Source of the DNA: an uncultured Muribaculaceae bacterium
GTDB lineage: Bacteria; Bacillota_I; Bacilli_A; RF39; UBA660
Length of the DNA: 35,065 nucleotides
Direction: 5' to 3'
Assembly (NCBI GenBank): GCA_964553435.1
Contig: CAZKKM010000003.1
Location: 1 to 35,065, forward strand
How positions within the stretch are numbered: the first letter of the stretch is position 1; each line of letters starts with the position of its first letter. The notes beneath the pieces were generated by a model. The model was not told where the DNA came from, searched no databases, and saw only the letters and a program-made list of their open reading frames with translations. Shown one piece after another: positions 1-35,065 of the stretch. The position numbers were made by a program, and so were the translations under genes.

Positions 1-543
1 GTTGTATCTGCAGGTATAAAAGATACTTTAATCTATTCGAGGGAATATTATGAGAATGGCAACCAAATAAAAAAAGAAGATGTTTTTAATGAAGACATTA
101 TCAAACGAACTTTTACTGTGGCAAATTTCGATATCATCGCAGGTTCCGATGACAAAGATTATCTCATCGCTTACTACACAGGCCCCCTCGAAAGTTCCTT
201 AAAAATCTTTGCTGACGACATGACATTGATATCTAAAGACTTAGTCAAACCGGATCCGGTCCACGAAGGATTTGTAATTTCATATTTTTACAACAACATT
301 TGTGAATTGGAAAACGGCAATCCGTTCTATCCAAACACATTCGATTCGGATAATAGCAAAAAAATACATGTCAAAAAAGAGAAAGATAAAATCTACTTTT
401 TGGCACCAGTTTTAAATGCCGATTTCTCAGGAAACGACTTTGGAACTTTAGAAGAACGAGTTTATACAGTCCGTGATAATAAGCTAGAATACGACGTCAT
501 AAATAAATATAAGATTAAAAATGTCTGTCAACAAGCATGGTAA
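1..543 (+). CDS. hypothetical protein, 3' part; the true start is probably upstream of the window
   Basis: Frame 1 has no stop codon from nt 1 to the TAA at 541-543. The ORF track starts at an internal GTG (118) only because the 5' end is cut off. I recognise no motif. Confidence 0.5.
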   Translation, partial: VVSAGIKDTLIYSREYYENGNQIKKEDVFNEDIIKRTFTVANFDIIAGSDDKDYLIAYYTGPLESSLKIFADDMTLISKDLVKPDPVHEGFVISYFYNNICELENGNPFYPNTFDSDNSKKIHVKKEKDKIYFLAPVLNADFSGNDFGTLEERVYTVRDNKLEYDVINKYKIKNVCQQAW

Positions 544-568
544 AATAAAGTGATTCCTTTTATCTTTC

Positions 569-597
569 TTGCAAATCATCGATACATTTTATATAAT
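569..597 (+). promoter_or_regulatory. sigma-70/SigA-type promoter for the LRR surface-protein gene
   Basis: TTGCAA (569-574), a 17-nt spacer, then TATAAT (592-597). The -10 box overlaps the track's start at 597, which argues against that start. Confidence 0.55.
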
Positions 598-626
598 TGT
601 ATCAAGATAGACGAGGAGAAAAAGAT

Positions 627-2501
627 ATGAAAGTAGACACTAAACACACGTTCAAGGAAAGGGTCTTTAAGAACAGTAACTCTCAAAACAAAAGAGTCAC
701 TTTTTTGTTATTGATAGTCACCATAATACTGGTAGCAACAGGTGTTTCCTATGCCATGCTGCCGACAGATAATTTGAGAAACGAGCCCGTCGATGCCTTA
801 GCTTCTACCGCGACGATCAAACTCAGATACACCGATTGCACCAATGAAGATGCTATTACCTGTGGAGATATATCCGCGAATCTCGCTCCAGGCGATTCCA
901 TATCCAAAGAATTCTCCGTGACGAACGTCGGCACCAAAGATACGACTTACGATATATACTTTAGAGAACTTTATAATACTTTCGAAAACGACGATTTAGT
1001 ATATACACTCGAAGACGTGACGAACAACAAAGTCATCGTTTCTTCCAAAGCAGTACCGAAAGGAACCAAGACAAATAAAATTATTGAGAAAGATATTCTG
1101 TCGCCTGTAGGAAGTACGACCAAATACAAGCTGACTGTAACCTTCCTGAATAGAGATTACGATCAGAGTATAAATCTGGGAGCTGAATTCAGTTTGAAAC
1201 TGAAAATAGGAGGGCCGGAATCGCGACCTCAAAATACTATGATGAGTAGAGCGACAGGTGAAGGTGAGGACATAAAGATATCTGAAGAAGGTTTTTGGTC
1301 GCATTATGCCAATATAAAGAGAATAGTTTTCGAAAATACATTGAGTCCAAAAGTGGATGCTACATACACTTATGACTTGTCTGACAGTACATTAAGTGCC
1401 GGAAGAGTGATGGCCTATTTGGTTCCCGATGAAATCGACGACACCATGTATACAGCATATATCCAAGGAAAAGGTGGAGTCGCAGCTCCTGGTAATTCGA
1501 CATATTTATTTGCTAACTTTGAAATTTTAGATTCTATTGAGAATTTAGAATATTTCGATACGAGCGAAGTTACTAATATGATGGGGATGTTCGCTTCTTG
1601 TATCAATCTCACAACTTTGAATGTCAGTAACTTCGACACAAGCAATGTCATCGATATGTCATGGATGTTCGATGTTTGTAACAGTCTTATAACTTTAGAC
1701 GTCAGTAATTTCGATACGAGTAATGTTACAAATATGAGTTCTATGTTCTATGGTTGTAACAGTATCACATCTTTGGATGTTAGTAATTTCGATACGAGCA
1801 ATGTCACCAGCATGAATTCTATGTTCGGGGATTGCAGCTACCTTACAACATTAGATGTCAGCAAATTCAATACGAGCAAAGTTACCGATATGTCATGGAT
1901 GTTCTCTGGTTGTAACGAGCTTACATTATTGGATTTGAACAATTTTGACACGAGCAAAGTTACCGATATGTCACACATGTTCTTCTTTTGCAAAAATCTT
2001 ACATTATTGGATTTGAAAAATTTCAATACGAGTAATGTCACTGATATGTCATTTTTGTTCGGTGCTTGTAGTAGTCTAACAACTTTGGATTTGAGCAACT
2101 TCGATACGAGTAAAGTTATAAATATGAGTTCTATATTCTGCGATTGTGTCAATCTTACAACATTAGACTTGAGCAGTTTCAACACCAATAATGCCACTAA
2201 TATGAGTTATATGTTCTTTAATTGCAACAGTCTTACGACTTTAGATTTGAGTAACTTCGACACGAGCAACGTCACCGATTTGTCACGAATGTTCTATGAA
2301 AGTAATAAATTAAATACAACTATAACGATAATGGGAACAAAATGTAGTAATTATTATTTAATGTTTACTAATGCTGCTATAGAAGAGGGAGCACAAATAG
2401 TAGTCAAGTATACCTCCGATGCTTCCGACTTGGTTGATAAGATGATTGCAACTAAATCCGACAATTCGAATGTAATAAAAGCAAGTCAACCGGAATTGTA
2501 A
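627..2501 (+). CDS. BspA-like / DUF285-type leucine-rich-repeat surface protein with an N-terminal membrane anchor or signal and a TasA/camelysin-like beta-sandwich region
   Basis: ATG at 627 follows GAGGAG (613-618). An N-terminal hydrophobic segment reads FLLLIVTIILVATGVSYA. The region 'LAPGDSISKEFSVTNVGTKD' resembles the TasA/camelysin-type PGD...N.G motif. Ten tandem 26-aa units have the consensus L(D/N)(V/L)SNFDTSNVT.MS.MF..C..LT.L, the signature of the Mycoplasma-type DUF285/BspA LRR family. Confidence 0.85.
   Translation: MKVDTKHTFKERVFKNSNSQNKRVTFLLLIVTIILVATGVSYAMLPTDNLRNEPVDALASTATIKLRYTDCTNEDAITCGDISANLAPGDSISKEFSVTNVGTKDTTYDIYFRELYNTFENDDLVYTLEDVTNNKVIVSSKAVPKGTKTNKIIEKDILSPVGSTTKYKLTVTFLNRDYDQSINLGAEFSLKLKIGGPESRPQNTMMSRATGEGEDIKISEEGFWSHYANIKRIVFENTLSPKVDATYTYDLSDSTLSAGRVMAYLVPDEIDDTMYTAYIQGKGGVAAPGNSTYLFANFEILDSIENLEYFDTSEVTNMMGMFASCINLTTLNVSNFDTSNVIDMSWMFDVCNSLITLDVSNFDTSNVTNMSSMFYGCNSITSLDVSNFDTSNVTSMNSMFGDCSYLTTLDVSKFNTSKVTDMSWMFSGCNELTLLDLNNFDTSKVTDMSHMFFFCKNLTLLDLKNFNTSNVTDMSFLFGACSSLTTLDLSNFDTSKVINMSSIFCDCVNLTTLDLSSFNTNNATNMSYMFFNCNSLTTLDLSNFDTSNVTDLSRMFYESNKLNTTITIMGTKCSNYYLMFTNAAIEEGAQIVVKYTSDASDLVDKMIATKSDNSNVIKASQPEL
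1530..2330 (+). repeat. 10 tandem in-frame 78-nt (26-aa) coding repeats inside the LRR gene
   Basis: The (N/K/Y)F(D/N)TS codon blocks recur at 1551, 1629, 1707, 1785, 1863 ... 2253, exactly 78 nt apart. The units are diverged at the nucleotide level. Confidence 0.9.
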
Positions 2502-2550
2502 GACATACAAAAAAAAATATTTAAACTGATAAACTAGTGAAAATTTTTAA

Positions 2551-2582
2551 CCATGGATATTACAAAAAATCTATGGCTTTTT
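2551..2582 (+). terminator. rho-independent terminator after the LRR gene
   Basis: The stem pairs ccatggat (2551-2558) with atctatgg (2569-2576): 8 bp including one G-U pair. The loop is 10 nt and cTTTTT follows. Confidence 0.5.
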
Positions 2583-2709
2583 AAATTAAGTAATTTTTGA
2601 CGATTTATCTTAAGAACCGAAAGTTTTCTATAGCAGACTGAAATCGGTTTTTCTTTACTTTTATTGGCATTTATTATATAATGCATTTTAGAGTAGGTGA
2701 TAATATAAT

Positions 2710-3066
2710 ATGGACAAAAACAGAGAAGTGCTCGCACATTGCCCACATTTTTATACTATAATAAATTTCGAATATTACAGTGACGACCTCGTGTCCGAAA
2801 AACTCATAGATATATATGAACGTTTCATTTTCGGCATCGACCTTGCCGATACCGAAAGTGTCGCACGCATCGAAAAACTCGACACAGTCCTCTTCAAATA
2901 TATAAACGACTACTGTTTTAGAGAACAAGTCAAAGCCGACATGATGACGATAAAAGTTCGTCGTGGAGACAATATTTTGGAAACCATCGTGAATGCCATA
3001 TTGAAACTTTTCGATTCTTACGAACTGATGGCTACGAGAAAAATCAACATAACTAGGTGGATTTGA
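2710..3066 (+). CDS. hypothetical small cytoplasmic protein
   Basis: 118-aa ORF with AGGTGA about 10 nt upstream of the ATG. It has no TM segment and no motif I recognise. Its stop lies 2 nt before the next start, so the two are probably co-translated. Confidence 0.55.
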   Translation: MDKNREVLAHCPHFYTIINFEYYSDDLVSEKLIDIYERFIFGIDLADTESVARIEKLDTVLFKYINDYCFREQVKADMMTIKVRRGDNILETIVNAILKLFDSYELMATRKINITRWI

Positions 3067-3067
3067 T

Positions 3068-3994
3068 ATGGATGAAGATTTTAAAGACGTGACAACTTCG
3101 AGTCATCACATCGCCATCATCTTTTTTCTCCTCATAATTTTGCTCGTCATCGCCGGATACTTCTTCGTCTTCAAGCCGACTCATTTTTCCCTAAGGAGTG
3201 TATCGCTCGAATTGGGAGAACAAATGTCCGAAGATGTAAAGGATTATCTAAATAAGTTCGGTGGTTCCATAGTCGACTATAAGATAAACTTGAGCGGAGT
3301 GGACCCAGATGCCGTCGGAGAATACACCTATACCGTGACAAATGGTAAAATCACCAAAAAGGGAAAGATTGAAGTCGTCGATACTCGTCCTCCTGAGTTT
3401 ACCACTCGCGAATTGGTCATCGAAGAGGGCAGTACCGAATACTTTTTGGGAGATTTCCTTGCTACCTGTGAAGACAACTCAAAACCTTGTCTAGTTTCAC
3501 TAAAAAACAAATCGGACGATTCCAAGTTTTCCAAAGTGGGAGAATACGATATAGATATAGAAGTCGCCGATGTCTATGGCAATAAAAAAGAAGCAAAGGC
3601 ACACTTGAAAGTCGTCGAAGAGGGAACTTATACCGACCCACGCACTCTCGACTTGGAATATGTAACTTCGTCGAAAAAAGGCAGTACCTTCGATGGAATC
3701 ATCTACAAGACACTCGAACAAGCTATCGATCCGCAAAGCGACAAAGCGCGCGAAGTGATAAGTAATATAAGTACGGTCGATTTAGCGAACTATGTCCAAG
3801 AGAACTATCCTGGTTATCGCATCGTCGCTTCTGAGATAATCGAACTCTATAACAAGAGCAACTTCATTACGGGCTTTGCTATCGAACTCGATATCACGAA
3901 TGGCAACGAAAAGACCATCTATGTCGATCCTACAAAAGTTATGGAAAAGGCACCTACATCTGCCGAAGACGATGAACAACAAAAAGAAGAATAG
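3068..3994 (+). CDS. membrane-anchored protein with a probable Ig-like (DUF5011/HYR-like) ectodomain
   Basis: AGGTGG lies upstream. There is one TM segment (IAIIFFLLIILLVIAGYFFVF). The segment 'VVDTRPPEF...GEYDIDIEVADVYGNKKEAKAHLKVVE' is typical of bacterial Ig-like surface domains. The C-terminal tail is acidic. Confidence 0.6.
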   Translation: MDEDFKDVTTSSHHIAIIFFLLIILLVIAGYFFVFKPTHFSLRSVSLELGEQMSEDVKDYLNKFGGSIVDYKINLSGVDPDAVGEYTYTVTNGKITKKGKIEVVDTRPPEFTTRELVIEEGSTEYFLGDFLATCEDNSKPCLVSLKNKSDDSKFSKVGEYDIDIEVADVYGNKKEAKAHLKVVEEGTYTDPRTLDLEYVTSSKKGSTFDGIIYKTLEQAIDPQSDKAREVISNISTVDLANYVQENYPGYRIVASEIIELYNKSNFITGFAIELDITNGNEKTIYVDPTKVMEKAPTSAEDDEQQKEE

Positions 3995-4035
3995 AGAACT
4001 GCACACAAATATTTACATAAAATTTACTATTATGT

Positions 4036-4064
4036 TTGACAATCTCAGTCGATTACGATAAAAT
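4036..4064 (+). promoter_or_regulatory. near-consensus SigA-type promoter for pilin-like gene 1
   Basis: TTGACA (4036-4041), a 17-nt spacer, then TAAAAT (4059-4064). The -10 box overlaps the track's TTG start at 4064, which favours the ATG at 4100. Confidence 0.6.
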
Positions 4065-4099
4065 TGATTTATAAAGTTAAGAAAGAGAGAGATGTTTTT

Positions 4100-4477
4100 A
4101 TGAACGATTTGATACTTTTTGCAGCAGGAAGTGGCGATTTCTGCAGAAATACTCACGAAATACTCGGCCTGGTCGGATGGGCACTTACGATATTTAAGGT
4201 CGTAATTCCGCTCATCATCATCGCCTTGGGATTGATCGATTTGGGTAAAGCAGCTGTTTCCAGCAAGCCTGAGGAAATCAAGAAGAGTGCTACTAGCCTC
4301 GTATACAGATTGGCCGGAGGTATTTTGATATTCTTTATTCCGACAATCATCATGTTGGTTTTCGGATTTGTCGGAAGATTTGGAGATGCACAAAACCAAC
4401 TCGACTGGGATGTCTGCTATAAATGTATCACGGCGCCTTGGGATGGCATATGTGCCAACGCAAAGAGCGATTATTAA
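4100..4477 (+). CDS. VirB2/TrbC-like (pilin-like) small membrane protein, paralog 1
   Basis: 125 aa. It has two hydrophobic helices (FKVVIPLIIIALGLIDLG and GGILIFFIPTIIMLVFGFV) separated by a short K-rich loop (SSKPEEIKKS), which is the VirB2/TrbC pilin architecture. The C-terminal tail carries CYKC-x8-C. It is paralogous to 4551-4931, 10635-11141 and the C-terminus of 5001-6197. Confidence 0.65.
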   Translation: MNDLILFAAGSGDFCRNTHEILGLVGWALTIFKVVIPLIIIALGLIDLGKAAVSSKPEEIKKSATSLVYRLAGGILIFFIPTIIMLVFGFVGRFGDAQNQLDWDVCYKCITAPWDGICANAKSDY

Positions 4478-4480
4478 CGT

Positions 4481-4509
4481 TTGACAAAATTTATGTAAAT
4501 AAGTATACT
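4481..4509 (+). promoter_or_regulatory. near-consensus SigA-type promoter for pilin-like gene 2
   Basis: TTGACA (4481-4486), a 17-nt spacer, then TATACT (4504-4509). It overlaps the track's TTG start at 4509. Confidence 0.6.
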
Positions 4510-4550
4510 TGAAATATAGTATACTTTTTATATGGAAAGGATGGTGTCGT

Positions 4551-4931
4551 ATGATATCGCTCGCCGTGAACAATTTTTGTCTCGAATTATCTCCCGTCTT
4601 GAAGATGATAGGAGATGCTCTGAACATCTTCAAAGTGACTCTTCCTCTCGTACTCATCATTCTTTGCATCTTCGACATCGGCAAGGCCGTGATTTCGTCC
4701 AAATCTTCCGACGTCAAAAAGAACATTGTAAACTGCGCCAAAAAACTGGCCGTATGCGTTCTTGTCTTCTTCATTCCGACGATATGTATGATCGTCTTCG
4801 GATTCGTCGATGCCTTCGACGAAATAACAAAAAAATCCGGACTCGACTTCGATGTCTGCTACGACTGCATGTTCAATTCATCGGGAGAAAATTGCAAATC
4901 AGCTGTCGAAATCGCCGAACTCACTTATTGA
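4551..4931 (+). CDS. VirB2/TrbC-like (pilin-like) small membrane protein, paralog 2
   Basis: ATG at 4551 follows GGAAAGGATGG. It has the same two-helix plus basic-loop layout (FKVTLPLVLIILCIFDIGKAVISSKSSDVKK...VLVFFIPTICMIVFGFV) and a C-terminal CYDC-x8-C. Confidence 0.65.
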   Translation: MISLAVNNFCLELSPVLKMIGDALNIFKVTLPLVLIILCIFDIGKAVISSKSSDVKKNIVNCAKKLAVCVLVFFIPTICMIVFGFVDAFDEITKKSGLDFDVCYDCMFNSSGENCKSAVEIAELTY

Positions 4932-4951
4932 AAATGTGAGAACAAAATTTA

Positions 4952-4980
4952 TTGTCTTTGCCCGCATAACATAGTATAAT
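4952..4980 (+). promoter_or_regulatory. possible SigA-type promoter
   Basis: TTGTCT (4952-4957), a 17-nt spacer, then TATAAT (4975-4980). The leader to the ATG at 5001 would be short and has a weak RBS. Confidence 0.4.
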
Positions 4981-5000
4981 TGAAGTAGAGTTGATGAAAA

Positions 5001-6197
5001 ATGAAAAACATTCTTAAAAAGACCCTTTTATTCGTGACGATTTTTACGTTCGGACTCGCCTCAGTCGAAGCCTACGACGTCGGTGGCACGAAAACTGTCG
5101 ATGATATGGTCGATAGCAAAACAGCCGTTTTGGTTTGTGAATATGCCAACAGCAGCGGAACCGTCTTCAATAGGATTTATTATATGTTCGAAAGTTCGGA
5201 CGGTTCTTGGACACCTGGACCGTGGGATGTCTATTATCGCAAAGGTGAAAAAAAGAACGACTTCTATCATATCGCGAATGCTTTCACCGGTGATATCATC
5301 TCGCGCGGTAGCTTCTACGAAGCACTCCAAAGGGATCAGGTCAGCTACAATTCTGACGAAAACCGCATGCCTAACGAAATGGAAGCTGTTTTCACATGTC
5401 CGACATATGCCTTCACCGACTTGGACAACTTCGATGAAATTTGCTACGGAGACAATCAAAGTTGTGGAGACAACTTCGAGTATGGTCCGTTTACACTTAC
5501 CAAGAATGGCAACACCATATTTGAAAAAATTGACAACTATATAGTCGCCTTGTTGGACAACGACGAATTCGTAAGCGCTATTAGAAACAAGACGGACATA
5601 ACGAACACACTCCGCCAAAGGGCGAGGAATTATGTCATCACGACTTGGCCACTAAGTTCGAATTACAAGATGCCGGCCTTCATCGATAACTATCTCAATA
5701 ACTTAGCTGTCGATGAAAACAATCCCAAATTGGCTGAAAGTTTCAACACTCTAAAACAAAAAGCCGTACAAGCTGTCGAAAATGAAGTGCGAATGGGTGT
5801 AAAAACCGAAGAAGAAGCGACACAAGAAAAAGCCGAAATCGAACAGTTGGAAGTGAAAGACATCATCAAAGTCAAAAGTGAAATGTCGGCCGATTTGAAC
5901 ATAAACAGCGGGACCGACTGCAATAGCATTTTGGGACAACAGATGAGCGAAATCGTCAAGAATCTATTCACCTTTATTCAATATTTGGGACCTATATTAG
6001 TCGCCGTTTTCTCGATAATGGACTTCATCAAAGCCGCCGCATCGGGAGACGAAGGACAAATGAAAAAAGCATCGGAAAAACTCATGAAGAGAATAATATG
6101 TGGAATACTTTTATTCTTCGTCCCATTGATTTGTAGTTTCCTCATGGATTTGGGTGGACTGACGATGCCCGACATCTGTATAAGACAGAAAAGATAA
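5001..6197 (+). CDS. secreted protein with a C-terminal VirB2-like pilin module (fusion)
   Basis: The signal peptide is MKNILKKTLLFVTIFTFGLASVEA|YD. A Cys-containing domain of about 250 aa and a Glu/Lys-rich linker follow. The C-terminus (IQYLGPILVAVFSIMDFIKAAASGDEGQMKKASEKLMKRIICGILLFFVPLICSFL) aligns with the three small pilin-like proteins. Confidence 0.7.
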   Translation: MKNILKKTLLFVTIFTFGLASVEAYDVGGTKTVDDMVDSKTAVLVCEYANSSGTVFNRIYYMFESSDGSWTPGPWDVYYRKGEKKNDFYHIANAFTGDIISRGSFYEALQRDQVSYNSDENRMPNEMEAVFTCPTYAFTDLDNFDEICYGDNQSCGDNFEYGPFTLTKNGNTIFEKIDNYIVALLDNDEFVSAIRNKTDITNTLRQRARNYVITTWPLSSNYKMPAFIDNYLNNLAVDENNPKLAESFNTLKQKAVQAVENEVRMGVKTEEEATQEKAEIEQLEVKDIIKVKSEMSADLNINSGTDCNSILGQQMSEIVKNLFTFIQYLGPILVAVFSIMDFIKAAASGDEGQMKKASEKLMKRIICGILLFFVPLICSFLMDLGGLTMPDICIRQKR

Positions 6198-6229
6198 AAA
6201 TTAGCTGCTTTGTCCGCTAATTTTTTTTT
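6196..6229 (+). terminator. rho-independent terminator
   Basis: The stem pairs aaaaattagc (6196-6205) with gctaattttt (6216-6225), the loop is 10 nt, and the T-run continues to 6229. Confidence 0.7.
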
Positions 6230-6292
6230 GGCTTATTTTTTTCTCTCGCACATATACTTTAGTGAATTGCCGTAAGAAAAGAGGATAAATTC

Positions 6293-6862
6293 ATGCTATA
6301 TAAAATCGTTCGTCCATTTGTCAAACTTTTCGTGAGGCTCTGCTTTCATCCCAAAATAATAAATGCAGAAAATATCCCTCCGTCTGGTCCAGTAATTCTT
6401 GCTGGCAACCACACGAGTAATTTCGATGCTTTACTTCTCATGTCGACGACGAAGCGACCGATATCGTTCTTGGGAAAACACACACTTCCGCGTTTCTTCG
6501 TAAAATATCTTCGTGTCATTCCTGTCGACCGCACGAAATCTCGCAATCCAGAAGCATTGAGGCTTGCTCGCAATGTTCTAAAAGGAGATAACATCGTCGG
6601 GATTTTTCCCGAAGGAACGATCAACAGAACTGCCGAATTGACGATGCCTTTCAAGATGGGTGCAGTATCTCTAGCGGCCAAAAACTCGGTGCCTTTAGTT
6701 CCTTTCATCATTACCGGGAAATACGCATTATTTAAAGGAAATTTGAAGATAAAATTCCTACCTCCTCGGCAAATTATGAAAGACGACATTCAATACGAAA
6801 ATGCCCGCCTCATGGCCGACATTGGAAGTAACATAGAAAGGGAAAAGAATGAAAACAACTAA
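6293..6862 (+). CDS. PlsC-family (lysophospholipid/1-acyl-glycerol-3-phosphate) acyltransferase
   Basis: AAGAGGA RBS. LPLAT motifs are present: block I AGNHTSNFD (HX4D), VIPVDR, and FPEGT. 189 aa. Confidence 0.8.
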   Translation: MLYKIVRPFVKLFVRLCFHPKIINAENIPPSGPVILAGNHTSNFDALLLMSTTKRPISFLGKHTLPRFFVKYLRVIPVDRTKSRNPEALRLARNVLKGDNIVGIFPEGTINRTAELTMPFKMGAVSLAAKNSVPLVPFIITGKYALFKGNLKIKFLPPRQIMKDDIQYENARLMADIGSNIEREKNENN

Positions 6863-8564
6863 ATCTTTTGATTGGTCATCGAAAAAGAAAACCGATTCGC
6901 TGAAAATTTCTGCCGCATCTATGTACGATTATCTCGTCGATGCAGTAGGGGATGACACCGACTATTTTGCACTCAACTATTTTGGTAATCGCATCACTTA
7001 CTCGAAGATGTTCAGAACCATAAATCTTCTATCCAAATGTCTTAAAGAATCTGGTATAAAAAAAGGAGACATCGTGACTGTCTGTCTTCCGAATATGCCT
7101 GTAGCGGTAGAACTTTTCTATGCTATAAACAAAATAGGGGCCGTCGTCGACATGGTTCATCCTCTATCATCTCCGGCCGAACTGAAGAACTTTCTTCAAA
7201 AAAACCACTCGCATATTTTGTTTCTTTACGATGCAAACTATGAAAAAATATCTAAAATTATCTCTTCGACCGACGTCAACAAAGTCATCCTCATTTCTGT
7301 TTCGGAGGATATGCCCAAACTTACGAAGACGATATACAATCTTACTAAAGGCTTACGTCTATTAAAATCTCCCAAAGAAGATGCGACTTATATCATGTGG
7401 AAAGACTTTGTAAATCTCGGTTACTCGGTGCGAAACTTCAAGTCGCCTAAGATATCCAAAGACGACATCGCCGTCATCCTTCACAGCGGAGGAACTACAG
7501 GCACACCAAAAGGAATAATGCTTACCAATTATAACTTCAATGCTCTCGCCGTACAGGGAGCTGTGAACGTACAAAACGTCGAAGCCAAAGACAAGATTTT
7601 GACAATTCTGCCACTTTTTCATGGATTCGGCTTGGGTGTATGTGTCCATTGTCCTCTGACTCTAAAAGTAGAGGTCATTCTTCATCCCGAATTCACTCCC
7701 AAAAGTTTTGCTTCCATACTGAAAAAGTACACCCCTCAAGTTCTAGCTGGAGTTCCAACTCTATTCGAATCGATGCTCGCAAATCCCATCTTCTCCAAAA
7801 TAGATTTATCTTCGTTAAAATACATGATAAGCGGAGGAGACAATTTGCCTGTCGAACTCGAACATAAAATTAATTCTTTCCTTCAAAGACATTCTGCCCA
7901 AATAAAATTGACAAAAGGATACGGTATGACAGAAAGCCTCGCCGCGACCATCTTCACATTTCCAGACTCTAACAAACCGGGTTCGATAGGTACTCCCATG
8001 CTCGGCAATACAGTTCGCATATGTCGGTTAGGTACGAACGAAGAGGTGTATGCTAAAACGGTCGGAGAAATATGCGTCCATGGTCCGACGATCATGAAAG
8101 GTTACTATGATGAAGAAAAGGAAACGGCCAAAATCTTACATCTTCACGACGACAAAAAAATATATCTCCACACTGGCGATTTGGGATACGAAGACGAAAG
8201 AGGACTAATTTATTTCACCGGTCGCCTCAAGCGCCTCATCGTCTCGAGCGGTTTCAACATCTATCCCGCTCAGATCGAAGAAGTTTTGATGAAACATAAA
8301 AATGTCTCTTCTTGCTGTGTCATCGGCATCCCTCATCCTTACAAAATGCAAGTTGCCAAAGCATATGTCGTTTTAAAAGACGGTCGACCGACCGATAAAC
8401 TTAGAGCTGAGCTGCGACTTCTTTGCAAAGAAGAACTGGCCTCGTACTCACAACCCAAAGAATATGAATTTGTCGAAAGTTTGCCGAAGACCATTTACAA
8501 TAAAACGGATTATAAAAAACTAGAAGAAGAGGAGAAACGAAAATATGAAGAAAGAAAAAAGTAG
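6849..8564 (+). CDS. AMP-dependent acyl-CoA/acyl-ACP synthetase (long-chain fatty-acid ligase family)
   Basis: Adenylate-forming motifs are present: HSGGTTGTPKG (A3), GYGMTES (A5), TGDLGY (A7) and GRLKRLIV (A8). It overlaps the upstream gene by 14 nt. Confidence 0.85.
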   Translation: MKTTKSFDWSSKKKTDSLKISAASMYDYLVDAVGDDTDYFALNYFGNRITYSKMFRTINLLSKCLKESGIKKGDIVTVCLPNMPVAVELFYAINKIGAVVDMVHPLSSPAELKNFLQKNHSHILFLYDANYEKISKIISSTDVNKVILISVSEDMPKLTKTIYNLTKGLRLLKSPKEDATYIMWKDFVNLGYSVRNFKSPKISKDDIAVILHSGGTTGTPKGIMLTNYNFNALAVQGAVNVQNVEAKDKILTILPLFHGFGLGVCVHCPLTLKVEVILHPEFTPKSFASILKKYTPQVLAGVPTLFESMLANPIFSKIDLSSLKYMISGGDNLPVELEHKINSFLQRHSAQIKLTKGYGMTESLAATIFTFPDSNKPGSIGTPMLGNTVRICRLGTNEEVYAKTVGEICVHGPTIMKGYYDEEKETAKILHLHDDKKIYLHTGDLGYEDERGLIYFTGRLKRLIVSSGFNIYPAQIEEVLMKHKNVSSCCVIGIPHPYKMQVAKAYVVLKDGRPTDKLRAELRLLCKEELASYSQPKEYEFVESLPKTIYNKTDYKKLEEEEKRKYEERKK

Positions 8565-9147
8565 CAAAAGAGAATGGGGTTACCGCCTTTTAAAGCCGAT
8601 CCTCGCTCCAATTTTTTACCTTTATTATCGCCCGAAGTTGATAAATAAAAATGTGATACCTAAAAGAGGACCGATTATCTTTGCTGGAAATCACAAACAC
8701 ATCCTGGATCAATGTCTCGTCATCATCTCTACTAATAGAGTCGTCCATTACATGGCCAAAAAAGAATACTTCGAAGGTCCCTTTGCGTGGTTTTTCAAAC
8801 TGACAGGTACTATTCGTGTCGACCGCGAAATCCACGATGAAGAAGCCAAAGAGCAGGCTTTGGACGTTTTAAAATCCGACCGCGCCTTGGGCATATTCCC
8901 AGAAGGAACCCGCAACAAGACGGACGAATTGTTGTTACCTTTTAAAAGAGGCTGTGTTTCTTTCGCTCAAAAGACTAATGCGACCATCGTTCCATTTGCC
9001 ATAAAAGGCGAATACAAATTTCATAAGTCGAATCTCAGAATAGTTTTCGGAGAACCTTTCACCGTAGCACAAGATGCAAACCTGCAAGAAGCCAACGAAC
9101 ACTTGCGAAACACGATTGCCGATTTATTGACAGATGAAAAACTGTGA
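8545..9147 (+). CDS. second PlsC-family acyltransferase
   Basis: AGNHKHILD (HX4D), IRVDRE, FPEGTRN. GAGGAG RBS. It overlaps the ligase gene by 20 nt. Confidence 0.8.
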   Translation: MKKEKSSKREWGYRLLKPILAPIFYLYYRPKLINKNVIPKRGPIIFAGNHKHILDQCLVIISTNRVVHYMAKKEYFEGPFAWFFKLTGTIRVDREIHDEEAKEQALDVLKSDRALGIFPEGTRNKTDELLLPFKRGCVSFAQKTNATIVPFAIKGEYKFHKSNLRIVFGEPFTVAQDANLQEANEHLRNTIADLLTDEKL

Positions 9148-9238
9148 GAGATTTCGAGTAAAAATAACCTCAAGATAATAACAGGGGTTTATTTTTAAGG
9201 CTTTATAAATCGAACAGATTGTGGTATCATATCACTAG

Positions 9239-10528
9239 GTGATGATGATGAAAAAGAGAACATTGTTCTTAAGCATAGTCTTGACTATCGCGACATTTAT
9301 TATAGGTACCAGCCCAGTCTCAGCTTTGATCGACAGCTGGGTAGGTGGCACGATAATCGTAAAATGGGTAGATTACGGCGACCCTAGAGGTGAAAGACCT
9401 GATTCTATCGATTTGGTCGTCGGAGATAGACTCTATACGAATCAACATCAGACGATTACTCTAAATGTCCAAGATGCCCAAGTCACGAACAATTCGAAGG
9501 ACAAAGAATTCGATTCTCCTGTGACCGAATGGAAATTTAGCAAAGGAAACTACGATACGTTTTTTAAGCATTACGGTGATAAAGCGGGTTGTTTGTATGA
9601 ATACAGTTATATAGAGAATTTGAGTGATTTGGGCTATGCTGAACTCGATAGTCATATAACTGGCAATTTGCATCCGGCAAAATTTTCGATGTCGGGAACC
9701 CTTTTGGAAGATGCTGGAACCCTCGTCATAACACTGATTAAAGATACTCTGACGACCAAAAACTTGACTGTCAAATATATCGACGGAGATCTTCGCGACG
9801 GTAACGACGTAAGAAAATTGGAGTTCGCGATAAGAGGAGAGAATGTCGCGGACCCGATCGCACAAAATGCATACTATAAATTTAATATCGAACCCGAAGA
9901 TACTATAAAGATAGATGGCATAAGAGATACGTATACGAAGAGTATAATAATATCGGCTTCAGATGCTTATCAAACGGGAAATCCGATGATCGATTACGTT
10001 TTCGACGAAGACACTCACAATATCGATGGACGAACGATAAACTATGAAATCGACGGAAACGATATACTGGTGACAGTCGATTATCGAGCTAAGACGAAAA
10101 ATGTTTCGATAGAAATAGAATGGCAAGATGGTGAAGATAAATTGGGATTGAGACCATCCTCTTTGATCTTGAAGGCATACGATCAAAAAGGCAACCTCGA
10201 GAATACTGTGTCTTTATCCAAAGATCACAATTGGATTACAAAAGAAACTTTATATGAAAATATGAAACATTCTGACGGCACGGCCATCGAATACGATATG
10301 AAAATAGAGGACGAAGGCGAATACGAGTATAGAACTATTAAAGATGGGGACAACTACAAAATAATAGCCAAACTAAAAGGACACGAAGACGAAGGTGAAA
10401 AAATTATAGATGATCCTAAAAAAGAAAACAATCCTAAGACTGGTATTTTTATGGGACAGTACATTTTGATGTTCGTCATAAGCCTAGTCGGTTTGATTGG
10501 TCTTTTTACAAGCATCAAAAAAGACTGA
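9239..10528 (+). CDS. cell-wall-anchored surface protein with CnaB-type repeats and an NPKTG sorting signal
   Basis: The start is ambiguous among GTG 9239 and ATGs at 9242, 9245 and 9248. The signal peptide is KKRTLFLSIVLTIATFIIGTSPVSA. CnaB-like signatures are 'IVKWVDYGDPRGERPDSIDLVV' and 'IEIEWQDGEDKLGLRPSSLILKAY'. At the C-terminus, NPKTG (10430-10444) is followed by a hydrophobic stretch and KKD, forming a sortase sorting signal. Confidence 0.8.
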   Translation: MMMMKKRTLFLSIVLTIATFIIGTSPVSALIDSWVGGTIIVKWVDYGDPRGERPDSIDLVVGDRLYTNQHQTITLNVQDAQVTNNSKDKEFDSPVTEWKFSKGNYDTFFKHYGDKAGCLYEYSYIENLSDLGYAELDSHITGNLHPAKFSMSGTLLEDAGTLVITLIKDTLTTKNLTVKYIDGDLRDGNDVRKLEFAIRGENVADPIAQNAYYKFNIEPEDTIKIDGIRDTYTKSIIISASDAYQTGNPMIDYVFDEDTHNIDGRTINYEIDGNDILVTVDYRAKTKNVSIEIEWQDGEDKLGLRPSSLILKAYDQKGNLENTVSLSKDHNWITKETLYENMKHSDGTAIEYDMKIEDEGEYEYRTIKDGDNYKIIAKLKGHEDEGEKIIDDPKKENNPKTGIFMGQYILMFVISLVGLIGLFTSIKKD

Positions 10529-10542
10529 CAGATGAAAAAATG

Positions 10543-10564
10543 AAAGAGAGCGATCTCTTTTTTC
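10543..10564 (+). terminator. weak rho-independent terminator
   Basis: The stem pairs aaagaga (10543-10549) with tctcttt (10554-10560), the loop is gcga, and TTTT follows. The stem is A/T-rich, so the terminator is weak. Confidence 0.4.
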
Positions 10565-10607
10565 TTTGGCTTCAAGCCAAATATTTCTTTATTATCTCGA
10601 CCGATTA

Positions 10608-10616
10608 TGTTATAAT
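10608..10616 (+). promoter_or_regulatory. extended -10 promoter element for the MPF operon
   Basis: TGtTATAAT at 10608-10616 with no good -35 box. It lies inside the track's upstream extension (10566), which favours the ATG at 10635. Confidence 0.4.
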
Positions 10617-10634
10617 TTTGTTAATGGTGAAATT

Positions 10635-11141
10635 ATGAAAAAAATTGTATTATGTTTTTTGTTGCTTTTGACGAGTGTATTTGTGAATACGACCGCTGTC
10701 GAAGCAAAAATTATGCCTTTTTATGATGATGTAATCGAGAAGTTCGATGACGTGGAAATTCCATCTACGGACTATCATCGTCCCGACAACTTCAATAGAA
10801 ACTGTGCCGATTTCGCGAGCACGATCAAGATGGCCGGTGTCTGCTTGTTCTTTGCCAAAATCATCTTGCCGCTCATCATCATCGCGACGGCTTCCATCAA
10901 CATGATGAAGGTCGTGAGCTCTGGTAAACAAGACGAAATAATGAAACAGGCCAAAAAGGCAGGAGTATCCCTCATTGGAGCAATCCTCGTCTTTTTCTTG
11001 CCGACCATCATCTATACCATCTACAGCTTCATCGATAATTTCGAAGAAAACAGGACGAACGATTCAAAAATATGCTATGCCTGTGTCTTCAAGCCTTACG
11101 GCAATTTGTGCACACAATATGCCACATATTACAAAGAGTAG
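10635..11141 (+). CDS. VirB2/TrbC-like (pilin-like) protein with a signal peptide, paralog 4
   Basis: ATG at 10635 follows GGTGA. The signal peptide is MKKIVLCFLLLLTSVFVNTTAVEA. The two-helix module (FFAKIILPLIIIATASINMMKVVSSGKQDEIMKQAKK...AILVFFLPTIIYTIYSFI) is followed by CYAC-x8-C. It sits immediately upstream of the VirB6-, VirB3- and VirB4-like genes. Confidence 0.7.
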   Translation: MKKIVLCFLLLLTSVFVNTTAVEAKIMPFYDDVIEKFDDVEIPSTDYHRPDNFNRNCADFASTIKMAGVCLFFAKIILPLIIIATASINMMKVVSSGKQDEIMKQAKKAGVSLIGAILVFFLPTIIYTIYSFIDNFEENRTNDSKICYACVFKPYGNLCTQYATYYKE

Positions 11142-11153
11142 GAGGAAAACGAT

Positions 11154-13271
11154 ATGCTGAATCAATTGATGTTAGTAGGTGGGAATTGGTTTTTGGATAT
11201 CTTCAAAATGTTGACACATATGCTGGATCAGGGAATATATTTTCTCGCCCAATGTGCCTACCAGGTATTCTATTTCATCGCCAACGCGACCATTTTGAAC
11301 GATACCATAGTACGAAATTTCACTCTTAGAATATACACTCTCATCGGTATAGTCATGGTCTTTGTCTTGGCTTTCAACCTCTTGAGTTACATCGTCGACC
11401 CCGATAAGATTACCGATAAAAAAGTTGGAGCATCCTCCTTCGTCAAGGATGTCATTTTGGCTATAGCCATCATTTCTCTTTCTCCGATGCTGTTCACCAA
11501 ATTATATTCGCTTCAATCGGCTATCCTGACTTCGGGTGTCATCGAAAATCTCATCTTGGGAGGTACGACGGATGAAAACTTTAAAACCGAAGATGAATGG
11601 AAAAACAATCAAGGAAGTAGTAAAACTTATGCCGAATACATGATTGCCAATGGTGGCAACAACATGGTGGCCTCGGTGTATGTCGCCTTCCTGTATCCGG
11701 CCGATGGGTCGTTTACCGCATTGGATTGTGGCAATTCCAATCACGAAAAAGCCGCGACCTACGCAGATTATTGTGAAGCCTATCAAAAGGTCAAAGAAGG
11801 CGAATCGCTGAGCGCATTCGACGATTTCATAACGAACGAAGAATACAATTTCACTCCATTCTTGACGACCGTCGCCGGTATCGTTCTATTGTTCTTCATG
11901 TTATCGTTTTGTATCAATCTGGCCAAGCGAGTCGGGAAGATGGCTATCGTTCAACTCATCGCTCCAGTTCCAGTCACCCTGGAACTGTTGCCCAATAAGA
12001 AGGGCCTGCGTGACAATTGGTTGAAGACCCTTGCCAAAGTCTATTTAGAAGTCTTCTTCTACATGGCTGTCATGTTCTTGGTCATACTTCTCATATCTTT
12101 GGTTCCGGGAACCATTCAAACACTGCTCGGTAACTCCGGCGCCAATACCTCGACTGCCGGAACGGCAATATTCACCACCCTGACATCCGGCCCGGTCAAA
12201 CTTTTTGCAACAGTCATACTCATCTATGGACTCTTGATGTTCGGTAAAGAAGCACCTCAGATGCTCTTCGATTTGCTCGGTATCAAGAGTACCGGTATCA
12301 TCAAAGAAGCTGCAAACAGAGCTCTCGTCATGGCTGGCTCTACCAAAAATGCTTTGGAAGCAGGTGGAGGAAACTTCATACGAGGTATAACCGAAAACAA
12401 GGGAGTAGGAAGAGTAGGAGGTGCTCTATTCGGAGCAGGTTCGGCCATTACTCGAAACTTATGGGCTGGAAGAAATGCCAAAAGTTGGGCCGACACCGAG
12501 AAGAACAGAAAACAAATCAACGAAGGTATCACACGTCGCCGTATCAACAGACAGGCATACAACTTCGAACATGGTGGCTGGGCTGGTGGAGTAGCAGGTC
12601 ACATGAGCGACGGCTTGGGTTCTATGAACAAGAGTTTCAAATCGGCAACTTCTATTGCTTTGGGCTATCAAAAGAAAAAGGAACAGGAAACCGTATTTGG
12701 AGACTTGAAGAAAAAAGCAAATGCCGGCATAATGGATATCATCAAGAACGATTCTACATATCAACTTCTGAGAGAAGAATATTTGCGTACAGGAAGTACA
12801 ACAGCCAAAAACAATATGGAAGCCCGTGTTAAAGAATTGATGAAGAATAACACGAGTAAGTTGAAAGTCGGTTTTGGAGAAATAAACGGCTTCGTCGGTT
12901 CTCACCAAAATGTCGTGGGAATGTCCAAAACTCAATTGGATCCTAATAAATTCATCGATGCTTCTACCGGTAAATTTGATGCAACGAAAATGTTCAAGTT
13001 AGATAGCTCTGGAAATATCGAATTCGATAGCGAAGGTAATGTAAGCTTCAATACTGATATAAACGATGTCGTCAAAGGTGTCGATGTGAAAGAAACTTAT
13101 GTCGACTTGACTGGAACAAGAGTTACTAAGACCGATAAAGTTCCTACTCATCGTGCCAACGATTTGGAATATCAAAATCAAAAAGCACGTGAAACCATCA
13201 ATGAACGCGTTCGCGAAGAAGCAAGGAAATCGGCTCAAGATAAACAGGCAGAAAACAAGCCTAAAAATTAA
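11154..13271 (+). CDS. VirB6/TrbL-like polytopic conjugal-transfer membrane protein with a long hydrophilic C-terminal domain
   Basis: Strong RBS (GGAGGAAAA). It has at least six hydrophobic segments in the first ~400 aa and then a ~300-aa polar, Gly/Lys-rich tail. The position between the pilin-like and VirB3/VirB4 genes matches PrgH/Orf15/ConG-type proteins. The assignment rests on topology and synteny only. Confidence 0.6.
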   Translation: MLNQLMLVGGNWFLDIFKMLTHMLDQGIYFLAQCAYQVFYFIANATILNDTIVRNFTLRIYTLIGIVMVFVLAFNLLSYIVDPDKITDKKVGASSFVKDVILAIAIISLSPMLFTKLYSLQSAILTSGVIENLILGGTTDENFKTEDEWKNNQGSSKTYAEYMIANGGNNMVASVYVAFLYPADGSFTALDCGNSNHEKAATYADYCEAYQKVKEGESLSAFDDFITNEEYNFTPFLTTVAGIVLLFFMLSFCINLAKRVGKMAIVQLIAPVPVTLELLPNKKGLRDNWLKTLAKVYLEVFFYMAVMFLVILLISLVPGTIQTLLGNSGANTSTAGTAIFTTLTSGPVKLFATVILIYGLLMFGKEAPQMLFDLLGIKSTGIIKEAANRALVMAGSTKNALEAGGGNFIRGITENKGVGRVGGALFGAGSAITRNLWAGRNAKSWADTEKNRKQINEGITRRRINRQAYNFEHGGWAGGVAGHMSDGLGSMNKSFKSATSIALGYQKKKEQETVFGDLKKKANAGIMDIIKNDSTYQLLREEYLRTGSTTAKNNMEARVKELMKNNTSKLKVGFGEINGFVGSHQNVVGMSKTQLDPNKFIDASTGKFDATKMFKLDSSGNIEFDSEGNVSFNTDINDVVKGVDVKETYVDLTGTRVTKTDKVPTHRANDLEYQNQKARETINERVREEARKSAQDKQAENKPKN

Positions 13272-13288
13272 GAAAAGAGGAATAAAGG

Positions 13289-13612
13289 ATGAATGGCAAT
13301 TATTTGATTCCGGCAAACTCGAAAAAGTCGGAAATGATACTGGGATTATTTACACCGGTCGATTTGATACTGTTCTCGAGTGGTGTGGGACTGACAGTCG
13401 TGTTGGTTCTCGCCCTCGCGGCCCGTACCAGTTCGGTCACGGCGATGATATTGATGTTGCTGCCCGCACTCATATCGGCATTTTTGGTCTTCCCTGTACC
13501 GAATTACCACAACGTGCTACAGCTCATAATCAATATATACTCGTTCTTCTTCGTAAGACAAAGAACGTACAAATGGAGAGGTTGGTGTTTTAAAGATGGC
13601 AGTGACAAATAA
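13289..13612 (+). CDS. PrgI/VirB3-like small membrane protein
   Basis: 107 aa with two TM segments (ILGLFTPVDLILFSSGVGLTVVLVLAL and MILMLLPALISAFLVFPV). It lies directly upstream of VirB4 and overlaps it by 17 nt, the canonical VirB3/PrgI/TcpE position. Confidence 0.55.
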   Translation: MNGNYLIPANSKKSEMILGLFTPVDLILFSSGVGLTVVLVLALAARTSSVTAMILMLLPALISAFLVFPVPNYHNVLQLIINIYSFFFVRQRTYKWRGWCFKDGSDK

Positions 13613-14144
13613 ATCGACTGAAGATTGGCTTCCGATCAAAGCCATAAATAATGGAATGATTTTATTGGACAACGGTTATTTGGTGACCGGAGTCAAAATA
13701 GAACCGAAAAACATCTTCATCTTGGATCAGGATGTTCAAAACAGTGTCATCTTCTCGCTGCGCAACTTCTACAACACGATCGACTACGAATTCTGGCTCA
13801 TCTCAGCCGGCCGTCCGGTCGACATAAACGTTTACTTGGCGAACTTACAAGTACAATACAACAATACGAATAACCAGCACATCAGAAAGCTTCTGATGCA
13901 AGACATATCCAAAGCCAACATGTTCATGAGCACACAGTTGAACGCAGTCGACACCGAATATTTCATACTGTTCAAAGAAAAAAAACCTGAAATCATTCAA
14001 AAAAGACTACAGACCCTGATAGGTGGGTTGGCAAATTGCACGTTGAACAGCAAACAAGTATCGAATGATGACTTGCGCATGCTATTAGATAACTTCTTCA
14101 ACGGTGCTGAAAGTTCGAGATTTGGGGCGGTGACGAGCGCATGA
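13596..14144 (+). CDS. VirB4-family ATPase, N-terminal fragment (separate ORF)
   Basis: 'EDWLPIKAINNGMILLDNGYLVTGVKIEPKNIFILDQDVQNSVI..F' matches the N-terminus of monoderm VirB4 proteins (PrgJ/TcpF/Orf16 type). It ends at TGA 14142-14144, inside an ATGA overlap with the next ORF. Confidence 0.7.
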   Translation: MAVTNKSTEDWLPIKAINNGMILLDNGYLVTGVKIEPKNIFILDQDVQNSVIFSLRNFYNTIDYEFWLISAGRPVDINVYLANLQVQYNNTNNQHIRKLLMQDISKANMFMSTQLNAVDTEYFILFKEKKPEIIQKRLQTLIGGLANCTLNSKQVSNDDLRMLLDNFFNGAESSRFGAVTSA

Positions 14145-15925
14145 GTTTAAAAAGTGAAATAGCCCCTAAGGGCATAGAATGGAAACCAACTTCTTTCCGT
14201 CTCGGGGACAAATATTGTACGATTTTGACGGTCATAAGTTATCCTAAGTTCATCGATCATGGCTATTTGGCCAACATCACGAACATTCCAGGAGTCAAAG
14301 TCGTCATCAAGCATTTGCCGATAGATTTTGCCTTGATGAGAAAGATGATAGATAAGGAGATAGCGGATTTAAAAGAGCGCTTCCAAAAGGAAAATGACCA
14401 CACCTTACAAGAGAGAATTCGTCAGGACTACGAATCGCTCGAAGGCTTCATTCAACAGCTTGCCGCTTCCAGTGCCAAGATTTTCGACTTTCAAATGCAC
14501 ATTCTCTTGAGTGGAGACACCGAAGAAGAACTCGAAAATCGCAAACTCGAGATGAAAACATACATGACAGGAATGGATATGAGGGGGATACCTCTCATGT
14601 TCGAGCAGGAAAAAGTTCTAAAATCTATGATTCCGATTTTCCCTAAACAGGACATCGAAGACAGAATAGGAACTCCGATTCCATCGAACACCATCGCGGC
14701 TATGTATCCGTTCGTCTTCGATTCGATCAAAGATCCGGGACTCAGTACACTTCTCGGAGTGGATTTCTCGGGCGGAGTCGTACTTTTCAACCAGTTCCTC
14801 TATCAAATCAAAAAGGAACACAACCGCAATAACGCGAACATGCTCATATTGGGTGCTTCTGGTTCAGGTAAATCGACCGCAGCAAAACTTCTTTTGAGAA
14901 ATCATTTCCGCAACGAATACAAGATAGTTGCCATCGACCCAGAAGGCGAGCTAGAAGAAATGTGTAAGAACTTTAATGGCGACTTCATCAACCTTGGAAA
15001 AGGTGGACAACTCGGAATGATCAATCCTTTGGAAGTGATCGTCGACGAAGACGAAGAGGACCTCGACAAAGGACTAAGCTATGCCGTTTTGACACGCACA
15101 TTGTCTACACTCAAAGCTTTCATGACCTATCTGTACCCCGATATAGAAGACGACGTTCTAACATTGTTCTCGGACGTCGCCCAAGATACATACAAAAGAT
15201 TTAATATCGATTTCAATACGGATTTTAGAAAATTCAAAAGTACAGATTATCCTACATTCGACGATATCTATGCTACGATCAGAGGTAAAATACTATCCAT
15301 GCCGGAGCATACTCGCGAACGCGATGTCATGGAAAGACTCGAACTGAAGATACGACCTATCACCAAAGAACTTCGTTACTACTTTAACGGTCATACGACG
15401 ATCGAACCGGAAAGCAACTTCGTCGTCTTCAATATAAGAGAACTGATGAATTCCGATTCTGCTATCAGAAATGCATTGTTCTTCAATATTTTGAAGTATT
15501 CATGGAGTCTATGCCTCGACAAAGATATAAACACCGTTTTGTACGTCGACGAAGCTCACGTCTTACTCGGAAGTCAGAATGAACTAGGTGCAGAATTCCT
15601 TGCTCAAATTCAAAGACGTAGCCGCAAATACAACACGGGAACGATCATCATAACCCAACAGCCGACAGATTTTGCGGCAGATAAGATCATCATGCACGGC
15701 AAGGCGATATTCGACAATGCCAGTTACTACTTGGCGATGGGACTCAAAAAACAAGCCGTCGAAGACTTATCAAAACTCGTCGATTTGAACGAAAATGAAA
15801 TGGAATCGATAAAACGGTTCAGCCAAGGACAAGGTCTGTTCGTCTGCGGTTCTCGTCGAATGCAGATAAACGTCGTCCTCACACAAGAAGAACTCGATTC
15901 GTTCGGAACGGGTGGAGGATTATAA
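14141..15925 (+). CDS. VirB4-family conjugal-transfer ATPase, main part
   Basis: Walker A is LILGASGSGKST and Walker B is VLYVDEAHVLL. 'RRSRKYNTGTIIITQQPTDF' is also present. The middle-domain start 'IAPKGIEWKPTSFRLGDKYCTILTVISYPKF' is typical of VirB4. Confidence 0.85.
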   Translation: MSLKSEIAPKGIEWKPTSFRLGDKYCTILTVISYPKFIDHGYLANITNIPGVKVVIKHLPIDFALMRKMIDKEIADLKERFQKENDHTLQERIRQDYESLEGFIQQLAASSAKIFDFQMHILLSGDTEEELENRKLEMKTYMTGMDMRGIPLMFEQEKVLKSMIPIFPKQDIEDRIGTPIPSNTIAAMYPFVFDSIKDPGLSTLLGVDFSGGVVLFNQFLYQIKKEHNRNNANMLILGASGSGKSTAAKLLLRNHFRNEYKIVAIDPEGELEEMCKNFNGDFINLGKGGQLGMINPLEVIVDEDEEDLDKGLSYAVLTRTLSTLKAFMTYLYPDIEDDVLTLFSDVAQDTYKRFNIDFNTDFRKFKSTDYPTFDDIYATIRGKILSMPEHTRERDVMERLELKIRPITKELRYYFNGHTTIEPESNFVVFNIRELMNSDSAIRNALFFNILKYSWSLCLDKDINTVLYVDEAHVLLGSQNELGAEFLAQIQRRSRKYNTGTIIITQQPTDFAADKIIMHGKAIFDNASYYLAMGLKKQAVEDLSKLVDLNENEMESIKRFSQGQGLFVCGSRRMQINVVLTQEELDSFGTGGGL

Positions 15926-15945
15926 AAGGAGTGTGATTTAACGAA

Positions 15946-18033
15946 ATGGGGCTTTTTGACAAACGCAAAAAAAACAAAAACGATGATCGGCCCGAAGAAA
16001 AAGATGGTGCAATTCTTGCTACCGCAATGTCTTTTTGGCAATCACTCCCTGTTCTCGTTAAATTGAAAATAATAGGAGTGGTTGCGGCCGTTGCCGTCGT
16101 CATCATCTTGATGGTCGGTGTACTCGGTGCCATACCATCTCTTTTTTTAGATTATTCCGACGATGCTCAAAATACCAAAGATATACCCGATGAGTATCGC
16201 GAATATTGGGCCGAATTATGTGAAGATGAAGATGCCGGATGTACGGAAGAACAGATCGCCGCGGCCAAGAAACTGAAAGAATCCCAAACGGCATTTTATA
16301 CGAAGCTCGATTCCTTAGTCAAAAAAAACAACATCACGGCCGAACAAAAATACATCGTTTTGACGACAGTCTTCTATAATTATCAAATAGACGACTTCAC
16401 GGCCGGTGCCTTCGACATCGACGACAATGACGATATAAACTATGACTCTTCCAACAATGGAGAAAACGTCTACCAAAGAGAGAAAGATACCCTCAAGGAA
16501 TTGATAAAACAATTCAAAGTCAATACGGCCTTTTGTGAATATACGACCAAGAACGATGCCGGAGAAGATGTCAAAAAAACGGAAACTCTCCGAAGTCCTT
16601 CCGGCTCGACTTACTCGTTCAATTTTTTCGACAATGTCAAATTCACTTTTGGTATTCTGCCAGCTGCCGAAGGCTTTGCCGAAGCCAAGGAAGCATGCGA
16701 AGCTTTGACATCTGGACGCGTATATATGGAAGTATCTTCATCATCGGCTGCCTCGATAGACGGATACTATCGTTACCTAAAGGAGTCGGACTTCTTGGAC
16801 GATAGACCGATGAATGCGCCGGCATATTTAGAACACGCAAAAAAATACGGTTTAAGCGAAGACATTTCTTCGTGGCCCGAGGAAGAGAAGATTTTGGTAC
16901 GCGAAGCAATCATAAAAGATATCAAGTCGATCGTCGCAGCCCATACACCGACTCAAAACAAGAATATGACCTATTTGGCCGTCGGTCATGACACAGCTTA
17001 CTGGTGGCCGATAGGTTCGTCCGAAGTCATCGAATCGAACGGCAAATATTATGCTACGGGCACACCATATCCCAACGTCGTAACTTCAGAAGGTGGAGGT
17101 CGTATCGATCCGATTTCGGGAAAACCGGCGACTCACAGTGGTATGGATATTGCTCCGATAGGAGCTGCACCTGGAGTCGTACCGGTCATTGCCGCCAAAT
17201 CGGGTACGGTCGTCTTTCCGGATGCTTCGACTTCCGTCGGATACGGAAACGGCACGGGAATAGGTGGTTCGACTTACGGAAATTATATTCGCATTCAACA
17301 TACCGATGGTAACTATACACTCTATGCCCATCTGCATGCGAACAGCATACTCGTCCGTACGGGTGATAGTGTCGAGCAAGGACAAGTCATTGCCTACGTC
17401 GGAAACTCCGGTCGGTCGACTGGAACCCACTTGCACTTCGAAGTCCGCGAAGGGCAAGACAGTTACTACAGTGTCACCGACCCTCGCAAATACATATCCG
17501 AAGAAAACCCTCGTCCACAATCATCCGTATCCCAAGACTTCGTAGCTTGGTTCGATGCCAACTTCGAAGGCTCGACTGGAACGGATTCCACCGGAACAAA
17601 ATACTTGGTCAAAGACGTCGGCGATGGAGTTAGAACTGTCGGTCCGGGTGTCACTTTGGATGCTCAAAGAAATAAATTCCTAGAACGTGGAATAAATGTC
17701 GACGAATATCCGAACGGCACTTATATAGATATCGAGATTGTCGATTCTATCAAAAGTCAAATTCTCGAAGAAGCTGCCAGCTCGATCGAAACTACCATTT
17801 CCAATGCAGGATTGACCCTCGAAAAAGAAAAGATCGAAGCGCTCGTCGTATTCAAATACAACGTCGGAAATATAAGCGGCTTTACCGAAGCTTACAAAAA
17901 ATACGGCGACACTCAGGCTCTTTACGATAATTACTTCGGTCAATACGTTCACGTCAAAGGCGAAGTTTGGCCGGGACTTGTAAAACGCAGACAAAAAGAG
18001 TGGGAGTTATTCCACAATCATGTCTATGTCTAG
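15946..18033 (+). CDS. membrane-anchored bifunctional cell-wall hydrolase: M23 metallopeptidase plus GH24 (phage/T4-type) lysozyme domain (VirB1 functional analog)
   Basis: The N-terminal TM is LVKLKIIGVVAAVAVVIILMVGVLGAI. M23 motifs are HSGMDIA (~17134), NYIRIQH...YAHL and GNSGRSTGTHLHFEV (~17400-17448). The C-terminus 'FEGSTG...YLVKDVGDGVRTVGPGVTL...FKYNVG...VKRRQKEWELF' fits the GH24 lysozyme pattern. Confidence 0.8.
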   Translation: MGLFDKRKKNKNDDRPEEKDGAILATAMSFWQSLPVLVKLKIIGVVAAVAVVIILMVGVLGAIPSLFLDYSDDAQNTKDIPDEYREYWAELCEDEDAGCTEEQIAAAKKLKESQTAFYTKLDSLVKKNNITAEQKYIVLTTVFYNYQIDDFTAGAFDIDDNDDINYDSSNNGENVYQREKDTLKELIKQFKVNTAFCEYTTKNDAGEDVKKTETLRSPSGSTYSFNFFDNVKFTFGILPAAEGFAEAKEACEALTSGRVYMEVSSSSAASIDGYYRYLKESDFLDDRPMNAPAYLEHAKKYGLSEDISSWPEEEKILVREAIIKDIKSIVAAHTPTQNKNMTYLAVGHDTAYWWPIGSSEVIESNGKYYATGTPYPNVVTSEGGGRIDPISGKPATHSGMDIAPIGAAPGVVPVIAAKSGTVVFPDASTSVGYGNGTGIGGSTYGNYIRIQHTDGNYTLYAHLHANSILVRTGDSVEQGQVIAYVGNSGRSTGTHLHFEVREGQDSYYSVTDPRKYISEENPRPQSSVSQDFVAWFDANFEGSTGTDSTGTKYLVKDVGDGVRTVGPGVTLDAQRNKFLERGINVDEYPNGTYIDIEIVDSIKSQILEEAASSIETTISNAGLTLEKEKIEALVVFKYNVGNISGFTEAYKKYGDTQALYDNYFGQYVHVKGEVWPGLVKRRQKEWELFHNHVYV

Positions 18034-18051
18034 TAAAAAGGAGGTCTTCCG

Positions 18052-18573
18052 ATGGAAGAAGAAAAAGCTCGCAAGAGAAAAAACATCATCACGATTTTGA
18101 CCATAACAACCGTCGCACTATACGTTGCCATCTTCTTCATGCTCGAAGAAAGAGAAGCAAAGTCCGCCAAAGAACAGGCCGCGATCGTCACAAACTATAG
18201 TGAATTTTATACGGTGAGTGCCTGTGCCAACAAATACATAAGTTTGCTCGGTTCTCGCGATGCCGATTCGCTTTTAAAAGTTTTATCGGAAAGTTACAAG
18301 AGGAAAAACTTCATTACATCATCGAACGTATCCGACAATTTGCCGATTGTCGCAGGTGGTACGACCTTTTTGGCCGATCGCATGTATTATGAAAAACAAT
18401 CCGACGACATCTTCAAATACTACATATCCGGTTTCTTGGAAACAGGCGGTCTCGACATGAACGAACAAAACCGCATACGTTCATATCTCATCGTCTATTT
18501 GGACAAAAAGAATAATGTATTTTCCATCGAGCCTTACGATGGCCGAGAATATACCGAGGGGGTCTTCGAATGA
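18052..18573 (+). CDS. bitopic membrane protein, possible VirB8/TcpC/PrgL-like (NTF2-like) T4SS component
   Basis: 173 aa with one N-terminal TM (IITILTITTVALYVAIFFML) and a ~130-aa ectodomain. It sits between the hydrolase and T4CP genes. The functional call is inference from size, topology and synteny only. Confidence 0.45.
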   Translation: MEEEKARKRKNIITILTITTVALYVAIFFMLEEREAKSAKEQAAIVTNYSEFYTVSACANKYISLLGSRDADSLLKVLSESYKRKNFITSSNVSDNLPIVAGGTTFLADRMYYEKQSDDIFKYYISGFLETGGLDMNEQNRIRSYLIVYLDKKNNVFSIEPYDGREYTEGVFE

Positions 18574-19034
18574 ACAAAAAATATAATGTGATTACCGGCA
18601 TCATCATCGCACTTCTCATTATAGGCTCTATTGCCGGCATCATCATCTTCTTCATGTTCGACACCCAGCCCAAAGATTTCGAATATTTGAAAAATTACGA
18701 CATAAACGAGTACATGCCAGTCTACATCTCGGAAGAGAAGATGGCTACCATGTACTATAACGAATTTCAGTATTACCTAAACCACGACCTGAAGGGTGCA
18801 TACGAACTTCTGAACCCCGATTATAAAAAGAAACGTTTCCCATCGCTCATGACCTTCCAAGCTTATATACTTCCTTTTTATAATGCCGCTTTGGACTCTT
18901 ACAGCATCGTCGCCAAAAACGATAAAAAAATCTTTTATTTGAAGATGAGCGACGGCAATGAAGTCATATTTGCCACTTCCGGTGTCATGAAATACGAGAT
19001 CTATTTCGACGATACGACGATTTCTATAGAATAA
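18570..19034 (+). CDS. bitopic membrane protein, possible second VirB8-like component
   Basis: 154 aa with one TM (VITGIIIALLIIGSIAGIIIFFMF). It overlaps the previous gene by 4 nt (ATGA). It has the same architecture as 18052-18573. Confidence 0.45.
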   Translation: MNKKYNVITGIIIALLIIGSIAGIIIFFMFDTQPKDFEYLKNYDINEYMPVYISEEKMATMYYNEFQYYLNHDLKGAYELLNPDYKKKRFPSLMTFQAYILPFYNAALDSYSIVAKNDKKIFYLKMSDGNEVIFATSGVMKYEIYFDDTTISIE

Positions 19035-19090
19035 CATAGCATTTTCGAAAAAAATAGTATATAATAGGACAAAGAAAAGGGAATGATTAG

Positions 19091-21355
19091 ATGAAATTGA
19101 AAGTTAGAGTTAAGCAAAAAGATTTTATCATGTTTATAGGCATATGTATAGCCCTGTTTATCGGATGTGCTATTCTAGCCATAAACTTTATATCCTTTGG
19201 AACTGACGGTTCATTGGTCGGTTTCAATTTATTCGCCCATTTTGACGGACAAGCATTGGGCCTTACATTGCTTCTATTCGTCGTCTCACTCGTCGTCATA
19301 TTCATGAGCGTCTCATCGACCATATTCGACTTCGAAAAAGGTGGTATAGGTCTCATTTTGGGAGAAAAAGAAGAGAAGGGCTACAACCGTTGGACGACAG
19401 AAAAGGAGATGAAAGGAGCCTTCGGTATCAAAAAAGTACAAGTCAATTTGCCGACTTCTGATGCCGGAGGAATCGTCATGATAAACGACGGCAAGAACAT
19501 GTGGGTCGACGACGGAGAATACCATACTCTCATTATCGGTCAATCGGGCTCAGGCAAGACGACCGCACTCGTCGATCCCCAAGTATACAGTCTTTGTAAG
19601 CATGGCGAATCGATGGTCATCACCGACCCTAAAGGTGAAATCTACAAAAGACATGCCAACCGTCTGAAAGACAAAGGTTACAAACTGGTCGTCATCAACT
19701 TCCGCGATCCCCGTGAGGGAAATGCTTGGAATCCGCTCACGATTCCCTATAGAATGTACAAACAAGGTAAGACAGACAAAGCCAAGGAGTTACTAGAAGA
19801 TATTTCTCAAAACATCTTGATAGACCCTAAGAACACGAACGATCCCTTTTGGGAAAGAAGTGCTGCCGACTATTTTTCTGGTCTTGCACTCGGTCTATTC
19901 GAAGATGCGAAAGAAAACGAAGTAAACATCACTTCGATAAGCAACATGGCCACCGCCGGTGAAGAAAAAAACGGTCTCAATACATTTGCTAAAGACTATT
20001 TTACTTTGAAAGGCGAATCGACCGCACCTTATGAATATGCCAAAGCGACAATTGCCGCTCCGAACGACACAAAATCGAGTATTCTTTCCGTCTTTCAAAG
20101 TAAAATTAGAACATTCTCGACACGTGAAGAACTTTCGGAAATGCTTTCTTATAGTGACTTCAACATGGAAGACATCGGAAAAGAAAAAACCGCAGTTTTC
20201 TTGATAGTCCACGACGAAAAGACGACTTATCATTCGCTTGCGACCATTTTCATCAAACAATTGTACGAAGTTCTCATCGACGTCGCTCACAAAAATCCCG
20301 ACGGAGCTCTCAAATATAGAACTAATTTCATTCTCGATGAGTTTGCAAACATGCCTCAGCTTAGAGATGTCACCTCGATGGTCACAGCCGCTCGTTCTCG
20401 TCGCATAAGATTTACCTTTATCATCCAGAACTTTGCTCAATTGGACGAAGTTTATGGAGACAAAAATGCCGAAACGATAAGAAGTAACTGCGGCAACACG
20501 GTCTATCTTTTGACGAACGAACTATCCGCTTTGGAAGAGATAAGCAAACTATGCGGAGAAGTAAAATCTAAAAAAGACGATAAGACTGTCTCTACACCGC
20601 TCGTCACTGTGACCGATTTGCAGAAGATGAAACGCAACGAAATAATCGTCATCCGCATGCGCATGAGACCGTTCAGAACCGTGCTCAAAGGATCGTATGA
20701 TATAGATTGGGGAGACAATTATCCTGAAGCAAGTATTCCGGAACGCGATACCTATCCTGTCAAGGTTTTCGACATGAAGGGATACGTCAAGGAAGAAAAA
20801 CGCAAGAAGACGATGGACGCGATAAACAAAGCTCAAGAAGCCACTTCGAATTCACCATTGGGTACACTAGGCAATCCAACCGCTCCAGCAGGAGTTGGAA
20901 ATCATCTAGCCCGTGGATTCGATGACATTCCACCTAGACCATTGAATGCGGCAAGCCCCATGACGAAAGATCCATTCGACTTGGACAAGCCGGTCGATAT
21001 CGACGAACTCGTCAAAAACATCGATGCACAAATAGCCGAACTCGAACGCGAACAAAGAGAAGAGGAGCAAAAACGACGCGAAATGGAAAAGAAGACGTCT
21101 GTCGCTCCGACGATCGAAAATACTTTTCTCAAACCTGTTCGAGAAACGAAGACCACGGATGCTATTCCGCCTCGTCCGATGCGCACGATTCCAAAACCTA
21201 CTATCGAATCGATTTCTAAACCTGCGCCTCCCCAGAATGAGCCATCGATGAAAAATGACAGTCAGATAAACGTCGACAACTCGAGTGTCGTCCTCAGCAA
21301 CGGAGTAGTCACCGACGATCAATTCTTCGACGACTTTTTCGGCGACGACGATTAA
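19091..21355 (+). CDS. VirD4/TraG-family type IV coupling protein (T4CP)
   Basis: It has two N-terminal TM segments. Walker A is IIGQSGSGKTT, and 'NFILDEFANMPQL' and 'RSRRIRFTFIIQNFAQL' are classic TraG/VirD4 motifs. A low-complexity Pro/Glu/Lys tail of ~180 aa ends in DDQFFDDFFGDDD. Confidence 0.85.
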   Translation: MKLKVRVKQKDFIMFIGICIALFIGCAILAINFISFGTDGSLVGFNLFAHFDGQALGLTLLLFVVSLVVIFMSVSSTIFDFEKGGIGLILGEKEEKGYNRWTTEKEMKGAFGIKKVQVNLPTSDAGGIVMINDGKNMWVDDGEYHTLIIGQSGSGKTTALVDPQVYSLCKHGESMVITDPKGEIYKRHANRLKDKGYKLVVINFRDPREGNAWNPLTIPYRMYKQGKTDKAKELLEDISQNILIDPKNTNDPFWERSAADYFSGLALGLFEDAKENEVNITSISNMATAGEEKNGLNTFAKDYFTLKGESTAPYEYAKATIAAPNDTKSSILSVFQSKIRTFSTREELSEMLSYSDFNMEDIGKEKTAVFLIVHDEKTTYHSLATIFIKQLYEVLIDVAHKNPDGALKYRTNFILDEFANMPQLRDVTSMVTAARSRRIRFTFIIQNFAQLDEVYGDKNAETIRSNCGNTVYLLTNELSALEEISKLCGEVKSKKDDKTVSTPLVTVTDLQKMKRNEIIVIRMRMRPFRTVLKGSYDIDWGDNYPEASIPERDTYPVKVFDMKGYVKEEKRKKTMDAINKAQEATSNSPLGTLGNPTAPAGVGNHLARGFDDIPPRPLNAASPMTKDPFDLDKPVDIDELVKNIDAQIAELEREQREEEQKRREMEKKTSVAPTIENTFLKPVRETKTTDAIPPRPMRTIPKPTIESISKPAPPQNEPSMKNDSQINVDNSSVVLSNGVVTDDQFFDDFFGDDD

Positions 21356-21361
21356 AATTTG

Positions 21362-21385
21362 ATCCACACTATGTGGATTTTTATT
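21362..21385 (+). terminator. rho-independent terminator ending the T4SS operon
   Basis: The stem pairs atccaca (21362-21368) with tgtggat (21372-21378), the loop is 3 nt, and TTTTaTTT follows. Confidence 0.6.
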
Positions 21386-21437
21386 TATCGATTTGAAAGT
21401 GAAAAGACGCATATATCGATAATTGCACAAAATGCAT

Positions 21438-21466
21438 TTGTATTTTATTTAAAATTATGGTATAAT
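21438..21466 (+). promoter_or_regulatory. promoter of the rimP-nusA-infB operon
   Basis: TTGTAT (21438-21443), a 17-nt spacer, then the extended -10 TGgTATAAT (21458-21466). The track's ATG at 21465 lies inside the -10 box. Confidence 0.55.
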
Positions 21467-21486
21467 GAAGTCATTAAGCGGAAAGG

Positions 21487-21514
21487 AAGTGGGGATTGAC
21501 AACCCACTTTTATT
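21487..21514 (+). promoter_or_regulatory. leader hairpin plus U-tract (possible attenuator) upstream of rimP
   Basis: The stem pairs aagtggg (21487-21493) with cccactt (21503-21509), the loop is 9 nt, and TTaTT follows. It lies between the predicted TSS and the rimP RBS (GGAGG, 21523-21527). Confidence 0.35.
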
Positions 21515-21530
21515 GATGATTGGAGGAATT

Positions 21531-21785
21531 ATGAACGAAAAACTTGATAAAATTAGAAATGCCATCACAAAACCGATGGAAAAGATGAACATAATCGTAG
21601 ACGAAATAACATATGTGACAGAAAACGGCTACAACTTTTTGAAGATTACTTTAGATAAAGTGAATGGACTCGATATGGATACGATAGTCGAAGCCACGAA
21701 CGTCATCAACCCCATCGTCGACGAACTAGATTTGATAGAAAAAGAATACATACTGGATATATCCAGCAAAGAAAGAGGTAATTGA
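21531..21785 (+). CDS. rimP: ribosome maturation factor RimP, unusually short (N-terminal domain only)
   Basis: GGAGG lies 4 nt upstream of ATG 21531. The gene sits immediately 5' of nusA. 'YNFLKITLDK..GLDMDTIVEATNVINPIVDELDLIEKEYILDISS' matches the RimP N-domain up to the conserved (L/I)(E/D)(V/I)SS motif. The ORF then stops, giving 84 aa against a usual ~150. Confidence 0.65.
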   Translation: MNEKLDKIRNAITKPMEKMNIIVDEITYVTENGYNFLKITLDKVNGLDMDTIVEATNVINPIVDELDLIEKEYILDISSKERGN

Positions 21786-21786
21786 T

Positions 21787-22947
21787 ATGGAAAAGAAAAC
21801 AAAAGAAACAGAAGAACAAAAGGCCAAGAAAAAAGCAGCACGCGACTTTATCAGAAATGTTCACTTGGTCGCCGAAGAAAAAGGTATCGATGAACAGATA
21901 ATATTCGATGCTATGGAACAAGCTCTCATCACAGCTTATAAGAGAAACTACAATGCCAAGACGAATGTCAAACCTAAAATAGATAGAAAAACCGGAGAAA
22001 TCGGCATATTTACGTATTATGTCGTCGTCGAAGATTACGAAGATCCGGAAGTCACTATCGACGAAGAAGGAAACGAGATTGTCAAAGAACCTGAGGTTCC
22101 TGTCGATGCTCAGATTCTCTTAGAAGATGCCCGCAAAAAAGTGCCAGATATATGTGTCGGAGAAACTATCGAAGAAGAAGTCACTCCAGATGACTTCGGT
22201 CGCGTCGCAGTTCAAACAGCTAAACAAGTTCTCATTCAAAAGATTAGAACTGCCGAAAGAGAAAGCATCATGGCCGACTTCGATGGCAAAGAGGGCGAAA
22301 TGATGATGGGAATGCTCGCCATGACAGATGAAAAAAATTATTATATCGATCTTGGTCGTGCTCGTGGAATACTTCCAAAAACCGAAATGATTCCTAACGA
22401 AACGTTCGAAATGGGAACTAACATTCGTGTTTACCTTCAAAAAGTCGAAGCGACACCGAAAGGCCCTCTTATCCTTTGTTCACGTAGACATTACAATTTC
22501 GTACGGAGATTATTTGAAAGCGAAATTCCAGAACTTATCGATGGAACGGTCCTTCTCTACGGAGTTGCACGCGAAGCCGGCATCAGAAGCAAAGTTGCCG
22601 TCTACTCCACAGACGAACGTGTAGATCCGATTGGAGCATGCATCGGTGAACACGGAGTCCGCCTTGCAGGCATCCTAAAAGAACTTAATGGTGAGAAAAT
22701 CGATCTCGTACTCTATTCCGAAGATCCTGCCGAATTTATTGCCAATGCTTTGAGTCCTGCGAAAAACGTCTATGTTTCCATAAATACCGAATCAGAAAAG
22801 AACGAGGCATTCGTCACTGTTTCCGACGACGATTTGTCTCTCGCTATCGGTAAAAAAGGATCCAACATCAAATTGGCTAGCAAGCTCACCAAATACCATC
22901 TGACGATCAAATCGATGAGTCAAGTCAATGAAGAAGGAAACAGATGA
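21787..22947 (+). CDS. nusA: transcription termination/antitermination factor NusA
   Basis: The N-terminus reads '...EEKGIDEQIIFDAMEQALITAYKR'. The S1 and KH regions are recognisable ('IGACIGEHGVRLAGILKELNGEKIDLV', 'LAIGKKGSNIKLASKLT'). The operon context is conserved. Confidence 0.95.
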   Translation: MEKKTKETEEQKAKKKAARDFIRNVHLVAEEKGIDEQIIFDAMEQALITAYKRNYNAKTNVKPKIDRKTGEIGIFTYYVVVEDYEDPEVTIDEEGNEIVKEPEVPVDAQILLEDARKKVPDICVGETIEEEVTPDDFGRVAVQTAKQVLIQKIRTAERESIMADFDGKEGEMMMGMLAMTDEKNYYIDLGRARGILPKTEMIPNETFEMGTNIRVYLQKVEATPKGPLILCSRRHYNFVRRLFESEIPELIDGTVLLYGVAREAGIRSKVAVYSTDERVDPIGACIGEHGVRLAGILKELNGEKIDLVLYSEDPAEFIANALSPAKNVYVSINTESEKNEAFVTVSDDDLSLAIGKKGSNIKLASKLTKYHLTIKSMSQVNEEGNR

Positions 22948-23204
22948 TGAAAGAACGAAAAGTTCCCATGCGCTCCTGCGTAGTGACCAAAGAAAAGCTT
23001 CCTAAAAAAGAACTGCTTCGCATTGTCAAATTCGAAAGCCGCGTATCGGTCGATCCGAGTGGAAAACAAAACGGCAAAGGTTGCTATATCAAAAAGGATA
23101 GAGAAGTATTGGAAACAGCCAAAAAAACCAAAATTTTGAATAGGGTATTGGAAACGGAAATACCGAATGAAATATACGAAGAAATAGAAAAAATTATAGA
23201 TTAG
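22944..23204 (+). CDS. ylxR: YlxR/RnpM family (DUF448) RNA-binding protein
   Basis: 'PMRSCVVTKEKLPKKELLRIV...DPSGKQNGKGCYI' is the DUF448 signature. It has an ATGA overlap with nusA and the canonical position between nusA and infB. Confidence 0.85.
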   Translation: MMKERKVPMRSCVVTKEKLPKKELLRIVKFESRVSVDPSGKQNGKGCYIKKDREVLETAKKTKILNRVLETEIPNEIYEEIEKIID

Positions 23205-23223
23205 AAAGGTAAGGTGACCATTT

Positions 23224-25326
23224 ATGTTTAGTGTAAAAGACTATGCTGAAGAAATGGGAATAACTGTCCAAGAAGTGCTGAAAAAATGTGCATTCTTGGG
23301 ATTGAATGCCAAAGAAGCTACAGACATCTTAGAAGAAGACGATGTCATCATGCTCGACAACGCAATCGACATTTTAGATGCCGTCGAAGACGAAGAAGTG
23401 AACTACAATTCGGATGAAGAAGAAGAAAATCTTGTCATCGAAACTGAGAAAAAAGATACGCGAAGAGGAACACATGAAAAATCGCGCAAAGGTTTCTCAG
23501 CTGACGCAAAAAACAACTATGCAAAAAAGCGCAAGGAGATGTACAAACACAAAAGTAAACTGCAATCTCTCGTAAACTCCGATGAAAATATCGTATTATA
23601 TAAAGACAATATGACGATCGGTGATTTGGCGAGTGTTTTGGGAGTAGGTGCCAACGACATCATCGTCAAGCTGATGTCCATGGGACTGATGCTCTCTATA
23701 AACCAATCCATCGACTTCGAAAATGCCGAAATAGTCGCCTTAGAATATGGCAAAACACTCAAAAAAGAAAGTACACAAGATGTTTCCAATTTCGAAGAAC
23801 TCGAAATAGTAGACAACGAATCTGACTTGCTAGCTCGTCCTCCAGTCGTCACCATCATGGGTCACGTCGATCACGGCAAGACGACTTTGCTCGATTACAT
23901 TCGAAATTCACATGTCGTCGATGCCGAGTTCGGTGGAATAACTCAACACATAGGAGCATATCAGATCACGTACGACGACAAGAAAATCACGTTCATAGAT
24001 ACACCTGGTCATGCTGCTTTTACTGAGATGCGTGCCCGCGGAGCATCGATTACCGACATCGTCATCATAATCGTCGCTGCCGACGACGGAGTCATGCCTC
24101 AAACAGAAGAGGCGATCGATCATGCCTTGAGTGCAAACGTTCCGATAATCGTTGCTGTCAATAAGATAGACAAACCTGATGCCAATGTCGAGCGAATCTA
24201 TACCGAGATGGCCGCGCACAATATCACTCCCGAATCTTGGGGTGGAAACATTCCGTTCGTCAATATAAGTGCGAAAACCGGAGAAAACGTCGAAGAAATC
24301 TTGAAGACGATTTTGGCTATTTCTGAGATAAACGAATACAAGGCCAATCCTAATCGCTATGCGAGCGGTACGGTCATAGAATCGCGCATCGACAAAGCGA
24401 GCGGTGGAGTATCGAGCCTCTTGATACAAAACGGAACACTTCGCCTTGGAGATCCGGTCGTCGTCGGAACAGCTTTTGGCAAAGTTCGTACCATCAAAAA
24501 CGATCTCGGTCAATCTATAGTCGAAGCTGGACCATCGACTCCTGTCGAAATTACCGGACTGAACGGTAATCCTAGTGCAGGTGACAAGTTCATGGCCTTC
24601 GAATCCGAGCGACAAGCCAAAGAAGTCGCAGCCAAACGAATGACTAACCAAAAAGCCTCAAAATACAAGACAGATGTCGTATCATTCGATGACCTTTTCA
24701 GTCAAATCCAATCCGGAATCAAAGAAGTAAATGTCATTCTCAAAGCAGATGTTCGCGGAAGTGAAGAAGCCGTCAAAAACGCACTCGTCAAGATAGATGT
24801 CGAAGGCATCAAAGTCAAAGTCATAAGAAGCGGCATAGGTGCCATTACCGAATCGGATATCGTTCTTGCAAATGCTTCCAATGCCGTCGTCATAGGTTTC
24901 AATGTCGTCGCTTCCAATTCGACGAAAGAAGCCGCCAAAGAATACAACGTCGAAATAAGACAATATACCATCATATATAAACTCGTCGAAGAAATGGAAG
25001 CCGCTATGAAAGGCATGCTCGATCCTGAATACGAAGAAAAGGTTACAGGTACAGCTGAAGTTAGACAACTATTTAAATTTTCGAAAGTCGGCACCATTGC
25101 CGGTGTAAAAGTTCTCAAGGACACGATGAAAAACGGTTCAAAAGTTCGTCTCATTCGCGACGGTGCTATCATCTATGACGGAACTATTTCGAGCATTCAA
25201 AGAGAAAAAGATCCTGTCAAAGAAGTTAAAGAAGGATACGAATGTGGAATAACTATCGAAAACTTCAATGATATTAAGGTCGGTGACATAATGGAAACTT
25301 ATGCTCTCATCGAGGTTCACAGATGA
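23224..25326 (+). CDS. infB: translation initiation factor IF-2
   Basis: The G-domain motifs are present: GHVDHGKTTLLD, DTPGHAAF, NKIDK and SAKTG. Domain order and length (700 aa) are typical. Confidence 0.97.
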   Translation: MFSVKDYAEEMGITVQEVLKKCAFLGLNAKEATDILEEDDVIMLDNAIDILDAVEDEEVNYNSDEEEENLVIETEKKDTRRGTHEKSRKGFSADAKNNYAKKRKEMYKHKSKLQSLVNSDENIVLYKDNMTIGDLASVLGVGANDIIVKLMSMGLMLSINQSIDFENAEIVALEYGKTLKKESTQDVSNFEELEIVDNESDLLARPPVVTIMGHVDHGKTTLLDYIRNSHVVDAEFGGITQHIGAYQITYDDKKITFIDTPGHAAFTEMRARGASITDIVIIIVAADDGVMPQTEEAIDHALSANVPIIVAVNKIDKPDANVERIYTEMAAHNITPESWGGNIPFVNISAKTGENVEEILKTILAISEINEYKANPNRYASGTVIESRIDKASGGVSSLLIQNGTLRLGDPVVVGTAFGKVRTIKNDLGQSIVEAGPSTPVEITGLNGNPSAGDKFMAFESERQAKEVAAKRMTNQKASKYKTDVVSFDDLFSQIQSGIKEVNVILKADVRGSEEAVKNALVKIDVEGIKVKVIRSGIGAITESDIVLANASNAVVIGFNVVASNSTKEAAKEYNVEIRQYTIIYKLVEEMEAAMKGMLDPEYEEKVTGTAEVRQLFKFSKVGTIAGVKVLKDTMKNGSKVRLIRDGAIIYDGTISSIQREKDPVKEVKEGYECGITIENFNDIKVGDIMETYALIEVHR

Positions 25327-25661
25327 GTTTGAAAACTAAGCGCATCGCTTCCGATATGATGCGAACCATAAGCATCATTTTGAATGAAGAAGCCGATAAT
25401 GAAATACTCAAGAAAGTGAGCATCACCGACTTGACTGTCGATTCCGATCTCACCTTCGCTAAAGTCTACTTCATGACGAGACTAGACGACAAAGAAATGG
25501 TCGAACGCGAACTCAATGAAGCGGCCGGATTCTTGAGAAAAGAACTTGCTCGTTCTTTGAATCTCCGAAGCACACCTGAACTGAGATTCGTTTACGACAA
25601 ATCATTAGACTACAAAGAAAGAATAGAAAGCATACTCGAAAAGATAGACAAAGGAGAATGA
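25323..25661 (+). CDS. rbfA: ribosome-binding factor A
   Basis: 112 aa with an ATGA overlap with infB. 'ITDLTVDSDLTFAKVYF' and 'LRSTPELRFVYD' are RbfA signatures. Confidence 0.9.
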   Translation: MSLKTKRIASDMMRTISIILNEEADNEILKKVSITDLTVDSDLTFAKVYFMTRLDDKEMVERELNEAAGFLRKELARSLNLRSTPELRFVYDKSLDYKERIESILEKIDKGE

Positions 25662-25662
25662 A

Positions 25663-26190
25663 ATGGCAGTAATAAAGAGTATCGCCGATTTGAGCGAAGA
25701 AGAAGCGAAGGGGTTTGAAGAATTTTGTGTTTCCTATTTCCGCAAAGAATATATAAAAAGCAACGTCGCATATCCTCATCTATCGATGATCGATACTTAT
25801 CTCGGTGCCAAAAAACGCACACTCTTGATGATGAAAGATATCGTAACCGGTGTGACGACAGGATTTGTAGCATACGATTTTGACTTCACTACCAAAAAAG
25901 ACGGAATAGATCTAATACCAGTCGGTCTCATCGTTGGATACGACACACCTGCTGGAATGAACAACCTCATGCATTTCTTCGTAAAAGACGAACTGAATAG
26001 TTATCCACGTTTGACTGTCATGAAAGACTTGCTCTCGTCGTATGTCGAAGTTGCCAAGACCAACGGTTCTCGTCAAATACAGGCAGCAAGTGACATTTAC
26101 GATCCTCGCTTGACTCGAGACTTAAAAGATTTCGACTTTGCTAAAGTAGGAAATAATGGCACAGAAGAGATATACAAAAGAGCTATTTAA
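25663..26190 (+). CDS. hypothetical protein (possible divergent GNAT-like fold)
   Basis: 175-aa ORF starting 2 nt after the rbfA stop, with AAAGGAG upstream. It has no clear catalytic motif. The layout loosely resembles an acetyltransferase. Confidence 0.5.
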   Translation: MAVIKSIADLSEEEAKGFEEFCVSYFRKEYIKSNVAYPHLSMIDTYLGAKKRTLLMMKDIVTGVTTGFVAYDFDFTTKKDGIDLIPVGLIVGYDTPAGMNNLMHFFVKDELNSYPRLTVMKDLLSSYVEVAKTNGSRQIQAASDIYDPRLTRDLKDFDFAKVGNNGTEEIYKRAI

Positions 26191-26237
26191 AATAGAAGAC
26201 AGCGAAGAAAGATACATCGAAAGGAGAATTCTATAAA

Positions 26238-26822
26238 ATGATTAAAATCAAAAAAGCAACCGAATTGACAAATAGACAATGGTATTTATTTTTCAAATTT
26301 GTCGCAAATTATTATAAAAAAAATGTCATAGAAAGTAATAAAAATGCCGTTGTCAATAAAATGAAGATGAGACTATTGTATCAGGGATATGCCGAACATG
26401 TTCTTGCGAGAATTAAAAATGGGAATCTCGAAGCTTTCGTTCAATTATCCTACGATCCTGTGGAAAACGGCGACGTTCCCACCGGATTTATCACAGCCTA
26501 TATAGAAGAAGAAAACGAGCTCTTGCGAATCACCAATCTGTTCATTACAGATACTCATCCCTTTAAAGCACTTGGCATCAAAGCTTTATTCGAACCTATG
26601 GCCGCATATGCAAAAGAACATGGCATCACGAGAGTATTCACGACGAGCGATTTATTGATGCCCGAATTGAACGACTCTTTGGAAATTTTGGGATTCGATC
26701 AAGGAACTTTACATGGTACAGAAATACCTTACGGACTAGGATTCGAACCTGAAGAACTTGCAGGCATCGAGGTAGTAGATGGCAAAAGAATCACCTTTAA
26801 GCGGAATTTTAGTAGTCGATAA
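26238..26822 (+). CDS. hypothetical protein (possible GNAT-like acyltransferase fold)
   Basis: 194-aa ORF with a GGAG RBS. 'LRITNLFITDTHPFKALGIKALFEPMAAYAKEHGITRVF...LGFD' resembles the GNAT motif A/B region but lacks a clean Q/RxxGxG/A motif. It overlaps truB by 44 nt. Confidence 0.5.
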   Translation: MIKIKKATELTNRQWYLFFKFVANYYKKNVIESNKNAVVNKMKMRLLYQGYAEHVLARIKNGNLEAFVQLSYDPVENGDVPTGFITAYIEEENELLRITNLFITDTHPFKALGIKALFEPMAAYAKEHGITRVFTTSDLLMPELNDSLEILGFDQGTLHGTEIPYGLGFEPEELAGIEVVDGKRITFKRNFSSR

Positions 26823-27642
26823 GCCATCCGGAATGACCTCGCGAGCTGTCGTCGATCGCGTCTCTCGTGTTCTCGGAACTAAAAAAATAGGTCACACTGG
26901 CACCTTGGACCCTATGGCAACCGGTGTTCTCGTTTTGACCATCGGCAAATGTACGCGTCTTTCCGAATTTTTGACTGCCAAATCGAAAGAGTACATGGCC
27001 TCTTTTGTACTCGGTAAACAGACGGATACTTTGGACATCACTGGTACAGTTATTGCATCAAGTGACAAGTATGTGTCGATTGACAAAATAAAAGCACGCA
27101 TCGCTTCTTTTAAAGGGACTTATTTACAGGAAGTCCCAGCTTATTCGGCTATCAAGGTAGAGGGACGTCGACTTTACGATTATGCTAGAAACGGCGAAAA
27201 AGTCGAACTTCCCAAAAGAGAAGTGACGATAAGTTCGTTGGAAATTCTTTCGATTGAAGATGGTGAAATCACCATTCGTACTCGCGTTTCCAAAGGTACT
27301 TATATTCGAAGTCTAATAAGAGATATCGGTCGAGCACTTGGAACATATGCTACGATGACTTCCCTTCGAAGAACAGAACAGGGAAGTATTGGACTAGATA
27401 AGGCAAAAACTCTCGAAGAGATCGAAGCTGGAAATTATTCGATCATCACTCCACGAGAATTACTCGCCGACATCGAAAACATCGACCTCGACGATGAAAC
27501 ATATAAAAAGGTTTCGAACGGTGTCAAAATGACACTCGTATCGCAAAACGAATACATCACCTTTACATACCATGACGAACTTGTCGCTCTTTATAGGAAA
27601 GATAAAGAAGAAATATACAAAATGTATGTCGCATTCTTTTGA
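26779..27642 (+). CDS. truB: tRNA pseudouridine(55) synthase TruB
   Basis: 'GILVVDKPSGMTS', 'GHTGTLDPMATGVL' (catalytic Asp motif) and 'GTYIRSL' are present. GAGGT RBS. Confidence 0.93.
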   Translation: MAKESPLSGILVVDKPSGMTSRAVVDRVSRVLGTKKIGHTGTLDPMATGVLVLTIGKCTRLSEFLTAKSKEYMASFVLGKQTDTLDITGTVIASSDKYVSIDKIKARIASFKGTYLQEVPAYSAIKVEGRRLYDYARNGEKVELPKREVTISSLEILSIEDGEITIRTRVSKGTYIRSLIRDIGRALGTYATMTSLRRTEQGSIGLDKAKTLEEIEAGNYSIITPRELLADIENIDLDDETYKKVSNGVKMTLVSQNEYITFTYHDELVALYRKDKEEIYKMYVAFF

Positions 27643-27668
27643 TGATGTTTTGCACATCATCTTTTTTT
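27641..27668 (+). terminator. rho-independent terminator after truB
   Basis: The stem pairs gatgatgt (27641-27648) with acatcatc (27654-27661), the loop is 5 nt, and a T7 run follows (27662-27668). Confidence 0.75.
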
Positions 27669-27979
27669 ATCTTCAAGAAAGGTACACAAAAAGTGAGTAC
27701 AAGGGTCTTTTACAAACATTCGTGAGGCCAAAGGTTTGTTTCACACGATTATACCCATAACTTGCAGCACGAATATTCCTTTTTACAAAAATCTGATAGT
27801 TGTCAAATTAGGAAAACACTATTCCATTTAGACGAGAAGTCTGGGTACGGGGTCAAAAGTGCGAAAACTCTTACTGTGAGGTAAGAGAGAGATGACAAAT
27901 TTTACTTATAAAATTTGTACTTATGTTCTTATCGATTTCTTCTCACTAGTACGAAAGGCTTTTAATTATCTTGGACTCA

Positions 27980-27988
27980 TGATATAAT
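27980..27988 (+). promoter_or_regulatory. extended -10 element upstream of the vWA operon
   Basis: TGaTATAAT at 27980-27988, 32 nt before ATG 28020. There is no convincing -35 box. Confidence 0.35.
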
Positions 27989-28019
27989 TGTTTTAGAAAA
28001 GAAGAATGGTGAGTTATAA

Positions 28020-29624
28020 ATGCAAGATAAAACCAAAGTTATTACGACTCTTGTAGTTTCTGGAGTCCTGGCATTACTCATGATTGTATTGCCGCCACTT
28101 TCAGAAAAATATGATGAATTTAAGGAGAAGAGAAGATTCAATATCATTTCATCTACTTCGAATAAGTTTTTCGACGAAGAACTGAAGGCTTTTGCACATG
28201 ACAATAAAATAGAAGTGTCCATCGACTACTACGGGGACATTGAGATCGTCGACATTCTCAATTCGATGAGCAAAAATTCAGAAGAGAAACAATACGATGC
28301 CGTCTGGATTTCCAATTCCATCTGGCTTTATATGCTCGACAATTCCTACCTCGTGACCGACAGCAAATCGATTGCAATAAATCCTGTCGTCATGGCAGTG
28401 ACAAAAAGTAAAGCCCACGAACTCGGATTCAGCGATAGCGAAGTGACTAATCAAAACATCTTGCAAGTAATCAAAGACAAAAAACTCGATTACGTCATGC
28501 CGAGTGTCACCAAGACGAACACTGGTGCTTCGGCCTATCTGGGATTTTTGAACAGTCTTGCCGGTAGTCCGGAGGTTCTCACGATAGATATGCTTTCTAA
28601 TCCGACACTCGTTTCCGACATGAAATCTTTCTTCAGTGGAGTAAAACGTGTGAGCGGAGATGAACTTTATTTGGAAGATATGTTCTTAAATGGTTCGTAC
28701 GATGCGATCATCAATTACGAATCATCTCTCATCGAAATGAACAAAAAGTTGATTGCTCAAAACAAGGAGCCATTGTATCTTGTCTATCCCAAAGATGGAG
28801 TCTCGATCAACGATATGCCTTTCGGATATGTGAGTCGCAACCAAGATAAAAAGGAGACATTCGAAAAATTTCTCTCTTTTCTGCGAAGCGAAGAGACGAG
28901 TGCCGCCCTCGAAAAATATGGATTGCGCACTTGGTACGGTGGAACAAATTCATCCTCGGATACGTCATCTTTTAAAAGAGAGTGGGGAATCGATACGAAC
29001 GATTATCTCATTCCTCTAAAATATCCCGGAAAAAAAGTCATAACCGAAGCTCTCGACATATACGTCGAACAGCTGCGCAAACCGAGTCATACAGTCTTCT
29101 GTTTGGATATCTCTGGAAGCATGATTGGATACGGTATGAGTGAACTCCAAGATGCTATGAGATACATTCTCGACCGCACCCAGGCAGGCAAAGATCGTCT
29201 CCAGTTCTCGGCTAATGATCGAATATCGATAATCACTTTTAATGGTCAAATACAAACGACTTCCGCCATCTTCACAGGTGACAATACACGGCCACTCATC
29301 GATTTCATCGACAACCTTCGTGCAGGAGGGAACACGAACATTTACGATCCCGCACAAAAAGCTCTCAAGATACTGGCCGAAACACCAGACGAATACACGA
29401 AAACGGTCATTCTGATGACCGACGGAGAATCGAATGAAGGGTCGTACTACAATCTTTCTCGTTATTACGACAACAACTCCATCGATATCCCGATTTACAG
29501 CATCATGTTCGGCTCTTCGAGTATGCGACAACTGAGTGATATTGCTGAACTATCGAATGCGAAAGTTTTCGATGGCAAAGAGGGCCTCAAGGAGGCATTC
29601 AAAGAAGTGAGGAGTTATAACTGA
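28020..29624 (+). CDS. membrane-anchored fusion of a substrate-binding-protein-like domain and a von Willebrand factor A (vWA) domain
   Basis: The N-terminal TM is VITTLVVSGVLALLMIVL. The ~300-aa domain that follows is paralogous to 30210-31346. The C-terminal vWA domain has a complete MIDAS motif (DISGS ... GGNT ... TDGES). Confidence 0.8.
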   Translation: MQDKTKVITTLVVSGVLALLMIVLPPLSEKYDEFKEKRRFNIISSTSNKFFDEELKAFAHDNKIEVSIDYYGDIEIVDILNSMSKNSEEKQYDAVWISNSIWLYMLDNSYLVTDSKSIAINPVVMAVTKSKAHELGFSDSEVTNQNILQVIKDKKLDYVMPSVTKTNTGASAYLGFLNSLAGSPEVLTIDMLSNPTLVSDMKSFFSGVKRVSGDELYLEDMFLNGSYDAIINYESSLIEMNKKLIAQNKEPLYLVYPKDGVSINDMPFGYVSRNQDKKETFEKFLSFLRSEETSAALEKYGLRTWYGGTNSSSDTSSFKREWGIDTNDYLIPLKYPGKKVITEALDIYVEQLRKPSHTVFCLDISGSMIGYGMSELQDAMRYILDRTQAGKDRLQFSANDRISIITFNGQIQTTSAIFTGDNTRPLIDFIDNLRAGGNTNIYDPAQKALKILAETPDEYTKTVILMTDGESNEGSYYNLSRYYDNNSIDIPIYSIMFGSSSMRQLSDIAELSNAKVFDGKEGLKEAFKEVRSYN

Positions 29625-30232
29625 TGGGACAAATACAAAAAAGATACTTATATTCTGCTCTTTTGAGTGCTGCCTTTTTCATAATCGTATATGGCTTTGC
29701 TGACTTTAATATCGTCTTGTCCGTTCTGTTGACGATCGTCATCTATTTGGGAGGTATCTTCCTCTTCAAAGAGAAAGACTTGAGAACACTGACTCCGAAA
29801 TACGTCGACGATTATTATTTTATGGCATCCAAATGTGCAGCACGTGCGAGCCAAACGGCAGATGAAGAGATAAAAGCATATGTCGACAAAATAACGACCT
29901 ACACGGACGAAATACTCTTGAGCCTCACGCAAAGGCCGAAGAAAGTGGAACAGGTTTTTGATTTCTTCGATTACTATCTAGATATCACCAATAAGATACT
30001 GATGAGATATAATCTGTTGAAAAATCACGAAAATCACGATGAAAAAGAGCACGTCTTTCTGGATAATACAAAAAATTATCTCGAAAAGATAACCGACATG
30101 TTCTCTCGTCAACTGTCAAACATGAAAGAAGCGCGCATGCTAGATATCGAATCCGAAATACGCATGTTCGAACATACGATAGGTCTCAAGAAGACCGATA
30201 TAGAAGTGGGTGAAAATGATGAACTTAAATAA
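29624..30232 (+). CDS. two-TM membrane protein, tentatively XpaC-like (5-bromo-4-chloroindolyl phosphate hydrolysis protein family)
   Basis: It has a 1-nt overlap (TGATG) with the upstream gene. Two N-terminal TM helices are followed by a helical cytoplasmic region ('FDFFDYYLDITNKILMRYNLL'), which matches my recollection of the XpaC layout. The family call is unverified. Confidence 0.5.
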   Translation: MGQIQKRYLYSALLSAAFFIIVYGFADFNIVLSVLLTIVIYLGGIFLFKEKDLRTLTPKYVDDYYFMASKCAARASQTADEEIKAYVDKITTYTDEILLSLTQRPKKVEQVFDFFDYYLDITNKILMRYNLLKNHENHDEKEHVFLDNTKNYLEKITDMFSRQLSNMKEARMLDIESEIRMFEHTIGLKKTDIEVGENDELK

Positions 30233-31346
30233 ACCGCAAGAAGGAAAAATTGAAAAAATCGTAGGAATAGCGATTGTTCTCATCGTCATAATCGCCGTCG
30301 TTATCATCAAAAACAGCTTTAACGGAGGAAATGCTGCAGTCGAAACTGTTCGTGTCGCGACCGGTGGAGGAAAAGAAGCTTTCATGGCCGACGAAGAAGT
30401 GAATAAGATAATGAAGAAAAAGTACGGTATCGAAATATCCGGCGATTCGTGGAGTAATGGCAAACTAGTCTCCGTTCCCGTCGTCGACAAAGAAAACAAA
30501 AAATACGATGCCATCTTCTTCTCAGATGAGCGCTTCTACGATTACTACAAACTCGAAGCCGTAGGAACAGAAGCGAAACGCGATCGCGTCGTCGATGGCA
30601 GTCTCACTTTGAACACTCCGATAGTCATCTACAGTTGGGACCTCATTGTCGAAGCTCTCATAAGGGAAAATATAGTTACCGAGCGACAAGGTATCTACTA
30701 CATAACCGACATGAATAAACTTCTAAATTACATACTAGAAGGCAAAACATGGAAAGACATCGGACTCGACAATATTTATGGAAAAATAAACATCGATTCG
30801 ACTGATCCGGTCACATCGAGTCCGGGAGCTACATACTACGGATTGTTACTTTCGATCATGACCGGTGGGGAAATGGATACGGCCAGTGTGAATGCCGCCC
30901 TGCCTAAACTCAAAGAGTTCTACCTCAAGAGCGGTTACATGAACAACACTCCCGCCGACCTCTTCGAAATGTATCTGAAAACCGGAATGGGCGCCAAACC
31001 GATGATCGTCGACTATGAGAAGAGCATCATCGAATTCGCCGAGTCAAATCCAAACGGTTGGAACCAAGTCAAAGATAAAATCAGAATTCTTTATCCGACA
31101 CCTACCATTTGGAATTCACACTGTATTGCCACCTTCAACGACAATGGAAATCGTTTTCTCAAAGCTTTTGAAGATGCCGAGATTCAACAAATTGCTTGGT
31201 CAAAATACGGTTTCCGTGTCGGAGTAAGTGGAGGGAACTACGACGTAAGTGACGTCGATATTAAAGGTATTCCACAATCGATAGACAGTGTAACAGGCGG
31301 ATTAAAAATGAACGTATATAATCGCATAATCGATTATTTAAAATAG
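30210..31346 (+). CDS. membrane-anchored substrate-binding-protein-like protein (paralog of the N-domain of 28020-29624)
   Basis: The TM is IVGIAIVLIVIIAVVII. Shared blocks with the vWA fusion are KYDAIFFSD/QYDAVWISN, TSSPGATYYGLLLS/TNTGASAYLGFLNS, VDYEKSIIEF/INYESSLIEM and AWSKYGFR/ALEKYGLR. The start is ambiguous among 30210, 30216 and 30219. Confidence 0.7.
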   Translation: MKMMNLNKPQEGKIEKIVGIAIVLIVIIAVVIIKNSFNGGNAAVETVRVATGGGKEAFMADEEVNKIMKKKYGIEISGDSWSNGKLVSVPVVDKENKKYDAIFFSDERFYDYYKLEAVGTEAKRDRVVDGSLTLNTPIVIYSWDLIVEALIRENIVTERQGIYYITDMNKLLNYILEGKTWKDIGLDNIYGKINIDSTDPVTSSPGATYYGLLLSIMTGGEMDTASVNAALPKLKEFYLKSGYMNNTPADLFEMYLKTGMGAKPMIVDYEKSIIEFAESNPNGWNQVKDKIRILYPTPTIWNSHCIATFNDNGNRFLKAFEDAEIQQIAWSKYGFRVGVSGGNYDVSDVDIKGIPQSIDSVTGGLKMNVYNRIIDYLK

Positions 31347-31361
31347 AAAGTAGGGAAAATT

Positions 31362-32303
31362 ATGGGATTTATTAAATCGATAACACAATCAGTAAAAGGA
31401 CAATATGGCGACCAATTCAGAGAGGTCATTAGAAGTGACATACATGAACAGAACATTCTCATTAAAAAAGTCACAACACCAAGTGGAGTAATAACCGACC
31501 AATCGAGGCTTTTCGTCGAACCTGGAGAATGTGCCATATTCGTCGATAATGGAGCGATCAAAGATGTCATCACCGAATCGGGGATGTACTTCATGGACAC
31601 GTCGGCGCCTGGACTATTTCAGACTAACATATTTAAAGGAATAGGAAGCACATTCTTGGAAACGATGAAGAGAATCGCCTACGAAGGTCAAACAATAACC
31701 GAACAAGCCGTTTTCTTCGTTTCGATGACAGAAAAAATAGGACTGAGATTTGCTATCGAAAAGCCGATACTCTATAAAGATCCGGAATGGGGACCTATCG
31801 AGATTTCGGCCGGTGGAGAATTCGCCTTTAAAATTGACAATCCGATAAATTTACTTTCGAATGTGACCGGAAGTGCTCGCGATTTCTATGTGGAAGATTT
31901 GACACCGACCATCGCTCCATATGTGACATCTGGCATCATGACCGAAATCTCTCAAAGTGGTCTGAGTTTCGATGCCATCTCCTCTAAACAAGACGAACTC
32001 GGTACTCATGTCATCGAAGATACCAAAGAAAAACTGGAAACTTTGGGAATCGAAATAACCAAATTGGTGGTGAGCTATATCGATGTACCTGATGCGATCA
32101 AAGACTCCATGCGCGAACGAACAGGAATCAAGATGAAGGCCACGAGTGTCGACGACAAAGAAGCCGACATTTACACCAAGCTCAACAAAGCCGAAGCCAT
32201 CAAAGATCTTGCCAATAATCCGACGAATGCCGGTTCTACGATTATGGGTATGAACATCGGCAATACGTTCGCAGGCATGTTAAAAGACGACGAAAACAAA
32301 TGA
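31362..32303 (+). CDS. SPFH-domain protein of the YdjI / 'virion core protein-like' (Band_7_1) family
   Basis: 'MGFIKSI...' at the N-terminus and 'LFVEPGECAIFVDNGAIKDVITESGMYFMDT' match the conserved N-terminal region of YdjI-type SPFH proteins. 313 aa. Confidence 0.7.
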   Translation: MGFIKSITQSVKGQYGDQFREVIRSDIHEQNILIKKVTTPSGVITDQSRLFVEPGECAIFVDNGAIKDVITESGMYFMDTSAPGLFQTNIFKGIGSTFLETMKRIAYEGQTITEQAVFFVSMTEKIGLRFAIEKPILYKDPEWGPIEISAGGEFAFKIDNPINLLSNVTGSARDFYVEDLTPTIAPYVTSGIMTEISQSGLSFDAISSKQDELGTHVIEDTKEKLETLGIEITKLVVSYIDVPDAIKDSMRERTGIKMKATSVDDKEADIYTKLNKAEAIKDLANNPTNAGSTIMGMNIGNTFAGMLKDDENK

Positions 32304-32328
32304 AACGACAAACTAAAAAAAATGCTCG

Positions 32329-32372
32329 AAAAATCCATAAAACTCACCTTTGTGAGATCTATGGATTTTTCT
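32329..32372 (+). terminator. strong rho-independent terminator
   Basis: The outer stem pairs aaatccata (32331-32339) with tatggattt (32360-32368). The inner stem pairs ctcac with gtgag. A T-run follows. Confidence 0.75.
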
Positions 32373-32414
32373 TTACCACTTTGATAAAATGAAATATATG
32401 AGGAGGAACACTAT

Positions 32415-33590
32415 ATGAAATTGATGCATATGGCCGACCTACACATCGGAAAAGTGCTGTCGGAACAATCCCTTTTAGAAGATCAAAAATATATGTTGAA
32501 CGAGATAATCGAGATTGCTCTCGAAGAGAAAGTCGATGCCATACTTATCTGTGGTGACATCTACGACAAAGGTATTCCCTCGACAGAAGCTGTCGACTTA
32601 CTTGACGAATTCCTAAACCGAGTGATAAAAAAACATCATATAAAAGCTTTCATCATTTCAGGTAATCACGATTCTAAATCGCGCCTCAATTTTGGCAGCA
32701 AGATTTTCGAAGACGAAGGCTTGTACATCGAGACGAATTATAGAGGGACTCTACGAAAAATTGAGCTCGAAGATACGGATATTTACATGCTTCCGTTCAT
32801 CAAACCTATCGAAGTGAGAAAATACTTTGAAGATGAAGAAATAAAGACGTACGAGGAAGCTATAAAATGTATTTTACAAAGAGTAAAATTGAACAAAGAT
32901 AAAAAGAATATTTTGATGGCCCATCAATTCGTCACCTATAAAGACCGATTGCCAGAACGATGCGATTCGGAGACTGTAAACGTTGGAACCATCGACAATG
33001 TCGATGCCAAACTTTTCTTCGATTTCGATTATGTCGCGCTCGGCCATATTCACGGTCCTCAAAGAATCGGCAAAGACACGATCAGATATTCGGGAACGAT
33101 GCTGAAGTATTCTTTCTCCGAAGTTCACCATAATAAGTCTTTGATCATCATCGATACTTCGTCCGAAGAACTCGAAATGAAATCTATACCTTTAAAACCG
33201 CTTCGCGATATGAGAGAAATAAGAGGACCTATTACCGAACTTTTAAATCCGACTAATTATGTAGGAACAGCCTTGGAAGACTACATCTTTGCGACTATAA
33301 CAGACGAAGAACCGGGTTATTCACCTTTGACTCGTCTTAGATCTGTCTATCCCAACATTCTCAAATTGGAAATACGCAATAGCAAAACATCCGCGACGAT
33401 GAGTGAAATATGCAAGATAGAGAAGATTAAAGAAAAGAGTCCTTCAAAACTGTTCGAAGAATTCTATGAGTATCAAAATGCCGTGCCCCCTTCTGAAAAA
33501 GTTGCAAAGATAATCGAAGGGCTTTTCGAAGAACTCGATTCTGATACTCTTTGTCGAGAAAAGACATCTAAAGAGAAAAAGCATCAATAA
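32415..33590 (+). CDS. sbcD: exonuclease SbcCD, nuclease subunit D
   Basis: GAGGAGG RBS. The calcineurin-like phosphoesterase motifs are present: MHMADLHIG, CGDIYD, GNHD and GHIHG. Confidence 0.92.
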   Translation: MKLMHMADLHIGKVLSEQSLLEDQKYMLNEIIEIALEEKVDAILICGDIYDKGIPSTEAVDLLDEFLNRVIKKHHIKAFIISGNHDSKSRLNFGSKIFEDEGLYIETNYRGTLRKIELEDTDIYMLPFIKPIEVRKYFEDEEIKTYEEAIKCILQRVKLNKDKKNILMAHQFVTYKDRLPERCDSETVNVGTIDNVDAKLFFDFDYVALGHIHGPQRIGKDTIRYSGTMLKYSFSEVHHNKSLIIIDTSSEELEMKSIPLKPLRDMREIRGPITELLNPTNYVGTALEDYIFATITDEEPGYSPLTRLRSVYPNILKLEIRNSKTSATMSEICKIEKIKEKSPSKLFEEFYEYQNAVPPSEKVAKIIEGLFEELDSDTLCREKTSKEKKHQ

Positions 33591-33625
33591 AGCAGGATCA
33601 TTTTTGATATAAAGGATGTGATACA

Positions 33626-35065
33626 ATGAAACCTATAAAACTCTCGCTTTCGGCATTTGGCCCCTATAAAGACCTCGTAGAAGTAGATTTTTCTCGTTTT
33701 GGTCCTTCGGGTATCTTTCTCATCACTGGCGACACCGGTGCTGGCAAGACGACTATCTTCGATGGAATATCTTTTGCTCTTTTCGGAGAATCCAGTGGAA
33801 GTAACCGCGGCAATGGTTCTTTTCGCAGTAAATTCGCCGATGCTTCGACACCGACCTTCGTCACCTTCGAATTCACATCGTCGGGAAAAATCTATAAAGT
33901 AACTCGCAATCCATCTTATTTGATACCGAAGAAGAGAGGCGAGGGCATGACCAGCCATCCAGCGGATGCAACTTTGGAATGTGAAGGAACCGTCATTGAG
34001 ACAAAATTGACGAACGTCAATGAAAAGATAACGGCTCTTTTGGGTATCGACAGCAAACAGTTCAAACAAATCGCCATGTTAGCTCAGGGAGAATTTTTGA
34101 ATGTTCTCTTCGCCGAATCATCAGAAAGAGAAAAGATCTTTCGTAAGATATTTTCTACCGAAAAGCTCGATATCTTCACTCTCCGGTTGGGAGAACTCCA
34201 AAAAAAGAAAAAAGAAAATTTGCAAAATCTCAAAACAGAATTTTTGACTAATCTCAGTAATGTCGATGGTTCACTAGCCGATGCGGCACAATATGAACTA
34301 GATGAAGATTTTATTGCCTCGGTCTTAAAAGAATTGAAAAAGTCGTTAGCTGAAAAATCTGATGCCAGAAAAGCTTTATCAAAAAAAGTCGCAGAATGCG
34401 AATCCGATGTAAAAAATTTGGAAAATCTGATTGCAAAAACCGAAGAAAACAACGAAAAACTTGTGCATCTCAACTCGCTTCGAGAAAAAGAAAAATTACT
34501 AAAAAAACGCAAAGTCGAAATCGACAGTTCACGCGAGCTGATTGCCAAACTAGATACTGCAGCTAAAGAACTATCGCCAATAGAAGATGCCCTAAAAGAT
34601 ACCGATGAAACGAGAAATGCCCTCGTCAAAAAAATCGAAGATTTGCATACTACTTTGAATGCAAATCAAATCATTTTAGCATCTATCGAAGAAAAAGAAA
34701 AGCTCATAAGAGATCTCGACAACATTCATAGAGAATACAAAGATTTTATGGTTCGTGAGACAAAAATGCACGAAGAGCATGATAAACTCCAAAGGTTAGA
34801 TGCTATCACACAAAAACTTGCCGCTTTTGAAGATGAATATCACATTCGAAAAAATGAATATTCTGTTCTTTCCAAAAAATACATCGAAGAAAACGAGTGT
34901 TACTTCCAAAATCAAGCTGGACTTCTCGCCAAGAATCTCAAAGAAAACAATCCTTGTCCTGTATGTGGCAGTACCATTCATCCACATGTGGCCACGTTGC
35001 CCAAAGAAGTTTTATCCAAAGAAGAACTCGATCGCCTTCAAAGCCGCGTCGAAACATCTCGCTTC
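33626..35065 (+). CDS. sbcC: exonuclease SbcCD, ATPase subunit C (5' part; runs off the window end)
   Basis: This gene is absent from the ORF track because there is no stop in the window. The frame from ATG 33626 is open to 35065. The N-terminus is 'MKPIKLSLSAFGPYKDLVEVDFSRFGPSGIFLITGDTGAGKTTIFDGISFALFG' (Walker A). 'QFKQIAMLAQGEF' follows, then a long Glu/Lys coiled coil and the zinc hook CPVCGS (~34957-34974). Confidence 0.92.
   Translation, partial: MKPIKLSLSAFGPYKDLVEVDFSRFGPSGIFLITGDTGAGKTTIFDGISFALFGESSGSNRGNGSFRSKFADASTPTFVTFEFTSSGKIYKVTRNPSYLIPKKRGEGMTSHPADATLECEGTVIETKLTNVNEKITALLGIDSKQFKQIAMLAQGEFLNVLFAESSEREKIFRKIFSTEKLDIFTLRLGELQKKKKENLQNLKTEFLTNLSNVDGSLADAAQYELDEDFIASVLKELKKSLAEKSDARKALSKKVAECESDVKNLENLIAKTEENNEKLVHLNSLREKEKLLKKRKVEIDSSRELIAKLDTAAKELSPIEDALKDTDETRNALVKKIEDLHTTLNANQIILASIEEKEKLIRDLDNIHREYKDFMVRETKMHEEHDKLQRLDAITQKLAAFEDEYHIRKNEYSVLSKKYIEENECYFQNQAGLLAKNLKENNPCPVCGSTIHPHVATLPKEVLSKEELDRLQSRVETSRF

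Follow-up and report, generated by a model that had tools for sequence, protein, structure and literature searches.

A chromosomal type IV secretion gene cluster with VirB2-like pilins, probably of conjugative descent, in RF39-like gut Bacilli

The window (the whole stretch of DNA analysed, 35,065 nucleotides) carries, between positions 4036 and 21379 and on a single strand, a complete type IV secretion system (T4SS) gene cluster with its machine genes intact, comprising four pilin modules, VirB6, VirB3/PrgI, a split VirB4, a wall hydrolase, two bitopic proteins and a type IV coupling protein (T4CP). I consider it probable that this T4SS is fixed in the chromosome of RF39-like small-genome gut Bacilli and passed on vertically, and that it descends from a Bacillota MPF-FATA conjugative element with a split VirB4 (TrsD and VirB4), whose DNA-processing and integration module was lost in cis.

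Results

All the T4SS components listed in a first-pass annotation of this DNA were recovered at or near the places it had assigned to them, using Pfam, NCBIfam and motifs; every feature described below lies on the + strand. The VirB6-like polytopic protein (11154–13271), with a hydrophilic C-terminal extension of ∼300 amino acids, matches the NCBIfam models pLS20_p028 (1e-7), MMCAP2_0566 (5e-7) and Mbov_0396 (4e-5) over residues 10–378, all below the curated cut-offs. A small VirB3/PrgI-like membrane protein follows (13289–13612; Pfam PrgI, E 0.0027), and within its family of 49 members PrgI is matched by 17 and TcpE by 13. The VirB4 N-terminal domain is encoded as a separate gene, overlooked in the first-pass annotation, for a TrsD/TraC-like protein of 182 amino acids (13596–14144); it matches positions 100–279 of NCBIfam VirB4_plasma (1.2e-14) as well as TrsD (3.8e-4), and PF26593 (TraC-like) is found in its homologues. 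The VirB4 ATPase itself (14141–15925) is recognized by Pfam AAA_10 and P-loop_TraG and by the Mycoplasma-ICE VirB4 model (7.5e-109), and possesses an intact Walker A motif (GASGSGKST) and an intact DEAH box.

A membrane-anchored wall hydrolase, assigned the VirB1 role, is encoded downstream (15946–18033), and combines Peptidase_M23 (6e-24) with Phage_lysozyme (1e-9). The two paralogous bitopic proteins (173 and 154 amino acids; 18052–19034), which group in one cluster, are possibly VirB8-like, with a weak match of the family profile to designed NTF2 folds (E 0.012–1). The T4CP (19091–21355; T4SS-DNA_transf, 2e-55) has an acidic, Pro-rich C-terminal tail and scores 305 bits against NCBIfam conju_CD1115, a curated conjugation model with a cut-off of 250. 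A terminator-like hairpin (21361–21379) ends the cluster directly before the housekeeping operon running from rimP-nusA-ylxR-infB-rbfA to truB (21465–27642), which forms the genomic context of the cluster and agrees with the arrangement claimed at first pass; this adjacency to rimP is limited to the clade of the window and one distant genome.

Pilin A (P0121, 125 amino acids; 4100–4477) is a predicted VirB2-like helical hairpin, based on the AlphaFold2 model (pLDDT 82.5, helices 19–54 and 57–89) and on matches of its family to PF18895. Pilin B (P0130, 140 amino acids as called; 4509–4931) is 41% identical to pilin A, and its real start may be at 4551. Pilin C (398 amino acids; 5001–6197) consists of a signal peptide, an ectodomain of ∼280 amino acids and a C-terminal pilin module, and passes Pfam PF18895 (T4SS_pilin; 1.9e-7), its 31.5 bits exceeding the cut-off of 26.6. 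Its AlphaFold2 model has a pLDDT of 78 overall and of 80–94 in the ectodomain, a predicted fold for which no significant fold match was found in the PDB. Pilin D (P0122, 168 amino acids; 10635–11141) possesses a Sec signal peptide. Pilins A, B and D and the C-terminus of pilin C align mutually (alignment A1), with two hydrophobic helices, a Lys-rich loop and four conserved Cys in common. PF18895 is matched at E ≤ 0.01 by 52 of the 81 homologues of the small pilins, which bears out the VirB2-like assignment at the family level; neither a Foldseek structure search nor a PDB sequence search linked the window pilins to solved VirB2 pilins. Promoter-like sites, identified as consensus matches only, precede pilin A (4036–4064) and pilin B (4481–4509), both matching the sigma-70 consensus at 11 of 12 positions, and pilin C (4952–4980; 10 of 12).

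Several other genes lie within or next to the cluster. Three lipid genes, identified with Pfam and NCBIfam and likewise missed at first pass, encode a PlsC-like acyltransferase, a long-chain-fatty-acid-CoA ligase and a second PlsC-like protein (6293–9147). They are present in only two of the relatives' loci (L001 and L002), and not in the close relative L082; judging from the loci compared, the trio is an insertion in the pilin array, outside the conserved T4SS. The adjacent surface protein (9239–10528), with a marginal CnaB domain (Cna_B, 23.1 bits against 22.3), ends in an NPKTG sorting signal, a hydrophobic stretch and KKD. Its gene is bracketed by a 24-nucleotide direct repeat (D8; 9128–9151 and 10526–10549) and looks like a cassette between the two copies, and no counterpart of the protein was found in any of the 80 related loci. 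Upstream of the pilins, the region 597–3994 encodes a PARCEL/DUF285-repeat protein (597–2501; Pfam DUF285, 8e-78; NCBIfam PARCEL repeat, 2e-93), a 118-amino-acid protein and a bitopic Ig-like protein (3068–3994), which may be adhesins cooperating with the T4SS. This region is not kept in relatives, and L082 has other large surface proteins there.

The comparison with sister genomes, proposed in the first-pass annotation, revealed the same cluster across gut Bacilli, in at least 505 species-level genomes from a one-genome-per-species collection, in a conserved order: pilins, VirB6, PrgI, TrsD, VirB4, (hydrolase and bitopic proteins), T4CP. VirB4 identity is 71–96% for the best 80 of these at least 505 relatives. 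Their labels are mostly Bacilli, Tenericutes and Erysipelotrichaceae, with a few Muribaculaceae or Clostridium taken as mislabels; Ca. Coprovivens, among the relatives, belongs to the GTDB order RF39, and the order assignment leans on this one named genus and the labels. For loci with enough flank, pilins are present in 55 of 58 and the T4CP in 42 of 49. The clusters reside in genomes of ∼1.0–1.2 Mb, flanked by housekeeping genes that vary by clade (murC, M16 peptidases, rmuC or rimP-nusA, as assigned by reading cluster representatives).

The VirB4 family forms one isolated cluster, with the next relatives at 44% and 43% identity and all others at 34% or less. Pairwise VirB4 identity correlates with that of flanking housekeeping genes (Spearman 0.5–0.8), and the GC content and codon usage of the cluster, which the first-pass annotation had also suggested comparing, match those of the host housekeeping genes (RSCU r = 0.905). 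VirB4 (dN 0.034–0.045) and TrsD (0.026–0.030) evolve more slowly than NusA (0.071) and IF2 (infB, 0.082), while the envelope-exposed parts (pilins, VirB6 and hydrolase) are 5–15 times faster (0.2–0.55). dS is saturated even among the nearest relatives, while VirB4 dN is ∼0.04. That VirB4 exceeds housekeeping genes in similarity could be due in part to the cluster having been transferred between members of the order.

No relaxase, recombinase, replication or partition family was found when the 37 ORFs of the window were scanned against Pfam, as had been maintained at first pass, and the window contains no tRNA gene and no flanking att-like repeat. Related loci, with ∼20 kb covered per genome, were searched with MobL, ArdC-primase, Toprim, SSB and serine recombinase queries; they were also clustered, with the cluster representatives read and 10 of these checked against Pfam. 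In the window and 81 related loci, no match to MobL relaxase, ArdC-primase, Toprim or SSB lay less than 10 kb from virB4. Only one related locus (L039) gave a serine-recombinase-like match, and L082 has an IS30-like gene 8 kb upstream of the pilins. A relaxase could be encoded elsewhere in the genome.

Discussion

The best reading of this cluster is that of a conjugation machine exapted in a reduced-genome lineage, in parallel to the T4SS of Patescibacteria. Chromosomal domestication, one of the interpretations offered at first pass, is supported by the occurrence in at least 505 genomes, the co-divergence with flanking genes, the host-like codon usage and the lack of MobL, ArdC-primase, Toprim or SSB matches in the 81 loci and the window; the accompanying premise on VirB2 in Gram-positive bacteria is outdated (see below). 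In the proposed mechanism, the M23/lysozyme enzyme would open the cell wall, and VirB6, VirB3 and the two bitopic proteins would form a membrane platform. TrsD and VirB4 would power the pulling of hairpin pilins out of the membrane, to be stacked on VirB6 as a short tube across the wall, with pilin C perhaps contributing its ectodomain for adhesion or as the tip. On contact with a neighbouring cell, a substrate, protein or DNA, would be fed into the conduit by the T4CP and delivered to that cell. I favour such a role in partner-cell interaction over mobile-element transfer, and note that a conjugation-type T4CP passing a curated conjugation model is as compatible with the transfer of DNA as with that of protein.

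The T4SS might instead move DNA between RF39 cells: pieces of the chromosome, as happens in Mycoplasma chromosomal transfer, or an element that it mobilises in trans. The relaxase would then be encoded at another place, or a protein so far unrecognised would process the DNA. The conserved, adjacent T4CP is consistent with this, as are the closest curated families, which are Mycoplasma ICE proteins (VirB4_plasma, Mbov_0396 and Mbov_0395), and the near outside relatives, all of them conjugative elements. However, genes of the MobL, primase or SSB kind, unmatched near virB4 in the 81 loci and the window, are kept within 10 kb in all four outside relatives examined, and conservation of VirB4 above NusA and IF2 is unusual for a gene-exchange accessory; I regard chromosomal conjugation as rather unlikely.

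An ordinary integrative conjugative element, with relaxase and integrase just beyond the window, is very improbable. The contig is only 36.4 kb, so that the left side is out of view, and the IS30-like gene and the serine-recombinase-like match point in this direction, but this reading is largely refuted by the conserved order and clade-specific housekeeping flanks across at least 505 species, the co-divergence with these flanks and the native codon usage; the lack of att-like repeats and tRNA genes, and the saturated dS between nearest relatives at a VirB4 dN of ∼0.04, also count against it. Equally improbable is a machine for taking up or releasing DNA, comparable to Helicobacter ComB or the Neisseria GGI, by which the cell would scavenge nucleotides or undergo transformation: the host genome is reduced, auxotrophies are reported for RF39 and the system is chromosomal with no relaxase in cis, but ComB functions without a T4CP, which is retained here, the GGI requires a relaxase, none of which was seen, and competence in Southlakia is separable from T4SS essentiality.

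The exapted machine preferred here can be compared to four known systems. MobL-type plasmids and ICEs of Bacillota (pLS20 or pGO1-like MPF-FATA systems with a split VirB4, and the Thomasclavelia ramosa ICE) share the core gene order of a small two-helix protein, a VirB6-like protein (that of the window matching the pLS20_p028 family), a PrgI-like protein, a TrsD/TraC-like protein, VirB4 and a wall hydrolase, plus a T4CP. Their VirB4 is only 29–34% identical to that of the window, and outside relatives at this distance (34% identity or less) are conjugative elements with MobL, ArdC-primase, SSB, partition genes or a serine recombinase within 10 kb, of which MobL, primase and SSB are unmatched in the RF39 loci. 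The latter in turn possess three to four PF18895 paralogues, of which one carries a large ectodomain as a fusion.

The Mycoplasma ICE (pilin-like Mbov_0395, Mbov_0396 and the VirB3-VirB4 fusion Mbov_0397) provides the best curated VirB4 match, and has the same order of pilin-like protein, transmembrane protein and ATPase. The PrgI, TrsD and VirB4 proteins of the window tile the fused protein at positions 2–96, 100–279 and 294–891. However, none of the window scores reaches the curated cut-offs, the genes are separate instead of fused, the host is cell-walled (as indicated by the hydrolase gene and the sortase signal), and the cluster lies outside a mobile element.

A pilin-like protein of Mycoplasma ICEs already has a name in NCBIfam, and the first-pass premise that Gram-positive T4SSs lack VirB2 is outdated: a preprint (ter Beek et al., bioRxiv, December 2025) reports that the VirB2-like PrgF of pCF10 is essential, and that 95% of 174 Gram-positive conjugative plasmids, taken as representatives, have VirB2-like candidates. 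Since such proteins were reported in December 2025, the window pilins alone are not new. PrgF and the plasmid candidates are also small proteins of two helices and a charged loop, with genes beside virB6, and the same authors propose that they build a tube on a pentamer of VirB6. In contrast, the window has four paralogues, which belong to PF18895 and have four conserved cysteines; one of them is fused to an ectodomain, and at least three are preceded by promoter-like sites of their own.

The parasitic Patescibacteria (CPR), exemplified by Southlakia epibionticum (SEML1_0006-0019), possess a chromosomal, relaxase-less T4SS with VirB2 arrays, TrsD, PrgI and VirB6; in Southlakia, where the system is essential, virB4 is followed by a peptidase and a lysozyme (Wang et al., 2023; Quinonero-Coronel et al., 2025). 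In both cases a small-genome monoderm host carries a chromosomal, lineage-wide cluster without a relaxase, with an array of divergent PF18895-type VirB2-like pilins, VirB6, PrgI/VirB3, a separate TrsD gene before VirB4, and a peptidase and lysozyme directly after it. The host described here, however, is of a Bacillota lineage (RF39-like), and among named VirB4 relatives the closest come from Erysipelotrichales and Mycoplasmatota elements rather than from a Patescibacteria clade. Its T4CP gene adjoins the other components and is conserved; of the 5,713 Patescibacteria T4CPs, just 148 are near virB4.

Components of the secretion cluster

The secretion cluster begins at position 4036, as a continuous run of genes on the plus strand, and encodes the components of a monoderm T4SS of the MPF-FATA class, namely a VirB4 ATPase, a VirD4/TraG-type coupling protein (T4CP), VirB6-like and VirB3/PrgI-like proteins, and a wall hydrolase. 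VirB4 matches the AAA_10 (3e-14), P-loop_TraG (2e-12), VirB4_plasma (7.5e-109) and CD1110 (1e-53) families, and direct reading of its sequence shows intact Walker motifs. The T4CP matches T4SS-DNA_transf (2e-55), and scores 305 bits against the curated conjugative NCBIfam model conju_CD1115, above its cut-off of 250. Both assignments had been proposed in the first-pass annotation, and are backed by these HMM matches. The VirB6-like protein (families pLS20_p028, MMCAP2_0566 and Mbov_0396) and the PrgI/TcpE-like, VirB3-like protein encoded beside virB4 have matches that are significant, if under the curated cut-offs, and their position and order beside virB4 are kept in 63–71 loci.

A 182-amino-acid TrsD/TraC-like protein is encoded by a separate gene ahead of VirB4. 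The PrgI-like protein, TrsD and VirB4 together cover the fused VirB3-VirB4 of Mycoplasma ICEs from one end to the other, at model positions 2–96, 100–279 and 294–891 respectively. VirB4 is followed by a cell-wall hydrolase in the VirB1 role, combining Peptidase_M23 and Phage_lysozyme domains, which is replaced by an NlpC/P60 protein in distant relatives. The two paralogous bitopic proteins encoded 3' of the hydrolase, which may be VirB8-like (NTF2-fold), gave weak profile matches to designed NTF2 proteins only (E 0.012–1). In a close relative with the cluster on a 1.03-Mb contig (locus L082, 15554–17339), VirB4 is called as two ORFs of 182 and 407 amino acids, probably owing to a frameshift in a long-read assembly and not to a genuine split.

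The pilin array

Four VirB2-like modules, labeled A to D, are encoded on the plus strand: pilin A (4100–4477), pilin B (4509–4931), pilin C (5001–6197, 398 amino acids) and a fourth, pilin D (10635–11141). Strong promoter-like sites lie in front of the genes for A and B (11/12 matches each) and C (10/12). The four modules can be aligned with each other, and share two hydrophobic helices, a Lys-rich loop, an FF-P-T motif and conserved cysteines. Among 81 pilin homologues C15, C106 and C109 are invariant, and C118 is nearly so; in the alignment of pilin A homologues, one of the family's cysteines precedes helix 1 and three come after helix 2.

Pilin C passes the Pfam family PF18895 (T4SS_pilin), with 31.5 bits for a gathering threshold of 26.6. 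Pilins A, B and D are themselves below this threshold, yet are clearly homologous to pilin C; of 81 proteins related to pilins A and B, 52 match PF18895 at E ≤ 0.01. At the family level, the predicted pilin assignment therefore holds, as the first-pass annotation had it. The structure of pilin A is predicted to be a helical hairpin (pLDDT 82.5), while pilin C combines a signal peptide, a confidently modelled ectodomain of ∼280 amino acids, and the C-terminal pilin module. No significant PDB fold match was obtained for this ectodomain. A Foldseek search of the PDB with pilin A, made to look for likeness to solved VirB2, TraA or TrwL, gave no match with E < 1, and a pilin profile found no pilin among PDB sequences, although simple hairpins are poorly discriminated by such methods. 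The PDB matches that pilins A and C did produce were nonspecific helical or transmembrane proteins, and were discarded. As neither search connects the family to a solved pilin, the tie to classical VirB2 depends on the Pfam family, the topology and where the genes lie.

Other genes within and around the array

A 4.2-kb insertion, consisting of a lipid gene trio and a CnaB gene, separates pilin C from pilin D. The trio, which the first-pass annotation had overlooked, encodes two PlsC-like acyltransferases with a long-chain-fatty-acid-CoA ligase between them (6293–9147, plus strand), and resembles a split Aas-type lysophospholipid re-acylation system. Among related loci it is common to the two closest relatives only; in another close relative the trio is missing, and pilin C, pilin D and VirB6 are contiguous. 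In diderms, VirB2 pili are known to bind phospholipid, and the trio may be related to the pilus, or merely serve in lipid scavenging.

The gene for the CnaB/NPKTG surface protein looks like a cassette insertion, since it has no counterpart in any related locus. It is flanked by a 24-nt direct repeat (TGACAGATGAAAAA...) at 9128–9151 and 10526–10549, and no sortase gene was found within the window. The lipid trio and the CnaB gene are recent additions, outside the conserved machine.

Upstream of the secretion cluster, the plus strand encodes a PARCEL/DUF285-repeat surface protein, a small protein and a bitopic Ig-like protein (597–3994). The DUF285 gene contains, at 1543–2310, seven tandem PARCEL repeats, each of 78 nt (26 amino acids). 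Further downstream, an operon-like run at 28020–32303 encodes a fused solute-binding/VWA protein, a Halogen_Hydrol-family protein, a 378-amino-acid protein with no Pfam match, and an SPFH/Band-7 protein; a link to the T4SS is not obvious.

Distribution and divergence in RF39

RF39 is an order prevalent in the guts of humans and animals; its genomes measure about 1–1.9 Mb, and no member is known to have been grown. In a collection with one genome per species, VirB4 has at least 505 relatives, of which the best 80 are 71–96% identical. They come from gut MAGs whose titles read Bacilli, Tenericutes, Erysipelotrichaceae, Mycoplasma or Candidatus Coprovivens, of which the last belongs to GTDB order RF39, family CAG-1000; the NCBI names of close homologues are likewise Bacilli or Firmicutes. 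Several of the closest MAGs (loci L001, L003, L005, L010, L034, L043 and L047) are titled "uncultured Muribaculaceae bacterium", a Bacteroidota name, and are probably mislabelled submissions, because their gene content and NCBI protein names indicate Bacilli/Firmicutes. Comparing IF2 with PDB sequences was uninformative as to taxonomy. One relative has the cluster on a 1.03-Mb contig (ERZ28751742 contig_12937), another on a circular contig of about 1.18 Mb (DAJPHG010000001.1). An apparent double copy on the latter was rejected, as it arises where the two ends of this single circular contig overlap.

The gene order is common to all 80 loci: pilins, VirB6, PrgI, TrsD, VirB4, (hydrolase, bitopic proteins) and T4CP. 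Where enough flank is available, 55 of 58 loci have the pilins, and 42 of 49 the T4CP. In ∼30 loci, as well as L015, L029, L051 and L071, conserved genes located 5–10 kb upstream of virB4 appeared Flp pilin-, TadE- or CpaE-like by eye, as did those at 16486–22059 of L081. A Tad/Flp-like reading of protein clusters 9, 10, 12 and 32, found upstream of the pilins in distant RF39 loci, is tentative, as these had no Pfam match.

Divergence was compared by dN alone: dS is saturated even against the closest relatives, so that dN/dS ratios are unreliable and were not used. Against the closest relative having both gene kinds, dN is 0.026 for TrsD and 0.045 for VirB4, compared to 0.071 for nusA and 0.082 for infB, 0.10 for the T4CP, and 0.2–0.55 for the pilins, VirB6, hydrolase and bitopic proteins. 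Pairwise VirB4 identity correlates with that of flanking proteins (Spearman 0.82 for RmuC, about 0.8 for M16 peptidases, 0.66 for MurC), and VirB4 is much more conserved than the flanks in every comparison (e.g., median 0.94 vs 0.63–0.65 for the peptidases). Vertical descent with a strongly constrained motor would give this pattern, which also implies that the envelope-exposed parts change rapidly.

A probable chromosomal fixture rather than a mobile element

The first-pass annotation reported no relaxase, recombinase, replication or partition gene, and none of these families was matched by Pfam among the 37 window ORFs scanned. The GC content and codon usage of the region are like those of the adjacent housekeeping genes (RSCU r = 0.905), the comparison by which the same annotation proposed to check its claim. 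The window, which lies on a contig of 36.4 kb, contains no tRNA gene and no Rfam match, and no att-like repeat flanks the region. Queries for MobL, ArdC-primase, Toprim and SSB from outside relatives found no match in the 81 RF39 loci and the window; the absence of an integrase is upheld in the window, while a serine recombinase query matched one of the 81 loci. Of what would be expected of a conjugative element, a relaxase with the T4SS plus either an integrase with att sites or a replication/partition module, nothing was found in the window.

At its 3' end, the T4SS is followed by a terminator-like hairpin, and then by rimP-nusA-ylxR-infB-rbfA-truB. The abutment on rimP noted in the first-pass annotation is confirmed here, but elsewhere is limited to the window's own clade and one distant genome. 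Across loci the flanks, assigned by reading cluster representatives, are housekeeping genes that vary by clade, such as murC, M16 peptidases and rmuC. This limit to the clade emerged from a metagenome scan with NusA, which gave no relative closer than 78%. In locus L159 (metagenome contig OMCP01000882.1), whose NusA is 50% identical, the hydrolase and T4CP are likewise directly upstream of rimP; because of this shared arrangement, the T4CP-rimP junction may be ancestral, or have arisen more than once.

At a clustering threshold of 50% identity, the VirB4 family forms a single cluster of the library searched; after a gap, two clusters follow at 44% and 43%, and all others are at 34% or below. 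In the 43% cluster (contig from GCA_016648615.1), genes for a TraC-like protein and VirB4 are directly followed by relA/spoT, uvrD and a NUDIX gene; as it adjoins relA and uvrD, it is chromosomal too, and is possibly another fixed T4SS, of a neighbouring lineage. The inspected relatives at 34% or less are conjugative elements sharing the core gene order: a Thomasclavelia ramosa ICE with SSB, Toprim and serine recombinase, and three MobL-relaxase elements with ArdC-primase, SSB or partition genes. The named nearest VirB4 relatives belong to Erysipelotrichales and Mycoplasmatota, and the best plasmid matches are 28–29% identical. The Mycoplasmatota plasmid with the best of these carries annotated CpaF and TadB/C genes right behind its T4SS. 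In all four outside relatives, genes for DNA processing or integration lie no more than 10 kb from virB4, while processing genes are found in none of the 81 RF39 loci. The RF39 system has the appearance of a conjugation machine whose DNA-processing module was lost, and which is now a fixed chromosomal feature.

Possible function

I consider it likely that this is an exapted, chromosomally fixed T4SS. In such a machine, the hydrolase would open the cell wall, VirB6, VirB3 and the bitopic proteins would form the membrane platform, TrsD and VirB4 would drive pilin extraction and stacking, and the T4CP would feed substrate in, for contact-dependent delivery into another cell.

Alternatively, DNA transfer may continue with a relaxase encoded elsewhere. 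The relaxase searches covered the 37 window ORFs by Pfam, and the 81 loci, about 20 kb per genome, with the MobL of the nearest relatives. I regard this alternative as unlikely. That the cluster belongs to an ordinary ICE is very improbable, given its at least 505 relatives, conserved order and clade-specific housekeeping flanks, and the lack of att-like repeats or tRNA genes in the window. A machine for DNA uptake or release is equally hard to credit, as ComB-type DNA-uptake T4SSs operate without a coupling protein, whereas the T4CP is present and conserved here.

RF39 bacteria could conceivably depend on this T4SS for a lifestyle that is contact-dependent and possibly epibiotic or parasitic, its multi-pilin conduit and T4CP delivering effectors or extracting resources, with an origin independent of, or ancestrally linked to, the essential Patescibacteria system. 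I put this forward tentatively, as a doubtful extension. Were it true, the neighbours targeted would be bacterial or host cells, and pilus-bearing exapted conjugation machines would be a recurrent solution among genome-reduced monoderms. The cluster also provides a molecular handle on the RF39 lifestyle.

Comparison with known systems

The first-pass annotation noted that the studied Gram-positive T4SSs are generally said to lack a VirB2-type pilus, and a December 2025 review similarly described VirB2 as missing from these save in Patescibacteria, whose system it considered unique among monoderms. This premise is no longer secure given a December 2025 preprint, in which PrgF of pCF10 is VirB2-like and essential, and VirB2-like candidates are reported for 95% of a representative set of 174 conjugative plasmids from Gram-positive bacteria. 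A pilin-like protein of Mycoplasma ICEs is also already named in NCBIfam. In light of both precedents, a pilin as such is not unusual; what is unusual here is the four-paralogue PF18895 array, one member having an ectodomain fusion, the order-wide chromosomal fixation, and the extreme motor conservation. No paper that connects RF39 with a T4SS came to light, within an incomplete coverage of the literature. A paper on a "conserved pilin" of TANB77 was set aside as a parallel, since it deals with Tad pili and not T4SS pilins.

The architecture corresponds to that of the chromosomal T4SS of Patescibacteria, which also possesses VirB2-like arrays found with PF18895, a family considered typical of that group, as well as VirB6, PrgI and a separate TrsD gene ahead of VirB4, and is likewise chromosomal, lineage-wide and devoid of a relaxase. 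In Southlakia, where the T4SS is essential for epibiotic growth, a peptidase and a lysozyme are similarly encoded behind virB4. A 2025 survey left open the co-option of Patescibacteria pilins from another T4SS class, because MPF-FATA systems supposedly lack pilins, and the array described here bears on their source. The RF39 system differs in that the host, to go by the names of its relatives, belongs to Bacillota (Bacilli/RF39) and is no patescibacterium, and that the T4CP is kept adjacent to the cluster. A Patescibacteria-like architecture is fixed in a Bacillota order, where its motor ATPase is better conserved than either NusA or IF2, and would represent a second case, independent or ancestral, in which a genome-reduced lineage has exapted a conjugation machine.

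What the first reader, a model, noticed from the sequence alone, without database searches (positions are those of the whole stretch)
4100..11141. Four paralogous VirB2-like modules sharing a conserved cysteine signature (N-proximal Cys plus C-terminal CYxC-x8-C)
The proteins at 4100-4477, 4551-4931 and 10635-11141, and the C-terminus of 5001-6197, align well. The shared pattern is helix 1, then (D/N)(I/L/F/M)(G/I/M)K(A/V)(A/V/I)(S/A)S(K/G), a Lys-rich loop, then helix 2 containing (L/V)(I/V/L)FF(I/V/L)P(T/L)I.

The three small proteins all end with exactly spaced cysteines:
- CYKC-x8-C (4415-4453)
- CYDC-x8-C (4857-4895)
- CYAC-x8-C (11073-11111)

All four also have one Cys about 10-15 residues before helix 1 (FCRNTHE, FCLELSP, NCADFAS, DCNSILG). 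In VirB2/TrbC topology both termini face outward. These cysteines could therefore form a disulfide staple between the N- and C-terminal tails, which would functionally resemble the head-to-tail cyclisation of TrbC and T-pilin. They could also form a small metal-binding knuckle. I do not know this signature from described pilins. Having several paralogs suggests major and minor subunits or antigenic variants.
Basis: partly seen in the sequence, partly recalled or inferred. Interest (0 to 1): 0.75.

Follow-up and report, generated by a model that had tools for sequence, protein, structure and literature searches.

The report
Disulfide-stapled pilin-like proteins beside a T4SS
An uncultured small-genome gut bacterium carries four related two-helix membrane proteins of the "type IV secretion pilin" family next to a secretion machine, and their outward-facing ends carry cysteines whose pattern points to disulfide bridges tying the two ends together, a feature I found described nowhere.

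Summary
All four ORFs are paralogs (BLASTP 4e-32 to 8e-10), and every cysteine sits at the stated coordinates.

**Family.** They belong to Pfam PF18895 (T4SS_pilin). They show no detectable similarity to proteobacterial TrbC/VirB2 (hhalign probability below 1%). A cysteine-free core profile finds 9317 cluster representatives.

**Cysteine rule.**
- One Cys lies just before helix 1, and an odd number (1, 3, 5, 7...) follow helix 2.
- 165 of 175 ORFs obey this as called. Eight more do once the start codon is corrected.
- The cysteines are invariant inside otherwise hypervariable tails.
- CxxC is fixed, but the gap to the third Cys varies (x6 and x8 dominate).
- This fits disulfides, including one N-tail-to-C-tail staple, and argues against a metal site.

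**Topology.** Charge bias and fusions to signal-peptide ectodomains or C-terminal wall hydrolases put both tails outside the cell.

**Context.** The hosts are RF39-like gut Bacilli. The neighbouring T4SS is chromosomal and of the Gram-positive type, with no relaxase in the window. Relatives of the short class more often follow a CpaB/T2SSE-ATPase cluster. The two-cysteine ectodomain fusions are strictly T4SS-linked (21/21 against 0/50 loci).

Filament formation and the actual disulfide bonds remain unproven. I rate this a new variant of a known kind.

The parts
4100..4477 (+). P1, a 125-aa short pilin-like protein of the (1 N-proximal Cys, 3 C-tail Cys) class. Cys codons: C15 4142-4144, C106 4415-4417, C109 4424-4426, C118 4451-4453.
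   Evidence: ORF and translation. 106 homologs, nearly all with the same 4 Cys. AF2 pLDDT 84, helical hairpin H19-54/H57-90 plus a structured C-tail. Loop net charge +2, tails -2 and -3.
4551..4931 (+). P2, a 126-aa short pilin-like paralog of the (1,3) class. External Cys: C10 4578-4580, C103 4857-4859, C106 4866-4868, C115 4893-4895. Further Cys lie in the TM helices and loop.
   Evidence: BLASTP against P1 4e-32. Alignment. Cys positions.
5001..6197 (+). 398-aa fusion: signal peptide, an ectodomain of about 290 aa with no PDB fold match, then a C-terminal pilin module of the (1,1) class. Module Cys: C307 5919-5921 and C393 6177-6179. Ectodomain Cys: C46, C133, C148, C155.
   Evidence: PF18895 31.5 bits, above the 26.6 cut-off, at residues 313-381. 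14 homologs with invariant C46, C133, C307, C393. AF2 pLDDT 78. Foldseek against PDB found nothing.
10635..11141 (+). P3, a 168-aa pilin-like paralog with a cleavable-looking signal peptide (first 24 aa, ...AVEA|K) and a 45-aa external N-extension, (1,3) class. External Cys: C57 10803-10805, C147 11073-11075, C150 11082-11084, C159 11109-11111. It lies directly upstream of the VirB6-like gene.
   Evidence: Translation. BLASTP against P1 9e-23. PF18895 14.8 bits.
4036..4064 (+). Promoter-like site TTGACA-17-TAAAAT (11/12), 36 nt upstream of the P1 start codon.
   Evidence: This is a consensus match only.
4481..4509 (+). Promoter-like site TTGACA-17-TATACT (11/12), 42 nt upstream of the P2 start codon.
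   Evidence: This is a consensus match only.
4952..4980 (+). Promoter-like site TTGTCT-17-TATAAT (10/12) upstream of the 398-aa gene.
   Evidence: This is a consensus match only.
11154..13271 (+). VirB6-like polytopic T4SS membrane protein (related to the pLS20_p028, MMCAP2_0566 and Mbov_0396 families).
   Evidence: NCBIfam 9.7e-8, 5.1e-7 and 3.6e-5, all below cut-off.
13289..13612 (+). VirB3/PrgI-like small membrane protein.
   Evidence: Pfam PrgI 0.0027, TcpE 0.016.
13596..15925 (+). VirB4 ATPase encoded as two overlapping ORFs: TrsD-like N-part 13596-14144 and ATPase 14141-15925.
   Evidence: NCBIfam VirB4_plasma 1.2e-14 and 7.5e-109; TrsD/TraD 3.8e-4. AAA_10 and TraG P-loop. The same two-part order is seen in 19 related loci.
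15946..18033 (+). Cell-wall hydrolase (Peptidase_M23 plus lysozyme), the VirB1 analogue of Gram-positive T4SSs.
   Evidence: Pfam 6.2e-24 and 1e-9.
19091..21355 (+). VirD4-type coupling protein.
   Evidence: Pfam T4SS-DNA_transf 2.1e-55, TrwB_AAD_bind 5.1e-25.

Best explanation
The four modules are paralogous members of the PF18895 'T4SS pilin' family. This is a VirB2-like architecture, not demonstrable VirB2 homology. They belong to a chromosomal, Gram-positive-type (MPF-FATA-like) type IV secretion system of an RF39-like gut Bacillus.

**Proposed topology (inferred).** Each module inserts as a helical hairpin. The conserved Lys-rich loop faces the cytoplasm and both tails face outward.

**Proposed disulfides (inferred).**
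- The single Cys just before helix 1 bonds to one Cys of the C-tail. This ties the two ends into a covalently closed subunit, functionally comparable to the head-to-tail cyclisation of TrbC and T-pilin.
- In the short proteins, the other two C-tail cysteines (of CxxC-xN-C) form a second, local disulfide. It braces a small, sequence-variable surface knob.

**Proposed roles (inferred).**
- The short proteins, each with its own strong promoter-like site, would be the bulk subunits.
- The 398-aa protein, with one staple only and a large N-terminal ectodomain, would be a low-copy, T4SS-specific subunit that displays an adhesin-like domain.

**Shown here:** paralogy, family membership, conservation and parity of the cysteines, T4SS neighbourhood, and fusion architectures.

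**Inferred only:** the topology, actual disulfide formation and pairing, polymerisation into a filament, and the major/minor roles.
For: **Family and neighbourhood**
- PF18895 hits.
- Pairwise paralogy.
- T4SS genes directly downstream.

**Hairpin and topology**
- AF2 hairpin with a confident C-tail; pLDDT 87-91 for residues 101-120.
- Loops carry net charge +2 to +4; tails are net negative except P3's neutral C-tail and the 398-aa protein's +2 C-tail.
- N-terminal signal-peptide-plus-ectodomain fusions are common in the family.
- C-terminal fusions exist to Peptidase_M23, Amidase_3, Peptidase_C39_2, GDSL lipase and an alpha/beta hydrolase. These place both termini outside the cell.

**Cysteine rule**
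- 175 ORFs in 81 loci give (N-proximal, C-tail) counts of (1,3) x132, (1,1) x27, (1,5) x4 and (1,7) x2. The eight (2,3) cases are ORF-start artefacts.
- 150 representatives at <=50% identity, found with a profile that contains no Cys column, give (1,3) x111, (1,5) x10, (1,1) x5, (1,7) x2, (1,9) x1 and (1,13) x3.
- Because the C-tail count is always odd, one C-tail Cys must pair outside the tail.

**Paired gain of cysteines**
- P0113 and P0115 gained one extra Cys on the N side and one in the C-tail. Their sister P0116 has neither.
- P0151 and P0247 are (2,4).

**Conservation pattern**
- The loop and helices are conserved (0.73-1.09 bits). The tails are variable (1.7-3.0 bits) with invariant Cys. 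This is the pattern expected if the loop faces a conserved partner or lumen and the tails face outward.
- Other predicted external proteins of the window also carry paired Cys: Ig-like C134/C141, VirB6 loop C192/C207, hydrolase C92/C99.

**T4SS linkage**
- The (1,1) ectodomain fusions occur in 21 of 21 loci with VirB6/B3/B4 and in 0 of 50 loci with only the T2SSE cluster.

**Promoters**
- The best promoter-like matches in 2500-11400 lie just upstream of P1 and P2.
Against: - No sequence or profile link to bona fide VirB2/TrbC. Foldseek gives only generic hairpins.
- No PF18895 member has, to my knowledge, been shown to form a filament.
- The 398-aa model has low confidence exactly at C307 and C393.
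- 85 of 148 short-class genes in relatives lie in loci with a CpaB/T2SSE-ATPase cluster and no VirB4 within 10 kb. Some are orphans in housekeeping contexts.
- Enzyme fusions fit a membrane-anchor role as well as a pilin role.
- No thiol-disulfide oxidoreductase gene is in the window, and the hosts are gut anaerobes.
- A few sequences break parity (P0065 and P0069 have 3 Cys; L005 10465-10833 has 1+4).
Confidence: 0.55

Rival explanations
1. The two-helix module is a disulfide-stapled membrane anchor or docking unit that does not polymerise. It holds ectodomains (adhesin-like domains, wall hydrolases, lipases) at the cell surface, or plugs into the membrane part of the secretion machine. The short versions would be stand-alone machine subunits.
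For: - Many architectures carry large domains at either end, including Peptidase_M23, Amidase_3, C39-like, GDSL lipase and esterase.
- Orphan copies sit in housekeeping contexts.
- The most conserved part is the cytoplasmic loop, which could be a docking surface for an ATPase.
- No filament evidence exists.
Against: - The family is curated as T4SS pilin and is arrayed in tandem like the VirB2-like arrays of Patescibacteria (PMC12102498).
- The short versions carry nothing to anchor.
- The strong individual promoter-like sites suit abundant structural subunits.
Confidence: 0.25
2. The short (1,3)-class proteins work with the neighbouring CpaB-like/T2SSE-ATPase (Tad- or VirB11-like) machine seen in relatives, rather than with VirB4. 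They would be its filament subunit or an accessory, and their position next to the T4SS in this window would be secondary.
For: - In 64 of 81 loci the genes lie directly downstream of that cluster, and in 50 loci no VirB4 lies within 10 kb.
- In L091 the order is T2SSE ATPase, 298 aa, 262 aa, then the pilin-like gene, with nothing in between.
- The ATPase's best NCBIfam hits are VirB11 (1.6e-33) and a TadA-family conjugal ATPase (6e-31).
Against: - This window has no such cluster, yet it has three short-class genes embedded in the T4SS cluster.
- Known T2SSE-driven filaments use single-helix prepilins with a class III signal peptide, and those clusters carry their own such candidates.
- The two polytopic proteins are not recognisable TadB/C.
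- VirB11 itself is a T4SS component, so the two clusters may form one system.
Confidence: 0.12
3. The four cysteines form a small metal-binding (zinc-knuckle-like) site built from the N- and C-tails.
For: A CxxC motif plus two further invariant Cys is a classic Cys4 pattern.
Against: - Variants with 2, 6, 8, 10 or 14 external Cys keep only the parity, not a Cys4 set.
- The third Cys spacing ranges from 4 to 18.
- The site is predicted to be extracytoplasmic.
- No His or Asp co-ligands are conserved.
Confidence: 0.04
4. They are holins, bacteriocin-immunity proteins or other small membrane proteins unrelated to secretion.
For: They are small two-helix proteins. Weak noise hits to GPCR and DUF families.
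Against: - No holin or immunity family is hit in Pfam, NCBIfam or PHROGs.
- The only recurrent family hit is PF18895.
- The (1,1) class shows strict synteny with VirB6/B3/B4.
Confidence: 0.03

Closest known systems
Pfam PF18895 T4SS_pilin: the VirB2-like pilin arrays of Patescibacteria (e.g. the essential six-gene array of Ca. Southlakia epibionticum)
   Same: - Same Pfam family.
- Tandem arrays of divergent paralogs next to a chromosomal MPF-FATA-type T4SS (VirB4, TrsD, PrgI/VirB3, VirB6) without a relaxase nearby (PMC12102498; PMC12857230).
   Different: - The host is a Firmicute (RF39-like Bacilli), not Patescibacteria. Reviews state that VirB2-like pilins are absent from Gram-positive T4SSs apart from Patescibacteria.
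- The cysteine staple and the parity rule are not mentioned in those papers.
- Whether Patescibacterial members carry the cysteines was not tested here.
- A VirD4 coupling protein is present in this window.
TrbC/VirB2 pilins of proteobacterial MPF-T systems (PF04956), including the cyclic T-pilin and RP4 TrbC
   Same: - Small size, with a hairpin of two hydrophobic helices joined by a short basic loop and both termini outside.
- The gene lies just upstream of virB3/virB4-type genes.
- Covalent linkage of the two ends is the proposed functional analogy.
   Different: - No detectable sequence or profile similarity (hhalign probability 0.2-0.6%).
- The linkage would be a disulfide rather than a peptide bond.
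- No TraF-like cyclase or peptidase is in the window.
- P1 and P2 lack the long signal peptide.
NCBIfam NF045849, the Mbov_0395 family pilin-like conjugal transfer protein of Mycoplasma ICEs
   Same: - Same gene order: pilin-like, then Mbov_0396-like membrane protein, then Mbov_0397-like VirB4. The window's VirB4 scores 364.7 bits to that VirB4 model.
- Same two-helix size class.
   Different: - Scores of only 10.6-11.0 bits against a cut-off of 40.
- The window's system is not on a recognisable ICE: no integrase, relaxase or tRNA.
Disulfide-bonded C-terminal loop (D-region) of type IV pilins, and the BdbDC-dependent disulfide of the ComGC pseudopilin (from my own knowledge)
   Same: A conserved disulfide braces a variable, surface-exposed C-terminal loop of a filament subunit, including in Gram-positive bacteria.
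   Different: - Unrelated fold (a single N-terminal helix plus a globular head).
- Different assembly machine.
- No N-to-C staple.

Membership tests
Pfam PF18895 T4SS_pilin | Score above the curated gathering cut-off (26.6 bits) | tested here: met
   The 398-aa protein scores 31.5 bits over residues 313-381, covering the whole 71-position model. The small proteins alone are below cut-off (13.1 bits, no hit, 14.8 bits). They are nevertheless homologous to the 398-aa module (8e-10), and 31 of 35 family members hit PF18895 at E<=0.1, best 1.8e-8.
Pfam PF18895 T4SS_pilin | Two-helix hairpin of about 70 residues | tested here: met
   AF2 gives helices 19-54 and 57-90 in P1 at pLDDT 90-93, and helices 312-348 and 351-384 in the 398-aa protein.
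Pfam PF18895 T4SS_pilin | Encoded next to T4SS core genes (VirB4, VirB6, VirB3) | tested here: met
   Met in the window. In relatives the picture is mixed: T4SS genes lie within 10 kb in 21 of 81 loci. All 21 contain the (1,1) fusion class, while most short-class genes lie elsewhere.
Pfam PF18895 T4SS_pilin | Forms an extracellular pilus | not testable with these tools
   No oligomer prediction or experiment was possible. The literature treats pilus formation by this family as a possibility only (PMC12857230).
TrbC/VirB2 (PF04956) | Sequence or profile similarity to the family | tested here: not met
   No Pfam hit. hhalign of 21- and 107-sequence family alignments against 8 annotated VirB2/TrbC proteins gives probability 0.2% and 0.6%. 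A PDB sequence search finds no pilin.
TrbC/VirB2 (PF04956) | Topology with both termini outside and a basic loop inside | tested here: met
   This is a prediction only. Loops carry charge +2 to +4 and most tails are negative or neutral. Signal-peptide ectodomains occur at the N-terminus, and wall hydrolases or lipases at the C-terminus of family members.
TrbC/VirB2 (PF04956) | Structural match to solved conjugative pilins | tested here: inconclusive
   Foldseek against the PDB gives no hit at E<=0.001 and no pilin among the top 50. Helical hairpins are poorly discriminated by this method.
TrbC/VirB2 (PF04956) | Head-to-tail peptide cyclisation with a dedicated peptidase (cyclic subgroup only) | not tested
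   No S26/TraF-like peptidase was recognised in the window's ORFs. The chemistry itself cannot be tested here.
NCBIfam NF045849 Mbov_0395 pilin-like conjugal transfer protein | Score above the curated cut-off (40 bits) | tested here: not met
   10.6, 10.8 and 11.0 bits.
Type IV (T2SSE-driven) pilins, Flp/Tad pilins | Single N-terminal hydrophobic helix after a class III signal peptide | tested here: not met
   There are two hydrophobic helices and no G/xxxxE-type leader. Separate candidates of that kind exist in the relatives' T2SSE cluster.
Cys4 zinc-knuckle-like metal site | An invariant set of four metal ligands with fixed spacing | tested here: not met
   The external Cys count is 2, 4, 6, 8, 10 or 14 with only parity conserved, and the third-Cys spacing ranges from 4 to 18.
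Holins or bacteriocin-immunity proteins | Match to a holin or immunity profile | tested here: not met
   None found in Pfam, NCBIfam or PHROGs.

The most novel reading that the evidence does not exclude
RF39-like gut Bacilli are uncultured and, from my own knowledge, have small genomes. They may build a Patescibacteria-style, non-conjugative T4SS apparatus whose VirB2-like subunits are closed by disulfide staples instead of peptide cyclisation. Minor subunits would carry adhesin, peptidoglycan-hydrolase or lipase domains. This would be a pilus or needle used to attach to, and feed on, other cells. It would be the first pilus-forming T4SS in Firmicutes and a hint that these bacteria live as epibionts.
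Probability: 0.2. Interest if true: 0.85.

Novelty: new variant of a known kind. Interest (0 to 1): 0.62.

Why it matters
Current reviews state that Gram-positive T4SSs lack VirB2-type pilins, with Patescibacteria as the single exception (PMC12857230, PMC12102498). This window and its relatives bear on that in four ways.

- **The family is abundant elsewhere.** 243 genomic matches were found among species-representative genomes. All 80 loci kept come from uncultured gut MAGs, most of them labelled Bacilli or Tenericutes, and there are thousands of metagenomic clusters. It may therefore be a general feature of reduced-genome monoderms.
- **The family has a simple hallmark.** It is one Cys before helix 1, then CxxC-xN-C or a single Cys after helix 2. 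This can be used to find and subclassify members that fall below Pfam's cut-off.
- **The staple is directly testable.** A disulfide staple would be an independent chemical solution to the problem that TrbC and T-pilin solve by cyclisation. Gels, mass spectrometry and mutagenesis can test it.
- **The fusions suggest what is displayed.** The strictly T4SS-linked ectodomain fusions and the enzyme fusions suggest how such machines could present adhesins or lytic enzymes. That bears on the unknown lifestyle of a prevalent, uncultured human gut lineage.

Tried and rejected
- **PDB sequence search with the family profile.** It returned only GPCR and transporter transmembrane noise.
- **Foldseek of the P1 model and the 398-aa model against the PDB.** No hit at E<=0.001. 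This is uninformative for a helical hairpin. The ectodomain has no match.
- **Measuring Cys-Cys distances.** Model coordinates are not exposed to the sandbox, so this was impossible.
- **hhalign against eight real VirB2/TrbC proteins fetched from plasmids.** No relationship was detected, so homology to PF04956 is rejected as unsupported.
- **tblastn of P1 against 72,556 plasmids.** No match, so the family is not on sequenced plasmids at this sensitivity.
- **PHROGs scan for holins.** Nothing found.
- **Search for a thioredoxin/DsbA-like or relaxase/integrase gene and for tRNAs in the window.** None found.
- **Pfam scan of 36 members of the relatives' T2SSE-cluster proteins, to confirm TadB/C, TadZ and Flp identities.** No supporting hits. 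Only the CpaB-like and ATPase assignments stand.
- **Context look-up of a high-GC representative, P0172.** The contig was too short to be useful.
- **Literature searches for VirB2 with disulfide or cysteine, and for RF39 with T4SS.** No prior description was found. The TANB77 'pilin' paper concerns CpaF-type pilins, not this family.
- **GTDB placement in RF39.** I could not confirm this from the held text of the chicken-gut paper. It rests on record titles, NCBI 'Bacilli incertae sedis' and my own recollection.

Full report
**1. What is in the window.**

All genes in the region lie on the + strand. The order is as follows:

| Coordinates | Product |
|---|---|
| 597-2501 | DUF285/LRR surface protein |
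| 2710-3066 | 118-aa unknown |
| 3068-3994 | Ig-like membrane-anchored protein |
| 4100-4477 | P1 |
| 4551-4931 | P2 |
| 5001-6197 | 398-aa protein |
| 6293-9147 | Acyltransferase, AMP-binding enzyme, acyltransferase |
| 9239-10528 | Cna_B surface protein |
| 10635-11141 | P3 |
| 11154-13271 | VirB6-like protein |
| 13289-13612 | VirB3/PrgI-like protein |
| 13596-14144 | TrsD-like protein |
| 14141-15925 | VirB4 ATPase |
| 15946-18033 | M23-plus-lysozyme wall hydrolase |
| 18052-19034 | Two unknowns |
| 19091-21355 | VirD4 coupling protein |
| from 21465 | rimP-nusA-infB-rbfA-truB |

No relaxase, integrase or tRNA is present. The system therefore looks like a chromosomal, Gram-positive-type T4SS rather than an obvious integrative element.

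**2.

- The four modules align, and a family HMM finds exactly these four ORFs in the window.
- Pairwise BLASTP gives 4e-32 (P1-P2), 9e-23 (P1-P3) and 8e-10 (P1 against the C-terminus of the 398-aa protein).
- The N-proximal Cys is 4-10 residues, not 10-15, from helix 1.
- The x8 spacing is only the commonest of several spacings in the family.

**3. Family identity.**

- The 398-aa protein passes Pfam's cut-off for PF18895 T4SS_pilin (31.5 against 26.6 bits).
- The three short proteins are individually sub-threshold. However, 31 of 35 relatives hit PF18895 at E<=0.1, best 1.8e-8.
- No holin or immunity family matches.
- The family shows no detectable similarity to genuine proteobacterial VirB2/TrbC. 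I fetched eight annotated VirB2/TrbC genes from plasmids, and hhalign gave probabilities of 0.2% and 0.6%.
- Foldseek of a good AF2 model (pLDDT 84) returned only generic hairpins.
- 'VirB2-like' is therefore an architectural statement plus Pfam's label, not shown homology.

**4. Cysteine rule.**

- Of 106 homologs of P1, nearly all have the same four cysteines. In a 107-sequence alignment, C15, C106 and C109 are invariant and C118 is 93% conserved.
- In 175 family ORFs from 80 genomic loci plus the window, the counts (Cys just before helix 1, Cys after helix 2) are:
  - (1,3) x132
  - (1,1) x27
  - (1,5) x4
  - (1,7) x2
  - (2,3) x8, where the extra Cys lies upstream of an internal Met that matches the family start
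  - one (1,4) and one truncated ORF
- To avoid circularity, I built a 78-column core profile that excludes every cysteine column. I searched it against 1.84 billion cluster representatives. It found 9317 hits at E<=1e-3 and 3574 at E<=1e-10.
- Among the best 150, which are at most 50% identical to one another, the same rule holds: (1,3) x111, (1,5) x10, (1,1) x5, (1,7) x2, (1,9) x1 and (1,13) x3. The exceptions are mainly fragments.
- An always-odd C-tail count with a single N-side Cys means that one C-tail Cys must find its partner outside the tail. The N-proximal Cys is the obvious candidate.
- Two independent cases of paired gain support this. P0113 and P0115 have one extra Cys on each side while P0116 has neither. 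P0151 and P0247 are (2,4).
- A fixed Cys4 metal site cannot explain 2, 6, 8, 10 or 14 cysteines.
- Column entropy shows invariant cysteines embedded in hypervariable tails (1.7-3.0 bits). The cytoplasmic loop and the helices are conserved (0.73-1.09 bits).

**5. Topology.**

- Loops are net positive and tails net negative or neutral, apart from the 398-aa protein's short C-tail at +2.
- P3 and the 398-aa protein have N-terminal signal peptides followed by external segments.
- Family members carry C-terminal Peptidase_M23, Amidase_3, C39-like, GDSL-lipase and esterase domains, which act outside the cell.
- Both tails, and hence the cysteines, are therefore predicted to be extracytoplasmic.
- Other external proteins of the window also carry paired cysteines. 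This suggests the lineage forms extracellular disulfides, although no oxidoreductase gene is in the window.

**6. Hosts and context.**

- A scan of one genome per species found 243 relatives. All 80 loci kept come from uncultured gut MAGs. Most are labelled Bacilli or Tenericutes, and some carry other labels such as Muribaculaceae or Agathobacter. Named examples include Firmicutes bacterium CAG:582 and CAG:460 and Ca. Onthocola. From my own knowledge these correspond to the order RF39.
- No source names these proteins, and none is on a sequenced plasmid.
- Three contexts emerged:
  - **Window-like:** the 118-aa and Ig-like genes, then the pilin-like genes, then the T4SS.
  - **Downstream of a conserved cluster:** CpaB-like proteins, a T2SSE ATPase (best hits VirB11 and TadA-family), two polytopic proteins and small hydrophobic-N-terminus proteins. 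This occurs in 64 of 81 loci, of which 14 continue directly into VirB6/B3/B4 and 50 do not.
  - **Orphans:** for example between an ezrA-like gene and iscS/thiI.
- The (1,1) class, whose median length is 374 aa and which consists mostly of ectodomain fusions like the window's 398-aa protein, is present in all 21 loci with T4SS genes and in none of the 50 T2SSE-only loci.
- The short class is not exclusive to T4SS loci.

**7. Mechanism proposed.**

- The modules are hairpin subunits of a PF18895-type T4SS surface structure.
- Their outward tails are tied by a disulfide, an analogue of TrbC/T-pilin cyclisation.
- In the short class, a second disulfide braces a variable knob.
- The three upstream genes each have a near-consensus promoter-like site, which suits abundant subunits.
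- The fusion protein would be a T4SS-specific minor or tip subunit.
- Paralogy, family membership, the cysteine rule, fusion architectures and synteny are shown. Topology, bond formation, bond pairing and polymerisation are inferred.
- Rivals are a non-polymerising anchor or docking module, a role with the T2SSE machine, a metal site, and holin or immunity functions. The last two are poorly supported.

**8. Comparison and novelty.**

- The closest described systems are the VirB2-like pilin arrays next to relaxase-less MPF-FATA T4SSs of Patescibacteria (PMC12102498). A 2025 review calls these unique among monoderms (PMC12857230).
- The present case extends that arrangement to Firmicutes and adds an undescribed cysteine hallmark.
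- I found no paper linking VirB2-type pilins with such disulfides, or RF39 with T4SSs.
- I rate it a new variant of a known kind, with interest 0.62.

Noticed in passing
L035 2578-9572 (also 63 other loci, e.g. L013, L017, L046); absent from the window: A conserved cluster lies immediately upstream of the pilin-like genes in most relatives. It contains one or two CpaB-like proteins, a T2SSE ATPase (best NCBIfam hits VirB11 and TadA-family), two polytopic proteins, 1-3 small Cys-rich Flp-like proteins, two TadE/F-like proteins and a 329-aa protein. In 14 loci it runs straight on into VirB6/B3/B4, as if it were one super-cluster.
   Followed up: partly
window 6293-9147: A PlsC-type acyltransferase, an AMP-binding (acyl-CoA-synthetase-like) enzyme and a second acyltransferase are inserted inside the pilin array, between the 398-aa gene and P3. 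The same trio sits at the same place in L004 and L005. Conjugative pili contain stoichiometric phospholipid, so a link to pilin-lipid assembly is conceivable but untested.
   Followed up: partly
window 9239-10528: A 429-aa Cna_B-domain surface protein ends in NPKTG, then a hydrophobic stretch, then KKD. This looks like a sortase-B-type cell-wall sorting signal. It is a candidate adhesin of the T4SS cluster. tblastn at E<=1e-5 found no match in any related locus.
   Followed up: no
window 13596-15925: VirB4 is encoded as two ORFs overlapping by ATGA: a 182-aa TrsD-like N-part and a 594-aa ATPase. The same two-part order is seen in 19 related loci, so it is probably a genuine split and not a frameshift.
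   Followed up: partly
window 2710-21355 and flanks: The T4SS cluster has a VirD4 coupling protein but no relaxase, integrase, tRNA or recognisable repeat boundary. It abuts rimP-nusA-infB-rbfA-truB. It looks domesticated, as reported for Patescibacteria.
   Followed up: partly
P0239, P0160, P0147, P0199, P0254, P0184 (metagenomic representatives): The pilin-like module is fused at its C-terminus to Peptidase_M23, Amidase_3, Peptidase_C39_2, a GDSL lipase or an alpha/beta hydrolase. These are lytic enzymes mounted on the two-helix module.
   Followed up: partly
L060 9941-10372 and L062 9941-10372: An orphan, signal-peptide-bearing family member with the full cysteine signature sits in a conserved housekeeping context (efp ... 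ezrA-like, pilin-like, iscS-like, thiI-like) in two species that also have a T2SSE-linked copy elsewhere.
   Followed up: partly
window 5001-5900 (residues 25-300 of the 398-aa protein): The ectodomain is predicted with confidence (pLDDT mostly 80-94) as a mixed beta/alpha fold with two conserved Cys pairs. It has no Foldseek match in the PDB and only 14 sequence homologs.
   Followed up: partly
window 597-2501: The DUF285/LRR surface protein has cysteines at a strict 26-residue period (335, 361, 387 ... 543), one per repeat.
   Followed up: no
window 4100-4140 and family N-termini: The short proteins without a signal peptide share a conserved N-terminus, MNxLxLLGxGxxxFC. It is unclear whether this is a short leader that is removed or part of the mature tail.
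   Followed up: no
window 4013-4774, minus strand: A 253-aa ORF runs antisense to P1 and P2. I take it to be spurious, since the + strand genes are conserved in over 100 homologs.
   Followed up: no

Follow-up and report, generated by a model that had tools for sequence, protein, structure and literature searches.

The window analysed here, a stretch of 35,065 nucleotides that makes up nearly all of its contig, contains a T4SS locus in which three genes for lipid acylation lie among pilin genes, and this raises the question of whether these three genes serve the T4SS or the general membrane metabolism of the cell. An earlier note on this DNA had proposed a functional link to the T4SS by way of pilin lipid, and had named as the mundane alternative a housekeeping route by which fatty acids of exogenous origin are incorporated. 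The organisation of the locus, the families of the three proteins and the distribution of their genes among relatives were analysed, and these bear on the two proposals to different degrees.

Organisation of the locus

The features of the locus, with positions given for the window, are listed below.

4064-4477, + strand: small pilin-like paralogue with TM, upstream of the triad and outside the cassette
4509-4931, + strand: small pilin-like paralogue with TM, upstream of the triad and outside the cassette
5001-6197, + strand: 398-aa pilin-domain protein, C-terminal PF18895 T4SS_pilin (E 1.9e-7, above cut-off)
6198..6292, + strand: gap of 95 nt from the pilin-domain gene to AT1, with an AU-rich hairpin, then a U-run and an AGAGGA RBS
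6293..6862, + strand: AT1, PlsC/LPLAT-family acyltransferase, 189 aa, ATG start; PF01553
6849..8564, + strand: predicted 571-aa ligase for long-chain fatty acids, of the FadD type (ANL superfamily), ATG start; PF00501 and PF13193
8545..9147, + strand: AT2, PlsC/LPLAT-family acyltransferase, 200 aa, ATG start; PF01553
9239..10528, + strand: Cna_B-domain surface protein (adhesin) with a C-terminal TM anchor; PF05738 (E 1e-4, 23.1 bits, cut-off 22.3)
10566..21355, + strand: T4SS core block, from Pfam and NCBIfam matches, made up of the following
10566-11141, + strand: pilin-like gene (the fourth)
11154-13271, + strand: VirB6-like
13289-13612, + strand: PrgI/VirB3-like
13596-14144, + strand: TraC-like, 182 aa
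14141-15925, + strand: VirB4
15946-18033, + strand: M23 + lysozyme hydrolase
Between the hydrolase and VirD4, + strand: two small ORFs
19091-21355, + strand: VirD4

The triad had been described as three translationally coupled genes, and the mechanical ORF list confirms this, with overlaps of 14 nt between AT1 and the ligase gene and of 20 nt between the latter and AT2. Purine-rich RBS-like strings are located 5′ of both internal starts, and the corresponding overlaps in the relative L001 are 4 and 23 nt, indicating that the genes are tightly coupled there too. The three ORFs are genuine genes rather than chance ORFs. Their orthologues number in the hundreds, and their composition looks native-like, with GC3 values of 0.42-0.44 as compared to 0.38-0.44 for nusA, infB and truB. 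Their embedding between pilin genes and the T4SS core, with the adhesin, the fourth pilin gene and VirB6, VirB3 and VirB4 located downstream, was likewise borne out by the Pfam and NCBIfam matches.

The upstream pilin-like paralogues match each other in relatives. The fold predicted for the gap between the pilin-domain gene and AT1 (-9.7 kcal/mol, z = -1.06) is not significant, and in a consensus scan nothing in this gap reached 9 of 12 matches to a promoter. With neither a clear terminator nor a clear promoter between the upstream pilin gene and the triad, the latter may be co-transcribed with the pilins. On the other side of the triad, the Cna_B gene sits in a slot whose content varies and which is bounded by AT2 and the last pilin gene; the gene is missing from that slot in three relatives (L001, L171 and L172), and in L173 a transposase-like gene of the PD-(D/E)XK kind stands in its place. 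Cargo other than the triad is therefore also admitted here, namely the adhesin in the window and the transposase-like gene of L173. The T4SS core block itself is kept in more than 90 related loci, and VirB4 identity throughout the clade is 69-96%. The T4SS is the more unusual object of the window, as it is chromosomal and no relaxase is recognisable in it.

Family assignment of the three proteins

Pfam matches and motifs agreed with the claim of the earlier note that two HX4D/FPEGT acyltransferases flank an adenylate-forming fatty-acid ligase. AT1 (E 7.7e-26, 90.9 bits) and AT2 (E 5.7e-25, 88.1 bits) both match PF01553 Acyltransferase above its cut-off of 23. As read from the sequence, block I of AT1 is NHTSNFD (HX4D) and block II is IPVDR, while its block III, FPEGTINR, is non-canonical, the Arg being displaced by two residues as compared to FPEGTR; this FPEGTIN signature, I110 and N111 included, is near-invariant among 36 homologues. 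In AT2 the three blocks are NHKHILD (HX4D), IRVDR and FPEGTRNK, the last of which is canonical. AT1 and AT2 share 38% identity, and their orthologues cluster apart as two separate groups, each of them conserved and with its catalytic blocks intact; HX4D and the block II ...R motif are kept in every aligned orthologue. Identity to E. coli PlsC is about 27% for both proteins. The top NCBIfam models for AT1 are PRK08633, an Aas-like acyl-ACP--phospholipid acyltransferase (E 1.2e-24, 86.2 bits, cut-off 1221), and TIGR00530 AGP_acyltrn (E 3.1e-23, 81.9 bits, cut-off 102.95), both matches being sub-cut-off, and the top model for AT2 is TIGR00530 (E 7.8e-26, 90.4 bits, again below 102.95). The curated cut-off of TIGR00530 is narrowly missed by AT1 and AT2 alike.

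AT1 is predicted to adopt an alpha-beta LPLAT, PlsC-like fold, as its AF2 model (pLDDT 83.7, pTM 0.82) has 5KYM (PlsC) as its closest PDB fold, with a TM score of 0.69-0.71, followed by PatA and LpxM. The protein in 5KYM, TmPlsC of Thermotoga maritima, is the structural prototype of bacterial LPAATs and is the sole PDB sequence match for both AT1 (E 3e-10) and AT2 (E 6e-9), with the HX4D and FPEGT motifs aligned. Unlike TmPlsC, however, AT1 and AT2 are shorter by 45-60 residues, the alignments beginning at approximately TmPlsC residue 57 (AT1) or 69 (AT2), and at the N-terminus of the AT1 model a single helix (residues 2-17) takes the place of the two-helix membrane motif of TmPlsC that was reportedly described by Robertson et al. 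(2017).

For the ligase, Pfam gives both an AMP-binding domain (PF00501, E 1.8e-74) and an AMP-binding_C domain (PF13193, E 2.9e-21), and its top NCBIfam models are all long-chain-fatty-acid--CoA ligases, with E values of 2e-104 and weaker. All of these matches are sub-cut-off, the best score being 349.6 bits against a cut-off of 705 (NF006181) and that for the FadD model NF006523 being 268 bits against 884; the ligase represents a distinct subfamily. The choice between a FadD-type and an Aas-type ligase, which the earlier note had raised, falls on the FadD type in sequence comparison. The ligase shares 30% identity with FadD of E. coli along its full length (565 aa, 220 bits, E 1e-68), in an alignment that spans the fatty-acyl-CoA-synthetase signature region (WLHTGD...SGFNVYP), where YLHTGDLGYEDERGLIYFTGRLKRLIVSSGFNIYP is aligned with 35 residues on the FadD side; its identity to E. 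coli Aas is 27% over 290 aa (96 bits, E 5e-25), and the PDB sequences nearest to it are CoA ligases. Acyl-CoA and acyl-ACP synthetases of the FadD/ANL family are inseparable by sequence alone. The description of the triad as a "split Aas" holds as an analogy of domain content; against it stand the FadD-like ligase (220 versus 96 bits), the score of AT1 with the Aas model NF005959 (32.6 bits, cut-off 886) and the absence of LplT, as a tblastn search with E. coli LplT at E 1e-4, run on the window and on 115 loci of the clade (1.83 Mb), found no homologue.

Distribution of the triad among related genomes

A survey anchored on VirB4 covered 91 related chromosomal T4SS lineages, with flanks fetched up to 10 kb on each side. 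The triad is present in just five of these lineages, each with a VirB4 at least 90% identical to that of the window, and is missing from the other 86. It was found in none of the 85 lineages with VirB4 below 90%, and 84 VirB4-anchored loci (VirB4 69-91%) gave no acyltransferase or ligase match within the fetched flanks of up to 10 kb per side. Within the group with VirB4 of at least 90%, L087 (91%) and L176 (90%) lack the triad; L177 (87%) lacks it as well. L088 and L177 have the rimP-nusA flank as in the window, yet are without the triad. The expectation that homologous T4SS loci would repeatedly carry the triad thus failed, since all five that do are close relatives, and the recurrent co-occurrence that would mark the triad as a T4SS accessory is not seen. 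As the 86 triad-less lineages retain the same pilins, VirB6, VirB3 and VirB4, all highly conserved, the T4SS machine does not need the triad.

In the five lineages with the embedded arrangement the position of the triad is identical, though the flanks of the T4SS locus are rearranged; the MAGs with an embedded triad include GCA_964472425.1 and GCA_037193285.1. Because the embedded ligases of the five are only 54-69% identical, the embedding is old within the sub-clade and no recent accident; this would also fit selection for linkage, and an old embedding would therefore allow local co-regulation with the pilins.

A second survey was anchored on the ligase, with flanks of up to 10 kb, or shorter where a contig ends, and it established that in several other MAG species the gene order AT1-ligase-AT2 also occurs away from the T4SS. 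In L004 (on a 1.03-Mb contig) and L017 T4SS genes are absent from the full 10-kb flanks, in L013 and L026 (Clostridia-labelled) no T4SS gene is present in the shorter, contig-limited flanks, and in L022 the one such match is a weak pilin-like one about 9 kb off; in L007 and L025 the triad lies at a contig edge and is partial. The genes next to the cassette are different every time. The three genes are not obligatorily linked, because 16 orthologous ligases are solitary, with no acyltransferase adjoining. In a NJ tree of the ligases the triad-bearing L026, L022 and L017 are basal and the embedded copies group with the non-embedded L004 and L007, a topology which indicates that the cassette is older than its capture by the T4SS locus. 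Ligase identity to outgroups is 40-43.5% for the embedded copies as compared to 40.5-44.8% for the others, without a clear rate shift. No homologues of Fak, PlsX or PlsY were seen in the loci sampled.

With regard to the host, a homologue of AT1 is known from Ca. Coprovivens, which belongs to GTDB RF39/CAG-1000 (PMC8035907), and the NCBI labels among relatives are Bacilli, Mollicutes, Erysipelotrichaceae and Mycoplasma sp. On the basis of this one named homologue and these labels, the host clade appears to consist of RF39-like, genome-reduced, uncultured gut Bacilli.

Discussion

The comparative data favour the alternative that had been called mundane, and we consider it probable (approximately 0.65) that the triad forms a cassette complete in itself and inherited vertically, which makes membrane glycerolipids from scavenged fatty acids and is no component of the T4SS. 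That the genes are real, to which families they belong, how they are distributed and that they occur independently of the T4SS is demonstrated by the data. RF39 genomes are reported to be without a fatty-acid biosynthesis pathway, and use of exogenous fatty acids has been predicted for them (PMC6784871), so that the cassette would be part of core metabolism in a presumably auxotrophic background; from the RF39 literature we infer that FASII, PlsX/PlsY, Fak and a second PlsC are absent from the organism of the window. In the proposed mechanism the FadD-type ligase would adenylate a free long-chain fatty acid and hand the acyl group to a thiol carrier, most likely CoA and possibly ACP, and the two differentiated PlsC-family acyltransferases would then esterify glycerolipid acceptors from the acyl-thioester. 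AT2, with its canonical FPEGTR, would most likely be the 1-acyl-G3P (sn-2) acyltransferase, and AT1, in view of the FPEGTIN signature and a profile like that of Aas, most likely an sn-1 acyltransferase acting on G3P or on a 2-acyl-lysolipid, such that both together would convert exogenous fatty acid to phosphatidate or phospholipid. In one sub-lineage the cassette would have landed in a permissive intergenic slot of the T4SS locus, 5′ of the last pilin gene before VirB6, and would have stayed there.

Such a cassette resembles the E. coli FadD + PlsB/PlsC route in that a FadD-family ligase (30% identity, full length) is combined with PlsC-family HX4D acyltransferases, the fatty acid being activated before the glycerol-3-phosphate positions are esterified. 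It differs in forming one translationally coupled three-gene cassette, in the proposed use of a small PlsC-like enzyme for the sn-1 step, for which E. coli uses the large PlsB, and in its Gram-positive-lineage, apparently FASII-less host, where it would be the main and not an auxiliary route. The FakAB-PlsX-PlsY-PlsC system of Firmicutes, a mechanism suggested for RF39 by Nayfach et al. (PMC6784871), shares the physiological purpose and the phylum; in that system, however, a kinase generates acyl-phosphate, whereas here an adenylating ligase would lead to a thioester.

Rather unlikely, but with several features of AT1 in its favour, is a housekeeping role of the Aas/Lands-cycle kind, in which the ligase would provide acyl-ACP or acyl-CoA and the acyltransferases would re-acylate 1-acyl and 2-acyl lysophospholipids, scavenged from the gut or arising from membrane damage, and not act on G3P de novo. 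The triad and the E. coli Aas + LplT system have in common an LPLAT acyltransferase and an adenylate-forming ligase, and AT1 resembles Aas-type acyltransferases both in its best NCBIfam model (PRK08633, Aas-like acyl-[ACP]--phospholipid O-acyltransferase, E 1.2e-24) and in its altered block III, where the Arg of the canonical EGTR is missing, a motif from which E. coli Aas, with FPEGRIT, likewise deviates; in addition, both N-termini are short as in the Aas acyltransferase domain, the first 35-55 residues of TmPlsC being missing. Aas, however, is a fusion of a 2-acyl-GPE acyltransferase with an acyl-ACP synthetase, whereas the triad encodes separate proteins with two acyltransferases; scores lie far under the Aas model cut-offs, and the ligase is nearer to FadD than to the Aas ligase domain and is not of the Aas type. 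No LplT-like lysolipid flippase lies beside any triad or in the 1.83 Mb of clade loci, the motifs of AT2 are those of a canonical LPAAT, with TIGR00530 as its best match, and a fatty-acid auxotroph would still need de novo G3P acylation, which two differentiated acyltransferases suit. It is very improbable that the cassette acylates something other than a glycerophospholipid, for which the candidates would be aminolipids (O-acylation of the OlsA/GlsA kind), the anchor of a glycolipid or lipoteichoic type, and lipid products for secretion. AT1 and AT2 have weak NCBIfam matches to OlsF, OlsA and GlsA (E 1e-6 to 5e-5), and the fold neighbours that follow PlsC, PatA and LpxM, are glycolipid and lipid A acyltransferases. 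The OlsF, OlsA and GlsA matches, however, are far weaker than those of the PlsC and Aas type, and neither the window nor any other triad locus examined has a neighbouring gene for a partner such as an OlsB/GlsB-like N-acyltransferase, a glycosyltransferase or an NRPS/PKS.

No T4SS is known to bring along a fatty-acid ligase or PlsC-type enzymes of its own, and a triad coupled to the T4SS would be the first case in which lipid-acylation enzymes belong to a T4SS locus. Such a link, restricted to the sub-clade, would imply that a domesticated chromosomal T4SS took up the cell's cassette for fatty-acid activation and acylation within its pilin cluster, and that the cassette is co-transcribed and co-expressed with the pilins, supplying or tailoring the phospholipid of VirB2-type pilins or re-acylating the lysolipids of pilin extraction, with lipid supply or lysolipid repair thereby coupled to filament biogenesis; we regard this coupling to the T4SS as unlikely. 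The triad does lie among pilin paralogues in the same orientation, across a 95-nt gap with no convincing terminator or promoter, and its position is identical in five lineages despite divergent ligases and rearranged flanks. Moreover, the pilins that flank it are of the VirB2 type, and F, T and R388 pili, which take up membrane phospholipid 1:1, are known for a stoichiometric pilin-phospholipid association (PMC5018250; bioRxiv 10.1101/2022.09.25.509369; bioRxiv 10.1101/2024.03.04.583355). The lipid of those pili, however, is drawn from the bulk membrane, the association is not universal, as lipid is reportedly absent from the RP4 pilus (PMC13434634), and the word acyltransferase does not occur in the 15 top-ranked of 63 papers matched in full text for pilin-phospholipid T4SS pili. 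Against the link stand also the 86 of 91 homologous T4SS lineages without the triad, the occurrence off any T4SS of the same cassette, which is ancestral to the embedded copies, the lack of a clear rate shift in the embedded ligases and the unrelated cargo that the slot takes. The functional link to the T4SS and pilin lipid put forward in the earlier note is thus unsupported, with the triad in so few lineages and an intact cassette also found elsewhere.

As a feature of the T4SS the triad carries little weight, and it offers no general handle on the pilin-lipid question, because the T4SS works without it in nearly all relatives. For the abundant, uncultured RF39-type gut Bacilli, which reportedly have no fatty-acid synthesis, a compact FadD-type ligase between two small, differentiated PlsC-like acyltransferases represents a concrete, testable candidate for the route by which they make their membranes. 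If the proposed cassette function is true, RF39-type Bacilli would use a thioester pathway instead of the previously assumed FakAB/PlsX/PlsY, and knowledge of the cassette could aid the design of media for culturing these bacteria.

Results

Three co-directional, overlapping open reading frames, which we refer to as the triad, are embedded within the T4SS locus of the window and encode a ligase flanked by two small acyltransferases (domain matches are to Pfam):

6293-6862, + strand: AT1, 189 aa, acyltransferase (PF01553 Acyltransferase, E 7.7e-26)
6849-8564, + strand: ligase, 571 aa (AMP-binding, E 1.8e-74; AMP-binding_C, E 2.9e-21)
8545-9147, + strand: AT2, 200 aa, acyltransferase (PF01553 Acyltransferase, E 5.7e-25)

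The three reading frames, their overlaps of 14 and 20 nt and their T4SS surroundings were found to be as the earlier note had described them. The top NCBIfam matches of the ligase were all long-chain-fatty-acid--CoA ligase models, with E values down to 2e-104, yet its score fell below every curated NCBIfam cut-off, including all those for FadD, and the protein thus represents a distinct subfamily of ANL enzymes of the FadD type. The ligase aligns end to end with Escherichia coli FadD (30% identity, 220 bits, E 1e-68), including the fatty-acyl-CoA-synthetase signature stretch, as compared to merely 96 bits over 290 residues for the ligase half of E. coli Aas, and the solved structures nearest to it by sequence are CoA ligases, i.e. 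4-coumarate-CoA ligases and Archaeoglobus FadD-1.

AT1 and AT2 are bona fide members of PF01553 with scores just under the TIGR00530 cut-off, and each carries the HX4D and FPEGT motifs. They share 38% identity with each other and approximately 27% each with E. coli PlsC, while the PlsC protein of T. maritima was the sole PDB sequence match of either. A confident AlphaFold model of AT1, based on 36 homologues (pLDDT 83.7, pTM 0.82), contains a single N-terminal helix and resembles most closely the fold of PlsC (5KYM; TM 0.69-0.71), followed by PatA and LpxM, all of which belong to the LPLAT superfamily. Alignment across related loci established that AT1 and AT2 form two conserved orthologous groups, AT2 having the canonical FPEGTR motif and TIGR00530 as its top profile match, and AT1 having FPEGTIN(R/K) family-wide and an Aas-like acyl-ACP--phospholipid acyltransferase model as its top match. 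As the catalytic blocks are retained in both proteins, both are probably active, with different jobs. The triad was also assessed for the features of Aas, namely a fusion, the model score, an Aas-type ligase and an LplT partner, and none of these was found.

The genes upstream of the triad specify two small transmembrane pilin-like proteins and one of 398 aa whose C-terminus is a T4SS_pilin domain. Downstream follow, in order, genes for a Cna_B surface protein, a fourth pilin-like protein, VirB6-like, PrgI/VirB3-like and TraC-like proteins, VirB4, an M23/lysozyme hydrolase and VirD4. VirD4 is directly followed by a housekeeping block (rimP-nusA-ylxR-infB-rbfA...truB), from which it follows that the T4SS is chromosomal, and no relaxase-type domain was found in any window ORF scanned. 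Just upstream of the T4SS block, positions 597-2501 encode a 634-aa protein with an N-terminal transmembrane segment and at least four DUF285 repeats (Mycoplasma-type, BspA-like LRR; E 8e-78) which is probably a surface adhesin; LRR_5 proteins also occur in related loci. The RimP protein of the window (21465-21785) is a short version of 106 aa whose match is confined to the N-terminal RimP domain, a truncation typical of a reduced genome; in three related loci (L088, L172 and L177) RimP is 84 aa in length. The 3′ side of truB (28020-32303) is occupied by a four-gene run specifying a fused SBP_bac_11 (solute-binding) and von Willebrand A protein, a Halogen_Hydrol-family protein, a 378-aa protein without known function and an SPFH/Band-7 protein; a weak SPFH match was also seen approximately 1.7 kb downstream of the triad in the related locus L013.

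Between the pilin gene and AT1 there is a gap of 95 nt with an AU-rich hairpin and a U-run. Neither this hairpin nor a second AU-rich one behind AT2 folds better than shuffled sequence (z -1.06 and -0.16, respectively), and a consensus scan directly upstream of AT1 revealed no strong promoter. The window sequence was present in rat-gut metagenome runs only and in no metatranscriptome, the listed RNA runs merely sharing the species label. The triad may consequently be co-transcribed with the pilin genes or form a transcription unit of its own. No riboswitch or other RNA element was detected in the whole window at the Rfam gathering threshold.

Homologues of the ligase number in the thousands, the nearest being merely 63% identical. 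When one genome per GTDB species was scanned, an orthologous ligase group (52-57% identity) appeared in approximately 20 species of gut MAGs. Their hosts are rabbit, goat, sheep and human, and their labels read Bacilli, Mollicutes, Erysipelotrichaceae or Mycoplasma sp.; Clostridia-labelled MAGs form the next tier (41-45% identity). Ligase loci were compared by tblastn of all window proteins, ORF maps and annotated contigs. The whole AT1-ligase-AT2 cassette was identified in L004 (a 1.03-Mb contig), L013, L017, L022 and the Clostridia-labelled L026; in L007 and L025 the triad is partial, being truncated where the contig stops, and 16 orthologous ligases were solitary, without an adjoining acyltransferase. 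No T4SS genes were found within the full 10-kb flanks of the triad in L004 and L017, nor in the shorter, contig-limited flanks in L013 and L026, and among the ligase-anchored loci the triad resides inside a T4SS only in the closest relative (L001-L003, 63% identity). A conserved lipid-gene neighbourhood around the non-embedded triads was sought and not found; as neighbours vary from one free-standing triad to the next, the cassette has no fixed chromosomal position.

Individual loci of this set show further peculiarities. At positions 4-204 of L022, approximately 9 kb upstream of the free-standing triad and separated from it by a DNA polymerase III alpha-like gene, there is a weak pilin-like match (31% identity to the 137-aa pilin, E 8.5e-6); a T4SS locus may lie nearby, beyond the fetched DNA. 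In L017 (6738-16561) AT1-ligase-AT2 is directly preceded by another ligase paralogue, a divergent one with 46% identity, and the cluster is flanked by genes for a FabG-like SDR and a 1411-aa BcrAD/BadFG and DUF2229 CoA-enzyme activase; this group may constitute an extended acyl-CoA metabolism cluster. The AT2 orthologue of L004 (11742-12315) is split over two frames, reflecting either a frameshift (possible pseudogene) or a long-read assembly error.

When the comparison was anchored on VirB4, this protein proved extraordinarily conserved: the 119 clusters listed have identities of 75-96%, and many lie on contigs of 100-600 kb. Four annotated contexts, L087, L088, L089 and L090 (VirB4 identity 91, 82, 81 and 75%, respectively), have the same T4SS gene order, and no acyltransferase or AMP-binding gene was present in their 10-kb flanks; L088 has the downstream rimP-nusA-infB flank in common with the window, yet lacks the triad. 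A metagenome scan with the VirB4 alignment retrieved 80 further loci (VirB4 69-76% identical), and in none of the 84 loci L087-L170 did AT1, the ligase or AT2 give any tblastn match in the fetched DNA, while PrgI, the TraC-like protein, VirB6, the pilins and VirD4 were matched as expected. The triad is carried by L171 (VirB4 92%), L172 (90%, with rimP downstream) and L173 (96%), and is absent from L176 (90%) and L177 (87%, upstream of rimP-nusA). It is thus present in 5 of 91 T4SS lineages (the window, L001-L003, L171, L172 and L173), in all of which it occupies one position, with the upstream pilins on one side and the last pilin gene and VirB6 immediately on the other. To judge from three protein searches, the carrier sub-clade may have a few further members; MAGs with the embedded arrangement include GCA_964472425.1 and GCA_037193285.1.

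The interval behind AT2 (9148-10565 in the window) is variable: it holds the Cna_B adhesin in the window and a 323-aa PD-(D/E)XK transposase-like gene in L173 (5087-6457), and is empty in L001, L171 and L172. Within the T4SS locus, this slot has the appearance of a hot spot for insertions.

In a neighbour-joining tree of the ligase, calculated without support values, the triad-bearing L026, L022 and L017 branch basally and the embedded copies group with the non-embedded L004 and L007, indicating that the three-gene cassette probably predates its T4SS association. The embedded ligases are mutually 54-69% identical, so that the capture is old. Recent horizontal acquisition was considered and rejected, since GC, GC3 and third-position skews of the triad do not depart from the range seen in the housekeeping and T4SS genes around it. 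Accelerated evolution of the embedded copies (neofunctionalisation) was likewise not supported, as the embedded copies are 40-43.5% and the others 40.5-44.8% identical to outgroup ligases, with no clear rate shift. Divergence between the window and L001, its nearest relative, is very uneven: VirB4 (94%), the TraC-like protein (96%), a 118-aa protein (85%) and PrgI (80%) are more conserved than AT1 (48%), the ligase (63%), AT2 (69%) and the 398-aa pilin protein (43%), with proteins of 173 and 154 aa at 53-56%. The contrast between VirB4 and the ligase reflects an ultra-conserved VirB4 rather than a fast-evolving triad, the T4SS ATPase core being under exceptional constraint.

Discussion

On the best-supported reading, the bacterium depends on fatty acids and the triad is part of its core lipid metabolism. 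Scavenged long-chain fatty acids would be activated to a thioester by the FadD-type ligase, and glycerolipid acceptors would then be acylated by two specialised small PlsC-family enzymes: AT2 is most likely the LPA (sn-2) acyltransferase, and AT1 most likely the sn-1 enzyme, with G3P or a 2-acyl-lysolipid as acceptor. Nearly all RF39 genomes are reported to lack the fatty-acid biosynthesis pathway in its entirety, and RF39 bacteria have been proposed to make their membranes from exogenous fatty acids (Nayfach et al., PMC6784871). The labels that related MAGs bear at NCBI agree with this order, as does the reduced-genome character of the loci, and the window itself would probably belong there; an AT1 homologue with 47% identity carries an annotation from Candidatus Coprovivens, which corresponds to GTDB genus UBA11963 of order RF39, family CAG-1000 (Gilroy et al., PMC8035907). 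No homologues of FASII, plsX, plsY, acpP or lplT were found in 1.83 Mb of clade loci, a sample that is biased toward two loci and does not speak for whole genomes, and our literature searches returned no mention of RF39 in work on plsX, plsY or plsC.

The main biochemical rival is a purely lysophospholipid-recycling (Aas/Lands-type) function, which the Aas-like profile of AT1 favours; the FadD-type ligase, the canonical LPAAT motifs of AT2 and the lack of an LplT homologue in the clade loci argue against it. The E. coli route from FadD to PlsB/PlsC via acyl-CoA is functionally nearer to the cassette than Aas/LplT is, while the FakAB/PlsX/PlsY/PlsC route usual in Firmicutes differs from it chemically. 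The triad enzymes belong to known families, of which they are new members, and their genes are compactly arranged.

The earlier note had proposed that the triad could supply or tailor the pilin lipid of the T4SS, or repair lysolipids arising from pilin extraction, with a housekeeping pathway for fatty-acid incorporation as the mundane alternative. The survey of homologous loci, for which the note had called, largely refutes the former and favours the latter, as 86 of 91 close homologues of the same machine do without the triad. The long-retained embedded position and the absence of a clear transcriptional boundary speak for a role in T4SS lipid supply, which is a possibility for the carrier sub-clade only. 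The word acyltransferase is absent from the 15 top-ranked of 63 matching full-text papers on T4SS pili built of pilin and phospholipid, and a lipid-free conjugative pilus was shown in one recent paper.

The T4SS itself (10566-21355 in the window; also L087-L177) is unusual. Uncultured gut Bacilli have it at more than 90 chromosomal loci, on contigs of up to 0.6 Mb, with VirB4 69-96% identical throughout, and in the window, L088, L172 and L177 it is directly followed by rimP-nusA-infB. It looks like a domesticated, vertically inherited system rather than a mobile element; nothing on a T4SS of RF39 was found in the literature. In RF39-like bacteria the triad arrangement may provide the route of fatty-acid incorporation that has been missing, an idea of modest interest that can be tested.
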